A DNA stretch of 64,000 nucleotides from an uncultured Candidatus Saccharibacteria bacterium (lineage in GTDB: Bacteria; Patescibacteriota; Saccharimonadia; UBA4664; CAZOQX01): the NCBI GenBank assembly GCA_964582465.1, contig CAZOQX010000003.1, positions 1,115-65,114 of the forward strand, in the 5' to 3' direction. The notes beneath the pieces were generated by a model, which was given only the letters and a program-made list of their open reading frames with translations, did not search any database and had not been told where the DNA came from. Positions 1 to 64,000 of this stretch are shown piece after piece. The first letter of the stretch is position 1; each line of letters opens with the position of its first letter. The position numbers and the translations under genes are program-made.

Positions 1-1684
1 CTTGGATTTGCACCTCGTTAGTTGTAGCTCGATCGGTCAGCAATCGTTCCATAGTGCCGGACATATGGAAGACTTCAAAGATACCGAGACGACCCTTGTA
101 ACCATTGTTGCACTCCTTGCAGCCCTTCCCCCTGTACAAAGTATAAGCTTTTTGGCCAGCAACTGGCAAATTTTCATATCCCAGGTCTTGACGCAAAGAT
201 TCGACTTCGCTCGCGGACTTGGGTAAGAGTGAGCTAAGAGCGTTCATAATAGAGAGAGTCTGGGCCGGTGTACTGTCGTAACTCTCGGCACAGTGCTCAC
301 AAACTTTACGCACTAAACGTTGACCAATCACTGTATTAACCGTTGAGGCAATTAGGAAGGGTTCTACGCCCATATCGAGTAGTCGCGGCAAAACTCCGGA
401 AGCAGAGTTCGTGTGAAGCGTAGAGAGCACAACGTGACCTGTGAGAGCTGCCTGTACCGCCAAGTCAGCCGTTTCACCGTCGCGAATCTCCCCTACCATC
501 ACCACATTCGGGTCTTGGCGGAGAATTGATCGTAAGCCCGAGGCGAAAGTGAGTCCAACCTCCGGGCTAACCTGCATCTGGTTAATGCCGTCCATTTTGT
601 ACTCCACTGGGTCTTCCAGCGTCACAATATTAATCGTTGGACTCTTGATTTGGGCGATAACGGCGTAAAGCGTAGTTGACTTACCCGAACCGGTTGGGCC
701 AGTCGAAAGCGTCATACCATGAGGGCGGTGAATGCCGTCGGTGATGAGGCGAAGTGATCGACCCTTGAACCCCAGCGCATCGAGGGTCAAAATCGAACCA
801 TCCTTGTCCAGCAGTCTGATAACCACCTGCTCTCCAAATACAATAGGTGCGATGGAAACACGTACGTCAATCTCCCGCCCGGCGGCTTTGAACTGAAATT
901 GACCGTCCTGCGGAATACGGTGTTCGTCGATTTTCAGATTGGATAAAATTTTGATACGAGAAATCAACGCCGCCTCCACCTCCTTCGGTAGCGTCATGGT
1001 TTCTTGCAAAATACCATCGACGCGCAGGCGCACCTTAACTTCTTTCGCCCGCGGTTCAATATGGATATCAGAAGCCCTGGAGTTGGCGGCATACTCCAAA
1101 ATAGTATTCAAGGCGCGAGTAATCGGGGCGTCCTGCACCAGATTAGAAACATTGTCTTTATTCTTCTTGTCCTCCGAAGAATTTTTCGGAGAGTTATCCG
1201 CCATTTCATTGACGGAATCAATCACAGCTGATACTTCCTGCGACACATCAGCTTTGTACTGCCCCAAAACATGCTCAACGCTGGATTCTGATACCATGAA
1301 CGGGATTAGATTGCGCCCGATCTTGCGGCTTATAAAGTCAATGGCCTGCACATTCGTCGGATCAACTGTGCCAATAGCCAAACGCCCACGCATTTCACCA
1401 AAGGGCACCGTCATGTAGCTTTTGGCCAGATCGCGAGGCATGGCAGCCAGAATATTGTCAGCCACCGTCACATTGTGCAAATCAGCATATGGGATGCCGT
1501 TAGCCTGCGCCATCACTCGGGTTAAATCCTCCTCACCCACAACTTTTTGCTGGGTCAGAAGTGCTACCAGAGTAGTTTTTTGTTTCTTGGCATCGCTTCT
1601 AAGCGTACTCAACTTTTCCTGCGTTACTAGCCCCTGCTGAGCTAAAAGCTGCTCAAGTAGTTGTTGTGTTTCGAGGGCAAGCAT
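1..1684 (-). CDS. pilB: Type IV pilus assembly ATPase PilB/GspE, truncated at its C-terminus by the window edge. Start codon at 1684.
   Basis: The reverse-strand translation from 1684 begins MLALETQQLLEQLLAQQGLVTQEKL..., a T2SS-E N-terminal domain. The strand near position 1 encodes AYTLYRGKGCKECNNGYKGRLGIFEVFHMSG, the GspE/PilB C-terminal tetracysteine motif. It is absent from the ORF track only because there is no stop inside the window. Confidence 0.85.
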   Translation of the reverse strand, partial: MLALETQQLLEQLLAQQGLVTQEKLSTLRSDAKKQKTTLVALLTQQKVVGEEDLTRVMAQANGIPYADLHNVTVADNILAAMPRDLAKSYMTVPFGEMRGRLAIGTVDPTNVQAIDFISRKIGRNLIPFMVSESSVEHVLGQYKADVSQEVSAVIDSVNEMADNSPKNSSEDKKNKDNVSNLVQDAPITRALNTILEYAANSRASDIHIEPRAKEVKVRLRVDGILQETMTLPKEVEAALISRIKILSNLKIDEHRIPQDGQFQFKAAGREIDVRVSIAPIVFGEQVVIRLLDKDGSILTLDALGFKGRSLRLITDGIHRPHGMTLSTGPTGSGKSTTLYAVIAQIKSPTINIVTLEDPVEYKMDGINQMQVSPEVGLTFASGLRSILRQDPNVVMVGEIRDGETADLAVQAALTGHVVLSTLHTNSASGVLPRLLDMGVEPFLIASTVNTVIGQRLVRKVCEHCAESYDSTPAQTLSIMNALSSLLPKSASEVESLRQDLGYENLPVAGQKAYTLYRGKGCKECNNGYKGRLGIFEVFHMSGTMERLLTDRATTNEVQIQ

Positions 1685-1690
1685 ACGGCA

Positions 1691-2764
1691 CTACACAAGA
1701 GACCTTTCGGCCAAACCAATTGCGACCGGATATTCCAAGGCCATTTGGTTCAGCTGTTCCTGCATCACTGCGGGGAAGCTGACATGAGCCCAAGGATTCG
1801 CAATCGTGACAGGCAGGCCAGTTGCATTTGCTAGGTAGGTCGGTAAATCTGGTAGGGCCGCCGCACCTCCGGTCAAAATAATCTTTTCAATTTTGACAGT
1901 TTCATCTTTGGAAGCAAAAAACTTTTCCGATTTGTCCAGCTCACTGACCAATAGGTCGAGTGACGGCTTAATGGCCTTGTAAACTTGTCCTTCTAGCTTG
2001 TCTTGCATTAGACCGAACTTTTTTGTGAATTGCTCGGCTTGTTCGGCCGCCAAACCCAACGATTGGCTCACCGCCTTGATAAATGTCGACCCACCAACGT
2101 TAATCGAGCGCACCAGCTTTGGAGCCTGTTTGTGTACTACCGCGATATCGGTGTAAAGGCTTCCGACGTCTACGATCATCACGGCCGTATCTTCACGAGG
2201 CATCAAGCTACGAATCAGCGCGACGGCGTTCATCTCCAGCGCTTCAAGTTGTAACCCAGCCCGGTCAATGATATTCATGTATTTATTTACGCCGGTGTTG
2301 GGCGCAGACACCAAAAGAACTTCCATCTGATTGGGATCTTTCGCTGGCCCCACCACTTGCCAGTCCATTTTTACTTGATCAGCCGCAGTCGGAATGTATT
2401 GATCGGCCTGCAATTTAATGGCCTTGGCTAGCTCCTGATCATTCAGTTTGGGCGTCGTGATCACAGTAGCAAAAGCCAAAGCGGAAGGAATCCCTGCCAC
2501 CACGTTTTTAGTCGTGATTTTGGCGTCCTTCACTAGCTGTTTAATAACGTCCGCCACCTTCGATTGGTCCATCGGTGAGTCGCTAGTTGATAGTCCCGGT
2601 GGCAAATCAGCCGAGCCATAGGTCACAAGCGCCGGATTACCGCCACCAGCCCGAAGCTGCACCACCCTGACGCCAGTGGTTCCGATGTCTAGACCGAAAT
2701 AGCTATCTGAGCCTTGGAATAAGTTCATTAGCCAAATCATACCATAAGCAATATGGCTTGCCAA
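1691..2764 (-). CDS. pilM: Type IV pilus assembly protein PilM (actin-like ATPase)
   Basis: 357-aa ORF with ...YFGLDIGTTGVRVVQL..., the characteristic PilM/FtsA-like fold signature, immediately upstream of pilB. The true start may be an internal Met (MIWLM / MNLFQG). Confidence 0.8.
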   Translation of the reverse strand: MASHIAYGMIWLMNLFQGSDSYFGLDIGTTGVRVVQLRAGGGNPALVTYGSADLPPGLSTSDSPMDQSKVADVIKQLVKDAKITTKNVVAGIPSALAFATVITTPKLNDQELAKAIKLQADQYIPTAADQVKMDWQVVGPAKDPNQMEVLLVSAPNTGVNKYMNIIDRAGLQLEALEMNAVALIRSLMPREDTAVMIVDVGSLYTDIAVVHKQAPKLVRSINVGGSTFIKAVSQSLGLAAEQAEQFTKKFGLMQDKLEGQVYKAIKPSLDLLVSELDKSEKFFASKDETVKIEKIILTGGAAALPDLPTYLANATGLPVTIANPWAHVSFPAVMQEQLNQMALEYPVAIGLAERSLV

Positions 2765-2771
2765 CTAGAAA

Positions 2772-3761
2772 CTAGCGTAGTTGCGGCAATAGTTTCAGGA
2801 TATGCGCTGTTTGGCTTTGTGCGGCGAGCCAGCGCGCAAGCGTGGGCGGCTTAAGTAAGATTATTCTGGCTAAAACAACGCCGTCGACTGTTTTTTCTCG
2901 CTTCAATATGTAGGTATTACCCTTAGCCGTGACCGCACCCGTAACTAACTGACCATCAGCCACGGCTGTGACTGCGTCGGCCACCGAAATCGGCAAGTTG
3001 CCGGCGCTAACCAACATGGCGTCTCCTGTTTTAGTCGCCGATACATCCTGCGAGTAGAGCTGCTGCAAATTAGTAAAATCCGCACCTTGTTTCAGCTTCT
3101 GGAGCAAACTCGCCGCCTGATCTTGGCTTTGCTTCACTAAAGTCGGATCTTGCTGCAGAGCCAGCGTCACCTTCTGATCTAAAAGCTGCTGCTTAGCACG
3201 GTAGCTAAACTCGAAACTATCTAGTCCGTATTGCTTCTTAATGTCACTAAGCGCCTTCTTTTTACCACCACCGTCCTTGTACAAACCATCCAGCGCTTTT
3301 GTACTCTCCTGATCAGTTAGCTCGATATGATGACTGCGCGCCCAGGCCGAGATTAAGGCCTGATTAGCGGACTCGGCCATAGCCTGTTCGTTTTGCTGTT
3401 TAGCGGTGAGCTTTTGGTTTACTTTATGTATTTCGAAATATTTTGCCTGGCTGCGCAGATTCAACAAGTAATCGTAGACGCTAACGGGGGTACGATTAAC
3501 ATACGCTGCCGGGATTGGTAATATGCGGGACATCCGATAAGCGAAGTCATTCTGCCAACCCAGTAAATATATGCCGACGGTTGCAGTCAGAATGGCAAAA
3601 CCTGCCGCCACCATTAGCGCTACAGCTGTTACAGCAGTCACTTTGCGCTGAGACTTGTTCGTATGAGCCAACACAAAGCGACTCACTACCTTCGCACTAT
3701 CCCCAATGAGCGACTTAAGCTGCTCACCTGCCTCTCGAAAAGTATCGCGAATCTCGCTCAT
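2772..3761 (-). CDS. Membrane-anchored periplasmic chaperone-like protein (SurA/PpiD N-terminal-like, possible parvulin-type segment)
   Basis: 329-aa ORF with one N-terminal TM helix (VTAVTAVALMVAAGFAILTATVGIYLLGW) followed by a charged, Q/K-rich helical region that resembles the SurA N-terminal/PpiD chaperone architecture. The assignment is by resemblance only. Confidence 0.35.
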   Translation of the reverse strand: MSEIRDTFREAGEQLKSLIGDSAKVVSRFVLAHTNKSQRKVTAVTAVALMVAAGFAILTATVGIYLLGWQNDFAYRMSRILPIPAAYVNRTPVSVYDYLLNLRSQAKYFEIHKVNQKLTAKQQNEQAMAESANQALISAWARSHHIELTDQESTKALDGLYKDGGGKKKALSDIKKQYGLDSFEFSYRAKQQLLDQKVTLALQQDPTLVKQSQDQAASLLQKLKQGADFTNLQQLYSQDVSATKTGDAMLVSAGNLPISVADAVTAVADGQLVTGAVTAKGNTYILKREKTVDGVVLARIILLKPPTLARWLAAQSQTAHILKLLPQLR

Positions 3762-4963
3762 TGGTTCACCACCGAATTATTTAAAGCACAGCTATTATAG
3801 ATGCCAGCGCCGTTTTGATCCGTAGACTGCGGTCCCACCTTGCAAACCGGAGAGGTACTGCTCCCCGAGAACAGGGCGTAATCAAATATACCAATCAGCT
3901 GCCCCGTCAGGGTTTTGGTCGCCACCACGCGTCGGCGGATGTCGCCCGACTGCCCTACTACGTCGATCACCAACTGCGACCCCGGAATTTGTAAATCTGG
4001 ACCGTTCGCGTAAATGCCATCCGATAGCAGCTTCACTTGGTAATCAACTGAATAGGCTTTGCCATTTACGTCCTGATCAGCCGTACTCACTAACCGAACG
4101 CGGAAAATATATCCACGGCTACGATTATTGGGCGTACCGCTGCTCGCGATTTGATACAAAACACAGCTATAATTCGCCACCGTCGTAGTGTCGAGCACGA
4201 CGGTATTTCCAGTCTGCGGCAACGTCGAAGGGCTCGGCGTCGTAGAGGTAAACTGGGTTTTTTCCACCTTCACATCCTGAGAAGTACTGCCGTTGAAAGA
4301 CACCGCTGTTAACTCGAAGGCGGCACTGGGGTCAACTGCCAATATTTTATCAACACCATTGACGCCGCTCGAGGAAGTGCGCGCCCAGCAGAAACGGAAA
4401 GCTGAATAATCCTGAAAGAGTTTGTACGCGCTGTTACAATCTGGCGGGTTCTGGCCGATTGTACCTGTAGCCGCCACAGTGGCGCTGCACTTACGTGTCA
4501 AATAACTGGTATCAAATTGTAGGCTTTGATCCTTCAACACCGAGCCAGCAAAATTAGCATTGGTGCTCGGATAAACCTTACGTTGGCGCCACGATACCAG
4601 CCCGGGCGGATCAGTCGCCGGTGGCTCCTTGGTAATGGTGTAGTTCGGCCAGTTTGAGCTGGTAGTATCGGGCAGCACGGCGTAGTCCCCTACCAGCGTG
4701 CCATTATCGTATTGATTCGGGAAAAGCGTCTGGAGCTGACTCGTCGGGTTCGCCACACCGTCCAAAGTTTTAAGAGCATCCTCAATGCCCGCCTCGGCCG
4801 CATAAAAGGCATCCTCCGAGCGATCAACTTGACTCGATTGATTCAGCTCATTAATCGTCAGCTTCGCCGCATAGCTAGTCGTTACCACCAATAAGATGGC
4901 AATAATTGACACCAGGTAAATGGCGATGGCGCCGCGCTCGTTAGTTTTAACTACTTGCTTCAT
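3758..4963 (-). CDS. PilX-like type IV pilus minor pilin / assembly protein
   Basis: 401 aa. The N-terminus MKQVVKTNERGAIAIYLVSIIAILLVVTTSYAAKL fits the PilX N-terminal domain pattern (ERG-AI... hydrophobic helix). It sits inside the pilin gene block. Confidence 0.5.
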   Translation of the reverse strand: MKQVVKTNERGAIAIYLVSIIAILLVVTTSYAAKLTINELNQSSQVDRSEDAFYAAEAGIEDALKTLDGVANPTSQLQTLFPNQYDNGTLVGDYAVLPDTTSSNWPNYTITKEPPATDPPGLVSWRQRKVYPSTNANFAGSVLKDQSLQFDTSYLTRKCSATVAATGTIGQNPPDCNSAYKLFQDYSAFRFCWARTSSSGVNGVDKILAVDPSAAFELTAVSFNGSTSQDVKVEKTQFTSTTPSPSTLPQTGNTVVLDTTTVANYSCVLYQIASSGTPNNRSRGYIFRVRLVSTADQDVNGKAYSVDYQVKLLSDGIYANGPDLQIPGSQLVIDVVGQSGDIRRRVVATKTLTGQLIGIFDYALFSGSSTSPVCKVGPQSTDQNGAGIYNSCALNNSVVNQ

Positions 4964-5472
4964 TATTTGCCCCTCAAGGTTGCAACTGTCGACAAGCTAT
5001 AGGCGTAGGCGTAGGGATCACTTGAGCTAACGCTCCCAGGTTGCTTCAGCCAAACTGCCATATCAACCTGAAGCGCCTCTTTGTCACCCGCTGGGGCTAG
5101 GTTTTGATAGCGCACCGCCTGAATAAATACTCCGTCGGTCACTGACACACCGTTTCTGAGGATGGCATTATTTGCAAAAGTATAATTCACGTCCGTCGCG
5201 GCTTGACCATTCAAGTTTTGGTTGTATTGCAAGGTTAGCGCAGTGGGACTGTTCACGGCGGCAGCCTTGGCGTTTCTAATGTCTCGCGCAATGCCCTCTA
5301 GTACATAGCGGCCGTTTTGCTGTACCGCTCGCTGCGTGGCACCCTTTTGCTGCAGCTTAGAGATCGAGGTGAAGGTCAGGCTGGCCGTAATCATAGCGGA
5401 TGATAAAAGTGCCATGCCAATCACCACTTCAACCAGAGTAATGCCATCTTCGCGCCTCACGACTGCGTCCAA
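4963..5472 (-). CDS. Prepilin-type minor pilin (N-terminal cleavage/methylation domain)
   Basis: The N-terminus ...DGITLVEVVIGMALLSS is a prepilin peptidase-type motif (G/F-TL-V/I-E followed by a hydrophobic helix). Confidence 0.6.
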   Translation of the reverse strand: MDAVVRREDGITLVEVVIGMALLSSAMITASLTFTSISKLQQKGATQRAVQQNGRYVLEGIARDIRNAKAAAVNSPTALTLQYNQNLNGQAATDVNYTFANNAILRNGVSVTDGVFIQAVRYQNLAPAGDKEALQVDMAVWLKQPGSVSSSDPYAYAYSLSTVATLRGK

Positions 5473-6011
5473 TCGGTTAAAACGGTCCGCTCAATTACCT
5501 GCCTGGTACCGTTACTCTCCGTCCAGTTCACCTGCACCTGCACGTTTTTAGTATGAGAATCACCGTTGGCATCGCAGATTGTGAGCATACGGGAATAACT
5601 TGAATAAATCTGGCCAAAGTTGACACTATTACCATTAATGTCCAAGCTAGTGCCATCGAGTGCACCGGAACTGTAGGCGGTCGGACTAGCCACGGTCGCC
5701 TTACTCCAGCCACCTGGTCCGGCCACGCTCGGACGCATTATCCACTGGTGAGCTTGATCATTGGCGCAGCCGGTGATGCCATCCAAAAATGTGGCTGTAT
5801 CGCGTAGCTCACTATCACGGTAGGCTCGAAGCGCTTCCATCTCTCGATCAGCCAGTGCCACGGCCTGACTGCGCCGCCCCGCTTCTCCACTGGTTTTGGA
5901 TGATACACTCGCAAGCGCCGCGGCTGATGTGATCGACATCGCCATTAACGCCAGCGCTACCACTAGCTCGACCAAGGTTTGTCCAGATTGATTAGTCTTC
6001 AATGCCGCCAC
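5457..6011 (-). CDS. Prepilin-type minor pilin
   Basis: The N-terminus ...SGQTLVELVVALALMAMSIT is a prepilin N-methylation motif. It overlaps its neighbour by a few nt, which is operonic. Confidence 0.6.
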   Translation of the reverse strand: MAALKTNQSGQTLVELVVALALMAMSITSAAALASVSSKTSGEAGRRSQAVALADREMEALRAYRDSELRDTATFLDGITGCANDQAHQWIMRPSVAGPGGWSKATVASPTAYSSGALDGTSLDINGNSVNFGQIYSSYSRMLTICDANGDSHTKNVQVQVNWTESNGTRQVIERTVLTDWTQS

Positions 6012-6017
6012 GAATTA

Positions 6018-6671
6018 TTACTTTACTGATACGTCAATCTTACCATTAGCGGGATAAAAAATCACTGTGCCGGTAAGTGCGACGTAATCAGCCGTTAGTG
6101 TAAATGTGACGTTTTGAGCGCCCGTATAGGGTTTGCCGGTAGAGGTTGTGACGGCCGCACACGGCGTACCGGAATCATCACAGCTAGTAAAACTCTTGCC
6201 GTCCGGGGCCAGAAATGCCAGCGATATGCTACTTGGCGCCGAGTTGCCGGCATTGTTTACGGCGATAGCCGAGATCTTGAGCCCCTCGGCGGTCAAGCTG
6301 GTCGAAGCGGCGAAAACTGGATCACTAATACCCGTCTGCTGAGTGTTATCGGTAGCAACCGACGTGTTTGTAAAATCACTGCCGTTTAATAGCATCGAAT
6401 CATACTTGTTCCCGGCCGAATTGTTATAAAAATTTAGGGCCGTCCCCCGCCAATAGCAGGGCGAGGTGGCACAGGTGCCAACTTGGCCAGTGTACGAATG
6501 CACCTGGGCCTGGCGAATGTCGTTCGCGAAGGCCTTGACCTCATCACTAAAACGCTCAGTTTTGATACTTGTCCCAGCTCCCCGGATTAAAACTAACGTC
6601 AACAATCCTATGATAGCCAGAGCCACCGTAGTTTCGATCAAAGTGTAGCCTTGTTTCCTAGGTAGTATCAT
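6018..6671 (-). CDS. Prepilin-type minor pilin (GspH/FimT-like)
   Basis: The N-terminus MILPRKQGYTLIETTVALAIIGLLTLVLI is a prepilin motif. Confidence 0.6.
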   Translation of the reverse strand: MILPRKQGYTLIETTVALAIIGLLTLVLIRGAGTSIKTERFSDEVKAFANDIRQAQVHSYTGQVGTCATSPCYWRGTALNFYNNSAGNKYDSMLLNGSDFTNTSVATDNTQQTGISDPVFAASTSLTAEGLKISAIAVNNAGNSAPSSISLAFLAPDGKSFTSCDDSGTPCAAVTTSTGKPYTGAQNVTFTLTADYVALTGTVIFYPANGKIDVSVK

Positions 6672-6748
6672 TCTTAAAGTCCTTGAGCTTATACTACCAA
6701 ATAAATCCAGGAATACTAAATCCGGTTTTACCTAGGAGTAGAGGAACG

Positions 6749-7180
6749 CTATCTCACCGGGAATAAACCGGCGCCTTCGGTACAAACCGAAAGTTCGAAG
6801 TCACGATTATTGGCAGATTGAGCATAGAGTACTTCATATCTACTGGCATCAGTCGTAGCCGCACAGGCACCCGTCAAGTTTCCTGACGCAACATAAGTAC
6901 CAGCGGTAAAAGTATACTTGCCACCCAGCTTTGCGTCTAAGGTCGTCACGGCCGTTTTAGCAGCCGCATTGCTCGCAGGATAACTCGCGCCGTTATTAGC
7001 CGCATACTGATCAAGCAAGCCACCCATGCGGCCAGCCTCAGTCTTACGCGTAGTGTCACGTTGGGACTTCTGGGCACTGGCAATGGCGTTAAAGACCACC
7101 AGTATGATCAGGGCAGCGATGGCTAGCACGATCACTACTTCGATTAATGTAAACCCTTTAGATTTTTTCAATTCTCTCAC
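6749..7180 (-). CDS. pilA: Type IV major pilin, paralog 1
   Basis: 143 aa. The start MRELKKSKGFTLIEVVIVLAIAALIILVVFNAIASAQ... is a canonical type IVa pilin N-terminus. Confidence 0.7.
   Translation of the reverse strand: MRELKKSKGFTLIEVVIVLAIAALIILVVFNAIASAQKSQRDTTRKTEAGRMGGLLDQYAANNGASYPASNAAAKTAVTTLDAKLGGKYTFTAGTYVASGNLTGACAATTDASRYEVLYAQSANNRDFELSVCTEGAGLFPVR
7021..7160. repeat. Direct repeat copy A, about 140 nt, near-identical to 7551-7690. It covers the conserved 5' coding block of the pilin paralogs.
   Basis: By eye, ...gcggccagcctcagtcttacgcgtagtgtcacgttgggacttctgggcactggcaatggcgttaaagaccac... recurs with only a few substitutions. Confidence 0.8.
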
Positions 7181-7221
7181 CCACTTGATGCTTATGTTTA
7201 CCTATTTATACCACTTCTCCC

Positions 7222-7251
7222 GTCAAAAACAAAACCGGGAGCACGGCCCGG
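7222..7251 (-). terminator. Rho-independent terminator after pilin paralog 2
   Basis: The minus strand reads ccgggccgtgctcccgg followed by ttttgttttt, directly after the stop at 7272. Confidence 0.5.
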
Positions 7252-7271
7252 CTTAGTTTTTGACTTTCGGA

Positions 7272-7712
7272 TTATTTAACTTGGACTAGTCCGCCACCTT
7301 CTGTACAAACACTCAACTCGTAGTCGCGGTTCGTTGCTCCATTTGTGACATATAACACCTCATATATCGCAGCCGTTGTTGGGCTAGTAGCACAGGCACC
7401 GGTTAAGGCCCCATTGGCGACGTAGGTGCCTGCTGTAAAGGTGTACTTAGCACCTAGTTTAGAGTCAAGACCGGTTACAGCCGTCTTGGCTAAGGCAGTG
7501 GTAGATGGATATACACCAGAAGCATTAGACGCGGATTGTTCTAGTAGACTCACAATGCGGCCAGCCTCAGTCTTACGCGTAGTGTCACGTTGGGACTTCT
7601 GGGCACTGGCAATGGCGTTAAAGACCACTAGCAGGATCAGGGCAGCGATGGCTAACACGATCACTACTTCGATTAATGTAAACCCTTTAGCCTTATTTAG
7701 TTTCCGTAACAT
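7272..7712 (-). CDS. pilA: Type IV major pilin, paralog 2. I chose the internal start MLRKLNKAKGFTLIE; the track ORF extends to 7784.
   Basis: Homologous to paralog 1, with an identical GFTLIEVVIVLAIAAL...QKSQRDTTRKTEAGR core and a divergent C-terminal half. The start at 7712 gives 147 aa, matching paralog 1 in length. Confidence 0.65.
   Translation of the reverse strand: MLRKLNKAKGFTLIEVVIVLAIAALILLVVFNAIASAQKSQRDTTRKTEAGRIVSLLEQSASNASGVYPSTTALAKTAVTGLDSKLGAKYTFTAGTYVANGALTGACATSPTTAAIYEVLYVTNGATNRDYELSVCTEGGGLVQVK
7551..7690. repeat. Direct repeat copy B of the pilin 5' coding block
   Basis: See 7021-7160. Confidence 0.8.
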
Positions 7713-7754
7713 AATATTTGTGCTCACCTTTCTATTACTTATAGTGCTTACGTT

Positions 7755-7783
7755 TAATTTAAAGTCTTTCAGCTCAGTTGTCA
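7755..7783 (-). promoter_or_regulatory. Sigma70-like promoter candidate for the pilin genes
   Basis: The minus strand reads TTGACA-(17 nt)-TAAATT about 45 nt upstream of the 7712 start, with a GGTGA Shine-Dalgarno-like element in between. Confidence 0.35.
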
Positions 7784-7790
7784 ACCTCCC

Positions 7791-9017
7791 CTACCTAGTT
7801 GGCCCACTGCTGACGCCCGACACTAAGCCGTAAATCGGCAGAAGCACGGCGCCGATCAGGAAGGCCACCATCACGCCCAAAACTACCATGGTAGCAGGCT
7901 CAATCAGGGTGGAGATATTTTTGACGGCCTGATCGACCTCATCTTCATAATAAGAAGCTACCTTCTCCAGACTATCGCCGAGCGTACCTGTTTGTTCACC
8001 GACCGCGAGCATTTGGCCAACCAGCGGCAAAAACATCGGGTGGTCCGTAATTAATTCCGATAGCGATGTGCCGCTTTTGACACGATTAGTGATATCTAAA
8101 ATAGCCCGCTCGAAATTAACATTATTGATGGATTGGGCCACAATAGTGAGCGCCTGCAAAATAGGCACGCCAGTTGAGATCAGTGAACCCAGCGTCCGCG
8201 CGAACCGCGCCATGTAAACTTTTTCCATCAATTGACCAAATAACGGCACCTTCGTCTTCAAGCTATCCAGCTGGCTGCGGCCAGGCGCAGATTTAATATA
8301 CATCCGTAGGCCATAGCCTGCCCCGATCAGCACTAACACGGTAATGTACCAATAGTGGGTGGTGAAATTGGAGAGAGCGAGCATTATTCGCGTAAAAACT
8401 GGCAAGGGCTTTTTGAGATCTTCATACATCTTGCCCACCTGCGGTAAGACCAAAGTTAGCATCAAGGTTGACACACCCAAAAGCACAGCCAGCACCACAG
8501 CAGGATAGGTTAAAGCGCCTCTGATTTTTGACCTAATCGCCTGGTTTTTCTCCTCCTGGTCGGCCAGCTTGAGCAAAACTTCGTCCAGATTACCGCTCAC
8601 CTCCCCCGCCTCGACCATGCTGATATAAATCGTGCTAAATATGTCGGCATGCTGAGCAAGCGACTGCGATAAACTCACGCCCCCCTCTAGACTGCTCGAC
8701 AGGCTTCGAATTATCTCCTTAAGCTTCGGGTTGGTCATCTGTTGCTCTAGCATACGCAGAGCTTTGGCAATTGGCAGGCCGGCCTTTACCATGGTGGCCA
8801 GCTGGCGGGTAAAGATGACCTTCTCTTTCGTGCTAACACGGTGCAAGATTTTATCGAGGAAAGAAGAATCTAGGCCCGGTTTTTTGGTGCCAATTTCCAG
8901 AGGAAACAACTGTTTTGCAACCAAGAGTTTGGTGGCTTCTTTTTCGCTCGCCGCCTCAACTTCGGCTTTGACCAGTTGCCCGGTCGCGTCTTTAGCTACG
9001 TAGTAATACTGCTGCAT
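7791..9017 (-). CDS. pilC: Type IV pilus assembly platform protein PilC (GspF family)
   Basis: 408 aa. The N-terminus MQQYYYVAKDATGQLVKAEVEAASEKEA is typical of PilC. It has two GspF repeats and three TM segments. Confidence 0.85.
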   Translation of the reverse strand: MQQYYYVAKDATGQLVKAEVEAASEKEATKLLVAKQLFPLEIGTKKPGLDSSFLDKILHRVSTKEKVIFTRQLATMVKAGLPIAKALRMLEQQMTNPKLKEIIRSLSSSLEGGVSLSQSLAQHADIFSTIYISMVEAGEVSGNLDEVLLKLADQEEKNQAIRSKIRGALTYPAVVLAVLLGVSTLMLTLVLPQVGKMYEDLKKPLPVFTRIMLALSNFTTHYWYITVLVLIGAGYGLRMYIKSAPGRSQLDSLKTKVPLFGQLMEKVYMARFARTLGSLISTGVPILQALTIVAQSINNVNFERAILDITNRVKSGTSLSELITDHPMFLPLVGQMLAVGEQTGTLGDSLEKVASYYEDEVDQAVKNISTLIEPATMVVLGVMVAFLIGAVLLPIYGLVSGVSSGPTR

Positions 9018-9026
9018 CGAAGTCTC

Positions 9027-9305
9027 CTACTGAAAGGGATCACTCTTACCTAGATCGCCTGATTTCGGCGAAACATCGGGGTAATCCGTGTCCTTTGACT
9101 GGAGTTGCTGAAGAGCATTTTGATCAAAAGAGGTGTTGATCCTAGCGGGGCCGGCAGCCGGCAAGTTGCCAGATTTTTGGGACTTTTTGTGGTGCGGGAA
9201 AAGCATCCAGCCTAGCACACCGACGATTAAGACTAAAATAACGATTTCTTTTACGAGCTTGCTTTGAGCCCGATTCTGAGGCATGGCAACTTTGGGCATT
9301 TTCAT
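9027..9305 (-). CDS. Small membrane-anchored pilus assembly protein (PilP-like)
   Basis: 92 aa with one TM helix, ending ...DPFQ, in the PilP position between pilO and pilC. Confidence 0.35.
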   Translation of the reverse strand: MKMPKVAMPQNRAQSKLVKEIVILVLIVGVLGWMLFPHHKKSQKSGNLPAAGPARINTSFDQNALQQLQSKDTDYPDVSPKSGDLGKSDPFQ

Positions 9306-9877
9306 TGCGTCCCTCCTGTAGTGCTAGCGGGCGGCGCCGCCTGATAGTAGGCTGTAATGTTTACGGCTGCCTGCACATTAGTACTCCCGGCACCATTAGG
9401 TGCCAAGTTGACGGATTGAACGTCAATATAGCGAGCAGCGTTTTCGAGTTTTTGCAATAAGCTTTGGACGCCGGCGTAAGATGCACTGATGGCTAGATTT
9501 ACGGGATAAGTAGCGACCCCTGTTGCTGCGCTGGCGGCGACACCACCCGGCGAAAACGTAGTCATTACCGCACTGCTTTTGGACGTCAAATCACTTACCA
9601 TCGCCACCAGCCTCTCCTCTTCGTTAGCTGTAGGTAGTAGGTGCAGAATTTGATCATGCTGATCTTTGACGGCGGCGTAATTTTGGCGCAGGGTCTGAGT
9701 ATCTTGATCCAGCTGCTTTAAGGCAGTGATTTTATTGTTGTAATCTGCGATCTGCTGCCCATCCTTCCCGGCTGTGTTTAAAATTGGCTTAATGATAAAG
9801 AAGCCAACTACGGCCGCAGTTGCAAGCCCAATCAATAAATACAGCCCGACTAGGTTCAGTAATTTGTGATCTTTCAT
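9302..9877 (-). CDS. pilO: Type IV pilus assembly protein PilO-like
   Basis: 191 aa with an N-terminal TM helix then a coiled-coil (ITALKQLDQDTQTLRQNYAAVKDQ), a PilO-like topology. Its ends overlap pilN and the PilP-like gene. Confidence 0.55.
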   Translation of the reverse strand: MKDHKLLNLVGLYLLIGLATAAVVGFFIIKPILNTAGKDGQQIADYNNKITALKQLDQDTQTLRQNYAAVKDQHDQILHLLPTANEEERLVAMVSDLTSKSSAVMTTFSPGGVAASAATGVATYPVNLAISASYAGVQSLLQKLENAARYIDVQSVNLAPNGAGSTNVQAAVNITAYYQAAPPASTTGGTQ

Positions 9878-10476
9878 TTCGCCAAACCTCCGGTGGGATA
9901 AACATAGGTTGCGGAGAGCGAAAATGCCACGCGGGTTCCTTGGACGCTGGCTCCACTAAATGCTACGGAGTTAAAGTAGATTTGTCCTCCCGCATTCGCC
10001 ACACTGGTCGTACTTGGGTCGGGTGTTGGACTAGACTGCTTAAGCGCCGCGATGGCTGTGCCCACTTCATTGTAGGAACCAGCCGTGCCGGCAATGACAA
10101 CTTTCTCGCCATCGACATTAAGCGATTGCAGTGTGACCCCCTTCGGCAAAAGATCAGTCACCCGCTTAAAGATGGCCGAAAACTTATGTTGATTGCTAAA
10201 CAGCCCGTTCAATTCTTGTAGGCTAGCCTGGACAGCCAGGGCTTCTTTACGAAATGCGACGTTATCCGGTGAATTCACCTGAGCGTTGAGGGTGGTATAG
10301 CTATTTTTGGCCGAAGTCAGCCGCACTTTCTGGACGCCCAAGTACACGCCAGCAAGAACTGCCAAGCCCGCCACTAAAATTAGCCAGCCAACAATACTTG
10401 CCGTGGCTATCTTCTTAAACTTCTCCTCACGCTGACGGTTAAGGACTAAATCTGGTAGTAGGTTTACCTTGATCAT
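9874..10476 (-). CDS. pilN: Type IV pilus assembly protein PilN-like
   Basis: The start MIKVNLLPDLVLNRQREEKFKK (INLLP motif) plus a single TM helix is typical of PilN. Confidence 0.6.
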   Translation of the reverse strand: MIKVNLLPDLVLNRQREEKFKKIATASIVGWLILVAGLAVLAGVYLGVQKVRLTSAKNSYTTLNAQVNSPDNVAFRKEALAVQASLQELNGLFSNQHKFSAIFKRVTDLLPKGVTLQSLNVDGEKVVIAGTAGSYNEVGTAIAALKQSSPTPDPSTTSVANAGGQIYFNSVAFSGASVQGTRVAFSLSATYVYPTGGLAK

Positions 10477-10520
10477 GGTTTATGCCTAAAGCTTACACTA
10501 TCCCGCTTATGCTAACAAGT

Positions 10521-13500
10521 TTAATTACTTGGTACCGCCTCATTCCACACCGCCGGAGCACTATTAAGAGTACTGAACCATGGCGGCGGGTTGCTCACCA
10601 CCGTGCCATCGTAGACGAAGTTCTCGGATGGGTTGATGTCAGGATCTAGTTGTGTGCCAGGCTGGCGCTGTAAGTTGAATGATGAGGCAATTATCAAACC
10701 GTTGAGTGTCAGCGGTTGGTCGACATTGACGCGATCATTGTTCCCCACTAAGCTGGTGCCCGAGCTAAATGCACCATTCGCAAAGTAGTTGCCGGCTAGA
10801 TTACTCACGCAATCGTCGGAATTGAAACACTTAACGATGATATTGCCGGTCACAATGAATCCAACTGACGTCTGCTGGCTGCGATCAGTACCGCTATAGC
10901 CGTTATAAGAGACATCACCGTTTACAATTAGATCGCCATTTACAACTATTGTGCCCGCTCCGCCTGCAAAACTGAGCGCGGTATGGGTAGCAGGATCGCC
11001 TAAGTTCAAATTACCATTAGCATAATAGGTTCTCCCGTTGGCGAGCGTAAAGGTGTCGTCCATCGTATAGTAATTTTGCCCGCTGACCTTAGTGAGGTTC
11101 GTGGCCTTCCCCACAATATTATTATTGTAATTGGTCTGCCCCCAGATGGCGTAAATCGGATTATTAGCATTGTCATACGTTCCCGAATTGCCGGTGTTGA
11201 GAGCGTAGGGGCTGAAGGCTTTTCCTTGACTAGGATGACCCGATACGCCTGGGCTGGTGAAGTCAAAGTGATTAATTAGTCCTTTGGTGTACAAGAACGC
11301 CGATTGCGCCAGGGAGTGCGCGAAGTAGCTATCGATCTTCCCGCCAGCGTAAACGTCGGAATTTTGGAAAGATATGGTCGGATTATAAATGGTAGCAACC
11401 CCGCGGTCGGGCTTGGCAGCACTATCCGATTCTATACCGTAAAGCACATTATCGGGCTTGGAGGCGCTCACGTCGCGCGATCCGAGGTCTCGGGTGTGTC
11501 CCTTAAAGGTACTCTCGTAGCGAGCGCGCTGGACGTTACTTGACCAACCCCAGTCGACATTGACTAAACCGTCCTTGGTGCCATCGTATGTTACGTCGCA
11601 TTCCCCATCGAAGTTAGCGGGACAATTGGCCGTATCTTCCTGAAGTAATTGGCCAGCGCCGGTGTAGTACTTGGTGTTGGCGGCACTCGCGGTCAGGTTA
11701 AAGAAACCGCCGGGCCAATAGGTTGCCGTCACATTTTGAGTGCCAGACTTGGTGTCATCAAAGCCCGTGATTACCGGCTCCACCACCTGCGTGTCATAAA
11801 TCATGCGATTCGTATAAAGCGGATCGGCGCGATCAAATGCCCAGCTTACTCCAGCGCCGTGAGCAAGCGGTGTCGAATCCCCCGAGTTATCCATCGTAGT
11901 AACGGTGGTCGAGTCCTGCCAATAAGTGGGGAGGTCGGCCGTTGCTGGGTCATTATCACCATCGGCCCAAGTCGGGTTGGTCTTGTTAAATCCCCCACCA
12001 AAGTAACTATCTTGGCCTAACACTTGACCTTGAATCGTGGCATTGGGATTCAGCCACCCCCACTTGGTCTCTCTTCTGCCCAAGTAGTAGGTAAAGTTGC
12101 TGACGATAAATTTATTGCTAATCTTTAGCGTCACGGTGGTACCAGCAGTCCCGTCGGCAGTTCCAGGGCTATAGGTGAAGCCGGCCGCGCCGCTGGCATT
12201 GGTTGCACCCCCCAACTTCACGCCGATCGGCGTGTCGTGAGCAGCAGCGTTTTTGGTTGGATACCAGTGGCCCTTGTCGTCTAGTTGCGACCAATTCACG
12301 TACTCATCCCACTTAAGCTGCGCATTATCGACGTGTGTAATGCCCGTAGTGTAGGTCAACGGTTCTTGGTTATTGGCCTTATATTTGAGTGTGCCGTTGT
12401 CCTGACTGTCCTGCAAAAGCGACGTCACAGTCGTAGTGCCCCACGATTTCAGTGGCAAATCACTTACACCCAAGCCGCCCTTCAAAATATTGTCTGGATC
12501 AAGCGTAAAGTTAGTCGGTACATCAGTATTGTCCGAATCAGCCTGATTGGTGAAGTTAGCATCGTTAATTGAGGCACTATACGTACTCGGGAAAAGTTGT
12601 GGATTTCGAACGTTATCCCAAGTGTTGGGCTTTGGCGAGTTATCGGCCTTAACTGGTCCAGCACTATTATCGGGCAATGACTGCCGCGGATCCGCTCCCT
12701 TATTGGTATCGCGCTGCAATAGATTTTTGTCGATGCCGCCCTGCCACTGAACGCCGTGGTCGCCCACCACTGAGACATCATCTGAGTTGTTAGCCGGCGA
12801 TTTAATTCCTTGGGCGTTAATATGGAGGTTAGAGATCTCGACAGCGTTGATGTGATTACTGCCGCCGCAGTCCCATACTTGTTTGCCGTCAGTATAAAAG
12901 TAGCTGCCGTCTTGGCAGGCGATGCCGCCGTGGCGGGGGTCAAAAGCATTGCTATCGCTGGTCGAGAAGTTCACGTCGCGAATGGGTTGCCACTTATTGC
13001 CACCAGGAGTGGACGAGCCGGACGTCACGGTGCCGTCGTTCTTCGGTACGTAAGCGAGCGGGATGCGCTGCAAGCAACCGGTGGCCGCAAACGAAGCCGG
13101 GCAACCAATCTCCGCCTTGTTATTAAAGACACTCATGCTGTTTAGGTCCGTATCGAGATTTTCGCTGGTGGTATTGGTATCCCCAAAAGCCGATCCCCAA
13201 GTACCAGCCAGCCAGAAGTTAGTCGAATGATCGTTGCCTTGGTATGTTCCTTGATCGGTTTTGCCGCGATTGCCCGCATCCGGCCACATGTAGGCCTGCA
13301 GGTTAAAGAGCGGATATTTAAAGTTATCGCGCACGAACTGTAAAACGGGGTGAATGAAGTTGGCTAAGTAGACTTTCGCTGGCGTGTTTAGAGATTTAAT
13401 GGTGATAGCGCAGGTGTCGCCGAATAGGTCATATACACCGGCCACGAGACTAGGCGTACCCATCTGGAAGGTTAGGCGATAGACGCCGGGGGTCGCTGGT

Positions 13501-14993
13501 GTTACATAGCTCGCATTCGAGAAAGTAGTAGTCTGATTGGGGCCGATAGGTGGACTATTAATCGACTGAGTCGTAGGTCCAGTTACAGGAGTGTCATCAG
13601 TACGAACTAGCTTATACGAGCTGGTCCAAGCCACATCGCCGGTATTCTTTAATGACTGGGTAATTTTTACAGTCGACCCCGGCGCGACAGGGTTCGGAAT
13701 AGAGCTTTGGATGCTTTGGCAGTTTGAGTTCTGGGAGCAAGTATCGTTGTAGGTTTCACTATCGTACGGGATCCAAATTTGCGGATCGTTATTGTAGCTA
13801 ATGTTGTGCCATACCCACATAAACTGCATACTATACGCCGCGGCAAAGTCTAGAGTTTTAGTTTCACCGTTGCCGCCAATAAATTCAGGGTATTTATCCG
13901 GATTCTGATCGGCAACTGCCGTCTTTACATCATAGCCCCGCCGATGAGCACTTCCCCCATTGAAAATATCTGGAGTTATCTTCCACGGCCCGGGACTAGT
14001 CCCGCCAACGTCGCGATAATATAAATCAAAGTAGATTTGTGGGTTAACCGGAGAAGAGTCGCTAGCCCCGTCCGCATCCTGCCACCTCAGCTCGTTATAA
14101 AGAATAGGATAAACCTCTTTTTGCGACAAGCAGGGGGTTGCAAACGGAATATAGAGGTCGTAGGTTCCACTCGTGTTGGTCGTATCAAGCGTGATAGGCT
14201 GATCACCTTTATCAAACCTCGCCCACAAGCCCACACGGTTCCCACCACAAGGGAAATTTTGATTTGCCCCCTGATTATTTACATCTTGTTGCATGCAACC
14301 ATCAGCTTGTGTCCCGGAGCTATAAGCTTGGATCCTGAAGTTCGCCCACCGGTCGTGACCAGGCTCAACGACCACACTGTCATCTGTGTTCATCGCCGAA
14401 ATATACCCAACTGCAAGTCGGTATACATAGTATCCGTTGCTCTTATTACTAGGCGATGATAAACATCCGCCATCGCCGTAGTTGTCAGAGTCGGTATCAA
14501 ACTTAATAGGGTCGCTCCACTGACCCGGGCTTGTAAAGAATACGGACCCTTGCTTGCCCTGAGAGATACATTTTTTGGCGTTATTATTATCGTCGAAGAT
14601 TTTGTAGGATTCGTCAGCGTTGGCGGGGGTAAAGAAAAATTTCATGCTTTTGAAATCTTGGTCAGAAGAACTTCCAGTACCTGTCCGAATTCTTATGTAG
14701 GTATTGTGGGGATCTTTGAAGTATAGCTTGATGTAAGATACGGGCGTATCGATAGCTCGACCTGTAGTGCCAGCATTGCATTGGTGGTTTGGATTGGTAA
14801 AGTAGCCTGAACATGCTTGGCTAACATCGACTTGAATATCGCCGTTCCCTCCATCGACTGTTTGATTCGGTAGAACATCATTTACTCTTACAAAGCTAAA
14901 GTCCGGGGCAGCCTGGGCTGGCTTAACCAAACTGAACAGGTTAACCGGCAGAAGCACCGCCAAAATAGTTAGCCACCTAATAAGCTTAGCCAT
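10521..14993 (-). CDS. Giant secreted protein (1490 aa) with a signal peptide, of unknown function. It is a candidate surface/adhesin protein at the head of the pilus operon.
   Basis: Uninterrupted 4.47-kb ORF. The N-terminus MAKLIRWLTILAVLLPVNLFSLVKPAQAAP is a Sec signal peptide. It is rich in Gly/Asn/Thr/Ser/Asp. The C-terminal NGDLIVNGDVSYNGY...IVTGNIIV segment resembles beta-helix repeats. Confidence 0.7.
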   Translation of the reverse strand: MAKLIRWLTILAVLLPVNLFSLVKPAQAAPDFSFVRVNDVLPNQTVDGGNGDIQVDVSQACSGYFTNPNHQCNAGTTGRAIDTPVSYIKLYFKDPHNTYIRIRTGTGSSSDQDFKSMKFFFTPANADESYKIFDDNNNAKKCISQGKQGSVFFTSPGQWSDPIKFDTDSDNYGDGGCLSSPSNKSNGYYVYRLAVGYISAMNTDDSVVVEPGHDRWANFRIQAYSSGTQADGCMQQDVNNQGANQNFPCGGNRVGLWARFDKGDQPITLDTTNTSGTYDLYIPFATPCLSQKEVYPILYNELRWQDADGASDSSPVNPQIYFDLYYRDVGGTSPGPWKITPDIFNGGSAHRRGYDVKTAVADQNPDKYPEFIGGNGETKTLDFAAAYSMQFMWVWHNISYNNDPQIWIPYDSETYNDTCSQNSNCQSIQSSIPNPVAPGSTVKITQSLKNTGDVAWTSSYKLVRTDDTPVTGPTTQSINSPPIGPNQTTTFSNASYVTPATPGVYRLTFQMGTPSLVAGVYDLFGDTCAITIKSLNTPAKVYLANFIHPVLQFVRDNFKYPLFNLQAYMWPDAGNRGKTDQGTYQGNDHSTNFWLAGTWGSAFGDTNTTSENLDTDLNSMSVFNNKAEIGCPASFAATGCLQRIPLAYVPKNDGTVTSGSSTPGGNKWQPIRDVNFSTSDSNAFDPRHGGIACQDGSYFYTDGKQVWDCGGSNHINAVEISNLHINAQGIKSPANNSDDVSVVGDHGVQWQGGIDKNLLQRDTNKGADPRQSLPDNSAGPVKADNSPKPNTWDNVRNPQLFPSTYSASINDANFTNQADSDNTDVPTNFTLDPDNILKGGLGVSDLPLKSWGTTTVTSLLQDSQDNGTLKYKANNQEPLTYTTGITHVDNAQLKWDEYVNWSQLDDKGHWYPTKNAAAHDTPIGVKLGGATNASGAAGFTYSPGTADGTAGTTVTLKISNKFIVSNFTYYLGRRETKWGWLNPNATIQGQVLGQDSYFGGGFNKTNPTWADGDNDPATADLPTYWQDSTTVTTMDNSGDSTPLAHGAGVSWAFDRADPLYTNRMIYDTQVVEPVITGFDDTKSGTQNVTATYWPGGFFNLTASAANTKYYTGAGQLLQEDTANCPANFDGECDVTYDGTKDGLVNVDWGWSSNVQRARYESTFKGHTRDLGSRDVSASKPDNVLYGIESDSAAKPDRGVATIYNPTISFQNSDVYAGGKIDSYFAHSLAQSAFLYTKGLINHFDFTSPGVSGHPSQGKAFSPYALNTGNSGTYDNANNPIYAIWGQTNYNNNIVGKATNLTKVSGQNYYTMDDTFTLANGRTYYANGNLNLGDPATHTALSFAGGAGTIVVNGDLIVNGDVSYNGYSGTDRSQQTSVGFIVTGNIIVKCFNSDDCVSNLAGNYFANGAFSSGTSLVGNNDRVNVDQPLTLNGLIIASSFNLQRQPGTQLDPDINPSENFVYDGTVVSNPPPWFSTLNSAPAVWNEAVPSN

Positions 14994-15043
14994 TAGAGTT
15001 ATTGTATGAGCTTATCCACTACCAGTCAAACCCCTTAAGCTTA

Positions 15044-15076
15044 TTGACATCATGACTGCTCCGGTAGACTATTAAT
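15044..15076 (+). promoter_or_regulatory. Weak sigma70-like promoter candidate upstream of the first secreted paralog
   Basis: A TTGACA at 15044-15049, with poorly spaced TAnnnT-like elements after it. The -10 and the true start codon (15075, 15081 or 15102) are ambiguous. Confidence 0.2.
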
Positions 15077-15707
15077 GTTAATGGCTAAGCGCAAAAGGAA
15101 AATGACCAGACTACTCCCATCGCTCGGCAAGCTCTCTAACCTTTCTTTCGTAGCGATCGTATGTGGCGTGGTGACTTTTGGAATACTTGCCTACTACGTG
15201 GTACACGCGCTCTCTTATCACAGAATCGGCATACTACAAGAACACGGCCAAACTTTTTACTACACCAACCCCACAACCGGCCACGTAACTGCTGAAAAAG
15301 TTATTCATCCTGATCAAGGTGATGGCGGTAAACTGTCATGTAGCAATACTTGCTGGCTCTCGGCTAAAGCAAGTTCAACCTTCCAAGACGCCTGGACTGG
15401 TCCAGGGTTTCACGTAGCGTCCAGCGGCGTAAACTCAACTAACAAGAATCAACGCGCGTGCTTTGTTATTCGGGTTGCTCCAGGTGCATCCTCAGCAATA
15501 GCAGGAATATCCGTCGATGGGACACCAGTAGGACAATCTACATCTGTTACAAAAGATTTCAAGTGTTATTGGCTGAACTACACAGTCAAAGCAGGCCAGA
15601 CCGGCCTCAGCTGGACCATCCATGTTCAGTCTGGGCAAGTTCAGATTGACCGTGTAGAACTGTGGCAGGGCGGTGCTAGTGGCAAGAGTGTTTTTGTAGA
15701 ACTGTAG
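15075..15707 (+). CDS. Membrane-anchored/secreted Cys-containing protein, paralog A (start uncertain: 15075 or 15102)
   Basis: 210-aa ORF with an N-terminal TM/signal anchor (LSFVAIVCGVVTFGILAYYVVHA). Its C-terminal ~125 aa are identical to paralog B. Confidence 0.6.
   Translation: MLMAKRKRKMTRLLPSLGKLSNLSFVAIVCGVVTFGILAYYVVHALSYHRIGILQEHGQTFYYTNPTTGHVTAEKVIHPDQGDGGKLSCSNTCWLSAKASSTFQDAWTGPGFHVASSGVNSTNKNQRACFVIRVAPGASSAIAGISVDGTPVGQSTSVTKDFKCYWLNYTVKAGQTGLSWTIHVQSGQVQIDRVELWQGGASGKSVFVEL
15334..15706. repeat. Direct repeat copy A, about 373 nt, apparently 100% identical to 15955-16327. It is the 3' half of the tandem paralogs.
   Basis: Compared by eye from tgtcatgtagcaatacttgctggctctcgg... 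through ...gtttttgtagaa without a mismatch. Confidence 0.8.
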
Positions 15708-15755
15708 CTTGCTTTTGCCGTAAACATGTGATACAGTTGCATTCAACTAAACACT

Positions 15756-16334
15756 ATGTTGAAGTTTCGTTTTTCTATACTAACAGTCTACCTGGCCAGC
15801 ATAATTGCTGGCTTCTTAGCTTGGAGCTTCCCTGCCCAGGCTATTACGTATCACAAAGTCTCCACTCTCCAGGAACACTCAACTTTCTCTTATACAAATG
15901 ATGGGAAAACGATTAAAGAGAAGGTTCAGCATCCTGACTGGAGGGACGGCGGGCACATGTCATGTAGCAATACTTGCTGGCTCTCGGCTAAAGCAAGTTC
16001 AACCTTCCAAGACGCCTGGACTGGTCCAGGGTTTCACGTAGCGTCCAGCGGCGTAAACTCAACTAACAAGAATCAACGCGCGTGCTTTGTTATTCGGGTT
16101 GCTCCAGGTGCATCCTCAGCAATAGCAGGAATATCCGTCGATGGGACACCAGTAGGACAATCTACATCTGTTACAAAAGATTTCAAGTGTTATTGGCTGA
16201 ACTACACAGTCAAAGCAGGCCAGACCGGCCTCAGCTGGACCATCCATGTTCAGTCTGGGCAAGTTCAGATTGACCGTGTAGAACTGTGGCAGGGCGGTGC
16301 TAGTGGCAAGAGTGTTTTTGTAGAATTACAGTAA
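15756..16334 (+). CDS. Secreted Cys-containing protein, paralog B (signal peptide)
   Basis: 192 aa. The start MLKFRFSILTVYLASIIAGFLAWSFPAQA is a signal peptide. The C-terminal half is identical to paralog A and the N-terminal half is about 50% identical. Confidence 0.6.
   Translation: MLKFRFSILTVYLASIIAGFLAWSFPAQAITYHKVSTLQEHSTFSYTNDGKTIKEKVQHPDWRDGGHMSCSNTCWLSAKASSTFQDAWTGPGFHVASSGVNSTNKNQRACFVIRVAPGASSAIAGISVDGTPVGQSTSVTKDFKCYWLNYTVKAGQTGLSWTIHVQSGQVQIDRVELWQGGASGKSVFVELQ
15955..16327. repeat. Direct repeat copy B (373 nt)
   Basis: See 15334-15706. Confidence 0.8.
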
Positions 16335-16335
16335 A

Positions 16336-17490
16336 CTAAACCACTACCTCTTTAGGCCTGTCGCGCAAATTATAATCCGAACTCATCACATAGCCGTAGG
16401 CGCCGGCGTTCAGTATTGCTAAAATCTCTCCTTCTTTCGGCATGGTAAGCTCCCGCTCCTGGGCCAATAAATCGCCAGACTCACACACATTCCCAGCTAC
16501 ATACACCACCGCCTGCTCGCCCTCTACTCTACTTGCATTCATAATTTGGTGATATGAGCCGTACATGGCCGGTCGAATTAAATGATTAAAGCCCGTGTTT
16601 ACGCCTACAAATGTGCGATCCGGGTTCTTTTTTATATCCGTCACTTTGGTGAGCAAAAAGCCGGTCTCGGCCACCAAATAACGCCCGGGCTCGAGCCGCA
16701 TTGCAACCGGCGAGCCATACTCCCGCGTAAATTTCGCCATCAGCTCGCTCGCCTGCTTACCGAATTCGGCTACGTCCAGGGGTTGCTCGCTAGGTCGATA
16801 CGGCACGCCCAAACCGCCGCCAAAATCTAAATACTTCAACCCCTCAAACCCCCGTGCCGTTTCGAGTAATACACTCATGGCGTGAATTAGAATAGCGACA
16901 TCTAACACGTTCGATCCAATGTGCTGATGCAAGCCCACGATCTTTAGGCCGTGTTTTTTCGCGATTGCTTTGGCCTCGTCGAGCTGCGAAATATCAATCC
17001 CAAATTTACTAGCCGGGCCGCCGGTAATCACATGAGCGTGGTGACCGGCCCCAATTCCTTGGTTAACCCGAATCCCCACTTCCTTTCCCAGCCCTAAGCT
17101 TCCCCACTTTTCCAGCTGGCCAAGCGAATCGAGGTTTACGGCCATTCCCTGCTCGGCCAACCATGCGAGCTCGCTCGCATCAATATTGCTACAGGTAAAT
17201 ACCAGGCGGTCAGTCGTAAAACCGGCCGCCTTTGCCCGCTCGACTTCGCCGGGACTGACGCATTCGGCACTAGCCCCTAGTTCACGAAGTTGCTTTAAAA
17301 CTTCCAAATTAGAATTAGCCTTAACCGCAAAATGGATCTGTGCCGGTTGATAAGAAATCGCCTGCTCGAGCGTCTGGTAGCGCTCCTTGATTGTCTCTAA
17401 CTCATAAACATAGAGCGGCGTGCCGTATTTTGTCGCGAGCTTGGTCGCCAGGTCCCCGCTGATATCGAGTTTATTGTCGCGTACCTGCAT
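16336..17490 (-). CDS. lysA: Diaminopimelate decarboxylase (PLP-dependent Orn/DAP/Arg decarboxylase family)
   Basis: 384 aa with ...GTPLYVYELETIKERYQTLEQA...IHFAVKANSNLEVLK... (PLP-binding K in the FAVKAN motif) and a C-terminal beta-sandwich with ...CESGD. Confidence 0.75.
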   Translation of the reverse strand: MQVRDNKLDISGDLATKLATKYGTPLYVYELETIKERYQTLEQAISYQPAQIHFAVKANSNLEVLKQLRELGASAECVSPGEVERAKAAGFTTDRLVFTCSNIDASELAWLAEQGMAVNLDSLGQLEKWGSLGLGKEVGIRVNQGIGAGHHAHVITGGPASKFGIDISQLDEAKAIAKKHGLKIVGLHQHIGSNVLDVAILIHAMSVLLETARGFEGLKYLDFGGGLGVPYRPSEQPLDVAEFGKQASELMAKFTREYGSPVAMRLEPGRYLVAETGFLLTKVTDIKKNPDRTFVGVNTGFNHLIRPAMYGSYHQIMNASRVEGEQAVVYVAGNVCESGDLLAQERELTMPKEGEILAILNAGAYGYVMSSDYNLRDRPKEVVV

Positions 17491-17522
17491 TCCCCGATTA
17501 TAAAGGAAGAGCGCTAGGCCGG

Positions 17523-18383
17523 CTAATAAACGTCGACGGCAATATGAATGTGGTCGCGGTGATCAGCTTCCGTGGCCGGGTCATAGTGATGAGGCACACC
17601 TTGGTCGAGATTAAGGGGCGAGTTCCAGTAGATTAGCTCATCCACATGATACTCGGCGCGATGATTAAAGACGTAAGGCATGATCGAGACATGCTGCTCC
17701 TGGTTGGCAATATCAACCGCTAGACCGCGGTAATGGAAGCTATTTGTCACATGATGACCATTAGTGAGGTACGCTATCACAATCGGAATGCCACGATTTG
17801 CCATGTCGTTCACGAGTTTGAGCAAGTCCGCGCTCACACGCACGCATTGGCCAGTGGCTTCCACGGGTGCACACTCCCCCCGTGCCACTCGCTGCATAAT
17901 ACCTACCGTCTGCGGCTGAATCGAAATGTGCGGATTCTGCAAAATTAGCTGGGCGTAATAGGCGGCATTATTTACAGGTTGCGTTAAGCTCGCACAACTC
18001 TTGCCCTGGGTGCGGTAAATGGCACACCAAGTGTTGAGGTTAGCAACGCCAATGTTTGCCGCACTTTGCCCCAGTGGCTTGTTACCTAGCCCGCGGTGAT
18101 TGGGATCAAGCTGGTAATAAATCAGAGCTGATTTGGTTGGCCAATCGAAGTAGCCATTAATTTTGAGCGCCTGCCTGGCAGCAAAGGATACGCTTCCGGA
18201 ATTCTTGAGGTGCCACTGTAAATTCTTCACGCAGACGCCTGTGCTGTTCATGCTAAGCACTGGCTTAACGGGACAGGCAAAGGGATCTTGGCCAGTCGCA
18301 TGCGCTGGGGCAACTGCAATAAGCGGCATCACTACCGCAACCAGCGCTACTATAATTTTTGCAAACTTCAACTTCATAGCCAA
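17523..18383 (-). CDS. Secreted cell-wall hydrolase: a peptidoglycan-binding domain plus a peptidase M15 (VanY/D-Ala-D-Ala carboxypeptidase-like) domain
   Basis: Signal peptide MAMKLKFAKIIVALVAVVMPLIAVAPAHA. Residues ...NLQWHLKNSG...ARQALKINGYFDWPTKSALIYYQ resemble PG-binding domain 1. SFHYRGLAVDI matches the M15 SxHxxGxAxD zinc motif, and DHRDHIHIA supplies the second His cluster. Confidence 0.5.
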   Translation of the reverse strand: MAMKLKFAKIIVALVAVVMPLIAVAPAHATGQDPFACPVKPVLSMNSTGVCVKNLQWHLKNSGSVSFAARQALKINGYFDWPTKSALIYYQLDPNHRGLGNKPLGQSAANIGVANLNTWCAIYRTQGKSCASLTQPVNNAAYYAQLILQNPHISIQPQTVGIMQRVARGECAPVEATGQCVRVSADLLKLVNDMANRGIPIVIAYLTNGHHVTNSFHYRGLAVDIANQEQHVSIMPYVFNHRAEYHVDELIYWNSPLNLDQGVPHHYDPATEADHRDHIHIAVDVY

Positions 18384-18511
18384 AACTGGCTGCCCGAGGG
18401 CAGCTCACTTAATTTACGTGAACTTTAACATTTTTTGGGCTTAGTGTCAACATAACTACTCTCTTAGGCTAGCAATCACCGCTTCAGTTGATAAATGCCG
18501 GACACTTGGGG

Positions 18512-18546
18512 CACAAACAAAAAGTTAAGCCCCGAAGGGCCTAACT
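18512..18546 (-). terminator. Rho-independent terminator candidate after the gene at 18565-18966
   Basis: The minus strand reads agttaggccc-ttcg-gggcttaact (10-bp stem, 1 mismatch) followed by ttttgtttgt. Confidence 0.4.
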
Positions 18547-18564
18547 TGGTGAGGTGGTTTTGGT

Positions 18565-18966
18565 CTACTGGCTAATCGGACCGAGGCCTTGCAGCAAATG
18601 CTGGCGTACCTGTAGATGCTGATCAAATTGGCTCAGCCGCTCCTTGATCTGGCTATCGCTTAGGCCCTTGCCCCTAAGCTTAGATGTCAGATCATCTCGA
18701 AGCTTCTGGTGGAATTGATCAAGCGTCATTCCATGCTCCTGCACAATTTGCTGAAGAGTTTTGGTCTTCAGCTCACTCCGCAGGTCAGCTGGCTTCACGC
18801 CTAGCACACTGGCTACTCCATCAAGCGGATGCCGATGCATTTGCCGCATCGAAGTCATCCCAGGATGTGCAGGCCGGTTTGAGCTCGCGAAAGAGCTCGC
18901 TCCCACCATAGCCGCAGCTCCAACTAAGATCCCGCCGGCCATTAAAGCAATTTTTTGTTTAACCAC
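18565..18966 (-). CDS. Hypothetical secreted protein (133 aa)
   Basis: N-terminal hydrophobic signal (ALMAGGILVGAAAMVGASSFA) followed by a hydrophilic helical body. I recognise no motif. Confidence 0.45.
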   Translation of the reverse strand: MVKQKIALMAGGILVGAAAMVGASSFASSNRPAHPGMTSMRQMHRHPLDGVASVLGVKPADLRSELKTKTLQQIVQEHGMTLDQFHQKLRDDLTSKLRGKGLSDSQIKERLSQFDQHLQVRQHLLQGLGPISQ

Positions 18967-19029
18967 GGTTCCCCTTTAATTAACTTCCCTATTAAAACAC
19001 TGTCGGCTGAGAAATCGCTTAACACAGAG

Positions 19030-19057
19030 GTAGCCTGGAGCGTTTGCTCCAGGCTAC
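19030..19057. terminator. Perfect 12-bp stem-loop, a likely terminator for the gene at 19076-19471
   Basis: gtagcctggagc-gttt-gctccaggctac, located 19 nt downstream of the minus-strand stop. Confidence 0.45.
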
Positions 19058-19075
19058 CAGTCGATCGACGCCGCC

Positions 19076-19471
19076 CTACTTGGAAACCGCACAGGCCTGA
19101 GCGAAGGAGGCGTGGTAGCCTTTCTTCGCCGCGAGGTGGGACGCCCAAGGGTACATGTCGCCAGACCGGCGAGTCAGCAGGACGTTGTAGTCCTCCTGGG
19201 CGCCTGCCGGGTCGGTGACGAAGTACACATAGGCCCGAACCGGCCGGTAGCTGCTAGACACGGGCCAGGTCAAGCGTTGCCGCCCATCCCTCCACCCGAT
19301 CTGGATTTTGACCGGACCAGTGAACTTGTAGCGATACGGCCGGTGCTGCCGTGTGGGCTTCGCGATACCATGAATCTGGTTACCACGACAGACCTTGCCG
19401 CTCGCCTGAGCAGGCAAAGCGCCCATCGCCACGACGGACACAATCACTGCCAACCAAATGAAACGCCGCAT
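19076..19471 (-). CDS. Hypothetical secreted protein (131 aa) in a high-GC islet
   Basis: Signal peptide MRRFIWLAVIVSVVAMGALPAQASG. The local G+C is visibly higher than the flanks. No recognisable domain. Confidence 0.5.
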   Translation of the reverse strand: MRRFIWLAVIVSVVAMGALPAQASGKVCRGNQIHGIAKPTRQHRPYRYKFTGPVKIQIGWRDGRQRLTWPVSSSYRPVRAYVYFVTDPAGAQEDYNVLLTRRSGDMYPWASHLAAKKGYHASFAQACAVSK

Positions 19472-19564
19472 TCGACGGCTCCTCTCGGTGGGATTGTCAA
19501 TACTTAACCATGATGTGTGCGTGCTGTCAATGACAGTAGCTCCGGCTCTGTTAAAATTACTGCT

Positions 19565-20635
19565 ATGAGTTTAAAAATCGGCATCGTGGGTTTACCAAAC
19601 GTTGGCAAGTCTACCCTCTTCAATGCCCTAACTAAAAACAACGTCCTTGCGGCCAATTACCCATTTGCGACCATTGAACCGAACGTTGGCATTGTGGCGT
19701 TGCCCGACAAACGTCTGGATGAACTCGCAATGCTTTTTCATCCAGAAAAGATCACCCCGGCCACAGTTACCTTCGTAGACATCGCCGGGCTCGTCGCCGG
19801 TGCCCACAAGGGGGAAGGGTTGGGGAATCAATTCTTGGCACACATCCGCGAAACTGATGCGATTTGCCAAGTTGTGCGGGCGTTCAAGGACCCCAACGTC
19901 ACTCATGTCGACGGCCAGGTTGAACCAAAACGCGATATCGAAACCATTCGTACCGAACTTGCCCTAGCCGACCTCGAGCAGCTTGAGCGTCGAGAAGGAA
20001 AATTGACCTCGGAGGCAAAATCGAGCCACGAAGCCGCCGCAGCACTAGAAGCGGTGCAAAAAGCCAAGCAAGCGCTAGATCAAAAACAATTCTTGGAGTC
20101 GAAGCTTGTCGAGAAATTACCTCCGGACCTTAACCTGCTCACGGCTAAACCGTTCATTTACGCCTTTAATCTAGACGAGGCCGACCTAGGCAACCAATCG
20201 TATCAAAAGGAATTGGCGGCTCTTGTTGATCCATCAAAATCGATTTTTTTATCGGCCAAAATCGAGGCCGAGCTAGCAGACTTGCCGCTCACAGAAGCGA
20301 GCAGTCTCTTGCAAGATCTCGGCCAGAGTCAGTCCGGCCTGGATCAGCTCGCACAAGCTGGTTTTGAAATCTTGGGCTTACAAACTTTCCTCACCGCCGG
20401 ACCAAAAGAAGTACGCGCCTGGACGATTCATCAAGGTGATACGGCACCACAAGCCGCCGGCGTCATTCACACTGACTTTCAAAAGGGCTTCATTCGGGCT
20501 GAGGTGGTAAGTTTTTTCGATTTAATCGCCACCGGCTCCGAATCTGCCGCCAAAGCCGCCGGTAAAGTCAGGTCCGAGGGCAAAGATTACGTCATGCAAG
20601 ATGGAGACGTCGTTGAGTTTAGGTTTAACGTTTAA
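19565..20635 (+). CDS. ychF: Ribosome-binding ATPase YchF (Obg-family GTPase)
   Basis: MSLKIGIVGLPNVGKSTLFNALT... is the P-loop, and it has a C-terminal TGS domain. The start is the second Met of the track ORF. Confidence 0.85.
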   Translation: MSLKIGIVGLPNVGKSTLFNALTKNNVLAANYPFATIEPNVGIVALPDKRLDELAMLFHPEKITPATVTFVDIAGLVAGAHKGEGLGNQFLAHIRETDAICQVVRAFKDPNVTHVDGQVEPKRDIETIRTELALADLEQLERREGKLTSEAKSSHEAAAALEAVQKAKQALDQKQFLESKLVEKLPPDLNLLTAKPFIYAFNLDEADLGNQSYQKELAALVDPSKSIFLSAKIEAELADLPLTEASSLLQDLGQSQSGLDQLAQAGFEILGLQTFLTAGPKEVRAWTIHQGDTAPQAAGVIHTDFQKGFIRAEVVSFFDLIATGSESAAKAAGKVRSEGKDYVMQDGDVVEFRFNV

Positions 20636-21347
20636 TCAACACAAAGAAGCGCTCTACGTTGCCCTTGGTACCGGCAATCTTAGAATCAGCCTCTGCTTTG
20701 ATCTCATATTGATCACTTAATTGTTCACGAAATCGCTGCAATATCTGGATGCGCAAATTATCGTCTTTGATGACACCCCGCGCCCGATTAGCCTCACGCC
20801 TGGTCGCCTCAAATTGCGGTTTGGCAAGCACAACGATTGGCCCGCCCGGTTTAATCAAGGCGGCCATGCTACTGAGTATTTGTCCCAGCGCTATAAAAGA
20901 AACATCTGCCAGTGCCACATCGGGTATCACGGGCAAGCTGGTGACCTGCCTGATATCAGTTCGCTCCATCACTGTGACGCGGGGGTCATTGCGCAATGCA
21001 TAAGCCAGTTGACCATGTCCGACATCAACCGCAATAACCTCAGTCGCGCCGTGCTTAAGAGCAAAGTCAGTAAAACCACCTGTGGAAGCACCGACATCCA
21101 GAACCACCTTGTCCTCTACATTTAGACCAAGTTCGCCAAAGACAGAGGCCAGCTTATCCCCTCCCCGTGAGACATACTTCGGCATCGGCTTTAGGTCGAT
21201 ATCTGCATTTGAATCAACTGCAAGACCAGGTTTCGCGAGCCTACGCCCGCGTGAAAAAACCTCTCCCGCCATGATCATGGCTTGAGCCGCACGCAAATCC
21301 TGAGCCAGGCCTCGTCTGACAAGAAGTGAGTCCAGGCGCTCCTTCAT
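20625..21347 (-). CDS. tlyA: TlyA-family rRNA 2'-O-methyltransferase (S4 domain plus FtsJ-like MTase)
   Basis: RLDSLLVRRGLAQDLRAAQAMIMAGEV is the S4 domain. VLDVGASTGGFTDFALKHGA is the SAM-binding motif. Confidence 0.8.
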   Translation of the reverse strand: MKERLDSLLVRRGLAQDLRAAQAMIMAGEVFSRGRRLAKPGLAVDSNADIDLKPMPKYVSRGGDKLASVFGELGLNVEDKVVLDVGASTGGFTDFALKHGATEVIAVDVGHGQLAYALRNDPRVTVMERTDIRQVTSLPVIPDVALADVSFIALGQILSSMAALIKPGGPIVVLAKPQFEATRREANRARGVIKDDNLRIQILQRFREQLSDQYEIKAEADSKIAGTKGNVERFFVLIKR

Positions 21348-21910
21348 TTGGCTCGTTCGAGGTATTGACCAGTGCGAGTATCAACTTTAATACTGTCACC
21401 AACTTGGATAAAGAGGGGCACCTGGGTTTTTAGCCCGGTTTCAAGGGTGCACGCCTTAAGCGCGGCCGTAACTGTATCGCCGCGGGCACCGGGCTCACAC
21501 TCTGTGACTTTCATGTAGACGGTGTTGGGCAAGTCGATCCCTACCACCCGATCCTGAAATTTGAGAAGCGTTACGGTTGCACCGTCAGCCAAATAATTTA
21601 CCTGCTCTCCCAGCTTGGATGCATCAATTGCCTCTTGTTCAAAGCTGGTTTGGTCCATGAAGTAATACTGATTCCCCTCGCGGTAGAGGTATTGTAGGGC
21701 GGCCCGCTCGAGTTCGGCCGATTGGATTTTATCGGCCGCGCGGAAGGTCTTCTCCACCAGTGCCCCGGTCAGTAAGTTTTTAACCTTAACCCGCGCTACG
21801 GCACCGCCGCGGCCCATAGCCGCATGGGAATAATCCACCACGCGGTAAAGCTCACCGTCGAGCTCGATGAGAGTATCTTTGCGTAAATCCGTGTGACCAA
21901 GCATTGCCAT
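21344..21910 (-). CDS. efp: Elongation factor P
   Basis: 188 aa with ...RGGAVARVKVKNLLTGALVEKTFRA..., the KOW-like domain I including the conserved K, and OB domains II/III. Confidence 0.85.
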   Translation of the reverse strand: MAMLGHTDLRKDTLIELDGELYRVVDYSHAAMGRGGAVARVKVKNLLTGALVEKTFRAADKIQSAELERAALQYLYREGNQYYFMDQTSFEQEAIDASKLGEQVNYLADGATVTLLKFQDRVVGIDLPNTVYMKVTECEPGARGDTVTAALKACTLETGLKTQVPLFIQVGDSIKVDTRTGQYLERAK

Positions 21911-21919
21911 AATTTTCTC

Positions 21920-22138
21920 CTAGCGCACTACAAAGGGCAAAAGCGACAGATGACGAGCTCGCTTCAGAGCCAAGCTTAGGCGGCGCTGGTGCTTGGCGCA
22001 AGTACCGGTGCGTTTGCGCGATTCGATTTTGCCATAGCTCGACAGGTAACGTTGCAACATTTTCACGTCCTTGTAGTCGATGTCATCAATCTGATCGACG
22101 CAAAACCGGCAAACTTTTTTGGAATAGAATTGGTTCAT
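21920..22138 (-). CDS. rpsR: 30S ribosomal protein S18
   Basis: ...[60 protein letters not shown]. Confidence 0.85.
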
Positions 22139-22147
22139 TTGGGTCTC

Positions 22148-22594
22148 CTAAAACGGAATATCGTCTAAGTTAACTGCTTCATCAGGAACGTCTTCAATCA
22201 CTACGTCATCGCTTTGAGCGGCAGCAGGTGCGGGACGACTCGGCGCCTCACCAGAAGCATCTCCAGCGCGATCCAAGAAGCTGATATCGTTTGCAACTAT
22301 CTCGGTCCGGCGCTGTTTGACGCCGTCTTTTTCCCAAGTCCTGGTTTGCAAACGACCCACCACCATTACCTTACGGCCTTTTGATAAGTACTGGCTGGCC
22401 AGTTCAGCAAGCTTGCCCCAGGCCACAATCTCATGAAATTCCACGGCTTCCTGGCGCTCACCATTTTGATCCTGCCACATTCGGTTGGTCGCAACTGCAA
22501 ATGATGCCACGTTCTGGCCGTTCGGTGTAGTCCTAAGCTCGGGGTCGCGCGTTAAATTACCCAGCACGATCGCTTGATTAAAACTTCTAGCCAC
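22148..22594 (-). CDS. ssb: Single-stranded DNA-binding protein
   Basis: OB fold (NQAIVLGNLTRDPELRTTPNGQNVASFAVATN...) and the acidic tail ...DDIPF. Confidence 0.85.
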   Translation of the reverse strand: MARSFNQAIVLGNLTRDPELRTTPNGQNVASFAVATNRMWQDQNGERQEAVEFHEIVAWGKLAELASQYLSKGRKVMVVGRLQTRTWEKDGVKQRRTEIVANDISFLDRAGDASGEAPSRPAPAAAQSDDVVIEDVPDEAVNLDDIPF

Positions 22595-22958
22595 TTACTT
22601 CCTCACTTTCTGCGAGAGGGGCGGCTTCTTTGGCCGCGGCCTTCGCCTTTATCTTAGCTTCCTTTTGGGGACGCGGTTCCGGGCGGCGGACCAGCAGATG
22701 TCGCATAACCTCGTCTGTAATCAGTAGATTGGATTCCAGGCCCCTGACTTTCGCTCCATCCATTAATACTTCAAAAAGTACATAAACACCGAATTCTTGA
22801 TGTTTAACTTTATAAGCCAGGCGGCGCTTGCCCCAATTATCGCGCTTCACCACCTTTCCCCCGGTCGATTCAATCAATTTCTCGATCTTCGCAATCGGGG
22901 TATCAATATCTATTTCTAGATCTGGGTGGAAAACCACTACCAGTTCATATGGTCGCAT
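22587..22958 (-). CDS. rpsF: 30S ribosomal protein S6
   Basis: MRPYELVVVFHPDLEID...GKRRLAYKV... It is in the rpsF-ssb-rpsR arrangement. Confidence 0.85.
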   Translation of the reverse strand: MRPYELVVVFHPDLEIDIDTPIAKIEKLIESTGGKVVKRDNWGKRRLAYKVKHQEFGVYVLFEVLMDGAKVRGLESNLLITDEVMRHLLVRRPEPRPQKEAKIKAKAAAKEAAPLAESEEVSG

Positions 22959-23098
22959 GTTGCTCCTTTCTGCGGAAATCCTTTGCGGATTGCGGTCTGC
23001 TGACTAGCAGAGCGCCAAAAGGCATGTTAGTTGCTTTCGACGTCTAATCATAGCCGCTTCAGATCGCCAGGTCAAGCTTACCTGTTACAATTGGGCTA

Positions 23099-23617
23099 AT
23101 GTATATCTTGGCCAGTCAGTTTAAAGGTCTTGCCGTAATTAGTCTGCAACATGGTCCGCTCGGCCATGTCACCAGACCCCTGATTGACCTAGGCCGGCTG
23201 TCGCTCATGGCCTTTTTGTGTGAGGTGCCGGAAGAAGGTGAACGCGTTTTGCTTGTTAGAGACGTCCGCCAGGTTAAAGCGAAGGAAATTGTAATCGAGT
23301 CGGCTGACGATCTAAGCCCGCCCGCTGACATCGTGCGCCTCCAGGGCTTACTTTCCAGACGTACTGATCTAGTCAAGCTGCCCGTGGTCAACGAATCCGG
23401 GCTAAAACTCGGAAGGGTCGAAGACTTTACGGTTAGCCCGCCCGATTTCATTGTGCAAAAATTGCACATTAGGCAAACCCCACTCAAGAACCTCCTCATG
23501 AATCGCCTGGTTGTAGATCGCAGCCAAATCATCGAGGTAACACCGAAGAAAATCGTCATCCAAGATGCTACCGTTAAAGGTGCCCTCTTTGCGCCGGGAT
23601 CAGTCGCCCCAGAGTAA
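23099..23617 (+). CDS. PRC-barrel domain protein (two tandem PRC-like repeats)
   Basis: 172 aa with repeated ...VISLQHGPLGHVTRPLIDL... and ...VVNESGLKLGRVEDFTV... beta-barrel-like segments. Confidence 0.45.
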   Translation: MYILASQFKGLAVISLQHGPLGHVTRPLIDLGRLSLMAFLCEVPEEGERVLLVRDVRQVKAKEIVIESADDLSPPADIVRLQGLLSRRTDLVKLPVVNESGLKLGRVEDFTVSPPDFIVQKLHIRQTPLKNLLMNRLVVDRSQIIEVTPKKIVIQDATVKGALFAPGSVAPE

Positions 23618-23677
23618 ACCGCCCTTGCTTCCGCATGCCGCTTACGCTAAGATGGGAAAAGCAAAAGGAGTTTAACT

Positions 23678-23752
23678 GTGGCAATTGTGGTTGTACTGTG
23701 GGGACTGGCCTTCGCTCTAGCTTACCGGCTAATCGTAGCTAACCGCGCCTAA
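23678..23752 (+). CDS. Candidate 24-aa hydrophobic micro-protein (VAIVVVLWGLAFALAYRLIVANRA)
   Basis: GTG start preceded by AAAGGAG at a 7-nt spacing. The peptide is a single predicted TM helix. It is too short for the ORF track. Confidence 0.2.
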   Translation: MAIVVVLWGLAFALAYRLIVANRA

Positions 23753-23765
23753 AATCTAGTCCGCT

Positions 23766-24371
23766 TTAGTTGTCCTTCGTAAACCGATCGACAACTTTTT
23801 TGATACTTTCGTAAGTAAACCCTTTGCGCCCCAAGTGCGCCATTAGCTTTTGACGATCGGGGTACTTGACCATCAGTTTTTGGCGCTCAACTAGATCTGC
23901 CAAGACTTCTTCCTCATCATGTCCCCCCAGCGCCTCTTCAATCTCGTCAGTTCCCAGGCCTTTTTGGCGCAATTCCTGCACAAGCTGTAAACGCGAGCGT
24001 GGGCGCAGCAGACGGCGGCTTTCTACCCAGCTTGCAGCAAAATCGCTATCGTTCAGGAGGCTCCGTGCCACCAGCTCACGGACAATGTCGGCTGTTTGCT
24101 CCTTTGAATAGCCCTTTCTCTCGAGGTATTGCAGCACCTCATCTTGACTGCGTGGCCGAATGGCAAGATACGATAGCGCCTTTTCCAAAGCCTTGTTCTT
24201 TTCGGCCGCTGACTTAAAGCGTTCAAGTTCCTCAGCGCCAACTTCACTCCCCTCACGCAGACCACTGTCCGCCAGAAACAAAGCGGAGCAAGCAAACGAG
24301 TATTTACCGTCCACGAAGATTGAATAGCGTTCGCGGGCCGCTTGCTTCTTGATCTTGGTAATTTGCGGCAT
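23766..24371 (-). CDS. recX: RecA regulator RecX
   Basis: 201-aa helical-repeat protein immediately downstream of recA. The ...ALSYLAIRPRSQDEVLQYLERKGYS... repeats are typical of RecX. Confidence 0.75.
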   Translation of the reverse strand: MPQITKIKKQAARERYSIFVDGKYSFACSALFLADSGLREGSEVGAEELERFKSAAEKNKALEKALSYLAIRPRSQDEVLQYLERKGYSKEQTADIVRELVARSLLNDSDFAASWVESRRLLRPRSRLQLVQELRQKGLGTDEIEEALGGHDEEEVLADLVERQKLMVKYPDRQKLMAHLGRKGFTYESIKKVVDRFTKDN

Positions 24372-24373
24372 TA

Positions 24374-25402
24374 CTAAGTAGTTTGGGCTTTTTTGCGTAC
24401 GGCGCCTGCAAGTTCTTCCAGGATCTTGGGATTATCCTTCAGATATTGCTTGGCCGCCTCGCGTCCTTGGGCGATCTTCTCTTCTTTGTACTCGTACCAA
24501 GCGCCTGTTTTTTGCACTAACTCGTGCTTAACCGCCAGATCGAGCACATCACCAGCGCGCGAGATGCCCTCGTTAAACATAATGTCGAACTCGGCCACCT
24601 TGAAAGGCGGTGCGACCTTATTTTTAACTACCTTGACCTTTACGTGATTCCCTACTGGCGTATCAGCGTCCTTAATTTGCTCGGTACGGCGGATGTCCAA
24701 ACGCACCGAAGCATAGAATTTCAAAGCGTTACCGCCGGGCGTAGTTTCCGGATTGCCGAACATAACGCCGATCTTCATGCGCAGCTGGTTGATGAAAATG
24801 ACAGTAGTTTTGGACTTGCTGATGACTCCAGTGAGTTTGCGTAAAGCTTGAGACATTAGCCGCGCCTGCAGACCCACGTGCGCATCGCCCATGTCGCCCT
24901 CAATTTCAGCCCGGGGCACCAAGGCTGCGACAGAATCAATAATCACGACATCAACAGCGTTTGAGCGCACCAAAGTTTCGGCGATTTCTAAAGCCTGCTC
25001 GCCTGTATCGGGCTGCGAGATTAGCAGATCGTCGAGATTAACCCCAATTCTTTTAGCGTACTCGGGATCCAGAGCGTGCTCTGCATCCACAAAAGCCGCC
25101 ATGCCGCCCGATTTCTGGGTGCTTGCTACCACATGCAGCGCCAGCGTGGTTTTTCCGCTCGATTCCGGCCCATAAATTTCGATAATTCGGCCCTTCGGTA
25201 TACCTCCACCGAGAGCGAGATCCAGCGACAAACTACCCGTAGGAATAGTTTCGACATCAATTTTGTGCGACTCGCCCAGGCGCATAATAGCGCCCTTACC
25301 AAATTGCTTTTCGATTTGCTCGACCGCAAGACCAATCGCTTGCATGCGCGAGGATCTATCGCCCTTTTGTTCCACGATTTTCTCCGCTACTGCTGTTGCC
25401 AT
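24374..25402 (-). CDS. recA: Recombinase RecA
   Basis: ...[38 protein letters not shown]... Confidence 0.95.
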
Positions 25403-25468
25403 TTTACCTACCTTTACCTTTATTTTCTAGATAAAATGACTATACCCGAACAAAACCCGAATTGTCAA

Positions 25469-26155
25469 CTACGGCTTTGGTCTGACAGGAGTGGAGGGTA
25501 AGTGCACCAGCAGGCTGCGACTCACCACAGTGCTCTTACCGAGCTTACTTTTGGCCGTAAACTTAATAGTGTTTAGGCCATCTTGCAGCGTCAGTTGGTC
25601 ACTAAAATGGCCGCCAGCATCGGAGATTACTGCTACCCCATTAATGAATAGGTCCGCCCCAGGCTCGACTTTGCCGGAGGTTTGAATAGTGGAAGCTGTA
25701 ACCACTTGGTTATCCTTGGGACTATCCACCCGAAGCTTCGGGGCGCCGGCGAGTGTACTCACCTGCCACAAGAGGTAGGCTAGGACAGCAACAATGGCCA
25801 GACCAATTCCCAAGATCACCAGGATTTTGGGTGTAAAAATGAAGCGACGCTTTAACGGCCGGCGGCGGGCGCTCGATTTGGCCGCCAGCTGGCCGCGCTG
25901 GGCATCATATAAAGCCATGACTTCTCCTCCATTCAGCCCGAGAAACTCGCCGTAGCGGCGCACAAAACCACGCACGTAGACGTCATTGGGTAAATCGCTA
26001 TAATCATCAGCCTCGAAGCGAGTTAAATAACGGCCGCGAATTTTAGTCACAACTTCCACCTCGCTTAGCTTGATACCAGAGCGCTGCCGCTGCTGTTTTA
26101 GCAGAGCCCCTAGTTTGGTTTCAGGTGTAGAATTATTCCTCGTAGCCGGCGCCAT
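25469..26155 (-). CDS. rodZ: RodZ-like cytoskeleton protein (XRE-type HTH, TM helix, C-terminal domain)
   Basis: LGALLKQQRQRSGIKLSEVEVVTKIRGRYLTRFE...YVRGFVRRYGEFLGL is the HTH. ILVILGIGLAIVAVLAYLLW is the TM helix. Confidence 0.5.
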   Translation of the reverse strand: MAPATRNNSTPETKLGALLKQQRQRSGIKLSEVEVVTKIRGRYLTRFEADDYSDLPNDVYVRGFVRRYGEFLGLNGGEVMALYDAQRGQLAAKSSARRRPLKRRFIFTPKILVILGIGLAIVAVLAYLLWQVSTLAGAPKLRVDSPKDNQVVTASTIQTSGKVEPGADLFINGVAVISDAGGHFSDQLTLQDGLNTIKFTAKSKLGKSTVVSRSLLVHLPSTPVRPKP

Positions 26156-28229
26156 CGCTTGGCTCAGAAATGCTACTTACCAGAATCTCACGCGGCCTGG
26201 CGCCATCGGCCGGGCCAACGATGCCGCGTTCTTCCATTAAATCGATCAACCGAGCCGCCCGCGCATAGCCAATTCTAAGTCGCCGTTGGAGGAGCGAGGC
26301 TGAGGCCTTACCGGAGCGAATCACCATATCGGCTGCCTCCTTAAACAAATCATCATCCACGCCGTCCATACCACCCTCGTAGCCACCACGACCACCGCCG
26401 AGGCGCACCGGCTGAGCCAAAACTTCATCGTTATACTGCGGGGCTCGGGCTTGGCGGAGATAGTCCGTCACTCCCTTAACTTCCTTCTCACTCACGAATG
26501 AGCCCTGCATACGCCTGGGTTTAATGAGCTCGGGACTCAAGAACAGCATGTCACCTTTTCCAACCAGTTTTTCGGCCCCACCCTGGTCAATGATCGTGCG
26601 CGAATCAACTTGGGAGGCGACGGTAAAGGCGATGCGCGCCGGCACATTAGCCTTGATCAAACCCGTAATGACGTTAACACTCGGCCGCTGCGTAGCAAGT
26701 ACCAGGTGAATTCCCGTGGCGCGCGCCAGTTGAGCCAGCCGCACAACCAGCGCTTCCACATCGGATGCTGCTAAACTCATCAGGTCGGCCAACTCATCGA
26801 TCACGATCACGATATAGGGCATCCCCTCTTCTTTGCTCGAAGCGTTATACTCAGCAATGTTACGCTTGCCGCGCTCAGCAAAGAGTTTGAGGCGTCGCTC
26901 CATTTCCGCAACCGCCCACTTGAGCGCCGAAATACACTTCTCCGGCTCCACAATTACCGGGGTCAGCAGGTGCGGCACATCATTATATAAACTGAGCTCC
27001 ACCCGCTTGGGGTCGACCAGGATTAGTTTGAGATCAGCTGGCGAATTGCGATAAAGCAGGCTTAAAAGCAAAGTATTAATCATGACACTTTTACCAGATC
27101 CGGTAGCACCGGCGATCAAAAGATGGGGCATTTTGGCGAGATCAGCCACCTCGGGCGTGCCCGCGACATCGCGCCCGAGGACAAAGCTCAGAGGCGACTT
27201 AGCATCTTTGACCTCCGGCGAGGTCAGAATGTCCTTGAGCCGGACGGTCGCACCAATCTTATGCGGCACCTCAATACCTACCAGGCTCTTACCCGGGATG
27301 GGTGCTTCGACGCGCAAAGGGTGAGCCGCCAGGGCCAAACTCAAGTTATGCTGTAATTCGGTGATTTTGTTGAGCTTCACACCGCTTTCCGGCTTTAAGG
27401 TGTACTGCGTTACGGTCGGGCCCACGTTTACCTCCCCCATCGCAACTTCTATACCGAAGCTCGCGAGGGTTTGCTGAATTGTGCTAGCATTTTCCTTAAT
27501 ATTCCCGGCATCGGCCTGACCCTTAGTTTCTTCCAGCAGATCCAGGCTGGGTGGCTGCCAGTCAGGATCAACCCCGGCGGTCAGAGCTTCGAAGTCCTTC
27601 TCGCTCTTTTCCCCTCGAGCGTTCAGGGTGCCGCGAATCGGCAACTTATTATTTACGACCAGCCCCGCCGGCTCATTAATTTGCAAGTCGGCCTGGCGTC
27701 GGTTCTTGAATAATTCAACAATTTTCTTGATCAAATCGCTCAACTTGGCATTAAAGGCAACTACCAGCGCAATTAGCATGAATGCAACCAGCAACGCCGA
27801 GGAAGCTGCCACATTAAACATCTTTAATAAGAGGAAGCTCAGCCCATAACCAATCAGGCCTCCGCCCCCGCCTTGACTTGCTACATGAGCCGCTTGAGCG
27901 GGATCGGCGCCGATATGGAGCAGGCCGGCCACGGTAATGACGAAGAGGAGAAAGCCGACGTATATATTTACGCGTGATTCGAACTTTTCCGGCAAAAATA
28001 ACATCCAGGCCACTAGTCCCAAGATAATCGGAAGTAAAAAGGCCTCGAGACCGATTAACAGCCTAAACCCGTGAAAAACTCCGCCGGGCAAAAAACCGCC
28101 GACATTAAAGATAGCAAGCAGTAGAATGATCGCGAGCACTGCAAGCAAAATCGCGACAATTTCTTGAACAATGTTGGCATCCAAGCTGGGCTTAAGCTTG
28201 GAAACTTTGGCTTTGCGGCGTCTGGCCAT
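26133..28229 (-). CDS. ftsK: DNA translocase FtsK/SpoIIIE
   Basis: Four N-terminal TM helices, the motor domain ...HLLIAGATGSGKSVMINTLLLSLLY... and a C-terminal gamma winged helix. Confidence 0.9.
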   Translation of the reverse strand: MARRRKAKVSKLKPSLDANIVQEIVAILLAVLAIILLLAIFNVGGFLPGGVFHGFRLLIGLEAFLLPIILGLVAWMLFLPEKFESRVNIYVGFLLFVITVAGLLHIGADPAQAAHVASQGGGGGLIGYGLSFLLLKMFNVAASSALLVAFMLIALVVAFNAKLSDLIKKIVELFKNRRQADLQINEPAGLVVNNKLPIRGTLNARGEKSEKDFEALTAGVDPDWQPPSLDLLEETKGQADAGNIKENASTIQQTLASFGIEVAMGEVNVGPTVTQYTLKPESGVKLNKITELQHNLSLALAAHPLRVEAPIPGKSLVGIEVPHKIGATVRLKDILTSPEVKDAKSPLSFVLGRDVAGTPEVADLAKMPHLLIAGATGSGKSVMINTLLLSLLYRNSPADLKLILVDPKRVELSLYNDVPHLLTPVIVEPEKCISALKWAVAEMERRLKLFAERGKRNIAEYNASSKEEGMPYIVIVIDELADLMSLAASDVEALVVRLAQLARATGIHLVLATQRPSVNVITGLIKANVPARIAFTVASQVDSRTIIDQGGAEKLVGKGDMLFLSPELIKPRRMQGSFVSEKEVKGVTDYLRQARAPQYNDEVLAQPVRLGGGRGGYEGGMDGVDDDLFKEAADMVIRSGKASASLLQRRLRIGYARAARLIDLMEERGIVGPADGARPREILVSSISEPSDGAGYEE

Positions 28230-28298
28230 ATGCCTAAATTATACCGCTAATGGATAAGGTTGACCAGATATGATGAAGCTGCGGCCGCTTCTTGAACG

Positions 28299-28508
28299 CT
28301 AGTTGTCTTTTTCTTCATCTTCGTCTGCGAAGTTCTGCAAAAAACGATTGAAATTCGAAATATAACCCTTGTCTGATCCTAGTAGAGTCAAAAGGTCATC
28401 GTTATTCTGGTCGGTAGGCTCCCTGATCTCTGGTTCGTTTTGATCAGGCTCTTCGTCAACTGATGCCACTGGCGCAAAACTCCCTACTATTAAATACTCA
28501 CAAGACAA
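28299..28508 (-). CDS. Hypothetical small acidic protein (69 aa)
   Basis: The ORF fills the gap between rnj and ftsK. It is extremely D/E-rich and has no recognisable motif. Confidence 0.25.
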   Translation of the reverse strand: MSCEYLIVGSFAPVASVDEEPDQNEPEIREPTDQNNDDLLTLLGSDKGYISNFNRFLQNFADEDEEKDN

Positions 28509-28637
28509 GACTGCATTATACCGCTAGCCTTATTAGATGGAGTCAGTCAAAGACATGAAAACTGCTCGCGAAATCATCAGGCTTTTTTGCAACTTATACA
28601 ATTGCTTACTTGGCTGGGATCTGCTTGTTCGACTAAA

Positions 28638-30440
28638 CTAGATTTCGTTAATTACAGGGATGACCATGGGACTGCGACCGGTGCGGTCGTACAGAAACTG
28701 GCCAATATCATCGCGTAGAGATAGTTTAAAGCGATTCCAGTCCACGGGTTGATTGGGATTGCGGCGTGCAAAAATTTTACGCACCTCATTGCGCGCTTCA
28801 GCAATTAACTGCTCGTTTTCCTTCATGTACACAAAGCCGCGGGAAATGATATCGGGGCTGGTCACCAGCTTGCCCGTTTTTTGGTCTACCATCGCAATCA
28901 CCATGAAGATGCCTTCCGAGGCCATGGTCAGCCGGTCGCGTAGCACAATGCCTTCGACATCCCCTACCCCGTTGCCGTCGATCATGATGAGACCGGCCTG
29001 GACGCGCTGGCCCTTGCGCACGCCGCTGGGAGCTATTTCCAGGCTATCACCATTATTCAGCACAAAGATATTCTCGCGCGGGATTTTAGTTTTGGCGGCG
29101 GCAAACTCGGCGTGGTGTACCTGCATGTGAAACTCGCCGTGAATCGGGATGAAATACTTCGGCCGAATCAGCTCGAGCATTTCGGCGAGCTCCTCGCGAT
29201 GAGCGTGGCCGGACACGTGCAGGATGCCACAATCGTCAATGCGCCGGAAGTAATTATGGTAAACTTTGGAGCCTTCGCGCATCAGATTATCCCAAGTCAT
29301 CACCACGGATTTTTCATTACCGGGAATGATGCTTGAGCTCATAATGACGGCGTCGCCTGGCTTAATCTTTACGAATGGGTGGTCACCGGTAGACATGCGC
29401 GTCAGTGCCGAATTAATTTCACCTTGTGAGCCAGTGCAAATAATACACACCTGATTATCCGGCATGTTCACGATATCTTGCATCCGCGTCACAATCCCCC
29501 GCGGAACTTTAAGGTAACCAAGTTTTACAGCCAGCTCCACGTTTGCAAGCATGCTCCGCCCGTTGAACGATACCTTGCGGCCGGTCCTTTCGGCAGCATT
29601 GATGATGAGCTGCACACGGTTAATCTGGCTGGAGAACGAGGAGATAATGATGCGGCCATTCTGACGCTTAAAGAGCTCCTCGAATGTGGGCTGAATCTCC
29701 ATTTCGCTAGGGGTTCGGCCCTCGATCTCGCAAGCCGTCGAGTCGGACATTAGCACCGTTACACCCTCGTCGCCAATTTCTTTAAGGCGAGTTAGGTCGG
29801 TGGGCTTGTTATCGGCTGGTGAAGGGTCAAAACGGAAGTCGCCGGTGTGCACCACGCGCGCAGCCGGAGTATCAATCACCACGGCGCAAGCGTCCGGAAT
29901 GGCATGCGTCACCCGCACCAGCTCAACTTTGAACTGGCCGAGTTGCACCTTCTCGTGCTTATCGGGGTCAACCACGATCAAGCGTGGTTGAGTTTGCAGG
30001 TGGAATTCCACCAACTTCTTTTCAATCATACCGATGGTAAAGCGAGCTCCATAGAGTGGCGCCTGCAATTTGGGCAGAATGTAGGGAATACCACCCATGT
30101 GGTCTTCGTGAGCGTGCGTAATGACGTGCCCACGGATTTTGGCCTTATTTTTCTCTAAATATGTGACATCGGGAATGACGTAATCAATGCCGGGCTGCTC
30201 GTTCGTGGGAAACATAAATCCCATATCGACTACGATAATGTCGTCGCCAAATTCAAAGGCGGTCATGTTCTTGCCGACTTCTCCCAGGCCACCTAGGGGC
30301 ACAATTTTTAGTTTGGGCTCGTGAGTCGGCTGGTTGGCAATCTGGCCACGATGAGCCTTGTTCTCGCCATTAAACTCCGATCGGTTAACCGGGTCAGCTG
30401 GCGGTAAAGGGTTTTTTACGAGCGGCGGTTTACGCTTCAT
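28638..30440 (-). CDS. rnj: Ribonuclease J (metallo-beta-lactamase / beta-CASP)
   Basis: ...HVITHAHEDHMGGIPYILPKL... is the HxHxDH motif. The length and beta-CASP region are typical of RNase J. Confidence 0.85.
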   Translation of the reverse strand: MKRKPPLVKNPLPPADPVNRSEFNGENKAHRGQIANQPTHEPKLKIVPLGGLGEVGKNMTAFEFGDDIIVVDMGFMFPTNEQPGIDYVIPDVTYLEKNKAKIRGHVITHAHEDHMGGIPYILPKLQAPLYGARFTIGMIEKKLVEFHLQTQPRLIVVDPDKHEKVQLGQFKVELVRVTHAIPDACAVVIDTPAARVVHTGDFRFDPSPADNKPTDLTRLKEIGDEGVTVLMSDSTACEIEGRTPSEMEIQPTFEELFKRQNGRIIISSFSSQINRVQLIINAAERTGRKVSFNGRSMLANVELAVKLGYLKVPRGIVTRMQDIVNMPDNQVCIICTGSQGEINSALTRMSTGDHPFVKIKPGDAVIMSSSIIPGNEKSVVMTWDNLMREGSKVYHNYFRRIDDCGILHVSGHAHREELAEMLELIRPKYFIPIHGEFHMQVHHAEFAAAKTKIPRENIFVLNNGDSLEIAPSGVRKGQRVQAGLIMIDGNGVGDVEGIVLRDRLTMASEGIFMVIAMVDQKTGKLVTSPDIISRGFVYMKENEQLIAEARNEVRKIFARRNPNQPVDWNRFKLSLRDDIGQFLYDRTGRSPMVIPVINEI

Positions 30441-31059
30441 GCGATCTTTTGTCCTTGGTTAGGTTAATTTTTGGTTGTTCAACTTTAGTAGAAGCAGCCG
30501 GAATTTGGGCCAGAATTTTGGGAATCTTGGCGAAATCCTCTAGTAGAGTCTGCTTCATCGTGTTGTTATAAAGGGCGACGGCCGGGTGATACAGGGGCAA
30601 ATAAACTTGAGCACCCTTGCGCTTGGGCTGGCCGTGAACCTGGCTAATTTTCAGGTCCGGCAAAAATAAATTCATGGCATGCCGACCGAGCAAAATGATT
30701 AACTTGGGCTGGATAATAGCGACCTGCTGTTCGAGAAAGGGCCAGCAATCACGGATTTCCTCCGGCAAGGGATCGCGATTCCCGGGCGGCCGGTACTTCA
30801 CCACATTGGTAATGTAAACGTCGTCGCGGCCCAGCCCTATAGTTTCAAGCATCTCTGTAAGCAAGCGGCCGGCAGCTCCCACAAACGGTCGTCCCTGCTT
30901 ATCCTCTTCTGCGCCCGGCGCCTCACCGACGAACACCAGCTCCGCGTCGGGATTTCCCTCTCCGGGTACAGCATTGGTGGCCGACTGGCAAAGGGCAGTA
31001 CACACTCTACAGCTTGCAATATCTTGGGCTACTTCGGCCAAAGCCTCAGTTTTACTCAT
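30430..31059 (-). CDS. Uracil-DNA glycosylase, family 4
   Basis: ...CRVCTALCQSATNAVPGEGNPDAELVFVGEAPGAEEDKQGRPFVGAAG... is the family-4 UDG motif A/B with Fe-S cysteines. Confidence 0.75.
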   Translation of the reverse strand: MSKTEALAEVAQDIASCRVCTALCQSATNAVPGEGNPDAELVFVGEAPGAEEDKQGRPFVGAAGRLLTEMLETIGLGRDDVYITNVVKYRPPGNRDPLPEEIRDCWPFLEQQVAIIQPKLIILLGRHAMNLFLPDLKISQVHGQPKRKGAQVYLPLYHPAVALYNNTMKQTLLEDFAKIPKILAQIPAASTKVEQPKINLTKDKRSHEA

Positions 31060-33172
31060 TAGGTTCGCGCGGGAGAATCGCTTTGCGGCTGAAATTCAGC
31101 CGACCCTGCGGATCAACTTCAGTCAATTTAACGTCAATCACGTCGCCCAGTTTTACTACGTCTGTGACTTTTTCGACTCGATTTTGAGCCAGCTGTGAGA
31201 TGTGCACCAGACCCGATAAACCGGTCGGAGTTTCAACAAAGGCACCAAAGTCCATAATGCGGGCGACCTTGGCGCGGTAAACCTTCCCTACCTCAGGATC
31301 TTCCGTAATGTCCTTGATCCAATCGATGGCCTTGCGCGAGGCTTCGGCGTCTGTCGAGGCAATCATCACCAGACCAGTATCTTCGATATCGATCTGCACG
31401 CCAGTTTCAGCAATGATCTTATTAATCATTTCGCCGCCCTTACCGATCACATCTTTAATCTTTTCTGGGCGAATCATTAGCTTCGAAATACGCGGGGCAT
31501 GAGCTGCCACTTCGGCCCGCGGTTTATCAAGGACGGCAAGCATTTTATCGAGAATGTACTTTCGCCCCTCCTTGGCCTGAGCCAAGGCCTGACGCATAAT
31601 GTCGGGCGTGATACCCTTTACTTTAATGTCCATTTGCAGCGCCGTGATACCGAGCTCGGTACCTGCGACTTTAAAGTCCATGTCGCCGGCAAAGTCCTCA
31701 GCACCCTGAATGTCAGATAGAATGACATGCTTCTTACCGTCCGTCACAAGTCCCATAGCAATACCAGAAACCGGCCGCGTTATCGGCACACCGGCGTCCA
31801 TTAGGCTAAGCGTCGAGCCGCAGACACTAGCCATTGAGGTTGAACCATTCGAGCTCAAAATTTCCGTGACAACTCGAATCGTATAAGGAAATTCCTCGAC
31901 TGGCGGGATGACAGTCACAAGCGCACGCTCGGCCAAAGCACCGTGACCAATTTCGCGGCGGCCAGGGCTACGCATAGGGCGCACTTCCCCTACCGAATAG
32001 GGTGGGAAATTGTAATGGTGCATGTAGCGCTTAGAGGTATCTTCTTCCATGGTATCAATCAACTGAGCGTAGCTAGTTGAGGCGAGCGTCGTGATCGTAA
32101 GCGCTTGGGTGCTGCCGCGAGTGAACAGGGCTGACCCATGGGCACGCGGCAAAAGGCCAACGTCAGCACTAATCGGCCGGATCTCACTTGGCTTGCGGCC
32201 GTCGGGCCTGGCATCGTCTTCCAGGATTGCGCGACGAATATCAGCGTCAATCACCTTGGTGAAGGCCTCACGCACTGGCACCTCATCGTCGTCCTGCTGG
32301 ACGAACTTCGCCACCACGTCACTCTCAAGATTTCTAATGGCGTCGTGACGCAAATATTGATTCTCGTGCCGAATTGCCGCACCAAGACGGCCTTTCAGGA
32401 AGGCTTCGATTTTTTCAACTAGCGGCTTTTCGGGTACGTGCAGGTCAAATTCTTTAGGAGTAACACCAATTTCCTTGGCAATGCGCAGCTGTAGTTCGAT
32501 TACCGGTTGAATCGATTTATGCGCCAGTTCAATCGCTGCAATCATCGTAGCCTCATCAACTTCGTTCGCGCCAGCTTCCACCATCATGATGGCATCTTTG
32601 GTGCCAGCCACGGTCAAATCCAGTTTGCTTGCGAGCATCTCAGCCGTAGTCGGATAAGCCACCAGCTCACCATTAGCCTCGCCGATCTGTACACCAGCTA
32701 CTGGACCCTCAAACGGCGCGCCAGAGAGCATCAGGGCCGAGGAGACGGCAATCATGCCAATGATGTCGGCGCTATAAACCAGGTCGGCCGACAGTACTGT
32801 CGCAATACCTTGCACGTCATTCCGAAATCCCTTGGGGAAGAGTGGTCGGATTGGTCGATCAATTAAGCGGGCGGCTAGCGTAGCGTTTTCGCTGGCACGA
32901 CCCTCCCTTTTAATAAATCGGCTACCAGAAATTTTACCGCTTGCATACATCCGCTCCTCGTAATCGATTAAGAGTGGAAAAAAATCAATATCGGGACGCG
33001 GCGACCGGCTAACCACTGCCGTTCCCAGTACGATCGTGTCGCCATAACGCACCAGCACCGCTCCGTCGGCCAAAAAAGCCGCGCGGCCGGTCTCGATGGT
33101 GAGTTTGCGGCCACAAAATTCGGTCTCAAACTGCACTGTTTTACCACCAAAAGGGTGGATGATGTCTGACAT
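31052..33172 (-). CDS. pnp: Polyribonucleotide nucleotidyltransferase (PNPase)
   Basis: 706 aa with two RNase PH domains, KH and S1. ...RAHGSALFTRGSTQAL... and the S1 domain are at the C-terminus. Confidence 0.95.
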   Translation of the reverse strand: MSDIIHPFGGKTVQFETEFCGRKLTIETGRAAFLADGAVLVRYGDTIVLGTAVVSRSPRPDIDFFPLLIDYEERMYASGKISGSRFIKREGRASENATLAARLIDRPIRPLFPKGFRNDVQGIATVLSADLVYSADIIGMIAVSSALMLSGAPFEGPVAGVQIGEANGELVAYPTTAEMLASKLDLTVAGTKDAIMMVEAGANEVDEATMIAAIELAHKSIQPVIELQLRIAKEIGVTPKEFDLHVPEKPLVEKIEAFLKGRLGAAIRHENQYLRHDAIRNLESDVVAKFVQQDDDEVPVREAFTKVIDADIRRAILEDDARPDGRKPSEIRPISADVGLLPRAHGSALFTRGSTQALTITTLASTSYAQLIDTMEEDTSKRYMHHYNFPPYSVGEVRPMRSPGRREIGHGALAERALVTVIPPVEEFPYTIRVVTEILSSNGSTSMASVCGSTLSLMDAGVPITRPVSGIAMGLVTDGKKHVILSDIQGAEDFAGDMDFKVAGTELGITALQMDIKVKGITPDIMRQALAQAKEGRKYILDKMLAVLDKPRAEVAAHAPRISKLMIRPEKIKDVIGKGGEMINKIIAETGVQIDIEDTGLVMIASTDAEASRKAIDWIKDITEDPEVGKVYRAKVARIMDFGAFVETPTGLSGLVHISQLAQNRVEKVTDVVKLGDVIDVKLTEVDPQGRLNFSRKAILPREPNE

Positions 33173-33284
33173 ATGTCTCCTACTTCCAGGTAAGTGTCGG
33201 GGCTATTCGATTAAAACTTAATCGGGCAGCTCCACCACTTACCCCGTTATTTAGTTGTTTAACCTACATTATCGGTTTCTAGCA

Positions 33285-33551
33285 CTATCGCCTCAAATCG
33301 AGCTTCTTAATAATGGCATTATAGCGCTCGGGCTCGGTCTTACTCAAGTAATCGAGCAGGCGGCGGCGTTTGCTCACCATCATGAGGAGTCCGCGGCGGG
33401 AGTGATTATCTTTTTTGTGAGTCTGCAAATGACCCGTCAGCTGACGAATTTTCTCGGTAAAAATACCGACCTGGACCTCTGGAGAACCAGTGTCCTTCTT
33501 GTGAGTCGCAAGCGTCCCAATAATTTTAGATTTTGTCTCAGTGTCTAACAT
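33285..33551 (-). CDS. rpsO: 30S ribosomal protein S15
   Basis: ...[49 protein letters not shown]... Confidence 0.9.
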
Positions 33552-33593
33552 CAGCTTGGGGTATGTTATCAGATCAAAATCGATTTTACAAGA

Positions 33594-34250
33594 TTAGACA
33601 AGCAAAAAGTCCGGATGAGCCTGAATGGCACTTAAGGCGGCAGCAGATTCGAGTTTAATATCCCCAATCGAAGTCCGGACAAGCCCACTCAAATAGGCTC
33701 CGGCGCTGAGTTTTTCGCCCAGATCACGGGCCAAACTCCGGATGTAAGTGCCACTGGACACCCGCACTACGAACCTCACCTTCGGATAGATGTAGCCAAG
33801 TAATTTGGCCGAGTGAATAGTGACTTCTCTCGGTTCAATTGTCACATCCTGACCGGCTCGGGCAGACTTGTAAGCGCGCCGGCCTCCCACTTTGATAGCC
33901 GAAAACTGCGGTGGGGTTTGCGTAATCCGGCCAACGAACGAATACAAGGCTTGCTCAATTTCCTTCTTAGTTGGTTGGGCCGTTGAAACTGCAGTCTTTT
34001 CGCCCTCGTTATCGTCCGTTGTGCTCGTTTCGCCCAACGTAATTTCCGCCACATAGGTTTTATCGAGTTTGGAAAATTCGGCGGCCCGTTTGGTAGCGGC
34101 ACCAAAGAGCATGATCATCAGTCCCGACGCCAGGGGATCAAGTGTGCCGGCGTGACCAATTTTGCGCTCTCCGGTTACCCTTCTAAGCTCACGAACGCAA
34201 TCAAACGAGCTGATGCCCACCGGTTTATCAATTAAAAGAACGCCGTTCAT
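33594..34250 (-). CDS. truB: tRNA pseudouridine(55) synthase TruB
   Basis: MNGVLLIDKPVGISSFDCVRELRRVTGERKIGHAGTLDPLASGLM... has the catalytic D in the TLDP motif. Confidence 0.85.
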   Translation of the reverse strand: MNGVLLIDKPVGISSFDCVRELRRVTGERKIGHAGTLDPLASGLMIMLFGAATKRAAEFSKLDKTYVAEITLGETSTTDDNEGEKTAVSTAQPTKKEIEQALYSFVGRITQTPPQFSAIKVGGRRAYKSARAGQDVTIEPREVTIHSAKLLGYIYPKVRFVVRVSSGTYIRSLARDLGEKLSAGAYLSGLVRTSIGDIKLESAAALSAIQAHPDFLLV

Positions 34251-35257
34251 TTGTTGGTGTCACTGGATCCGCCTGTCTCTTTGTCAGACTCTTGTTCTGG
34301 CCTAGCCTTGGTCTCGGGTTTAGGCTGCTCGCTCCTTGTGTCGCGGCGCTTATCCCGTGAGTCACGCTTCCCTCTGTCGTGGCGGCGTTCGCGGTCGTGA
34401 TCTCCGCCGCTACGATACAGGTTTTGAATTACTGTTTGTTGCTTGGCGCCGGCAGCGATCATTTGCGCTGCCACGGTGAGGGCTTTCGCCGATGTGTGCG
34501 TGGCGGTAAAACGATCCGTGCTGGCGACAATTCCAGTTAAGAGCACGGTTGCGATCGGCTCATCAATCACGCCCTGCTGCAAAGATTCGGCAATTGAAAC
34601 CAAAATCTCGCATAGGCTGGCAGCGTACGGATCAATCATGTTAACGCCGCCGTAATTATCGTTTGTGCGGTGAAAATCCAGGTTAATAATTGGTACTTCG
34701 GCGAGCTGGGGGTGGCTCGATACAACTTTGTCTACCCTAGCCTTCGTCGGCACGCCAAGCACGATGACCACATCAAAATTAGGCAAATCGGAACTGGCTA
34801 CTTCCGGTGCACTGACCGTCTCGACTTCCGCCGGCGCCTCGGCCGACACGTGGCGAAAGTGCACATCGCTTGCAGTTAATTTATCCGTGGGCGTGAGGAA
34901 AATACTCAGTTTGCCGTCGGTGACACTGTAACGTAGCTTGTCTACCTTGGCTTTTTCAATTTCAACCACTAAGTCGCCGCCTTCCGTTTTGGGGGCCGGC
35001 GCTGAAGCAGGTTTAGCTACCTTAGTCTCGCCAAAACCGCTTGTAAGCTGATCAACGGGCAGAAAGCTAACCGACTTTGGCAGCTGGTCCGAGATCACGC
35101 CATACACCTTCTTGCCCAATTTCTTCAAAATTAAAGTGAGCCCTAGGACTGCCGCGACCTGATCGACGCTAGGAAATTGCCCGCTCGTAATAAGTATGGT
35201 TTCAGCTTCGCCAATAGCCTGCGAGGCTTGTTGTTTAGGTGTTAAATCTGAATTCAT
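34247..35257 (-). CDS. DHH-family phosphoesterase-like protein (NrnA-like position upstream of truB) with a basic C-terminal tail
   Basis: 336 aa. The N-terminal ...ILITSGQFPSVDQVAAVLGLTLIL... resembles a DHH domain and a DHHA1-like C-terminal region follows. The tail is highly R/K/D/E-rich. Confidence 0.45.
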   Translation of the reverse strand: MNSDLTPKQQASQAIGEAETILITSGQFPSVDQVAAVLGLTLILKKLGKKVYGVISDQLPKSVSFLPVDQLTSGFGETKVAKPASAPAPKTEGGDLVVEIEKAKVDKLRYSVTDGKLSIFLTPTDKLTASDVHFRHVSAEAPAEVETVSAPEVASSDLPNFDVVIVLGVPTKARVDKVVSSHPQLAEVPIINLDFHRTNDNYGGVNMIDPYAASLCEILVSIAESLQQGVIDEPIATVLLTGIVASTDRFTATHTSAKALTVAAQMIAAGAKQQTVIQNLYRSGGDHDRERRHDRGKRDSRDKRRDTRSEQPKPETKARPEQESDKETGGSSDTNK

Positions 35258-35400
35258 AACTTCATTATACCTTCGGATAAGAGTAGTTGGCGTAAAAGTT
35301 GTCTCCTATCATACCATAAGAATAATATTCAGTCAAGAGCAGTAGAAAGAACCTCCGAGGGGCCGCGGCTAGCAGCCCCCCGGAACATGCGATTCGATCG

Positions 35401-35640
35401 CTAGGTGAGTGGGTTGGGTTTCTCGAAGTTAACTCCCTTCGCGGCCCCCACCGAAAAGATGGCCACCCAGAGAAGGCCAAGCGCCAGGGCTGCGATGCCG
35501 ACCCACTTGGGGCCCCAGCCGAAGGTGGCGGCCACAACCCCAGCGACCATCAGAATCGTCAACCACGTGAACCAGCGGCGCCAGCGGCGATCGCGCTCCT
35601 CGTTTCGCCCCATCTCGTCATAGATCTTCCCGTTCAGCAT
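35401..35640 (-). CDS. Small two-TM membrane protein in a high-GC islet (likely start MLNGKIYDE...)
   Basis: AGGGGGAGG Shine-Dalgarno 5 nt before the ATG. Two hydrophobic helices (WFTWLTILMVAGVVAATFGW; IAALALGLLWVAIFSV). G+C is visibly elevated. Confidence 0.4.
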   Translation of the reverse strand: MLNGKIYDEMGRNEERDRRWRRWFTWLTILMVAGVVAATFGWGPKWVGIAALALGLLWVAIFSVGAAKGVNFEKPNPLT

Positions 35641-35742
35641 GGCCTCCCCCTTCGAAAGCGTCGATACGAGTAGCATCATTCTACACCTTTACAGCCAAGT
35701 TGAAATCCGTTATAGTCAATCTTCGATAATCCGAGGTTCGAA

Positions 35743-36153
35743 GTGCCCATTATAAAATCCGCTATCAAGCGCGCTCGCCAGCAAGTTAAACGCCGCGAGC
35801 ATAATGTTGAGATCAAGAAGGCCATCAAGCTAGATGTGAAGGCCTTGGCGGCGGCTGTGGAGAGCAAAAATAGCGCCAAAGTGACCGAAACCTTGCGGGC
35901 AACGATCTCAGAAATTGATCGCGCTGCCAAAAAAGGACTAATCCACAAGAATACGGCCAGCCGACGCAAGTCCCGCCTGACCTTACTCGCAAATCAAGTC
36001 GCAAAACCGACCCGTTCAGCCAAGAGCAAGCCGACTAAGCCCGCTGCAAAAGCTGTCGCCAAAACCACTCCTAAAACCACCCCTCAAAAGACCACTGCAA
36101 AGCCTAAGGCCACAGCCAAGGCCAAGCCCAAAGCCAGTGGCCAGGCCAAGTAA
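35743..36153 (+). CDS. rpsT: 30S ribosomal protein S20 with a Lys/Ala/Pro/Thr-rich C-terminal extension
   Basis: MPIIKSAIKRARQQVKRREHNVEIKKAIK... is canonical S20. The last ~50 aa are ...AKSKPTKPAAKAVAKTTPKTTPQKTTAKPKATAKAKPKASGQAK. Confidence 0.8.
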   Translation: MPIIKSAIKRARQQVKRREHNVEIKKAIKLDVKALAAAVESKNSAKVTETLRATISEIDRAAKKGLIHKNTASRRKSRLTLLANQVAKPTRSAKSKPTKPAAKAVAKTTPKTTPQKTTAKPKATAKAKPKASGQAK

Positions 36154-36343
36154 GCCCGAAGATACCCCCAGCGGGCGTTATTTGCAGCTCTGCCAAGAGC
36201 TAATCGACCGTGTCGGTGCAATGCGTAATTTTGGCATGCGGAAGCACGATGTGTGGCTGGCCAAGGGCGAACTAAATCGAATCGTCGAGCTGACGGGCGA
36301 GCTACAAGCCCTCCTCGAAGAAATCAAAACGACCGACACCTAG
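36137..36343 (+). CDS. Hypothetical small protein (68 aa), possibly spurious
   Basis: The ORF overlaps the rpsT 3' end and runs to the holA stop. No RBS or motif. Confidence 0.2.
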   Translation: MARPSKPEDTPSGRYLQLCQELIDRVGAMRNFGMRKHDVWLAKGELNRIVELTGELQALLEEIKTTDT

Positions 36344-37275
36344 GCCGTTATGCCAGTCGCAATCTTATTAATCAGCTGCTCTACCAGTAAACTCGGCTCA
36401 CCCTGCCCGGTTTTGATAGCGTAATTCGTTTGTAGCGCCGCCAAAAAGGCCTGTCTAAGCACGGCCTCATTAATACTTTCCTGTCTGGACAGCGCCTTCG
36501 CCGCCACGTACGGTGACATGCCGGCTGATTTCGCGAGTTCACCAGGAGATATGCGGCCAGCGGCCTTAGCGAGAATCAAGTTCCTAAGCTGCCACGTCAC
36601 CATGCTTAAAACATAAATTTCTTCCGTGCGCTCGGCGAGCAGGCGCCGGTAAAGTTGCAGTGCCTCCCCCACCTTGCCGTTCGTCATCGCGTCCACCAGG
36701 TCAAAAATAGTTTGTTGAAAACCCGGCTCCACCATTTGCCGCACCGCGTCTACAGTAATCACGTTTTGGAAGTTAACCAATTTTAAAATCTCTTGGTGCA
36801 GGCGCCACTGATCATCCCCCGCCCGCTCAATTAGTTGGTCTACGGCCGCGGGCTCGATCTCACCACCTAAGCGCCTAGCCTCATCAGTCACCCATTTCTT
36901 CAAATGCGAGCCCGCCAAAAGTTCAAATTTGAAGGTTTGAGCCCGTTTTTTTAAATCCTTGAAGTAAATCGTCCGCTCGTCCACGGCTCGCTCAAAGAAT
37001 AAGGCCACGGTCGAATCGGGAATCTTATCGAGCAAGTTCAAAGCTTCCTTGGCTACATTCTTATTTACCCCCAGGTTCTCGATGATCACAAGGCGGCTAC
37101 CGGCCAGGAATGGCACGGCTTGCAGGGCCGACTCCAAACTTTTAAGATCAATTGTTTCGCCATTTATCCGTTCGATGCCAAAGTCGTTGCCGTTTTTCTT
37201 AATATATTGATCGACCAATTCACCGACTTTGCGGCGACCAGCAAAAATATTCGGCCCATAGAAAAATAGGATCAT
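36340..37275 (-). CDS. holA: DNA polymerase III delta subunit
   Basis: MILFFYGPNIFAGRRKV... is an AAA+-like delta fold. It is 311 aa and sits in a typical position. Confidence 0.7.
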   Translation of the reverse strand: MILFFYGPNIFAGRRKVGELVDQYIKKNGNDFGIERINGETIDLKSLESALQAVPFLAGSRLVIIENLGVNKNVAKEALNLLDKIPDSTVALFFERAVDERTIYFKDLKKRAQTFKFELLAGSHLKKWVTDEARRLGGEIEPAAVDQLIERAGDDQWRLHQEILKLVNFQNVITVDAVRQMVEPGFQQTIFDLVDAMTNGKVGEALQLYRRLLAERTEEIYVLSMVTWQLRNLILAKAAGRISPGELAKSAGMSPYVAAKALSRQESINEAVLRQAFLAALQTNYAIKTGQGEPSLLVEQLINKIATGITA

Positions 37276-37820
37276 TGCGAATTATCCAAAAGTTTAATTA
37301 CCTCGGCATTGGGAATAACGTCTAGCCTAACGATGTCAGAAGCAGGCAATCCTCTGCTCGTAATCTGCATCATGCGGCCAATTCCATTACTCGACACCAC
37401 CAGTACACTTCTTTTTTTGTGCTTAAGCTTTTCGACCATCCTGATAGCTCTTTCATAAAGCTGAGATCGAGTTTCAATTCCAGGGACATTGTCGGGGGCG
37501 CCAGCAAGGCTCTTGGCTTGCTGCAATAAATCCAACGATCTACCCGTTAGCTCACCCATGTTGCGCTCTTTCAACTCATCGTCTAGTTCAATTTTATCCA
37601 TGGGGTAACCAATCACTTCAGCTACTACCTCAGCTGTTTGCCGAACGCGCTTGGAGGGCGCCGAAATAATCTTGTCTATCTTCAATCCGCGAGCCTTTTC
37701 ACCAGCCTGACGGGCCTGTTCGAATCCAAGCTCAGTCAATTCATCGTTGAGCTCACCTTGGCCCACGATTACTCGTTTTAAATTCCCTAAGCTTTGGCCA
37801 TGTCGCAAAAAGTAGATCAT
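37272..37820 (-). CDS. Histidine phosphatase family protein (phosphoglycerate mutase-like)
   Basis: MIYFLRHGQSLGNLKRVIVGQ... is the RHG catalytic motif. Confidence 0.7.
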   Translation of the reverse strand: MIYFLRHGQSLGNLKRVIVGQGELNDELTELGFEQARQAGEKARGLKIDKIISAPSKRVRQTAEVVAEVIGYPMDKIELDDELKERNMGELTGRSLDLLQQAKSLAGAPDNVPGIETRSQLYERAIRMVEKLKHKKRSVLVVSSNGIGRMMQITSRGLPASDIVRLDVIPNAEVIKLLDNSQ

Positions 37821-37903
37821 TGCTTTAGTTTAGCAGCCCGAGACTTCAAAATTTGAGGGCTCAGGCCGGAGCGCTCTCGCGTCCGGGTCGAACACGTGAA
37901 CGC

Positions 37904-38288
37904 TCATGCAGGGAATGGTTCGGGCTCCGGGGCTGGATCCAGGAACACGAACTTCGCGATGTCGGAAAGGGCGAAGTAGTAGGTGTCACCGGAGCACTTG
38001 ATGCACCACACGGCCTCGGCCTTCCTGCGATCGGGCAGAACACGCTCCTCGAATCTTCCACCCAGCTGGCCCACACGTGAGCGCGGTCCAGTGGAATCGG
38101 GCTCCATGAATTGATCACGGCTCTCCTGGAACCACGGCCGGTCCATGAAGAGCTCAACCCTAATTCGTAGGGAGCTTGAGAAGACCTCCCGGTGGAACTC
38201 GGCCAGGATCTTGGTCGTCGCCTCTTGGCCGGCTAGAGCAGCGTAGTAAGCCCGCACGGTCTGGAGGTACGTCTCGCCACTATCCATT
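37904..38288 (-). CDS. Hypothetical protein in a high-GC islet (start chosen at MDSGETYLQ...)
   Basis: The track ORF 37904-38467 would overlap fpg by 116 nt. The internal Met removes the overlap. GC-rich, with no motif. Confidence 0.35.
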
Positions 38289-38351
38289 TCTTCCTCCCGC
38301 TCCAGGATAAGGTCATTCTCCGGCCTATTCAGGTTCGGCGCAAGCTTAAGG

Positions 38352-39224
38352 TTAATGCTTTTGGCAATGCGGGCAAAAATGAGTGCCGCGGCCGGCCACC
38401 CGGATTTTCTCGATTGGAGTGCCACAGACGGGGCAAGCCTGACCTTCACGGCGAAACACCCGCGCATTCTGCAAATAATTACCCCTCACGCCCAAGATAT
38501 TCACAAAGTTGGTAAAGCTTGTGCCACCATAATCGATGGCTTGGCGCAGTACTTCCCGAATGGAGCCGTGCAAGGCCTCTATTTCCTTTTTGGTGAGGGA
38601 GCCTGCAAGCCGTGCTGGATGAACCTTAGCCAGGTGCAGCGACTCATCGGCATAAATATTACCAATCCCCGAGACAGTCGATTGATCCAAAATCACGGCC
38701 TTTATAGGCGCCTTGGGGTGGCGTTTGATCTGCTGCAAAAAGCCTTCAAGGGTAAAATCGGCCGTTAGCGGCTCGGGACCTAGCCGGCTAATGAGCGCAT
38801 CGGCCGGCACTTCCTCGGCGTGTACCAGCTTCACCCAGCCAAACTTGCGCTGGTCGTTAAAAAAAAGTCGGTCGCCGGAAGCAAATTCAAAAATAACCCG
38901 TGTGCTCCTGTCGGGCAGCTCCCGCATCATGCTGTCGGTCGGATGGCCACCGGCAAACCGCTCACCCCGTCGGGGCTGAAAAACTAATTGGCCCGTCATT
39001 TTGAGGTGAACCATGAGGTTGTAGCCGTTTTCTAGTTCCAAAAATAACACTTTGGCCCGGCGGGCAATACCTTTAATCTTTTGCCCCAGCACAAATTGTT
39101 GCAGTTGTGCTGACGTAATTTGCAGGCTCTTCGCCCACGTTGTTTCCACCGATTTAATCATCTGCCCACGAATCAGCTGGTCCAACCCTAATCTGATCGT
39201 CTCAACCTCGGGCAGCTCAGGCAT
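38352..39224 (-). CDS. mutM: Formamidopyrimidine-DNA glycosylase (Fpg/MutM)
   Basis: MPELPEVETIRLGL... is the catalytic N-terminal P/E. The C-terminal zinc finger is CPVCGTPIEKIRVAGRGTHFCPHCQ. Confidence 0.85.
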   Translation of the reverse strand: MPELPEVETIRLGLDQLIRGQMIKSVETTWAKSLQITSAQLQQFVLGQKIKGIARRAKVLFLELENGYNLMVHLKMTGQLVFQPRRGERFAGGHPTDSMMRELPDRSTRVIFEFASGDRLFFNDQRKFGWVKLVHAEEVPADALISRLGPEPLTADFTLEGFLQQIKRHPKAPIKAVILDQSTVSGIGNIYADESLHLAKVHPARLAGSLTKKEIEALHGSIREVLRQAIDYGGTSFTNFVNILGVRGNYLQNARVFRREGQACPVCGTPIEKIRVAGRGTHFCPHCQKH

Positions 39225-39595
39225 TAAAGCTCCTCGACTTTTACAATGTGCTCTGCGGAGATAGGAGTTAAGGAGGCAACCTGAAATGTCCTAGGTAGGT
39301 CCGTTGAACGGAATAGAGGTTGGTCCAACTCTAAATGCAGCCGCACAACCTTTTCGTGCTTGGCTTTTACATGCGCCAGGACGTCAGCCAAAGTTTTTTC
39401 ATAAAGTGAGTCGGTCGGATCTGCCATAAACACCGCTACCATACCGGCCCAATGTTTGGGCGCTGGATCACGCGGCTTAATAAAACCCTGTTCTACTATT
39501 TTGGCATAATTTTCTGCCGTCGTCAGGTGATACAAAACCCCGGCTGGCTTATAAGGCACCCAAAAATTCCCATACTCTTCGGGGATGCTAGGCAC
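39224..39595 (-). CDS. Hypothetical protein (123 aa; possibly DUF952-like)
   Basis: VLYHLTTAENYAKIVEQGFIKP... is a weak resemblance only. It overlaps fpg by 1 nt and the ABM gene by 8 nt, so all are operonic. Confidence 0.45.
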   Translation of the reverse strand: MPSIPEEYGNFWVPYKPAGVLYHLTTAENYAKIVEQGFIKPRDPAPKHWAGMVAVFMADPTDSLYEKTLADVLAHVKAKHEKVVRLHLELDQPLFRSTDLPRTFQVASLTPISAEHIVKVEEL

Positions 39596-39893
39596 TGGGC
39601 ATTACCTCATCAAACGGTTCGTCGAATTCTCCGCGAAAAATCAGCTCGCTTCCGGGATAGCTGCTCTCGCGTTCGGGATGTTCGGTATCGACTCGCCGTC
39701 TAGCTTCATCCCGCGCTCCTTTGCTCTCCCATCTCGCGATAGCCATAAAAGTTCCCGGCTCGGTCAAGGATCGATGTAATTTTGTGCCTTGGGCTCCAGG
39801 ATAGGATTGCAAAAATCGGCTGTTGCGTTTCCAATGCTCGACGAACTTCTCTTTTTCGCCTTCTGGCACACGCCAAACAAAAATACCTTTCAT
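39588..39893 (-). CDS. Antibiotic-biosynthesis-monooxygenase (ABM)-like small protein
   Basis: 101 aa with a ferredoxin-like pattern (...FVEHWKRNSRFLQSYPGAQGTKLHRSLTEPGTFMAIARWESKGARDEA). Confidence 0.4.
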   Translation of the reverse strand: MKGIFVWRVPEGEKEKFVEHWKRNSRFLQSYPGAQGTKLHRSLTEPGTFMAIARWESKGARDEARRRVDTEHPERESSYPGSELIFRGEFDEPFDEVMPSA

Positions 39894-42607
39894 TACATTT
39901 CGCCCCAGTTCTTGCCGATCTTCGTGTCAACGTCGAGCTTAACTTTAAATTTGTGAACTTTCTCCATTTTGTCCTTAAGGTAGGCGGCGACAGACTCGGC
40001 CTTCTTTTCAGACACTTCCACTATTAACGAATCATGCACCTGCAAAAGCATCTTGGCGTCGGAATCCATCTCCTGGCCGATTTGGATCATCACCAGCTTC
40101 ATCAAATCCGCCTCAGTGCCTTGGATGGGCATGTTAATAGCCGCCCGCTCCGCCGCCTGGCGCACCACAAAATTAGCGCTTTTTACATCCGGCGTCGGAC
40201 GGCGACGACCAAACAGCGTCTCCACATAACCATCTTTGTGCGCCTTCTCGCGCAAGCTCTCCAGATAAACGAGCAGCTGTTTGCGCATACCGAAATAGCG
40301 ATCAATGAAAGCCTTCGCCGTATCGTGATCCATGCCGGTCGCCACGCTCAAACCGTGCGGACTCATGCCGTAGAGCACGCCAAAGTTCACTGTTTTGGCG
40401 GCCGCGCGCATATCTTTCGTGACTTTATCCTCGGGCACGTTAAATAATTCCGCTGCCGTCTCCACATGAATATCGACGCCGCGATTGAACGTTTCAATCA
40501 TGTCTTGGTCGTCCGCCAGTACCGCCGCCAAGCGCAGTTCAAATTGTGAGTAGTCAGCCGAGATTAATAGTTTGCCGGCACCGGCCACAAAGGCCTTGCG
40601 GATTTCGCGACCCAGCTCGGTTCGCACCGGAATGTTTTGCAAATTGGGGTTATTCGAGCTCAGGCGACCGGTCGCGGCAATGGTTTGGTTATAGCTCGTA
40701 TGCAAGCGACCGTTTTTATCGACCAGGAGCGGCAAAGCATCGATGTACGTGCTTTTGAGCTTGGTCAGCTCACGGTATTCCATAATTAAATCGATAATCG
40801 GGTGAGTACCCTGGAGCTTTTCTAGCTCGCTTGCAGCCGTAGACACGCCACTCTTCACCCGTTTTAAACCTACCGATCCAAGATTCAACCTATCAAATAA
40901 AACCGCTTTGAGCTGCTGGGTAGAACTAATATTGAATGAACCGCCGGCCATTTCCCAAATGTCTTTTTCGAGCTTGGTGATGCGCTTGCCCACCACATCA
41001 GCAAGTTCTTTTAGGTAAACCGAGTCGAGTTTAATGCCCTCGATCTCCATGGCAGCAAGCACTGGGATGAGGGGCCATTCCTGTGTCTCGGCCACCTTCT
41101 GCAGACGGTCGGTTTTTTTTAGCTCCGGTCGCAACTTTTCGTACAGGCGCCAGGTGATATCAGCATCCTCGCAGGCGTAGCAATGGGCGTCTTCGATAGT
41201 CGTAACGTCAAACGTCGTTTGCCCACGACCCGTGCCGATTAAACGTTCAATTGGAATCATCTCCAAACCAAGTTCGTTAAAAGCCAGATCACTTAATCCT
41301 GGCGATCGGCGCAAAGGGTTGAGCAAAAATGCCGCCACCATAGTGTCGAACACTACCGGGCCAAGCTCCACCCCACAGGTACGAAACACCTCATAATCGA
41401 ATTTGATGTTGTGGCCAACTTTGCCGATTTTAGGATTTTCGAGCACCGGCTGGAGCAGTCGGAAGATCTCATCTTTTTTAAGTTGGTTGCCACTTTGATG
41501 GCCCACCGGGATATACCACGATTGCTTGGCCTTAAAGCTGATGGAAATCCCCACCAGTGTCGCGGTAATAGAATCTACACTGTTTGTTTCCGTATCAATC
41601 GCGATCACAGGCTGCTGCTCGAGCAACTTCACCAGTTTTGTGAGTTTTTCGGCTGTATCTACAATCTCGTAATCCACGTCCACCGGTTTTTCGATGGTTG
41701 CCTCGGCCTGATCGAACAAGCTCGGCACCTTGGCCTTTGCCGGTTGGGGTAATTTATCGAGCAAACTCTTAAATTCGAAGCGTTGGAAGAGCTCAAAAGC
41801 CCGATCCCGGTCGATCTCACCCCACCGGGATTTGTCCAGGTCGAGCTTGATTGGCATATCGGTCACAATGGTTGCAAGCTTGCGGCTGAGCATGGCCTGG
41901 TCCTTATTCTCCCGCAATTTGTCGGCTACCGCTGGCTTCAGCTCATCCAGGTGTTCATAAATCCCCTCGAGCGAACCATGCGTTTGAACTAAACTCATCG
42001 CCGTCTTCTCACCAATCCCCGGCACGCCGGCAATATTATCGCTGGCATCACCCTTGAGCGCCTTAAAATCCACGAACTGCGCTGGCGTCATGCCGTAAGT
42101 TTCCTGCATGGCCGCAGTATCAAAGATCACCGTGTCCGTCATGCCGCGCCGCATCGTGTAAACTCGCGTATTGTGGTCAATCAGCTGCAGCTCATCCTTG
42201 TCGCCCGTTACAATCACCGTATCTAAATTTTGGACCGAGGATTGTTTTGCGAGCGTGCCAATAATGTCGTCAGCCTCGTAGTCTTCCACTTCTACAAGCG
42301 GAATGGCGAGAGCGTCAATTACTTCTTTGACCAGGGGAATTTGCTGGCGCAGATCATCCGGCATTTCCGCTCGGTTAGCCTTATATGTGGGTGAGAGGTC
42401 ATTGCGAAATGTCTTCTTCGATTTATCCCAAGCCACTACCACATAGTCTGGCTTCAAGTCGCGAATGCTGTTTAGGAGCATCAGCGTAAAGCCGTACACA
42501 GCGTTAGTGGGCGTACCGTCTTTAGTGGAAAGTCCCGGGATAGCATGATAACCGCGGTGAAATACCGCGTTGCCATCAAATAGTACTATCCTCTTCTTTG
42601 CTGCCAT
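39893..42607 (-). CDS. polA: DNA polymerase I (5'-3' exonuclease, 3'-5' exonuclease, polymerase)
   Basis: 904 aa. It has the N-terminal FEN domain and the polymerase motifs ...DYSQFELRLAAVLADDQ... and ...RRAAKTVNFGVLYG... Confidence 0.95.
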   Translation of the reverse strand: MAAKKRIVLFDGNAVFHRGYHAIPGLSTKDGTPTNAVYGFTLMLLNSIRDLKPDYVVVAWDKSKKTFRNDLSPTYKANRAEMPDDLRQQIPLVKEVIDALAIPLVEVEDYEADDIIGTLAKQSSVQNLDTVIVTGDKDELQLIDHNTRVYTMRRGMTDTVIFDTAAMQETYGMTPAQFVDFKALKGDASDNIAGVPGIGEKTAMSLVQTHGSLEGIYEHLDELKPAVADKLRENKDQAMLSRKLATIVTDMPIKLDLDKSRWGEIDRDRAFELFQRFEFKSLLDKLPQPAKAKVPSLFDQAEATIEKPVDVDYEIVDTAEKLTKLVKLLEQQPVIAIDTETNSVDSITATLVGISISFKAKQSWYIPVGHQSGNQLKKDEIFRLLQPVLENPKIGKVGHNIKFDYEVFRTCGVELGPVVFDTMVAAFLLNPLRRSPGLSDLAFNELGLEMIPIERLIGTGRGQTTFDVTTIEDAHCYACEDADITWRLYEKLRPELKKTDRLQKVAETQEWPLIPVLAAMEIEGIKLDSVYLKELADVVGKRITKLEKDIWEMAGGSFNISSTQQLKAVLFDRLNLGSVGLKRVKSGVSTAASELEKLQGTHPIIDLIMEYRELTKLKSTYIDALPLLVDKNGRLHTSYNQTIAATGRLSSNNPNLQNIPVRTELGREIRKAFVAGAGKLLISADYSQFELRLAAVLADDQDMIETFNRGVDIHVETAAELFNVPEDKVTKDMRAAAKTVNFGVLYGMSPHGLSVATGMDHDTAKAFIDRYFGMRKQLLVYLESLREKAHKDGYVETLFGRRRPTPDVKSANFVVRQAAERAAINMPIQGTEADLMKLVMIQIGQEMDSDAKMLLQVHDSLIVEVSEKKAESVAAYLKDKMEKVHKFKVKLDVDTKIGKNWGEM

Positions 42608-42722
42608 TACATTAATTATAGCGAAATTGCTTACTTTCGTGCCGCTTAAGGTTGCTAATCAGGTTGTCAGATTGCAAAATTGCTTTATTGGCATTGCCCG
42701 CTCTTCGACAAAAGGAGCAAAG

Positions 42723-43286
42723 TTGAGCACTCCGACCCTGACACGCCCGGCCCGAACCTACTGGAAGGTCGAGCGCCTGAAGCTGAGCTACAGTGGCATC
42801 GAGGAACGTCGCGAACAGGTACGGCTGCAATCCGAGGCCAACCTCATCGCCTCGCTGTGCGCAAATGGTCTCCACGCCCCGGCACTGGATCTCGACTTTG
42901 AGGTCGATACAGTGAACGTCGGAGACCGAACCCTGCTGACCTTCCACAAGCGAGTGCCTATGCGAGGCTTCAAGTCTCTGCTCAGGGCCTGGCAGGCCTC
43001 GGGCATGTGGCCTGGAGGTGAATGGTGGTGGCAGCCAGGAAGCGTGACACTCATGACTCTGTATCCGACGCGCCTAGTCGCCTCCAGCACGCCCGGCCAC
43101 CACCACCTCTACTACGATCGAGAGATCACCTGGGAGGAATACGCCGAGCTGCTACGTGGACTTCGCGACGCCGGGCTCATCCAGCGCGGGTTCTGTCGCA
43201 TGAGCCTCCGGCGCAAAATGACCATGTTGCGCCTCCCCGGGCACACCAAGAAGACCACACCTCTTCAACCCAGGTTCTCCGACTAG
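42723..43286 (+). CDS. Hypothetical protein, first gene of the high-GC islet operon (TTG start; track ORF from 42570)
   Basis: AAAAGGAG lies 5 nt upstream of TTG at 42723. There is an abrupt G+C rise. Trp-rich (GMWPGGEWWWQPGS), with no known motif. Confidence 0.4.
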   Translation: MSTPTLTRPARTYWKVERLKLSYSGIEERREQVRLQSEANLIASLCANGLHAPALDLDFEVDTVNVGDRTLLTFHKRVPMRGFKSLLRAWQASGMWPGGEWWWQPGSVTLMTLYPTRLVASSTPGHHHLYYDREITWEEYAELLRGLRDAGLIQRGFCRMSLRRKMTMLRLPGHTKKTTPLQPRFSD

Positions 43287-43320
43287 TGTCGGCACGCGGA
43301 CAGTTTGATTGGAGGTTCCA

Positions 43321-43527
43321 GTGGCAAAGTTGAAGCCACGACAGAGGCAAATCCTCGCAGCCCTGGTTTCCCTCGGCGGCGAGGGCAGTACCCGCGAGAT
43401 CGCCGAGAAAGCTGGACTCTCTCCGAACGGTGTAGCCCAGACGCTGGGCTCCCCCGCCTTCGACGACATTGTCGAAGGCTTGGACGGCAAGGCCGGCGAC
43501 TACCGGTGGAAACTGCGCGTTCGCTGA
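43321..43527 (+). CDS. Small winged-helix/HTH DNA-binding protein (69 aa; GTG start, alternative TTG at 43309)
   Basis: GGAGG lies 5 nt upstream. RQRQILAALVSLGGEGSTREIAEKAGLSPNGVAQTL is a helix-turn-helix. Confidence 0.5.
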   Translation: MAKLKPRQRQILAALVSLGGEGSTREIAEKAGLSPNGVAQTLGSPAFDDIVEGLDGKAGDYRWKLRVR

Positions 43528-43730
43528 TGCCGAATTTCGGAATCAGCCAATTCGCCGCTGGTTTCACCTACTTCGTCGGTGCGAAACTTCAGCCGATCGC
43601 CGATCTTTTGACCGAACGCCGGTTACATGTGCTCGGCTGTGAGGACCGATTCAACAAGGACCGGCGGCGTCGGAAATTCGGCTGCATGCATTACCCCAAG
43701 GCAGCCATCAGACAATGGAGGAGGCACTGA
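43527..43730 (+). CDS. Hypothetical small basic protein (67 aa)
   Basis: TGATG overlap with the upstream gene. Ends ...RRRRKFGCMHYPKAAIRQWRRH. The next gene starts 1 nt after its stop. Confidence 0.35.
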   Translation: MPNFGISQFAAGFTYFVGAKLQPIADLLTERRLHVLGCEDRFNKDRRRRKFGCMHYPKAAIRQWRRH

Positions 43731-43731
43731 C

Positions 43732-44154
43732 ATGGGTGAGATGTTGGTCGACGGCAGGGATGCCAAGGTCTACATTCTCTGCCGCCAGCCCGGTGACGTC
43801 CCGTTCGCGTGGTACGAATATTGGGTGGTGTTTCGCGATGGCGAAGTGATCGAGGGCGCTAGCACCAGCGTGCACGATCTCTCCATCGTCGGGGACACGC
43901 TCATGCACAGTCGCCGCATCAACAACGCCCAGTTCCAAACCCCGCCCACGCCGGGGCGAGGCAAGTCGTCGGAACGTTGGCCGGTTCGAGTCATTGAACT
44001 CGGCCACTACTACGGCGAGACCGATGAGGTGGACGATGATCCCCTCTTCTGTCGCTACGACTGCGGCGCCTTCATCACCTGGTATGAGGGTGATGCGCCA
44101 TCAGGCGTCGACCCGTTCGGCGAGTGCCCCAACCATCCGGAGGCCAAGCGATGA
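43732..44154 (+). CDS. Hypothetical protein (140 aa) with a possible C-terminal Cys4 zinc ribbon
   Basis: GGAGGAGG lies 8 nt upstream of the ATG. ...CRYDCGAF...GECPNHPE. Confidence 0.45.
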   Translation: MGEMLVDGRDAKVYILCRQPGDVPFAWYEYWVVFRDGEVIEGASTSVHDLSIVGDTLMHSRRINNAQFQTPPTPGRGKSSERWPVRVIELGHYYGETDEVDDDPLFCRYDCGAFITWYEGDAPSGVDPFGECPNHPEAKR

Positions 44155-44417
44155 GAGCTAGGCACTCCCCCACACCCAGTGGCACCCCGATCCGTGATTC
44201 AGAGTCAATCGGGCTCAGAAGCACGTTACTGCGGCAGGCCGCTCCCTTGCGGCGGGCCGCTCTGGACCTTGATCCGGATGCGTGGCGACGAGCGGTTAAA
44301 GTGATCGGCTCTCCCACGGATGTCCGTTATGTGCTCGCCATGTTCGACGACGAACTGCCGGCACAGGCGCTGGAGTTCGCCCGACGCATGCTGGCAAAGA
44401 CGGAGGCATCAAAATGA
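44151..44417 (+). CDS. Hypothetical protein (88 aa)
   Basis: ATGA overlap with the upstream gene. Arg/Ala-rich and helical. Confidence 0.4.
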   Translation: MRARHSPTPSGTPIRDSESIGLRSTLLRQAAPLRRAALDLDPDAWRRAVKVIGSPTDVRYVLAMFDDELPAQALEFARRMLAKTEASK

Positions 44418-44530
44418 GCAAGCAAAAGACAGCTGTGATCGGTGCGGTCGGCCTGCTCGGGCTAGCGATGTTCTACCTCGGGCGGTTCATGGCCAGGCAC
44501 TCGCACGACCTCGGACCCTGCGGCGATTAG
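44414..44530 (+). CDS. 38-aa single-TM micro-protein (MSKQKTAVIGAVGLLGLAMFYLGRFMARHSHDLGPCGD)
   Basis: ATGA overlap with the upstream gene. Too short for the ORF track. It has a hydrophobic core. Confidence 0.4.
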   Translation: MSKQKTAVIGAVGLLGLAMFYLGRFMARHSHDLGPCGD

Positions 44531-44539
44531 GAGGTCAAG

Positions 44540-44638
44540 ATGCGCAAGCTTGTAGGCTACACGCTTCTGGGCATCGCGGCCTACCTCGTTGCCAAGATCA
44601 TCTGGGATTTCCTCGGCCATCTCAGTGAACGGCCATGA
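44540..44638 (+). CDS. 32-aa single-TM micro-protein (MRKLVGYTLLGIAAYLVAKIIWDFLGHLSERP)
   Basis: A perfect AGGAGG lies 5 nt upstream and overlaps the preceding stop. Confidence 0.4.
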   Translation: MRKLVGYTLLGIAAYLVAKIIWDFLGHLSERP

Positions 44639-44645
44639 GCGCCTC

Positions 44646-45038
44646 ATGAGATCTAGCCCACTCCTCAGCCTGCGTGAGCGTGAAGTCGCCGAACTCGCAA
44701 GCTCCGGTCTGACCAACAAGGAGATTGCCGCTCAGCTCGGCCTCTCGCCCGAAACCATCAAGAATCACTTGTCTCATGCCTTCACGAAACTCGGCGTACA
44801 CAACCGAATTGAGCTGGCTCGCGAGATGGTGCACCGCGAGATGATCCGCGCGAGCAGCACGAGGGTGACAATTCTCGCCACGTCCTTTGACGACGGATCT
44901 TGGTTCGTTGCCATCAAGGAGGACGAAACAGTCAGCGTCGTTCCGTTCAGCAAACGTGAGGAATGGGAGGCTTTTCGCCAAGCACTGGAAGTCCTCCAGC
45001 CCTACCTCTGCGCCCAACTGCGGATAATCGAGCGGTGA
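44646..45038 (+). CDS. LuxR/GerE-family HTH regulator with the HTH at the N-terminus and an unknown ~65-aa C-terminal domain
   Basis: LSLREREVAELASSGLTNKEIAAQLGLSPETIKNHLSHAFTKLGVHNRIELA is a textbook LuxR-type HTH. The start is 8 nt after the upstream stop. Confidence 0.6.
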   Translation: MRSSPLLSLREREVAELASSGLTNKEIAAQLGLSPETIKNHLSHAFTKLGVHNRIELAREMVHREMIRASSTRVTILATSFDDGSWFVAIKEDETVSVVPFSKREEWEAFRQALEVLQPYLCAQLRIIER

Positions 45039-45057
45039 GCTCTAGCAGCCCGACACC

Positions 45058-45095
45058 GGGGCCCGGGATTCTAACGAATTCCGGGCCCTTGGCCG
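45058..45095 (+). terminator. Terminator candidate ending the islet operon
   Basis: gggcccgggatt-ctaacg-aattccgggccc (12-bp stem, one mismatch) followed by ttggccgtttta. Confidence 0.45.
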
Positions 45096-45099
45096 TTTT

Positions 45100-45152
45100 A
45101 ATTACAAAGAAAGCGCCCCTGGCTCGTGCAAAGCCTCGGGGCGCAGTCGTTT
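45100..45152 (-). terminator. Rho-independent terminator of rpoD
   Basis: The minus strand reads gcgccccgaggctttgcacgagccaggggcgc (GC stem with an inner 4-bp stem) followed by tttctttgt, immediately after the rpoD stop. Confidence 0.5.
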
Positions 45153-46301
45153 TTAATGCAGGTAATCGCGTAGTTTTTTACTTTCGCGGTGCTTGCGCAG
45201 TTTGGCGAGCGCCTTGGCCTCGATCTGACGAATTCGCTCGCGGGTCACGCCGAATTCCTGTCCCACCTCTTCCAGTGTGTGACTGCGGCCATCGTCTAGC
45301 CCGAAGCGCATGCGTAAAATTTTCTGTTCGCGTGGGGTAAGTAAGTCAAGCATCTCACCTACCTGCTCTTTCAGCAGCTGATCGGTGGCAGCCTCAAGCG
45401 GCGTGCGCGACTCTTCGTCCGGAATGAAATCGCCCAGCGTAGAGTCGGCTTCCTCGCCCACCGGCGCTTCGAGCGACACAATGTCTTGTTTGATCTTCAT
45501 AATGTGATTAACCTTCTCGACTTCCATGTCCATCTCGGCGGCGAGTTCTTCTACCATCGGTTCGCGTCCCAGTTCTTGCTGCAAGCGCCGCTGGGTGCGA
45601 ATCAACTTATTAATCGTCTCCACCATGTGGACGGGGATACGGATGGTACGGGCTTGGTCGGCAATAGCCCGGGTAATAGCCTGGCGAATCCACCAGGTCG
45701 CATAAGTCGAAAACTTGTAGCCCTTGGTGTAATCGAATTTCTCCACAGCGCGGAGTAGGCCAGTGTTACCCTCCTGAATTAGGTCGAGTAAGTCGAGCCC
45801 ACGCCCAATGTATTTTTTCGCGATCGATACCACCAGACGCATGTTGGCCTCAGCCATCTTGTCCTTAGCCCGCTTGCCATCGGCCGCAGCCAGCGTGTTT
45901 TTAGACGCGTTCACGCCCTTCTGGATCCGCTTCGCGAGCGCTACTTCTTCCTCGGCTTTCAGCAAAGGGATTTTACCAATTTCGCGCAGGTACAGCCTAA
46001 CCGAATCGTCGGCCACTGTGTCATCGATATACGTTTCGGGCTTCTCGGGCTGGGTTTCCTCTTCCTCTTCGCCCTGGCCCCACATCAGCTCATCGCGCTG
46101 ATCAATTACTTCAACGCCGGCATCAAACAGTTGCTGGTAAAACTCATCGAGCTCCTCGACATTATCCTCGGCCTCGCCATAGATCGCGCTAACTTCTTGC
46201 TGTGTGACATAGCCACGCTCCTTGCCCTTGGCAATCAGCTGTTCAACTTCGGAATTGGTCGACGCATCTTCTTCTTGTGGTTTCTGAACCTTTTTCGGCA
46301 T
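45153..46301 (-). CDS. rpoD: RNA polymerase sigma factor RpoD (sigma-70)
   Basis: Regions 2-4 are conserved. ...[35 protein letters not shown]... and the C-terminal ...[29 protein letters not shown]. Confidence 0.95.
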
Positions 46302-48034
46302 TATAACTCCTTTACCTTGGCCGACAGCGCTTGGTGTTCGGCCATCAACTTTTGGGCCAAATCGCGCCTACCGGCTCGCTCGGCCTCTTTAATTTGATGC
46401 GTAATTTCTTCGTGGCGTCTCCGGGTGGCCAACACGACTAGTTCTTTTGCCAAGTGGAAGGCTTCGAAACTGCGGTCTTGCGGTCCGATCTCGGAATATT
46501 CTTCTTCGCCCTTTAATGAAAGGATTTTAACATAATCTGACAGTTCTGTCAGATCTCTCGCTATCTGGTCAGAAGTAGCGGCCGGCCTGGCTTTGAGAAA
46601 TTTGCAAATAGCTTGGTGCTCACTCCGGCTGAACAATTCTTCGTCCATATCGGCCAGGCTAGCGCGCAGATCGGGAAAGACTAAGTTCAGAGCCAGCAAG
46701 TTCTCCTCCACCACCTCTTCGCGGCTCAACTGCAGTGGGTCAGCCTTCTCCTTCGCCTCCATCTGGCGGACAGGCTTCGGCTCGGCTTGACTCAGTTTTT
46801 CTTTAATTACGGCGGGCTCACCATCGACCCGTTCAGCCAAAAGTTTAATGTAATGCTCTTGCTCCACCGGATCACGCAGATATTTGAGTACGGGTATGAT
46901 TTGATCGGTAAAACTGCGCTTGCCCAGGGCACTCGCCAGATCGCTGCCTGCCGCGTGGCGCTCAAACAACCAGTCCATGACGTATTTAGCCTCGGAAACG
47001 GCGGTTTGCCACAGCTCTGGCTTTTGCTTAATAAGCTCGTCGGGATCCTTGGCGCCAGCCATATCCACGACCGAAAGTGTTAAATTCAGCTGCTGGCTCA
47101 GGTCAATAGCCCGCTCCGTGGCACGCAGTCCGGCGGCGTCTTGATCAAAGGCCAGTTTGACGTTCTTTGTCAGCCGGCCAACCATCTTCAATTGGTCGAG
47201 CGTAAGCGCTGTGCCGCTCGAGGCTACCACCTGTTTCACGCCGGCCTGGTGGCTTGCCACGACGTCCATGTTCCCCTCTACTATTACAAGTTCGTCATGT
47301 TGTTTGACCGCCTCTTTGGCCAAGTGGAAGCCGTAGAGCACCCGACCCTTGTCATAAATCAGTGTCTGCGGGGTATTAAAATACTTTGGCCCGGTGGCCG
47401 TCGGATCAAGAATCCTCGCGGCGATGCCCACCGGCTCCCCGCGCTCATTAGAAATCGGAAAAGTTATGCGCCCACGAAACATATCAAACGTGCGATTGTC
47501 GCGCTGGCCCGTCAGCCCAGCCTGGTTGAGCTCAGCTATTGTAAAGCCCTGCTTGGTCATAAAGGTGGTCAGCCCTGACTGCGTCACCGGTGCATAGCCG
47601 AGCCGAAAATCTAGAATTGACTGCTTGGTCAGTCCGCGCTGCTTCATATAATCGAGGGCTCGCGGGTTCTTGGTCAGGCTAAGCTGATAGTACTTGACGG
47701 CAAGCGTCATGGCAGCCTTAAGCCGGTCTTTCAGCTTGGTGTTGCTCGGCCCCCGGCTCTTTAATTCCACCCCGGCCCGTTTAGCTAGCACCTCCAAGGC
47801 CTGCCGGAAATCCAAGCCTTCCATTTTCATCACGAATTTAAAGATGTCGCCGCCCTCGCCGCAGCCAAAGCAGTGCCAAATACCCTTTTCGGCGCTCACC
47901 ATCATACTAGGCGTCTTCTCGTTGTGGAACGGACAAACGCCTTTCATATTGCGCCCGGCTGGCTTGAGCTGAACGTAGCTAGCCACCACCTCGGCCACAC
48001 CCAGGCGTTCTTTAATTTCCGCCACTTCATCCAT
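46301..48034 (-). CDS. dnaG: DNA primase DnaG (start chosen at MDEVAEIKE...)
   Basis: The zinc-binding region ...[33 protein letters not shown]... and the TOPRIM domain ...[17 protein letters not shown]... The track ORF extends 183 nt upstream into GC-rich noncoding DNA. Confidence 0.9.
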
Positions 48035-48571
48035 TAGAAGTAATTGTAGCACTTGAAAGCAAGAGCCCCGCCGGATGACCGGCAGGGCCCGCTTGAACCG
48101 CTGTGCTGTGTCGTCACTGTGAGTTATAGATGCTGGCATCCTCGCGGATACTGGCGACACAGTGAGTGCACAGGAGGCAAGACCCCAGCCAGCAGTGCGA
48201 GCAATCCTCGCAGTCATGCGGCGGCCCCACCTTGAAGAAGTCCCGACGCCGCGTCGCGCTGTTCTGGCTCGGAGTCGCTTGCTCGGTACCCGGTGCTGCC
48301 ACAGGGAATCCTCTCTGGAAGACGAAAACGGAGACTGGGAGGGACTTGTCCTAGCATCTCAGACTCACCCACATACGCAGCTGCCATGGTCACTGTGCGT
48401 CCTAGTCATACGTGCCGCCACCTGGCCTCGGGCCCGAGTCGCAAGTGGGCGTCGCAGAGAACTTCTTGAACGACCAGCCGTCCGCTAGATCTAGAATATG
48501 ACGACATCCTTTCACGTTACAAGCATAAGGGCAGTTCGAACTTAAGCGTTTTATGTGATTAAATTAAGCTG

Positions 48572-49111
48572 ATGGAACCAACCACCGCCGGCCCTAATTA
48601 CAAGAAAGTCGCCCTCTTCGGCGGCCTAGGCCTAGCCGTCCTCATCGCGATCATCCTCATTTTTGCTAATCACTCCGCCGGGCCGGACAAACAATTCATG
48701 GAGCGAGAGACGGCGAACTTCCAGCAAGCTGTGGCTGTAGCCGCTACCGCCACAACCCAAAACTCCCAAACACCCGACGTCTTAAACGCCGCCGCGAGCA
48801 TGCGCGTAGTAATGCCGAGCGAGATCAACCAAATGAAGGACTGGGACAAAAAGTGGTACGGCGCCAATCTACCCCGTAATGCCGGCTCAATCAAAGTCGT
48901 AAAAGCCAATGCTGAGGCTTTGAATGGCTCGAGCAGTTTTGATAACGACTTTGTTGCGGCGATTTTACCCTACCTGAAAGATAGCCTCAGCATTGCCAAG
49001 CAGTTCCAGCCCACCCTGCAACACTCCGAAACTAAGGATTTAGCTGCGAGCATCATCCGCGATGTCAGCGCCCAAATCTCAACACTCCAGAAGATTAAAA
49101 CTTCACAATAG
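48572..49111 (+). CDS. Hypothetical membrane-anchored protein (179 aa)
   Basis: N-terminal TM helix (VALFGGLGLAVLIAIILIFA) then a soluble helical domain. No known motif. Confidence 0.5.
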   Translation: MEPTTAGPNYKKVALFGGLGLAVLIAIILIFANHSAGPDKQFMERETANFQQAVAVAATATTQNSQTPDVLNAAASMRVVMPSEINQMKDWDKKWYGANLPRNAGSIKVVKANAEALNGSSSFDNDFVAAILPYLKDSLSIAKQFQPTLQHSETKDLAASIIRDVSAQISTLQKIKTSQ

Positions 49112-49143
49112 CTCGGTAACTAGTAAAATTAGATCCTGGGCAA

Positions 49144-49233
49144 GGAGAGGTCGCATAGTGGCCTAGTGCGCTCGCTTGGAAAGCGGGTGAAGTCGCAAGG
49201 CTTCCGAGGGTTCGAATCCCTCCCTCTCCGCCA
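49144..49233 (+). tRNA. tRNA-Ser (anticodon GGA), class II with a long variable arm and an encoded CCA
   Basis: ggagagg acceptor stem, D-arm gcatagtggcctagtgc, anticodon stem-loop ctcgc-ttGGAaa-gcggg, a long variable arm, T-arm gggttcgaatccc, and ...cctctcc gcca. Confidence 0.85.
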
Positions 49234-49254
49234 ATTTCAAAAAGGTTTGACTTT

Positions 49255-49292
49255 AAAAAGTGATGCCCCGCCTCACGACGGGGCATCACTTT
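49255..49292. terminator. Bidirectional rho-independent terminator
   Basis: aaaagtgatgccccg-cctcacga-cggggcatcactttt is a perfect 11-bp stem flanked by A/T runs. Confidence 0.65.
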
Positions 49293-49315
49293 TGATGCAT
49301 TGTCGATCAGCGGGA

Positions 49316-49651
49316 CTAAATGAGCTGGGAGAGAGCCGCTCGGTCCTCGGCCATCCACAGGTACCCCTTGCGGGTGGTGGTATTGACGAATCCCCCCACT
49401 GCCCACCTCTTGTGGGTCTCGATTACTTCGCCGTCCAACGTCTCAGACATGACCATGCCCTCGATGTTGTGCGTGTGACCAGAACCGTCCTCGTGCTCGA
49501 GACGGCGGATGCGTGCGTAGACGGTGTGGCCATTCGCGAGATCGAGCTTGGCGAACAGTTTCACCGGACTGAAGGCGAATTTATAGCAATCCGCCAGTCG
49601 ATCGTCAGAAGGACAATCGACTATCTCGAGCTTTTCCAACCAATTCGTCAT
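49316..49651 (-). CDS. Hypothetical protein (111 aa) in a high-GC islet adjacent to tRNA-Ser
   Basis: Clean ORF, His-rich (HEDGSGHTHNIEGMV). No motif recognised. Confidence 0.4.
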   Translation of the reverse strand: MTNWLEKLEIVDCPSDDRLADCYKFAFSPVKLFAKLDLANGHTVYARIRRLEHEDGSGHTHNIEGMVMSETLDGEVIETHKRWAVGGFVNTTTRKGYLWMAEDRAALSQLI

Positions 49652-49816
49652 GCCACCCCCTTTGGGGTACGGTGTCTGTCAGGCCGACACTCTCGCCGTT
49701 ACTCCTTTGGGGAGTCACCAGCCCATACGAGCTGGGATTTAATTAGGATAATACCACTTAAGCTTTAGTTTGTCAATTGATTAGCCAAACCACTGACGCG
49801 GATTTACAATTAGGCT

Positions 49817-50497
49817 ATGCTCGTAATCGCCCTCAAGCAAGTTAACAAAGTTTTTCACGACCAGGCCACCCCGACGCCCGTATTATTCGATATTAATATT
49901 GAAGTGAGTAAGGGCGATTTTGTAGCCATTAGCGGGCCGTCCGGGTCGGGCAAATCAACTCTAATGAACATCTTGGGCCTGCTAGATACTCCCACCAGCG
50001 GCCACTATCTGCTAGACGGCAAGGAAGTTGGTAATCTGCCCGACCGCAAGTTGGCCAAATTCCGGCGCCAGAAAATCGGCTTCGTTTTCCAGAACTTTAA
50101 TCTCATCCCCCGCCTAACGCTATTACAAAATATCGAGCTACCGATGATCTACGCCGGTCTTAGCGCCAAGGAGCGCCACGCCCGCGCCGCTCGGCTCTTA
50201 AAACAAGTCGGGCTAGACGCCTTCGCCGACTATAAACCCACCCAGGTCTCCGGCGGCCAAGCCCAGCGCGTCGCTATCGCCCGAGCCCTCGCCAATAAGC
50301 CAAGTCTGCTGCTAGCCGACGAACCCACCGGCAACTTGGACAGCAAAAATAGCCGGGCCATCATGGAGCAGCTCAAAGTCCTGAATAAAGCCGGCGTCAC
50401 CATTATCGTGGTTACCCATAATCCAGAGGTAGCCGCCTTTACCCACCGCACCATTACCGTTCGCGACGGCCGCATCCAACCCAGGAGAACCGTATGA
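49817..50497 (+). CDS. ABC transporter ATP-binding protein (MacB/LolD/FtsE-like)
   Basis: Walker A GPSGSGKSTL, Q-loop, signature LSGGQAQRVAIARAL and Walker B LLLADEPTGNLD. Confidence 0.85.
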   Translation: MLVIALKQVNKVFHDQATPTPVLFDINIEVSKGDFVAISGPSGSGKSTLMNILGLLDTPTSGHYLLDGKEVGNLPDRKLAKFRRQKIGFVFQNFNLIPRLTLLQNIELPMIYAGLSAKERHARAARLLKQVGLDAFADYKPTQVSGGQAQRVAIARALANKPSLLLADEPTGNLDSKNSRAIMEQLKVLNKAGVTIIVVTHNPEVAAFTHRTITVRDGRIQPRRTV

Positions 50498-51717
50498 TCT
50501 GGGAAAACTTTAAAATGGCCCTACGTTCGCTACGTGGCGCCAAGCTGCGCTCATTCCTAACCATGCTCGGCATTATCATTGGTGTAGCATCGGTTACAAC
50601 AATCATCGCGATTGGCCAAGGCGTCAAAGTTGAGGTCGCCAAGCAAATTAATAGTTTTGGTGCCAATAGCGTTTTTATTACGCCGGGACAATTAATTACC
50701 ACCGACAAAAACGGCAAAACTTCCCTAAACCCCTCCGCCGGCGCTGGGACCACTACTCTAACCTCCCAGGACGTCGATTCGGTAAAAAAACTAGCCCACA
50801 TTACAAGTGTAGCCCCGATCAGTCTGTTCTCGGGTTTGATCTCTCAGGGAGCCAGCCAGGACCCGTCGGCCCTCCTACTTGCTACCACCCCGAGTTTTAA
50901 TGAAATTCAAAAACAAACCCTTGCGGCTGGCCGCTTCCTAAAGACTACCGATACGACTCAGGATGTGGTGGTACTCGGCAGCAAGGCTGCTGCCAGCTTA
51001 TTTGGCGATCACGCCGCCGTGGGCCAAACCGTTACAATTCGAACTACGCCGTTCAAAGTCGTTGGCGTTTTTGCTGCCTCACCAAACACCGGTTTTAATT
51101 TCGGCCCCAGTCTGGACGATGCCGTCTACATCCCCGAAAATAGCGCCGTTAAGCTCACCAAAAGCCCACTTCAGATCCTGAGAATCGTGGTCGAAGTTGA
51201 CTCAGCTAGCTCGGTAAACCCTGCCGTTTCCAGCTTAAAGCAGCAACTGCTTAAAAATCATGGCGGCCAAGAGGACTTCAGCGTGCTAAAGCAATCAGAT
51301 ATTATCAGCGCCACCGGCCAAATATTAAATCTGCTAACCACCTTCATAGTCGCCATCGCTTCGATCGCCCTCTTGGTTGGCGGCATCGGCATTATGAATA
51401 TCATGCTGGTGTCGGTCACCGAGCGCACTCGCGAGATCGGCATCCGCAAGGCCATCGGCGCCTCCGCTTCCATCATTATGCTGCAGTTTTTAATCGAAGC
51501 GGTGGTGATCAGCTTCATCGGTGGGCTCCTGGGCCTCGGCCTATCGCTTGTGCAGGGACAACTGGCGGAGAAATTCGCGAAAATTCATCCGGTCTATACG
51601 CTCGGTGCTATTTTGCTCGCCTTCGGTGTTTCAACGCTAATAGGCGTGGTCTTTGGCATCGCGCCAGCTATCAAGGCAGCCCGCAAGCGCCCAATCCAAG
51701 CGTTAAGATACGAGTAA
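50494..51717 (+). CDS. ABC transporter permease, FtsX-like/MacB-type (four TM helices plus a large extracytoplasmic domain)
   Basis: N-terminal TM helix, an extracytoplasmic domain of ~250 aa, the C-terminal 3-TM FtsX domain ...ERTREIGIRKAIGAS... 4-nt overlap with the ATPase gene. Confidence 0.8.
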   Translation: MIWENFKMALRSLRGAKLRSFLTMLGIIIGVASVTTIIAIGQGVKVEVAKQINSFGANSVFITPGQLITTDKNGKTSLNPSAGAGTTTLTSQDVDSVKKLAHITSVAPISLFSGLISQGASQDPSALLLATTPSFNEIQKQTLAAGRFLKTTDTTQDVVVLGSKAAASLFGDHAAVGQTVTIRTTPFKVVGVFAASPNTGFNFGPSLDDAVYIPENSAVKLTKSPLQILRIVVEVDSASSVNPAVSSLKQQLLKNHGGQEDFSVLKQSDIISATGQILNLLTTFIVAIASIALLVGGIGIMNIMLVSVTERTREIGIRKAIGASASIIMLQFLIEAVVISFIGGLLGLGLSLVQGQLAEKFAKIHPVYTLGAILLAFGVSTLIGVVFGIAPAIKAARKRPIQALRYE

Positions 51718-51720
51718 CAA

Positions 51721-52734
51721 CTAGCCTAATTCTTTTTTAAGCTCTTCAACCAAATCGACAGGCAGTGGATCAACCCGGTTTAGAAATGCGAGATACACGC
51801 TCACGAAATCGCCGAGCAGCGTCGTCCATAAAATCTGCTGGATCTTGGTTTCGCCCTTGGCCTCCACTACCAGGGGCTTAGGCATATGCCCAGCGAGCAG
51901 ACGGCTCACGATGTCGTAGCTTTTAACAACGCGTGGATGATCAAAGCTGGATTTAATCTGCACCACTTTCAGCTTTGGTTGCTCCGGGTGGAGCCATCCT
52001 TGGAATTCGTTGTGTTTAAATTCAGGCCAGAGGTAATAAAAAGCTAGATTCTTGGCGTTTTCATTCAGATCAATCTTCCACTTTAAAACTGCCGGCGCCA
52101 TTTGGGTGCTACCGTAAACCACCACGACGTGCCCCTGCAGATCCTGGGCCAGTTGCTTTGCGGGGTTATTCGCCACCGACTTGTCTTTACTCCAGCTAGC
52201 GATTTCTTTAATTAACCACTCCCCCGCTTCTTCCAGCTCAGCCGTTGCACCACTAACTAGACCGACCGACTCAAGTAGCGTCGCCAGTGCTTTGAGCGCA
52301 AAGAAAACGGCCAGGCGGGGCTGCAGGGCCGCTGGGACTTTGAGCATAGGGATTTGCTCGCGTTCGGCCACCTTTTCCAGATCTCCGCCAGAGGCTAAGA
52401 TGACAACTTTAGCATTCCTCCCCTTGGCGTCCTCGAGCGCAGATAGTGCCTCCTCGGTATCACCTGAGTAACTAGAAGCTATCACTAAAGTATTTTCACC
52501 CACCCAAGCCGGCAAATTATAATCACGCACGATTTCGAAGGGCACTTGCAGATCGTCACGCAACCAACACTTAATAAATTCACCTGGCAATGCCGACCCA
52601 CCCATTCCGACAAGAACCACGTTGCTGGGCAGAGGCAGATTAATAGCAAGCGGAAATTGCTGTTTCAGTTGGGTTAGTTGGCCGGCGATTACTGCCAGTG
52701 CATTACCTTGATCAACCTCACGAACATCAGACAT
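51721..52734 (-). CDS. Bifunctional phosphoglucose/phosphomannose isomerase (SIS-domain, PGI/PMI family)
   Basis: ...VVLVGMGGSALPGE... and a second SIS-like half ...VVILASGGD... The length of ~337 aa matches the archaeal-type PGI/PMI. Confidence 0.6.
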   Translation of the reverse strand: MSDVREVDQGNALAVIAGQLTQLKQQFPLAINLPLPSNVVLVGMGGSALPGEFIKCWLRDDLQVPFEIVRDYNLPAWVGENTLVIASSYSGDTEEALSALEDAKGRNAKVVILASGGDLEKVAEREQIPMLKVPAALQPRLAVFFALKALATLLESVGLVSGATAELEEAGEWLIKEIASWSKDKSVANNPAKQLAQDLQGHVVVVYGSTQMAPAVLKWKIDLNENAKNLAFYYLWPEFKHNEFQGWLHPEQPKLKVVQIKSSFDHPRVVKSYDIVSRLLAGHMPKPLVVEAKGETKIQQILWTTLLGDFVSVYLAFLNRVDPLPVDLVEELKKELG

Positions 52735-52815
52735 GTCTCTATTATGCCATAAACGTATGATGCAAGAAGCCCGCCATCCAGGCGAAACTCCTCGCGTCAG
52801 ATGACGGGCATGTGG

Positions 52816-53205
52816 CTAGTCGGGGTAGATGGGCTCATCCCCGGTCATAATGAAGTGAAGGAAGACGTCTGCTACCCCTGGCAAGGCTTCATCCTCTGCC
52901 GGCTTATCCTTTACCGGGTCGCGGCCCTTCCAGCTCAAGAACTCGACAGCTGCCCTCATCGACAGCGAGCGGCGCACCTCTTGAGCTGAGAGTCGTGTGT
53001 GCTCTCTTGGGACCTCTTCAACCGTGGTATCGGCGCCGCTTGCGTCGATGTAAGCAGAGATGACCAGGGTCGTGGCCAAGACATTGCGAATCCTCACTAT
53101 CCCAACGGGCGAATGTACCGCACCCGCCGCCCGGGGATGCCATAAAGACAGGGCCTGGAACAAAGCTGTGGCCCGAATGTCTTCTTCTCTTGAGAGCAGA
53201 CTCAC
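52816..53205 (-). CDS. Questionable hypothetical ORF (129 aa) in a high-GC islet between groEL and pgi/pmi
   Basis: Only overlapping, mutually exclusive ORFs exist here on both strands. Coding status cannot be resolved by eye. Confidence 0.2.
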   Translation of the reverse strand: MSLLSREEDIRATALFQALSLWHPRAAGAVHSPVGIVRIRNVLATTLVISAYIDASGADTTVEEVPREHTRLSAQEVRRSLSMRAAVEFLSWKGRDPVKDKPAEDEALPGVADVFLHFIMTGDEPIYPD

Positions 53206-53279
53206 TTTCCCTCCTCGGGGCTGGGTCCAACCAATTTTTCATCACCTCGAAGTAATTTACAAGCATAACAAAAAAGGAG

Positions 53280-53306
53280 CACGCGGGCTCCTTTTTGAAA
53301 ATCGTG
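53280..53306. terminator. Rho-independent terminator of the groES-groEL operon (bidirectional hairpin)
   Basis: aaaaaggagc-acgcgg-gctcctttttg, about 10 nt after the groEL stop on the minus strand. Confidence 0.65.
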
Positions 53307-53315
53307 GGTTAGGCC

Positions 53316-54989
53316 TTAGTAGTCCATGCCGCCCATGGGCATGCCGCCGCCCGGCGCGCCGCCGGCCGCAGGCGGTTCGGGAATATCCACTACCAGAGCA
53401 CCCATGGTCATGGCCGTCCCGGCCACACTCACAGCGTTTTGGATAGCTTCTTTCGTGACCTTGGCCGGATCCACAATCCCTTTAGTTTTCATATCAACCA
53501 GTTTATCCGGCTCGTTCACATCAAATCCATGACCGAACGCGCCGTCCCAAACTTGGGCTAGTTTTTGCTCGGCATTCAAACCGGCATTAGCCATTAACTG
53601 CTTAAACGGCTCCTGCAAAGCACTGGCGAGAATCTTGGCCCCAGCTAATTGGGTTTCCGAGAGCTTGGGGTTGTTCTGGCTGAGCACCTTCGCGAAGTTC
53701 ACTAGCGTCACTTCCCCGCCCGGCACAATCCCCTCGGCCACCGCCGCCTTGGTCGCAGCCACGGCATCATCAACTCGGAATTTCTTTTCTTCAATCTCAG
53801 TTTCGGTCGCGCCACCAACCTTGATGACAGCAACTTTGCCTTTTAGAGCAGCTAGTCGCTTCTCGAAGTTTTCCTTTTCGAATTCGCTAGTAGCCTTTTC
53901 GACCTGCAGCTTCAATTGAGAAATGCGATCTTTAATGGCCGCCGGGTCACCGTATCCCTCAACAATCGTGGTGTTATCCTTGTCGGCTACAATCTTGCGC
54001 GCGCTGCCGAGCATACTCACATCGGCATTCTCAAAGGTATGGCCCTGGTCCTCAGAGATCATGGTGGCACCAGTGAGAACGGCAATGTCTTCAAGAATGG
54101 CCTTGCGGCGATCACCAAAGGCCGGCGCCTTGATGGCGAGCGTATTAAAGACGCCTTTCAAACGGTTCAAGACAAGCGTGGCTAGAGCCTCGCCCTCAAC
54201 GTCTTCGGCAATAATGACGAGCTCTTTCTTCCCGCCCTGGGCAATTTTCTCGAGTAGCGGCAAAATTTCTTGAATTGAGCCGACCTTTTTGTCGGTCACC
54301 AAAATTAAAGGTTTTTCGTAAACGGCTTCCATGCGCCCCGGATCGGTCACCATATAGGCGCTGACGTAACCGCGATCAATTTGGAAACCTTCAACCACTT
54401 CGCTTTCAATCCCCAAGCTCTGGGACTGCTCGACGGTGACGGAGCCATCTTCGCCGACCGCCTCGATGACATTTGCGATCATCTGACCGATCTCGGGGTT
54501 GCCAGCCGAAACGGTGGCAACTTGAGCGATCTTTTCCTTCTTGCCTTTAATCTGCTCCGTCACTCCCGCTTTGCCGAGGTAGCCTAGGACAAAATCTTGG
54601 GCGTATTCCAAGCCTTTGCGCAGTTCCATTGGGTTATGACCAGCCGTAATAAGCTTGTTGGCCTCACTTAAGATGTGGTAGGCCAGAATTGTGGCAGTAG
54701 TGGTGCCGTCGCCAACTTGGTCGTTGGTCTTGGATGCGGCCTCTTTGATCAATTCGGCCCCGACTTTGTGGCCCAGCGTGTCAGTATCTTTATCTTGTTT
54801 TTCAGCCACTTCGATGGCCTTAGCCACTGTCACGCCATCATGCGTCACAGTCTGGTTACCATAACTTTTACCAATCACAACATTGCGGCCCTTCGGCCCC
54901 ATCGTCACGCGCACGGCGTCGTAGAGTTCTTTGGCGCCGGCGAGCACCCGATTGCGCGCTTCGTCATCATAGTAAACTTTCTTTGCCAT
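53316..54989 (-). CDS. groEL: Chaperonin GroEL
   Basis: MAKKVYYDDEARNRVLAGAKELYDAVRVTMGPKGRNVVI... with a GGM-repeat C-terminus. Confidence 0.95.
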   Translation of the reverse strand: MAKKVYYDDEARNRVLAGAKELYDAVRVTMGPKGRNVVIGKSYGNQTVTHDGVTVAKAIEVAEKQDKDTDTLGHKVGAELIKEAASKTNDQVGDGTTTATILAYHILSEANKLITAGHNPMELRKGLEYAQDFVLGYLGKAGVTEQIKGKKEKIAQVATVSAGNPEIGQMIANVIEAVGEDGSVTVEQSQSLGIESEVVEGFQIDRGYVSAYMVTDPGRMEAVYEKPLILVTDKKVGSIQEILPLLEKIAQGGKKELVIIAEDVEGEALATLVLNRLKGVFNTLAIKAPAFGDRRKAILEDIAVLTGATMISEDQGHTFENADVSMLGSARKIVADKDNTTIVEGYGDPAAIKDRISQLKLQVEKATSEFEKENFEKRLAALKGKVAVIKVGGATETEIEEKKFRVDDAVAATKAAVAEGIVPGGEVTLVNFAKVLSQNNPKLSETQLAGAKILASALQEPFKQLMANAGLNAEQKLAQVWDGAFGHGFDVNEPDKLVDMKTKGIVDPAKVTKEAIQNAVSVAGTAMTMGALVVDIPEPPAAGGAPGGGMPMGGMDY

Positions 54990-54998
54990 TCTTCTCTC

Positions 54999-55265
54999 CT
55001 ACTTCTTTACGACTGCGAGGACATCTTCCTCTTTTAATAACAAAAGCTCTTCGCCACTCACCTTCACTTCGGTGGGCCCGTATTTGGTGTACATGATCTT
55101 GTCGCCCACCTTTACTTCTTTCACATCTTTGCCGACTGCCACTACCTCGCCCATTTGGGGTTTTTCTTTGGCAGTATCGGGCAAAATAATGCCTCCTGGT
55201 GAGCGGTCTTCGGCTTCCAGCGATTTTGCGACCAGACGGTCAGCCAAAGGCTGTAATTTCATCAT
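54999..55265 (-). CDS. groES: Co-chaperonin GroES
   Basis: MMKLQPLADRLVAKSLEAEDRSPGGIILPDTAKEKPQMGEVVAVG... Confidence 0.9.
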   Translation of the reverse strand: MMKLQPLADRLVAKSLEAEDRSPGGIILPDTAKEKPQMGEVVAVGKDVKEVKVGDKIMYTKYGPTEVKVSGEELLLLKEEDVLAVVKK

Positions 55266-55338
55266 TGCCTCCTTAAAGCGCTTAAGTATTTAGCACTCGC
55301 AGTATATGAGTGCTAACGCTAGAAATATGGTAGCTAGA

Positions 55339-56109
55339 TCAATTCTTAGTGTCAAGCGTGGCCGCTTCGATCAGACCCTCTATCTGACGTGCCGTGTCCT
55401 CTGGGCCTTTCACCTTAATCACGTCATACCCAGCCAGCTTCACCACCTCGTCATTACCCCCTGGGGCGAGAGCATCACCAACGTAAACCACCTGGTCCCT
55501 CTCTAGGCCCAACACATCTTTAAGCTTAGTGATGGCGGTGGCCTTGTCCACTCCTTGCAGAGTTACATCAATCGAGGTTAGTCCGGCAGTATGTACGGCG
55601 TAATCAGGCAACTTGGGGATGAGCGCCGCGCGCAACCTGGCCCTCTTGATGCCATCAGGGTCCCAGGACTGCTTCTCTCCAAGCTTGGCCTGCTGCCCTA
55701 GGGCCGAAAATGTCATTTGGCTAACGCGGTCTTCAATAATTTCCCCAGCCGGCTGCGGTTCCCAGTAGCCGAGCTGCTTCGCCGTTTGTTCAATAATTGC
55801 GGCAATGCTTGCCTTCGCCGCCGCCGGAATCTCGTCCGCATAAATCTCGGTCCAAGCCGATCTATCCAAATCGTAACGAAAATAATTCGTGCCGTTCGTC
55901 GGCAAAATGTGCAGATTCTTTAGCTCCTCGACACTAGCCCGTAGCGGGTCAATCAGCTGGGTTTGGAAGCGCTCAAAGGCCGCCCCGCTAGTTACCGCCA
56001 CCTCGTATCGCGCGAGCAGTTTACGCATCAGCTCCGCCATCTCGGCACTAAGTTCCACTTTGCTTTCGGTGAGTGTGCCATCCAAATCAAAAACGATCAG
56101 CTTCTTCAT
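55339..56109 (-). CDS. HAD-superfamily hydrolase (start MKKLIVFDLDGTL)
   Basis: DxDGT motif I (FDLDGTL). The downstream ...GDALAPGGNDE... is consistent with HAD motif IV. Confidence 0.7.
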   Translation of the reverse strand: MKKLIVFDLDGTLTESKVELSAEMAELMRKLLARYEVAVTSGAAFERFQTQLIDPLRASVEELKNLHILPTNGTNYFRYDLDRSAWTEIYADEIPAAAKASIAAIIEQTAKQLGYWEPQPAGEIIEDRVSQMTFSALGQQAKLGEKQSWDPDGIKRARLRAALIPKLPDYAVHTAGLTSIDVTLQGVDKATAITKLKDVLGLERDQVVYVGDALAPGGNDEVVKLAGYDVIKVKGPEDTARQIEGLIEAATLDTKN

Positions 56110-56113
56110 AATT

Positions 56114-56509
56114 TCACCTAATCCCCGAATCAAATCGAATTACCACCCGGACGTCTTCGCCATCAGCCACTACCACTGGCTGTTGCCCGCCACCTATAGC
56201 CAGATTCACGGGGATGGCTGTACCGATCAAAGTATAGCGACCCGGCTTAACTTTAACTCTGAACTTACCATCCATATCAGATTTAGTTTTTGCCACTTTT
56301 TTTCCGGCAGAATCATTTACTTCAACCGAGTAGCTAAGGAGAGGCTTGCTGCACGGCCCGCCAAACTGGCATACGGGGCTGGTGGGACTAACCATGGCCG
56401 TACCGGAAATTGTCGCCGTTTGACCAGTGTGCGAGTGGTAATACAACCACAACCCAAAAGCACCTAGCACAACTACAATTACTACCAGCCAAGGCCATTT
56501 CTTCCTCAT
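56114..56509 (-). CDS. Hypothetical membrane-anchored/secreted protein (131 aa)
   Basis: N-terminal TM anchor WPWLVVIVVVLGAFGLWLYY, followed by a beta-rich domain. Confidence 0.45.
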   Translation of the reverse strand: MRKKWPWLVVIVVVLGAFGLWLYYHSHTGQTATISGTAMVSPTSPVCQFGGPCSKPLLSYSVEVNDSAGKKVAKTKSDMDGKFRVKVKPGRYTLIGTAIPVNLAIGGGQQPVVVADGEDVRVVIRFDSGIR

Positions 56510-56836
56510 TTGCGGCCAACTTCTTCATACGCGGAAACCACGATCGAGCTCAAATTAGCCCATAAAAGCGGCATCCAGATCGGTACGCCGGCCAGTTGAG
56601 GCCGGGCGTAAACCCAAGCATGGGAAATGTTAACTAAAAAAGCTTCAGCCAAAAACCCCATTATGAGAGTGAGCAAGAACCAACGCGATTCGTGCTTAAG
56701 CGGCAGGTGGCGGTGTTTGACTATGGCCGCCACAATTAGCGCAAACACTAGTAGAAATGGCCAGCGCCACAAGGCGGCTACAGCAAACATCAGGAAAGCA
56801 AAGTAAAAACTGAGCCAAGAAAGTTTCTTATTCACC
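56506..56836 (-). CDS. Hypothetical integral membrane protein (start uncertain; GTG at ~56836 chosen to minimise overlap with the Mur ligase)
   Basis: Three or four hydrophobic helices (SWLSFYFAFLMFAVAALW; FLLVFALIVAAIV; WFLLTLIMGFLAEAFLV). Confidence 0.35.
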
Positions 56837-58138
56837 TGGGCCTCGCTTGATTGCCCTGGCAGCCTCAGCCATCTCGTCCCACGGCCGTTTTTCCTTTCCG
56901 TGCAGAATATTTGATTCATGCCCCTTACCGAGCAGCAGAATCGTATCGTCTTTTTTAGCTAAATCGACCGCCTTTTTGATCGCTTTAGAGCGGTCATGCA
57001 CCAGGAAAAGATCCTGGTCAAGCTTTTTGCCAGCCTTCTTCGCGCCCGCCGCGATTTCGTCCATAATCACCAAGCCATCCTCGGTCCGATCATCCTCTTC
57101 CGTGATCACCACGATATCACACCACTTCCCCGCTACCTCGCCCTGCATCGGCCGCTTAGCGTGGTCGCGCTCACCGGCGCTACCGAATACCACAATCAGG
57201 CGCCCTTTGGTCACCGGTTTAATTTCGGCAAAGACCTTTTCAAACGACTCGGGCGTGTGGGCATAATCCACAATCAAGGTAAAATCCTGGCCCAAATCAA
57301 CCGTGTTCATTCGTCCCTCGACGCTTTTTACGCCAACAATCCCGTCTTCAATTTGCTTGTCGCTTAGTTTAAGCGCGATGCCGACTCCAATCGCCGCCAA
57401 AGCATTTAGCACGTTAAAGCTGCCGGGCAAATTCAGCCACAAATTCAATGTCCGGTCCCTATAACTGGCCGTAAAACCACTGCCGCCCGCCTCGGCAGTA
57501 ATATTAGACCCTCGCAATTCCCCTTTGGAAATCCCATACGTCAACGGTTTAGGTACCACCCCAGCGAACAAATCCGCACTAGGGTCTTCGGCATTCACCA
57601 CTCCCACACCTGAACTGTGAGGATTTTGGGCCACCCGTTTAAACAGTCGCAGCTTCGCATCACGGTAACGTTCAAAAGAGCCGTGATAATCCAGATGCTC
57701 ATGCGTCACATTTGTCATCACAGCCAGCGAATAACGAATCCCCCACAGCCGACCCTGAGCCAGAGCATGGCTGGTCGTTTCAATAATGATCCAATCAAGC
57801 TGGTGGGCCCGGGCTTGCTTCAAAATCTTCACTAGCGGAAAAGCCTGGATCGCCGTCATCCGAGTCGGATTTGGCCGCAGCCCATCTCCCACATCCACGG
57901 AAACGGTCGTCACCAACCCAACCTTAAACCCCGCCGCTTTCAGCATGCTATGAATTAAGGTGCTGGTCGTGGTTTTGCCGTCTGTACCAGTTACACCGAT
58001 AATTTTCAATTTTCGCGCCGGAAAGCCACCGAGCAGCTGCGCGAGCATCATTTCGCCGGTGTGCCCCCACGGCTCAATTAATTTGAACAGCCGCTTCGGA
58101 ATAAAGAACTTTACTAATCTGCGAAATTTTTCTTCCAT
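56828..58138 (-). CDS. murE: Mur ligase family protein (MurE-like UDP-N-acetylmuramoyl-tripeptide ligase)
   Basis: ...KIIGVTGTDGKTTTSTLIHSML... is the P-loop of Mur ligases. The central and C-terminal Mur ligase domains are present. Confidence 0.7.
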   Translation of the reverse strand: MEEKFRRLVKFFIPKRLFKLIEPWGHTGEMMLAQLLGGFPARKLKIIGVTGTDGKTTTSTLIHSMLKAAGFKVGLVTTVSVDVGDGLRPNPTRMTAIQAFPLVKILKQARAHQLDWIIIETTSHALAQGRLWGIRYSLAVMTNVTHEHLDYHGSFERYRDAKLRLFKRVAQNPHSSGVGVVNAEDPSADLFAGVVPKPLTYGISKGELRGSNITAEAGGSGFTASYRDRTLNLWLNLPGSFNVLNALAAIGVGIALKLSDKQIEDGIVGVKSVEGRMNTVDLGQDFTLIVDYAHTPESFEKVFAEIKPVTKGRLIVVFGSAGERDHAKRPMQGEVAGKWCDIVVITEEDDRTEDGLVIMDEIAAGAKKAGKKLDQDLFLVHDRSKAIKKAVDLAKKDDTILLLGKGHESNILHGKEKRPWDEMAEAARAIKRGPGE

Positions 58139-59178
58139 CAGTAGAACAGCTCGTGCTTAACTTTCACATTATAGGCCTGGACGAGACGTTCACCGAGCTT
58201 AGTCCAGACTCGGTAGCGGGCACTCGCCAGCGGCAAATCCCACAGCCCGACGTATTCAGTGATATATGGATTAAAGCCAGTTTTGAAGCGGGCCAAACCG
58301 GCAAAACGGTGGTCTGGGTTATCGATTTCGGCGGCCGGAGGTGTGCCGTGCAAATCATATTCCGTAACACCGCGGGCTTTCAGCCAGCGCATCACTTCCC
58401 ACTGCAGTAAATAGGCCGCTTGCAGATCTGAGTGCTCTCGGGTCGAGCCACCATCCTTATACAGGCCCTTTTTACCCAGAAAAGTAGCGAAAACTCCGGC
58501 GAGCACCTGACCCTCGTAACGCGCAAAGAACATCTGGCCAGTTCCGCCGGCAGCGTGCAAGTGCCAAAAGTCTGCAAAGTAATCAATTGAGCGCAGATAA
58601 AATCCGGCGCGCTCCTTGGTGGCTTGCATGAGCTTATACATTTGTTGAATTGAATCGCGATCCGTGGGCACCGGCTCAATGAGGACTCCTTTGCGCTCGG
58701 CCAGCCGAATATTATAGCGAGTTTTTTGTTTGAAACTCGCGATAATTTCTTCCTCCTCCGGCGCTAAGTCCACCACTACAGTATCAACATTTAACTGCAA
58801 ATCGTGGGCCTTGATCAGCCCCAGTCGGGAGAGTTGATCGGCTTTAACATCTTCGCGCAACAATTCTGGTTCAACTTTGACCAATAGGGCGCCTGTGGCT
58901 GCTGCCGCCAACTGGGGAAGGAGTTTTTGGAATTGATCGAAATCTGCTACGCCGGGGCCCTTGGGCACATACCACAATTCGCCCAGCGCTGTCCGCCGGC
59001 TGAGGGCCAGCACCGCCACCTCTCCTGCCGCTAATTCTCCGATTAAATAATGGGGGTTCCAGCCGTGGCGCTGCTTGGTCTCGGCAAATGCCGCTACCTG
59101 GAGTACGTTGCCGCCATCAGGGTTCGCCGCCACCAGCTCGTCCCACTTTGCTGTTTCAGCCGGGGTCGCAGACCTCAT
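58138..59178 (-). CDS. FemAB-family peptidoglycan interpeptide-bridge aminoacyltransferase, paralog 1
   Basis: Start MRSATPAETAKWDELVAANPDGGNVLQ... An approximately 346-aa FemX/FemAB-like fold, with an ATGA overlap with paralog 2. Confidence 0.65.
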   Translation of the reverse strand: MRSATPAETAKWDELVAANPDGGNVLQVAAFAETKQRHGWNPHYLIGELAAGEVAVLALSRRTALGELWYVPKGPGVADFDQFQKLLPQLAAAATGALLVKVEPELLREDVKADQLSRLGLIKAHDLQLNVDTVVVDLAPEEEEIIASFKQKTRYNIRLAERKGVLIEPVPTDRDSIQQMYKLMQATKERAGFYLRSIDYFADFWHLHAAGGTGQMFFARYEGQVLAGVFATFLGKKGLYKDGGSTREHSDLQAAYLLQWEVMRWLKARGVTEYDLHGTPPAAEIDNPDHRFAGLARFKTGFNPYITEYVGLWDLPLASARYRVWTKLGERLVQAYNVKVKHELFY

Positions 59179-60143
59179 CGGCGCACCAATTTGATCAGCC
59201 GTCGACCAACAGGTTTCAGCACCGGCCACAATCCGACCAATACGTTATACAGGGCAAAATTAAAGGGCAGGTCCAAGCTACCAATATAGTCGGTTTCGGC
59301 TGGTCCAAAGTTGGCTTTAAACTGGCTGACGCCCTCGTTCAGCCGACCGTTAAAGTCATAGGTGCTGAGCCCCGCCGCCTGCATCGCTTCAATGGCCCGC
59401 CACTTTAGTAAATAATTTGCCCGGGCTGCCGCCCCCGCGGCCGTCATGCCACCGTAAAGCTCAAAAGCTACTCCCCCACCTGTCATTAGCCAGACAAACG
59501 CCTCCGGGCGGCTGCCAACCTCGGCGTAGGCTACGAAATTCCGCTCGGGCGCAAGCTCGAACAAGTGTTTGTAATAATCAAAATCATGCAGCCCAAAACC
59601 GGCCCGCTTGGCCGTATCCGCGTAAATGCGCCAGAAGTCGGCCAACTCATCAGGGGAGGTGACCCGTCTAACTTTCACCCCCTCAGCTTCAGCCTTACGC
59701 ATGTATTGCCGTGCCTTTGGCCGCATGTCCGCCATTATCTCCGTTTGATCGCGCCGCAAGTTGATCGTGTAGGTTTCACTCATAAGTACCGGCTGCCTGG
59801 ATCGCCGCCAGCCGTGCGGCAGAGTGCCGGGTGGCCAGGCCGGTTCAACTTTTAAATACAACGCCTTGCGCGTACGCACCAGTTCCGCCAACTCCCTCAG
59901 CAACCCCGCGGCCCTAGTCGGGTCAGCTACTGGTCCTCGCGGCACATATGCAACCTTGAAACCCGTTCCAGGAATCGGCCAAAAAAGCACTTGAGCAGCA
60001 CCGTGTTCACCCTGCCACCGTCTCGGCTCCCAACCATTCAAACGCTTCAATTCGCCCCACTCCCATAGTTGCAAAGGATGGCCATAGGGGCTAGCCTCGA
60101 CCAGTTCGTTCCACTGCTTTTGGTCCGTCACTTCCGTGAGCAT
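59175..60143 (-). CDS. FemAB-family aminoacyltransferase, paralog 2 (start MLTEVTDQKQWNELV...)
   Basis: Homologous to paralog 1 (WNELVEASPYGHPLQ versus WDELVAANPDGGNVLQ). The longer track ORF would overlap tsaD. Confidence 0.65.
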   Translation of the reverse strand: MLTEVTDQKQWNELVEASPYGHPLQLWEWGELKRLNGWEPRRWQGEHGAAQVLFWPIPGTGFKVAYVPRGPVADPTRAAGLLRELAELVRTRKALYLKVEPAWPPGTLPHGWRRSRQPVLMSETYTINLRRDQTEIMADMRPKARQYMRKAEAEGVKVRRVTSPDELADFWRIYADTAKRAGFGLHDFDYYKHLFELAPERNFVAYAEVGSRPEAFVWLMTGGGVAFELYGGMTAAGAAARANYLLKWRAIEAMQAAGLSTYDFNGRLNEGVSQFKANFGPAETDYIGSLDLPFNFALYNVLVGLWPVLKPVGRRLIKLVRR

Positions 60144-60197
60144 AAGGTTATTGTAGCTGAACTTGGTGACCAAAGGCGAGCCCGTTAAAATAGAGGC

Positions 60198-61232
60198 ATG
60201 AATATTCTGGGCATCGAAACCTCCTGCGATGAAACTGCCGCCGCGGTCGTGGCAGATGGCAAACACATTTTGTCGAACATCGTGGCCTCTCAGATCGACT
60301 TGCACGCCCAGTACGGCGGCGTCATTCCCGAGCTTGCTGCCCGCTCACACATCGGGGAAATCGTGCCCGTGGTGGCGCTCGCCCTGAAGGAAGCAAAGCT
60401 CAACTGGGGTCAGATTGATGGCATCGCCGTGACGGCTGGCCCCGGGCTTCTAGGCTCTCTCATGATCGGCACGCTCACGGCTGCAACCCTGGCTGAGATC
60501 AAGCACATACCGCTTTACGGCGTCGATCATGTCGAAGCGCATGCCTACGCCAATTTTCTAGACACAAAACGCCCCCCGGCCTTCCCTCTACTGGCGTTAA
60601 TCGTCTCTGGTGGCCACACCCAGCTAGTACTGTTTAAGAAACATTTGGACTACACCGTTTTAGGCCAAACCCGAGATGACGCCGCTGGTGAGGCATTCGA
60701 TAAAGTGGCAAAGCTGCTTGATCTCGGATATCCCGGCGGCCCCGCCATTGCCAAGTCCGCTCTGGGCGCAAATGAAGCCGCTTACGCTCTGCCAAAACCC
60801 AAACTCGACTCAAACTACGACTTTAGTTTTTCGGGCCTTAAAACGGCTGTATTACGCCTCGTTCAAAACCTAGTCGGCAAGGACTTCACTGCTCCTTCCG
60901 CCGGGCTCGCCAAATCTTTATCCAAGAATCAGATTAATGACCTCGCCGCCTCGTTCCAAAAAACGGTCGTGGATATCCTGGTTAACGCTACCCTATCAGC
61001 CTATGAACAATTCCATCCCCAATCTGTTGTAATCGCAGGAGGAGTTGCCGCTAACCAAAGGTTGCGTGACGAGCTCAAAGCCCGTCTACCCATCGCCATC
61101 GAATACGCTCCGATGAACTTGTGTACCGATAACGCCGCCATGGTCGCCGCGCTGGGCTATCACCTTGCCCACGCCGGCCGCGCGACCGATCCTACCAAGC
61201 TGAAAGCCAATCCGATTCTGAGCATGAGCTAG
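60198..61232 (+). CDS. tsaD: tRNA N6-adenosine threonylcarbamoyltransferase TsaD (Kae1/Gcp)
   Basis: MNILGIETSCDETAAAVV... and the metal-binding HxxxH ...VDHVEAHAYA... Confidence 0.9.
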   Translation: MNILGIETSCDETAAAVVADGKHILSNIVASQIDLHAQYGGVIPELAARSHIGEIVPVVALALKEAKLNWGQIDGIAVTAGPGLLGSLMIGTLTAATLAEIKHIPLYGVDHVEAHAYANFLDTKRPPAFPLLALIVSGGHTQLVLFKKHLDYTVLGQTRDDAAGEAFDKVAKLLDLGYPGGPAIAKSALGANEAAYALPKPKLDSNYDFSFSGLKTAVLRLVQNLVGKDFTAPSAGLAKSLSKNQINDLAASFQKTVVDILVNATLSAYEQFHPQSVVIAGGVAANQRLRDELKARLPIAIEYAPMNLCTDNAAMVAALGYHLAHAGRATDPTKLKANPILSMS

Positions 61233-61265
61233 CAGACACCTGGCAGAAATTGTAAGATTAGCCTT

Positions 61266-63596
61266 ATGGAAATGGAGAAAGCTTACAATCCGGCCAAATA
61301 CGAGGCCGCTATTTATAAGTTGTGGGAAGAATCCGGTGTCTTTGAACCCGATCTTAAGGCTAAAGGCCAGCCCTTTTCGATTATTTTGCCGCCCCCCAAC
61401 GCTAATGGCGATCTGCACCTGGGGCACGCTATGTATGTGGTGGAGGATATTCTGGTGCGTTACCACCGCATGAGTGGCCATCCAACTTTATGGTTACCGG
61501 GTACGGATCACGCCGGCATTGAGACGCAAGTAGTGTTCGAGCGGGAACTAGCCAAACAAGGTAAATCTCGATTTGATCTGGGGCGCGAAGAGTTTTACCA
61601 ACAAGCGTTGGCATTTACGCTGAACAACCAGCCCAAAATCATTAGCCAACTCCGGTCACTGGGTTTTTCTTTGGACTGGTCGCGTCTTAAATTCACGCTC
61701 GACCCCGATATTATCGAAATCGTCTACCAGACTTTCAAGCAAATGATGGCGGACGACCTGATTTATCGTGGCAATCGGATTGTGAACTGGTGCACCAATT
61801 GCCGCTCCAGCTTTGCCGACATCGAAGTGAAGCATGTGGATCAAACCGACGAGCTTTACACGCTTGATTACGACACCGTCCAGATAGCTACGACTCGGCC
61901 TGAAACCATCTTCGCCGACGTAGCCGTAGCTGTCAGCCCCGATGATCCCCGCTTCTCGAAGTTAGTGGGCAAGAATGCCACTGTTCCCCTGGTTGACCGG
62001 CCCGTGCCCATCATCGCCGATACCTATGTTGATCCCAAGTTTGGCACCGGTGCGCTGAAAATCACTCCTGGACACGATACGAACGATTATGAAATCGGGC
62101 GGCGCCATAATCTGCCTGAAATCAGCGTTATCGATCTGGAAGGCCGAATGATCAATGTACCGGATGAACTAGCCGGGCTAACCGTCACGGAGGCTCGCGC
62201 CAAAACTCTGGAACTCCTGAAGAAGGCCGGCAAACTGATTAAAACCACTCCCCTCACCCACGCCGTGGGCACCCACGAACGCTGCGGTACCATCATTGAG
62301 CCACTCATCACCGAGCAATGGTTCCTTCGGATCGAACGGTTAAACCAGCCCGTCATCAAAGCTATCGAATCTGATGAAGTGAAGATTGTACCTGGCCGCT
62401 TCAAAAAGGTCGCCTTGGATTGGCTTAGATCTGAGCATGATTGGAATATTAGCCGGCAAAACTGGTTTGGTATCCGCATACCGATCTACTACAAAACCAG
62501 TAATGACCCCACCAAGGACGCGCACATCTTCGCCACTTCCGATCAAGCAGCCGAAGCCTACTACGGCAAAGACGGCTACCGAGCCGAGACCGACACCTTT
62601 GATACCTGGTTTTCTTCCGGACAATGGCCCTATGCCACCCTTACGGCAACTGGCGACTTCGACCGCTTCTACCCGAGCTCGGTAATGGAGACCGGTCGTG
62701 ACATTTTGACCAAGTGGGTCACCAAAATGGTCCTCTTTGGTCTTTACCGATCTGGCAAAGTTCCCTTTCACACCGTTTACTTACATGGACTGGTGAACGA
62801 CGCCCAGGGCCAGAAAATGAGCAAATCAAAGGGCAATGTAATTAATCCTCTCGATATGACCACCAAGTACGGCACCGATGCGCTCAGGCTCGCCCTAATA
62901 ACGGGAGTCACTCCCGGCAATGACGGTAGTTTGAGCGAAGAAAAAATCGTCGGCTACCGCAACTTCTGTAATAAACTGTGGAACGTGGCCAGATTTACGC
63001 TTGGTAAAGCCGTAAACTACTCCCCCACCCTTCCCGAGTTAAAGTCCGAGGCCGATCATTGGATGGCTACTCGGCTCAATGAAGCCACCGATCGGGTGAC
63101 CAAATCGATTGAGACCTTGCGCTTCTCTGACGCCGCCCAGACGGTTTACCAGGTGCTCTGGAACGACCTAGCCGATGTCTATCTGGAAGCCTCGAAGCAA
63201 TCGGCCAATGTGCCGCTCCTGGTGTACTTCCTCGAGACCATTTTGAAGCTAACCCATCCATTCGCTCCGTTCGTGTCAGAGCAAATCTGGCAGCATATGG
63301 CTTGGCAGAGCCGTAATTTGATAAATTCACCCTGGCCGGATAGGGGAGAGCTAAAACCATCGCAGTCACACACCGACAGTTTCGCGGCTAAGCTGGCGGC
63401 CCGGGCCTTAGCTGATGGCCGATCCCGCCTTGAAAAGGAGCTGAAAGATAAGCGAGCCTACATCAAGTTGCTCGAGAGCCGGGTGGCTGATCCAGGTTTT
63501 GCCAAAGCTTCGGCCCAATTTCGGGATGACACAAAAACCAAGTTGGAGCAGGCCAGATCAGATGTGGCAAGTCTTGACAAACAGCTCAAAGCCTAG
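61266..63596 (+). CDS. valS: Class I aminoacyl-tRNA synthetase, most likely valine--tRNA ligase (compact 776-aa form)
   Basis: HIGH-type motif PPPNANGDLHLGHA, KMSKS motif KMSKSKGN and a C-terminal coiled-coil (...LEKELKDKRAYIKLLESRVAD...), as in ValRS. Confidence 0.65.
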   Translation: MEMEKAYNPAKYEAAIYKLWEESGVFEPDLKAKGQPFSIILPPPNANGDLHLGHAMYVVEDILVRYHRMSGHPTLWLPGTDHAGIETQVVFERELAKQGKSRFDLGREEFYQQALAFTLNNQPKIISQLRSLGFSLDWSRLKFTLDPDIIEIVYQTFKQMMADDLIYRGNRIVNWCTNCRSSFADIEVKHVDQTDELYTLDYDTVQIATTRPETIFADVAVAVSPDDPRFSKLVGKNATVPLVDRPVPIIADTYVDPKFGTGALKITPGHDTNDYEIGRRHNLPEISVIDLEGRMINVPDELAGLTVTEARAKTLELLKKAGKLIKTTPLTHAVGTHERCGTIIEPLITEQWFLRIERLNQPVIKAIESDEVKIVPGRFKKVALDWLRSEHDWNISRQNWFGIRIPIYYKTSNDPTKDAHIFATSDQAAEAYYGKDGYRAETDTFDTWFSSGQWPYATLTATGDFDRFYPSSVMETGRDILTKWVTKMVLFGLYRSGKVPFHTVYLHGLVNDAQGQKMSKSKGNVINPLDMTTKYGTDALRLALITGVTPGNDGSLSEEKIVGYRNFCNKLWNVARFTLGKAVNYSPTLPELKSEADHWMATRLNEATDRVTKSIETLRFSDAAQTVYQVLWNDLADVYLEASKQSANVPLLVYFLETILKLTHPFAPFVSEQIWQHMAWQSRNLINSPWPDRGELKPSQSHTDSFAAKLAARALADGRSRLEKELKDKRAYIKLLESRVADPGFAKASAQFRDDTKTKLEQARSDVASLDKQLKA

Positions 63597-63633
63597 CGTT
63601 TCACACGAAACGGTTTTGCTTTAGAATAGAATC

Positions 63634-64000
63634 ATGCCGGACAAAAACCCCAAAACCCGTTTCTTTGCCTTGGCTGCCACAGTGGTCGCTGCCAGTCTGT
63701 TGTTTTTTATCTTGATCCGGCCGGCTGTTTCCTCCTGGGGAAAGAGTAGGGCAGTCAGTTTAGATCTTACAGCCAGCCACTCCAAAAACACCGGCAAACA
63801 AATCGCTTTATATGAGCTTGCGCTGATGCTATATCCTCACGATAAAGTGGCAGCTTTCGGCCTAGCCGACGTTTTGGCCAGAAGAGGGGATAGGGGAGCG
63901 GCCATTCGCGTACTGGGCCTCCTGCCGCTTACAGAAAGCGGCGAGCGCATCGCTACATTACGCTACGCAGCTGGCAACTATACCGGCGCTATTGCTACCG
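63634..64000 (+). CDS. Hypothetical membrane protein, N-terminal fragment running off the window (possible TPR-like)
   Basis: ATG at ~63634: MPDKNPKTRFFALAATVVAASLLFFILIRPAVS... with no stop before position 64000. Confidence 0.4.
   Translation, partial: MPDKNPKTRFFALAATVVAASLLFFILIRPAVSSWGKSRAVSLDLTASHSKNTGKQIALYELALMLYPHDKVAAFGLADVLARRGDRGAAIRVLGLLPLTESGERIATLRYAAGNYTGAIAT

Follow-up and report, generated by a model that had tools for sequence, protein, structure and literature searches.

Two adjacent genes for small exported proteins lie on the forward strand of the window, by which we mean the whole 64-kb stretch of DNA that was analysed (Table 1). Both are full length, each with its own start codon and its own export sequence, and their products share 79% amino acid identity overall. 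The product of gene 1 is found in the public record (P0002) with 208 residues and a start at the ATG at 15081, and that of gene 2 as a 192-residue protein (P0001) that is 100% identical. As judged by sequence reading and hydropathy, both products have a positively charged N-terminal region and a hydrophobic core, as expected for export, with a cleavage-type motif in gene 2, and each has four cysteines in the mature part. Their description in the initial annotation as small cysteine-containing extracytoplasmic proteins is in keeping with their sequences.

The two N-termini differ in design. In gene 1, KRKRK is followed by a hydrophobic stretch of ~21 residues, with a hydropathy maximum of 2.65 at residues 25–39. 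This segment looks more like an anchor than like a cleaved signal, a long signal peptide being the alternative, and the gene 1 product probably stays attached to the membrane through it. The N-terminus of gene 2 reads MLKFRFSILTVYLASIIAGFLAWSFPAQA followed by ITYH, with a signal peptide that ends in AQA before ITYHK and would be of the classical cleavable Sec type. Between the spacer that separates the genes and the sequence upstream of gene 1 no similarity was detected. Neither the spacer nor the point where gene 2 meets lysA showed a terminator-like site. The two genes are probably co-transcribed.

Table 1. Coordinates of the paralogous genes, their parts and other features in the window.
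Feature	Position	Strand	Description
1490-aa protein gene	10521–14993	−	First gene of the type IV pilus operon
Gene 1	15075–15707	+	ORF, 210 aa from ATG 15075; basic N-terminus, hydrophobic segment, ~160-aa module
Gene 1, diverged 5′ part	15075–15333	+	Export/anchor sequence and first ~39 module residues; 52% nucleotide identity to the gene 2 counterpart
Block copy 1	15334–15701	+	Proposed gene-conversion tract; codons SCSNTCW...SVFVE, including all four mature cysteines
Spacer between the genes	15708–15755		48 nt, GC 0.375
Gene 2	15756–16334	+	ORF, 192 aa; signal peptide and ~160-aa module
Gene 2, diverged 5′ part	15756–15957	+	Signal peptide and first ~39 module residues
Block copy 2	15958–16325	+	368 nt, same letters as copy 1
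recX	23766–24371		Adjoins recA
recA	24374–25402	−	Pfam RecA, E = 1.6e-141; putative role in conversion

Gene 1 is transcribed divergently from the gene for the 1490-residue protein, with an 81-bp spacer between them. That gene is followed in the pilus operon by PilN, PilO, a small ORF, a PilC-like ORF (a call made by sequence reading), five prepilin-type genes with N-methylation motifs, a 401-aa ORF, a PpiC-type isomerase and PilM. On the other side, gene 2 converges on lysA, the two stop codons being one base apart, and past lysA lies a gene for a 286-aa exported protein with H..D and HxH motifs. The pair had been placed next to a giant pilus-linked protein and a cell-wall hydrolase. The former neighbour was correctly recognised, and it heads the pilus operon; the latter designation is not secured by the 286-aa protein, which has only sub-threshold Pfam matches to Hedgehog-type/LAS peptidase and peptidoglycan-binding models. 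The remainder of the window is occupied by housekeeping genes, namely recA, recX, ftsK and those for RNase J, PNPase, polA, rpoD, dnaG, groEL, a Mur ligase and FemAB, together with a class I (I/L/M/V-type) aminoacyl-tRNA synthetase.

The 3′ parts of the two genes are identical over 368 nt

A base-by-base comparison at an offset of 624 nt gave 368 identities in 368 positions as one unbroken run, and both a repeat finder and blastn returned the same 368-nt block. At its 5′ edge the block begins with the third base of the Leu/Met codon that precedes SCSNTCW. At its 3′ edge it ends after GTA GAA (V-E), where the following codon is CTG in one gene and TTA in the other, and the stop codon of gene 1 lies 6 nt beyond this edge. 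Outside the block, and only there, the 3′ set of codons shows changes, namely in the boundary codon and in the final codon. In both genes all four cysteines of the mature protein are encoded inside it. No third copy of the block or of either gene was found in the 64-kb window, at the DNA or the protein level, by blastn and tblastn with both genes as queries. No inverted repeats were found in the region of the block, and a mobile element as its origin was rejected on that ground.

Upstream of the block the two genes can still be aligned, at a far lower level of identity. Over 66 aligned codon pairs they share 52% of nucleotides and 41% of amino acids (codon alignment); the proportion of synonymous differences (pS) is 0.74, which corresponds to a Jukes-Cantor (JC)-corrected dS of about 3.3 and hence to saturation, and dN is 0.59. 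Restricting the comparison to the 37 codons of the mature part upstream of the block gives 59% nucleotide and 57% amino acid identity, with a pS of 0.81 and a dN of 0.40. The longest run common to both genes upstream of the 5′ limit of the block is about 8 nt. At this level of divergence one would expect some 65 synonymous differences within the block, where none is seen, and the chance of 368 matches in succession at a per-site identity of 59% is ~1e-85. In the sequence as given, then, the step in identity is genuine and far exceeds what chance would produce.

These figures bear out what had been noted for the pair by eye, namely nucleotide-identical 3′ halves joined to 5′ halves that are only ~50% identical and yet alignable. 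The extent of the block needed some correction. Its start at 15334 was exact, and the length of ~373 nt and the end at 15706 were 5 nt too long; the second interval, 15955–16327, had a start that was off by 3 nt and an end that was off by 2 nt.

The diverged 5′ parts are homologous. Gene 2 and a distant relative, P0005, which we describe below, share the YHR, LQEH, HPD and GG motifs of the gene 1 5′ part, and the fusion of an unrelated 5′ part to one of the genes was ruled out for that reason. Saturation of silent sites in 5′ parts that are related both to one another and to P0005 marks the duplication as old. The 3′ 368 nt, in which there is not a single difference, were then made identical recently.

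Each mature protein is one module of a family with a single convincing relative

The mature proteins each consist of one module of ~160 residues with four cysteines. Neither had a match in Pfam, NCBIfam, PHROGs or PADLOC (for Pfam and NCBIfam even at E = 0.1), including any surface-adhesin or host-interaction family in these collections, and a profile search against PDB sequences gave nothing below E = 0.07. A word-indexed search of 5.8 billion clustered proteins returned the two proteins themselves and nothing else, whether the query was one sequence or a profile of three. The only convincing relative came from an exhaustive HMMER search of 1.84 billion representatives: P0005, at 41% identity and E = 8e-15 by phmmer, and at 35% identity and a pairwise E of 3e-23 by BLASTP. 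This protein of 594 residues has an N-terminal β-propeller of the PQQ_2/SBBP type, and its C-terminal 160 residues are the matching module. It was found in JGI metagenomes 3300049005 and 3300048998, on a contig of 66–68% GC that also carries genes of fatty-acid metabolism (acyl-CoA dehydrogenase and thiolase), and it therefore comes from an unrelated organism.

The alignment with P0005 spans the mature protein end to end, from ITYHKVSTLQE (VTYHRVGTIQE in P0005) to VQIDRVELWQGGA (VQIDKVVLYQGGA). It covers the divergent N-terminal ~39 residues of the paralogues, where YH+V..[LI]QE, HPD and GG are conserved, and it includes further shared motifs (W.GPG.H, ACFV[IV]R and VQID+V.L[WY]QGGA); the segment best conserved with P0005 is the part of the module encoded by the identical block. 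Two differences between P0005 and the pair are that its module is a single C-terminal addition to a β-propeller, not a stand-alone tandem pair, and that only two of the four cysteines are retained there.

Because the whole mature protein aligns with P0005, it is to be regarded as one autonomous module, and the identity boundary, at about mature residue 40, falls within this module and does not coincide with a domain junction. The initial annotation had divided the proteins into a C-terminal domain that evolves in concert and a separate N-terminal part for anchoring or recognition that diversifies, an arrangement typical of surface or host-interaction proteins. The position of the boundary lends no support to such a division. 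Nor is there a sign of positive selection in the 5′ part, where dN (0.40–0.59) is well below a saturated dS, as expected of old divergence, and the comparison with host-interaction proteins finds no counterpart among the family matches.

Other hits in the HMMER search were giant proteins with cadherin or InlB-B repeats. We rejected them as homologues, as the resemblance is at the level of motifs: the best of these matches aligns over a cadherin repeat boundary, the remaining ones are limited to a strand motif of ~50 residues (V.VDGT.VG), and the Pfam models of cadherin and InlB-B repeats do not match the query. Two AlphaFold runs predicted an all-β structure of about ten strands, with a pLDDT of only 46–48. 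Foldseek against the PDB gave no match at E ≤ 0.001, and the weak matches that it did return were to jelly-roll/CBM35-like structures, with TM-scores of at most 0.39. Membership in the CBM35/jelly-roll, cadherin or InlB-B-repeat Ig-like families is thus indicated neither by a profile nor by a significant fold match. A β-sandwich binding module is no more than a reasonable guess.

Relatives of the locus were equally scarce. No orthologues of the pair were found in the 5.8 billion clustered proteins, the 1.84 billion representatives, the GTDB species genomes, the JGI metagenomes or IMG/VR, and a metagenome scan with the neighbouring 1490-residue protein as the query found nothing. The closest relatives of lysA are only 53–61% identical and non-syntenic, and are labelled as Chloroflexota, Nomurabacteria and others. 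The collections searched held no close relative of the source organism. Judged by these sequence searches, the exported module appears to be essentially absent from public protein space, where it is represented by the two paralogues and one distant domain.

An independent assembly breaks inside the repeat

An independent view of the repeat is given by the Logan assembly of run SRR9179560, which is k-mer based. Logan assemblies are built with k = 31. One of its contigs (L044, 2347 nt) approaches the pair from the lysA side and is 100% identical to positions 18642–16296 of the window. It stops exactly 30 nt inside block copy 2, and these last 30 nt match copy 1 as well. A stop at 30 nt, which is k−1, is what a repeat would cause, because a de Bruijn graph branches where a shared sequence continues in two ways. 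In this assembly lysA and pilN are recorded as whole genes and neither paralogue is complete. As a whole the assembly is fragmentary and consists of contigs of some 2 kb, so that the break at that base is strong evidence for a true repeat branch, not proof of one. The perfect identity of the two copies may be exaggerated, as an assembler may pop small bubbles between near-identical copies in a metagenome-type contig.

Discussion

We propose that genes 1 and 2 are old tandem paralogues whose 3′ parts were recently homogenised by gene conversion of the RecA type, and we would give this explanation a probability of roughly three in four. What is seen at the locus is what gene conversion predicts: a block of high identity that begins and ends abruptly amid homologous sequence of far lower identity, a synonymous divergence of zero in the block as against a pS of 0.74–0.81 upstream, and genes for homologous recombination (recA and recX) in the same window. 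The recent conversion tract suggested in the initial annotation is accordingly supported, an abrupt change from saturated divergence to 100% identity being what such a tract between older tandem paralogues would produce. An old tandem duplication would have given rise to two genes for an exported, cysteine-containing, all-β module of ~160 residues. The two copies, on one chromosome or on sister chromosomes, would later have undergone strand invasion mediated by RecA and then non-reciprocal copying or repair, in which the 3′ 368 nt of one gene overwrote those of the other and wiped out the differences between them. The 3′ limit of such a tract would be the end of homology, 6 nt short of the stop codon of gene 1, and its 5′ limit would fall inside the coding region. 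The copies upstream of that limit, with a longest shared run of ~8 nt, are too diverged for efficient strand exchange, so that any later conversion would not extend past this block and the step would stay sharp; a boundary of this kind, once set, would tend to persist and to sharpen further. Conversion is also the simplest process that yields recent identity without a change in copy number.

The window contains one more such pair, the tandem pilin genes at 6749–7180 and 7272–7784. These paralogues have 136 nt in common with 3 mismatches, including an exact run of 74 nt, and an identity of about 70% elsewhere. This suggests that conversion recurs in the genome, with the reservation that the N-terminal helix of pilins is also under strong constraint at the protein level.

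As the main rival explanation, the identical block of genes 1 and 2 could be imagined to have arisen in the assembly, if a single true gene, or two genes with differing 3′ parts, had been collapsed or bubble-popped into one consensus that was then threaded twice. The setting is one that would favour such an error: the contig is of the metagenome style and has no close relatives, an exact repeat of 368 nt exceeds the usual k-mers and short reads, and the Logan assembly passes through neither gene. We nevertheless think an artefact unlikely. On the contig each copy of the block has a left and a right context of its own, different from those of the other copy, and all four junctions read as sensible gene parts (a start, an export signal, the start of a diverged module, and stops). 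A strain bubble would appear as alternative 5′ parts that run into one block, not as a block that continues through a spacer into a new gene start, and a mixture of strains would have its branch point at the block's 5′ edge, not at the 3′ edge beside lysA. It is at the latter edge that L044, coming from lysA, ends k−1 nt into the block, a strong sign that the reads hold at least two continuations there, as a tandem arrangement would predict. Even the collapse of a few SNPs would leave the contrast to the saturated divergence upstream. A recent duplication of the whole gene, after which the 5′ part and upstream region of one copy were swapped for an imported diverged allele, would leave the same pattern of ends as conversion. 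It would also explain why the export architectures differ, one being long and anchor-like and the other a classical signal peptide. This history strikes us as quite improbable, given that it takes two events, one of which needs a homology in the 5′ flank that is invisible today (the sequence 5′ of gene 1 and that of the spacer show no similarity), and that there is neither a known donor lineage nor any other member of the family near this organism. Its variant, in which the 5′ parts diverged extremely fast, is excluded because synonymous sites upstream are saturated and the block is unchanged.

The remaining alternative to conversion is that selection at the nucleotide level keeps the block identical, because it contains an RNA, a regulatory element or an overlapping gene that is required in two copies. 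Hexamers resembling minus-strand promoters do occur inside both copies, and short ORFs in alternative frames overlap the block. The promoter-like sites number 3, which is in line with the 1.8 ± 1.1 expected from shuffled sequences, and the overlapping ORFs are duplicated trivially because the underlying DNA is. An embedded RNA was rejected, as the region has no Rfam match, and it also lacks inverted repeats. Such selection would moreover rarely erase every synonymous difference across 122 codons, and we give it next to no weight.

Partial conversion between paralogues for exported proteins has well-studied precedents. In Helicobacter pylori, the outer-membrane adhesin paralogues babA/babB and homA/homB have 3′ segments that are homogenised and 5′ segments that are divergent, through intragenomic conversion that depends on RecA (Pride and Blaser, 2002; reviewed in PMC3960876). 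The likeness to the present pair lies in exported paralogues with uniform 3′ and divergent 5′ segments in one genome. The Helicobacter proteins, however, have no sequence match to this pair, and their loci are dispersed whereas the genes here are in tandem. Conversion in Helicobacter has moreover been followed across many strains and linked to an altered adhesion phenotype, and the present case is a single genome known from sequence alone. Long-lasting concerted evolution of duplicated genes has been surveyed across prokaryotes (PMC6053082), and duplicated loci of M. tuberculosis, such as a PE_PGRS gene pair, undergo gene conversion (PMC1762029; PMC12046097). In these cases, tandem pairs included, non-reciprocal recombination homogenises part of a duplicate pair, as we propose here. 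They rest on phylogenies of multiple genomes, whereas our case rests on a step of identity within one genome, in an uncharacterised family.

The region around the pair is concerned with type IV pili, and the comparison with pilin variation has to be considered as well. In cassette-based antigenic variation of the Neisseria pilE/pilS type, conversion moves a segment between copies of a gene for a surface protein. An exchange of segments between homologous copies is common to both situations. Here, however, both copies are complete and look like expressed genes, not like silent, truncated cassettes, and there are only two of them in 64 kb. Antigenic variation from silent cassettes therefore does not describe this pair, which has no truncated donor and in which the exchanged segment is the conserved core of the module, not its variable part. 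An exchange of the conserved core would lower diversity.

If the block is real, the locus is a clean single-genome case of partial conversion between tandem paralogues, from an uncultured bacterium of a kind that has been poorly sampled. For annotation, it follows that the two genes should not be merged, or taken for an assembly duplicate, without a check, and the same block calls for caution in variant calling and binning. It raises no new question of mechanism, because exported paralogues whose 3′ parts evolve in concert have been amply documented. The mechanism itself is an ordinary one, and no functional lead comes from the protein family, which is uncharacterised. As to what the pair may do, one could go as far as to picture the anchored and the released form of an undescribed extracellular binding domain with a new fold, co-regulated with the pilus operon from the 81-bp divergent promoter region, in which recurrent conversion is selected because it keeps the binding cores identical and leaves the targeting parts different. 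We offer this as a speculative idea with little chance of proving right. Were it true, the two genes would form a small self-maintaining system that presents binding of the same ligand at two locations, with a part in attachment between cells or to cell surfaces.

Independent assembly across the repeat

The Logan contig L044 (run SRR9179560) offers an independent assembly of the region, and one of its ends lies at 16296, where the k-mer assembly stops exactly 30 nt into copy 2 of the repeat, the second copy of the identical block shared by genes 1 and 2. Its other end falls at 18642, within a 133-aa ORF (18565-18966), and no repeat in the window matches the sequence there. This second break could stem from differences between strains, from low coverage or from a repeat located elsewhere.

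A single distant homologue

The only distant homologue of the gene 1/2 module is P0005, in which the module forms a C-terminal appendage on a beta-propeller protein encoded on a high-GC contig. In both loci carrying P0005, L042 and L043, the gene is followed downstream by one for a 307-aa protein with no Pfam match.

Genes flanking the tandem pair

Only one base separates the end of gene 2 (16334) from that of the convergent lysA (16336), and no terminator-like structure was predicted at their junction; the two transcripts would overlap. The closest relatives of lysA are only 53-61% identical, carry the record labels Chloroflexota, Nomurabacteria, Spirochaetota and Bathyarchaeota, and have no gene neighbourhood in common with the window lysA. 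Two explanations fit: no relative of the organism has been sampled, or transfer has occurred in the history of lysA.

The 286-aa exported protein had been called a cell-wall hydrolase in the initial annotation. Its only Pfam matches, HH_signal (E = 0.015) and PG_binding_1 (E = 0.044), are both below threshold. Read by eye, the sequence shows two motifs, H-x6-D and H-x-H, of the kind that characterises LAS-type zinc peptidases. Two 131-aa ORFs are near-exact antisense partners of each other; the one on the minus strand has a start resembling a signal peptide and no Pfam match. For the 1490-aa exported protein, the sole Pfam match is one Ig-like N_BRCA1_IG domain (residues 436-527). A metagenome pattern scan returned no relatives of this protein, and no entry on record matches it exactly.

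Coordinates and strands of the features discussed (window positions unless a locus is named)
Feature	Position	Strand	Remark
Two neighbouring prepilin-type genes	6749-7180 and 7272-7784	-	
1490-aa exported protein	10521-14993	-	First gene of type IV pilus operon
lysA	16336-17490	-	Relatives at L001, L045-L047
286-aa exported protein	17523-18383	-	
131-aa ORF	19076-19471	-	
131-aa ORF	19112-19507	+	
P0005	L042 3033-4817; L043 1536-3320		

A shared block in the tandem pilin genes

The two prepilin-type genes share a block of 136 nt (7026-7161 vs. 7555-7690) with 3 mismatches and a longest exact run of 74 nt, covering the N-terminal helix region, whereas outside this block the pair is ~70% identical. 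Gene conversion between tandem paralogues may thus have left another, shorter tract in the window.

Follow-up and report, generated by a model that had tools for sequence, protein, structure and literature searches.

Do the short GC-rich islets that recur between conserved housekeeping genes in this genome mark imported DNA and, if so, where did it come from? The window (the whole stretch of 64,000 nucleotides analysed) comes from a Saccharimonadales (Saccharibacteria) bacterium, a tiny parasite, in agreement with the preliminary description, which had noticed, by eye, an abrupt G+C rise recurring in six islets besides a larger block and had read it as piecemeal acquisition of foreign DNA. Our analysis points to the same general answer. 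All six islets, and with them the 2.45-kb block, were probably acquired horizontally, are of one compositional type and sit in junctions between conserved operons (table 1). We regard them as genuine traces of gene import, though of a fairly ordinary kind that is already known.

Table 1. Islets, block and associated features, in window coordinates, with their compositional values.
Feature	Coordinates	Strand	Description	Region scored: GC (z)	400-nt GC peak: GC (rank among 400-nt windows)	Markov peak z (at islet coordinates)
Islet 1	18992-19490		between a 133-aa gene of native composition (18565-18966) and ychF (19517-20635)	18970-19500: 0.595 (2.3)	19038-19437: 0.635 (2)	3.2
Islet 1 ORF	19076-19471	-	131-aa ORFan			
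Islet 2	35325-35697		in S20/DHH junction	35265-35700: 0.567 (1.3)	35349-35748: 0.598 (9)	3.1
Islet 2 ORF	35401-35679	-	92-aa ORFan, two hydrophobic segments			
Islet 3	37781-38347		in fpg/holA junction, adjoining histidine-phosphatase gene	37850-38350: 0.601 (2.4)	37858-38257: 0.620 (5)	4.2 (top value outside block)
Islet 3 ORF	37904-38287	-	127-aa ORFan, Shine-Dalgarno site GGGAGGAAG			
Block	42650-45100		2.45 kb, fills rpoD/polA junction	42700-45100: 0.606 (3.9)		
Block ORF1	42723-43286	+	187 aa, AAGGAG Shine-Dalgarno site			
Block 72-aa ORF	43309-43527	+	weak helix-turn-helix signature; GC3 0.73			
Block 175-aa ORF	43627-44154	+	140 aa if start is the MGEML methionine, 43732			
Block 97-aa ORF	44124-44417	+	putative gene, weak coding score			
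Block 149-aa ORF	44589-45038	+	LuxR/GerE-type helix-turn-helix regulator (PF00196 GerE, E 7.8e-20)			
Imperfect 30-nt direct repeat, left copy	42618-42647	+	partner at 45165-45194 encodes last rpoD codons			
Islet 5	48041-48543		upstream of dnaG; without intact long ORF	48035-48571: 0.570 (1.5)	48063-48462: 0.630 (4)	3.5
Islet 6	49242-49739		between tRNA-Ser(GGA) (49144-49233, +) and ABC transporter	49300-49700: 0.576 (1.5)		3.3
Islet 6 ORF	49316-49651	-	111 aa; small family with DGPS and LEHEDGSG motifs			
Islet 7	52752-53253		between groEL terminator hairpin (53271-53296) and pgi	52750-53300: 0.559 (1.15)	52762-53161: 0.600 (7)	2.7-2.8
Islet 7 ORF	52816-53205	-	129-aa ORFan, GTG start, Shine-Dalgarno site GAGGAGGG			

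The rise in GC is real: the islets have 56-60% GC (peaks to 63.5%) and the block 60.6%, against a window mean of 52.3% (0.523). When each region was scored against sliding windows of equal size, raw GC gave a modest signal for the islets, only three regions being clear outliers; the top non-overlapping 400-nt windows by GC in the whole 64 kb mostly fell in islet loci. GC3 of the islet ORFs was 0.77 (islet 1), 0.82 (islet 2), 0.73 (islets 3 and 6) and 0.66 (islet 7), compared with a core mean of 0.59 in 120-codon chunks (s.d. 0.053, 99th percentile 0.708, maximum 0.733). The islet 7 value is the weakest among them and equals that of one core gene; no further gene among the approximately 60 called in the window exceeded 0.66. 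We then ran a second-order Markov scan trained on the block alone, with the rest of the window, islets included, as background. It recovered all six islets, with peaks at z 2.7-4.2, and gave a single false positive (60174-60595, within the genes for TsaD and a FemAB-like protein, identities read from the translations).

The GC-normalized dinucleotide signature separated islets and block from the core. The pooled islets lay at δ* 158 from the core (null 47 ± 15) and the block at 154 (null 57 ± 20), values reached in none of 500 shuffles, while islets and block were 59 apart. As a control, GC-matched core segments (59.4% GC) retained the native signature, with a δ* of 28 to the core, showing that the islets are compositionally foreign and more than just GC-rich. 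Islets and block have in common high GC, low TA and high GA/TC, and lack the host's AA/TT and GC excess. Taken individually, islets 1 and 2 were not significantly nearer to the block than to the core, and the islet 7 ORF was nearer to the block. The GC and k-mer profiling that the preliminary description had proposed as a check confirms its observation, with deviation seen in GC3 of the five islet ORFs, in δ* of the pooled islets and in the Markov scan at all six.

The conserved surroundings allowed some of the junctions to be compared among relatives. The backbone dnaG-rpoD-(slot)-polA-(slot)-fpg-(slot)-holA-68aa-S20-(slot)-DHH-truB-S15-PNPase-UDG-RNaseJ is kept in L066, L068, L069, L103 and L104, and the slots of the block, islet 2 and islet 3 hold unrelated genes or none in these five. 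L069 and L103 have nothing in the S20/DHH junction (islet 2), and L066, L068 and L104 have unrelated genes there; fpg/holA (islet 3) is variable, with fpg abutting holA in L069; and rpoD/polA (block) contains different genes in all five. These three junctions, as distinct from those of islets 1, 6 and 7, were the ones covered, and at islet 5 just 0.4-1 kb upstream of dnaG was visible, in two relatives. The three are hotspots with differing content across the relatives examined, and the slot genes of L066, L068 and L103 are GC-enriched as well. Synteny had also been expected to tell which islets are strain-specific; since even the closest relatives are distant (HolA 50-58% identity), they are not demonstrable as such.

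We next looked at what the islets encode. All five islet ORFs run in the same direction as the genes next to them, behind ordinary Shine-Dalgarno sites of the host type; calling these sites actinobacterial-style and strong does not discriminate, as the AGGAG sites of GroEL, GroES and RpoD are equally good. Islet genes are for the most part orphans: four of the five proteins, those of islets 1, 2, 3 and 7, had no homologue among 1.84 billion representatives, each hitting only itself, and neither islet proteins nor islet DNA matched the phage and plasmid collections. The exception is the islet 6 protein, which has four distant homologues (E 2.5e-6 to 3.5e-4) and is not private to this genome. 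One of them comes from the related genome L059 (GCA_035459425.1), where its immediate surroundings differ. The AF2 model of the islet 6 protein (pLDDT 85) had no PDB match.

Several finer readings of the islets could be verified. The islet 1 product, described as secreted, has a signal-peptide-like N-terminus (MRRFIWLAVIVSVVAMGALPAQASG); its ORF has the Shine-Dalgarno site GAGAGGAG and is followed downstream by a 13-bp perfect hairpin (19029-19058), and the protein had no match in Pfam, PHROG, PADLOC or NCBIfam. The two-TM micro-protein of islet 2 is likewise borne out, with GAAGGGGGAGG preceding an internal ATG at 35640, from which the protein would have 79 aa; its family matches are all sub-threshold, to the 2-TM families DUF3040, Rv2743c/PspM and SepX, which we take to be actinobacterial. 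The islet 3 ORF exists and is called identically in a public collection (P0008), although it was given one residue too many (128 aa). The islet 6 ORF does lie beside tRNA-Ser(GGA), 83 nt away, with a 15-bp perfect hairpin between them (49256-49293); a duplicated tRNA end sought there was not found. Islet 5 indeed has no intact long ORF, but 'noncoding' misses that one frame of the minus strand (approx. 48114-48515) shows period-3 GC; TAG, TGA and TAG interrupt this frame, leaving a 62-codon Cys-rich ORF at 48114-48302. It gave nothing in Rfam at E ≤ 1, fold z-scores of -0.55 and +0.19, and no blastn match in the phage and plasmid collections.

The block lies between the rpoD terminator hairpin on one side and a TATAAT just upstream of the polA ATG on the other, all its genes being oriented opposite to the flanking ones, and the adjacent rpoD keeps a relative-like C-terminus. 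The two copies of the 30-nt repeat share 22 of 30 positions; nowhere in the window does that 30-mer have a better match, and about 3.5% of random 30-mers match as well within ±3 kb. Since its left copy overlaps with the TATAAT, the repeat counts as weak evidence for an att site. Judged from its matches, the block carries one phage gene, ORF1, which belongs to an uncharacterized phage protein family with the conserved motifs HAPALDLD and SSTPGHHHLY (phrog_10893 and phrog_18245). Homologues in metagenomes adjoin genes for portal, protease, holin and DnaB, their contigs having 58-68% GC, and the family occurs on 33 IMG/VR contigs with a median GC of 65%. The ORF1 AF2 model (pLDDT 89) had no PDB match. 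Among the other genes, the 72-aa ORF gave sub-threshold Sigma70_r4 and HTH matches, the 175-aa ORF (GC3 0.73-0.77) had no family match and no tblastn match in the phage or plasmid sets, and plasmid matches of the 149-aa regulator span the HTH domain only and come from mixed taxa. ORF1 is the sole gene tying the acquired DNA to phages.

An actinobacterial or actinophage donor is plausible. More specifically, the donor may have been the presumed actinobacterial host of an epibiont, or its phages, with host DNA released by phage lysis being taken up and occasionally fixed; we hold this as a tentative possibility. The 120 phage records matching ORF1 are without exception actinophages and span six host genera, and in BFVD its top structural matches, including all at probability 1.00, are actinophage proteins, yet the phage database is rich in actinophages and three of the 33 IMG/VR contigs have about 42% GC. 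In signature, the pooled foreign DNA was near Arthrobacter phage Peas (59 versus 47 ± 15, inside self-sampling noise) and Gordonia phage ParvusTarda (56.2, marginally over the 95% noise limit of 55.9), but the two actinobacterial loci tested, Nonomuraea (94) and Tsukamurella (166), were not close. Phage loci were nearer to the foreign signature than high-GC bacterial loci (Mann-Whitney p = 0.008) in a phage set selected for having an ORF1 homologue, from which phages of other high-GC hosts than Actinobacteria were absent. Equivalent slots in relatives contain WhiB (PF02467) and LysM plus Rpf-like transglycosylase (PF06737) genes, the WhiB and Rpf-type families being typical of Actinobacteria, and known cultured Saccharimonadales live on Actinobacteria. 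The confinement of islet 2's weak matches to presumably actinobacterial families points the same way. Against this, the small islets yielded no actinobacterial homologues, in addition to their lack of matches in the phage and plasmid collections and, for four of five proteins, among the 1.84 billion representatives. For the host-to-symbiont source put forward earlier the evidence is suggestive, with ORF1 as the one gene behind it.

Alternatively, cassettes could have been swapped among Saccharimonadales or Patescibacteria by homologous recombination at the conserved flanks, with higher-GC members as donors. Such members exist (L069 and L059, for instance, have 56-58% GC and GC3 around 0.73), the hotspot pattern is kept across relatives, and the islet 6 protein has a homologue in one of them. 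Most detected transfers into Patescibacteria also originate in other Patescibacteria (PMC12455944). We nevertheless consider this exchange unlikely, because none of the Saccharimonadales loci tested, high-GC ones included, comes near the islets and block in signature. The pooled foreign DNA was 133 from L069, islets and block alone were 153 and 150 from L059, and the Saccharimonadales loci tested stayed near the window core (δ* 27-80). The relatives' slot genes are themselves dissimilar to the islets (δ* 115-169), and the four orphan proteins are without homologue in any sequenced relative among the representatives.

It is somewhat less probable still that the islets represent small native genes, specific to the lineage and evolving fast, whose composition is intrinsic, owing to expression, protein type or local mutation bias, with no transfer. 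Small proteins are commonly orphan, the orientation and Shine-Dalgarno sites of the five ORFs are ordinary for the host, and the islet 6 family is GC-rich in a relative too. However, the highly expressed native genes groEL, groES, rpoD, S20 and S15 have an ordinary GC3 of 0.56-0.64, ordinary intergenic DNA looks AT-rich (about 45% GC over 28001-28800, including the gap between two genes), and the GC-matched native segments kept their native signature. The islets instead have the signature of the block with its phage gene, and the same junctions are empty or otherwise filled in relatives. That the islets are chimeric joins from assembly or binning is highly improbable: the contig is metagenome-derived, but a contig of the independent Logan assembly L001 (SRR9179560) matches 18700-21918, islet 1 with its two flanks, at 100% identity, NCBI and Logan each have records of the islet 1, 2, 6 and 7 proteins, the islets lie within a relative-syntenic backbone with flanking genes, terminators and start sites intact, and seven chimeras all exactly intergenic are implausible.

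We favour horizontal acquisition, into recombination hotspots, from a pool of high-GC phages or mobile elements; phages whose hosts are high in GC, Actinobacteria for example, would be the most plausible source. The DNA would have entered in several separate events and been cut down by the deletional bias of the reduced genome until single-gene cassettes were left, one now a pseudogene. These cassettes would lie co-directional with the flanking housekeeping genes, behind Shine-Dalgarno sites of their own. Integrase, transposase and convincing att repeats were sought at every islet and none was found; with no dedicated integration machinery left, illegitimate or flank-homology recombination following DNA uptake would be the likeliest entry route.

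Atypical composition is the classical mark of horizontally acquired regions, and genomic islets and islands recognized in this way have been reported for Patescibacteria (PMC12455944). The islets resemble genomic islands in their atypical GC, codon-position GC and oligonucleotide signature, their location between core genes, their small unknown cargo and, in one case, an adjoining tRNA gene. They differ in being tiny (0.4-0.5 kb and a single gene, next to one block of 2.45 kb), in lacking integrase, transposase and clear direct repeats, and in exceeding the host in GC, an excess of AT being the usual condition of acquired DNA and orphan genes. Comparative genomics of bacterial chromosomes knows integration hotspots that lie between conserved core genes; here, too, three junctions hold unrelated or no genes across six genomes with syntenic flanks, although at family-level divergence and with one to six genes in place of large islands. 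Like phage-derived orphans or cryptic prophage remnants, the block combines a gene of a phage-only family (phrog_10893/18245) with helix-turn-helix regulators and orphans. Unlike them, it lacks structural, lysis and integrase genes, its gene order occurs in no known phage, and the phage relatives of ORF1 infect a different phylum from the recipient. In Saccharibacteria, many lineage-specific genes were inferred to be gained from divergent independent sources (PMC7427843). That case concerned metabolic genes of mammal-associated groups and used phylogeny, whereas ours concerns orphan genes and composition in an organism known from metagenome assemblies alone, with environmental relatives; as there, we infer gene acquisition.

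The abrupt rise in GC that the preliminary description had reported for six short islets (islets 1, 2, 3, 5, 6 and 7) was borne out, both by atypical GC (0.56-0.61 against 0.523) and by atypical GC3 (0.66-0.82 against 0.59 ± 0.05). The mean GC of the 64-kb window is 52.3%. Measured against same-size windows, the islets had 55.9-60.1% GC (z 1.15-2.4), and the block, a 2.45-kb high-GC region between rpoD and polA, had 60.6% (z 3.9). Raw GC by itself set apart the block and, among the islets, 1 and 3 only. Even so, nearly all of the highest-GC 400-nt windows of the entire sequence fall at islet or block loci. GC3 of the ORFs of islets 1, 2, 3, 6 and 7 was 0.77, 0.82, 0.73, 0.73 and 0.66, with the usual order GC3 > GC1 > GC2, compared with 0.59 ± 0.053 (maximum 0.733) for 120-codon chunks of the rest of the window (the core); four of the five exceeded the core 99th percentile. 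Among the ~60 genes called in the window, only islet and block ORFs had GC3 above 0.66. Over 1-64000, GC skew is negative nearly throughout, with a monotonic fall of the cumulative value, and the minus strand carries most of the genes; the whole stretch appears to belong to one replichore.

Islets and block carry a foreign composition common to all seven loci, as measured by δ*, the GC-normalised dinucleotide relative-abundance distance (x 1000). The pooled islets differed from the rest of the window by 158, while 500 random core sets of the same sizes gave 47 ± 15 with a maximum of 98. The block differed from the core by 154 (null 57 ± 20), whereas islets and block were separated by 59, about the value expected for two samples of one source. 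A GC-matched control of six core segments (59.4% GC) remained at 28 from the core and at ~140 from islets and block; since GC-rich core DNA keeps the native signature, the islet and block composition is not merely a matter of GC. From core to foreign DNA, AA/TT and GC both fell from 1.25 to ~1.0 and TA from 0.82 to ~0.5, while GA/TC rose from 0.93 to 1.2. Taken singly, islets 3, 5, 6 and 7 were nearer the block than the core in dinucleotide signature, as were only 4% of random core pieces; islets 1 and 2 were shifted towards the block without reaching significance. When the window was scanned with a second-order Markov model for which the block was the sole training sequence and the islets stayed in the background set, the main peaks beyond the block itself were all six islets (z 2.7-4.2). 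A peak at 60174-60595 was taken as a false positive, because it sits within core genes, presumably TsaD and FemAB-like, as named from their translations. As a check for artefacts, islet 1 and the DNA on either side of it were compared with an independent Logan assembly and proved 100% identical; NCBI and Logan each list the proteins of islets 1, 2, 6 and 7, and every islet has clean borders, with the adjoining genes, terminators and start sites intact.

Coordinates of the islets, their ORFs and other features of the window
Feature	Position	Strand	Description
Islet 1	18970-19500		
Islet 1 ORF	19076-19471	-	131 aa, signal-peptide-like N-terminus
Hairpin	19029-19058		after islet 1 ORF
Islet 2	35265-35700		
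Islet 2 ORF	35401-35679	-	92 aa, two hydrophobic segments
TATAAT-like site	35258-35275		DHH
68-aa ORF	36137-36343	+	between S20 and holA
Islet 3	37850-38350		
Islet 3 ORF	37904-38287	-	127 aa
TATAAT-like site	42608-42625		polA
Block	~42.7-45.1 kb		between rpoD and polA
ORF1	42723-43286	+	187 aa, first gene of the block
dnaG, mechanical ORF	46301-48217	-	
TATAAT-like site	48035-48050		dnaG
Islet 5	48035-48571		
Cys-rich ORF	48114-48302	-	62 aa
tRNA-Ser(GGA)	49144-49233		
Hairpin	49256-49293		after tRNA-Ser
Islet 6	49300-49700		
Islet 6 ORF	49316-49651	-	111 aa
TATAAT-like site	49800-49816		ABC
TATAAT-like site	52735-52750		pgi
Islet 7	52750-53300		
Islet 7 ORF	52816-53205	-	129 aa
Hairpin	53271-53296		after groEL

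Five of the islets contain one small ORF apiece, on the minus strand as in neighbouring genes. Searched exhaustively with HMMER against 1.84 billion representative proteins, the proteins of islets 1, 2, 3 and 7 matched only themselves. Database comparison was likewise negative for all islets in phage and plasmid collections, but the same HMMER search found four weak homologues of the islet 6 protein, with DGPS and LEHEDGSG motifs in common. One of these is encoded on a contig of a related genome (δ* of 27 to the window core; Mur ligase 52% identical to the window copy). The AF2 model of the islet 6 protein reached a pLDDT of 85, but a structure search with it, made for the function of the family, gave a best PDB match at E 0.08. 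PHROG, NCBIfam and defence-system searches with the islet ORFs were all empty, and neither islet nor block ORFs had a Pfam, PHROG or NCBIfam match to a mobility gene (integrase, transposase or recombinase). PADLOC gave no match for the islets; the LuxR protein and the 72-aa ORF of the block resemble CARF-associated regulators at the HTH level only. The two-segment membrane orphan of islet 2 had only sub-threshold matches, including DUF3040, DUF3093, Rv2743c/PspM and SepX/GlpR, which we take to be actinobacterial membrane-hairpin families; a generic Arg/Trp-flanked hairpin alone may explain them.

Strong Shine-Dalgarno sites, described as actinobacterial in style, were considered as a foreign hallmark and rejected, as native genes carry such sites too. 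Those of the islets are no stronger than the sites of native groEL, groES and rpoD, and this part of the preliminary argument therefore fails. At many housekeeping genes, a TATAAT-like hexamer lies ~6-8 nt before the ATG without a Shine-Dalgarno site (examples in the table), which suggests that leaderless transcripts are widespread in the organism. The tRNA-Ser(GGA) gene, the only RNA gene found in the window, adjoins islet 6. No duplicated tRNA end was found there, nor any direct repeat at the other islets. Perfect or near-perfect hairpins of 13-15 bp occur at three places between convergent or tandem genes, and are probably terminators.

Islet 5 had been called noncoding, which holds in so far as it lacks an intact long ORF; one minus-strand frame, however, shows a coding-like period-3 GC signal over ~400 nt, broken by three stops (TAG, TGA and TAG). 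A structured RNA was rejected here, with no Rfam match at the gathering threshold or at E ≤ 1 and folding no better than that of shuffled sequence (z-scores of -0.55 and +0.19). The simplest reading of islet 5 is a decayed gene that shares the compositional class of the other islets. Its sole intact ORF encodes a Cys-rich peptide (…DCEDCSHCWLGSCLLCTHC…) just 5' of dnaG, a position at which relatives carry unrelated small ORFs. The mechanically called dnaG ORF reaches 61 codons into islet 5 at its upstream end; homologues and an upstream TACAAT both fit a start at the ATG at 48034, for a product of 577 aa.

The block comprises five plus-strand ORFs, opposite in direction to the flanking rpoD and polA, and among them are a LuxR/GerE regulator and a weak helix-turn-helix protein. 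The conserved C-terminus and terminator of rpoD are retained, as is the TATAAT just upstream of the polA ATG, and the block is thus an intergenic insertion. A direct repeat at its borders matches at 22/30 positions (~3.5% expected by chance), which is weak evidence for an att site. Integration into the rpoD 3' end was rejected, since the repeat matches at only those positions, the rpoD C-terminus and terminator match those of relatives, and the left copy overlaps the polA TATAAT. As a phage remnant, the block has a gene of a phage-specific family in ORF1 and no detected structural, lysis or integration domains. ORF1 matches phrog_10893 and phrog_18245, PHROG families of unknown function, and all of its 120 matching phage records (120/120) come from phages of Mycobacterium, Gordonia, Microbacterium, Arthrobacter, Rhodococcus or Curtobacterium. 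Metagenomic homologues adjoin portal, protease, holin and DnaB genes on contigs of 58-68% GC, and the 33 IMG/VR contigs bearing the family have a median GC of 65%, with 3/33 near 42%. The AF2 model of ORF1 is confident (pLDDT 89); it has no significant PDB match, and its nearest BFVD neighbours are actinophage proteins. Invariant residues of the family fall in the motifs HAPALDxD and SSTPGHHHLY (alignment A2). We regard it as an uncharacterised, possibly enzymatic family from DNA-metabolism gene regions of actinophages. None of the other block ORFs occurred in any phage locus bearing ORF1 or in the phage collection, and database matches of the LuxR protein covered the HTH domain only, in mixed taxa.

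Scans with DnaG across GTDB representatives and JGI metagenomes yielded identities of ≤44% over the full length, with 47-53% for short fragments only, and synteny with these relatives was limited to dnaG-rpoD. HolA homologues were 50-58% identical, including proteins named Candidatus Saccharimonadales, and five contigs derived from them (L066, L068, L069, L103 and L104) share a backbone with the window: dnaG-rpoD-slot-polA-slot-fpg-slot-holA-(~68-aa gene)-S20-slot-DHH-truB-S15-PNPase-UDG-RNase J. In the window, the block occupies the rpoD/polA slot, islet 3 the fpg/holA slot and islet 2 the S20/DHH slot. In all five relatives the window's islet and block genes are absent from these three slots, which are empty or contain unrelated genes. 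The latter include LysM + Rpf-like transglycosylase, WhiB, an extra sigma factor, DNMK-type kinases, YkuD and NAGPA domain proteins and orphans; no similarity to the window's islet genes was found among them. Given these differing or empty slots, the rpoD/polA, fpg/holA and S20/DHH junctions are lineage-wide hotspots of variable content. Enrichment in GC extends to the slot genes of L066 (57% vs 50%), L068 (58% vs 51%) and L103 (55% vs 51%), while those of L069 and L104 show none. The islet 5 position could be viewed in two relatives, over no more than 0.4-1 kb 5' of dnaG, and there it differs from the window.

Individual slots of the relatives gave further observations. L066 encodes a WhiB-family gene (PF02467; 12573-12848, 63% GC) in the S20/DHH slot and a LysM + Rpf-like transglycosylase (PF06737; 3933-4550, 61% GC) in the rpoD/polA slot, both against a core of 50%; the two families are typical of Actinobacteria. 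In L069, a 69-aa sigma-70 region 4-like ORF directly follows rpoD (3923-4132) and is 38% identical to the C-terminus of the window RpoD (E 8e-13); a DNMK-type kinase gene comes after it, and this slot contains a DNMK gene in L104 as well. The 68-aa ORF between S20 and holA has no Pfam family. It is ~40-48% identical to ORFs at the same position in L066, L068 and L069, and L103 and L104 each have a 68-aa ORF at this spot, so that it looks like a lineage-wide core micro-protein.

For comparison with possible donors, the foreign DNA was pooled (4.56 kb). Its δ* to Arthrobacter phage Peas was 59, within self-sampling noise (47 ± 15). To Gordonia phage ParvusTarda it was 56, where noise was 36 ± 12 and the 95% limit, 56, was marginally exceeded. 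Distances to the Nonomuraea, Tsukamurella and Tistrella loci were 94, 166 and 127. The high-GC Saccharimonadales locus L069 lay at 133 from the pooled DNA, and L059 at 153 from the islets and 150 from the block. Phage loci were nearer in signature than high-GC bacterial loci (p = 0.008), in a comparison whose phage references were picked via ORF1 and leave out phages of high-GC hosts outside Actinobacteria. Being near the phage loci in signature and far from those of Saccharimonadales, the DNA more likely derives from a phage-like pool of high GC than from other Saccharimonadales. The actinobacterial source proposed at the outset is favoured by the uniformly actinophage records and BFVD neighbours of ORF1, but the islet proteins lack actinobacterial homologues and the LuxR matches are of mixed taxa and confined to the HTH. 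An actinobacterial donor is not proven.

Several independent insertions at separate junctions would account for the arrangement; with the backbone order intact, a single insertion whose parts were later scattered is the less parsimonious account. The DNA may have entered from a phage or mobile-element pool, by uptake and illegitimate or flank-guided recombination, and later deletion would have cut the insertions down to single genes, one of which decayed. Any expression would rely on each ORF's own Shine-Dalgarno site, possibly with read-through from neighbours. Most of the cargo genes are orphans, and one is a phage gene. A more far-reaching proposal, which we consider rather unlikely, is that the epibiont repeatedly captures DNA of its high-GC, actinobacterial host's phages and keeps it as single-gene orphan cassettes, for secreted, membrane and regulatory proteins, at fixed chromosomal hotspots. 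If true, this would be phage-to-epibiont gene flow across phyla, and might supply host-interaction factors.

Because Saccharibacteria combine a tiny genome with dependence on a host bacterium, any recently imported gene is a candidate for host interaction. Imports can consist of one gene only, as in the window, and they turn up at the same junctions throughout the order. Confirmation of the donor would make the islets direct genomic evidence of the uncultured organism's host, and would point to a route by which genes of host phages reach the epibiont. Hotspots of variable content between core genes are a familiar concept, as are orphan genes derived from phages. Genomic islands, prophages and horizontal transfer of up to 13% of the genome are described in Patescibacteria (PMC12455944), and gene acquisition from diverse sources in Saccharibacteria (PMC7427843). 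Compared with known islands, the units of the window are unusually small; the imported DNA is GC-rich, where acquired DNA is usually AT-rich, and its foreign signature is unusual in being coherent and actinophage-like. The window is a clean, well-controlled example of small genomic islets, and not a new kind of element.
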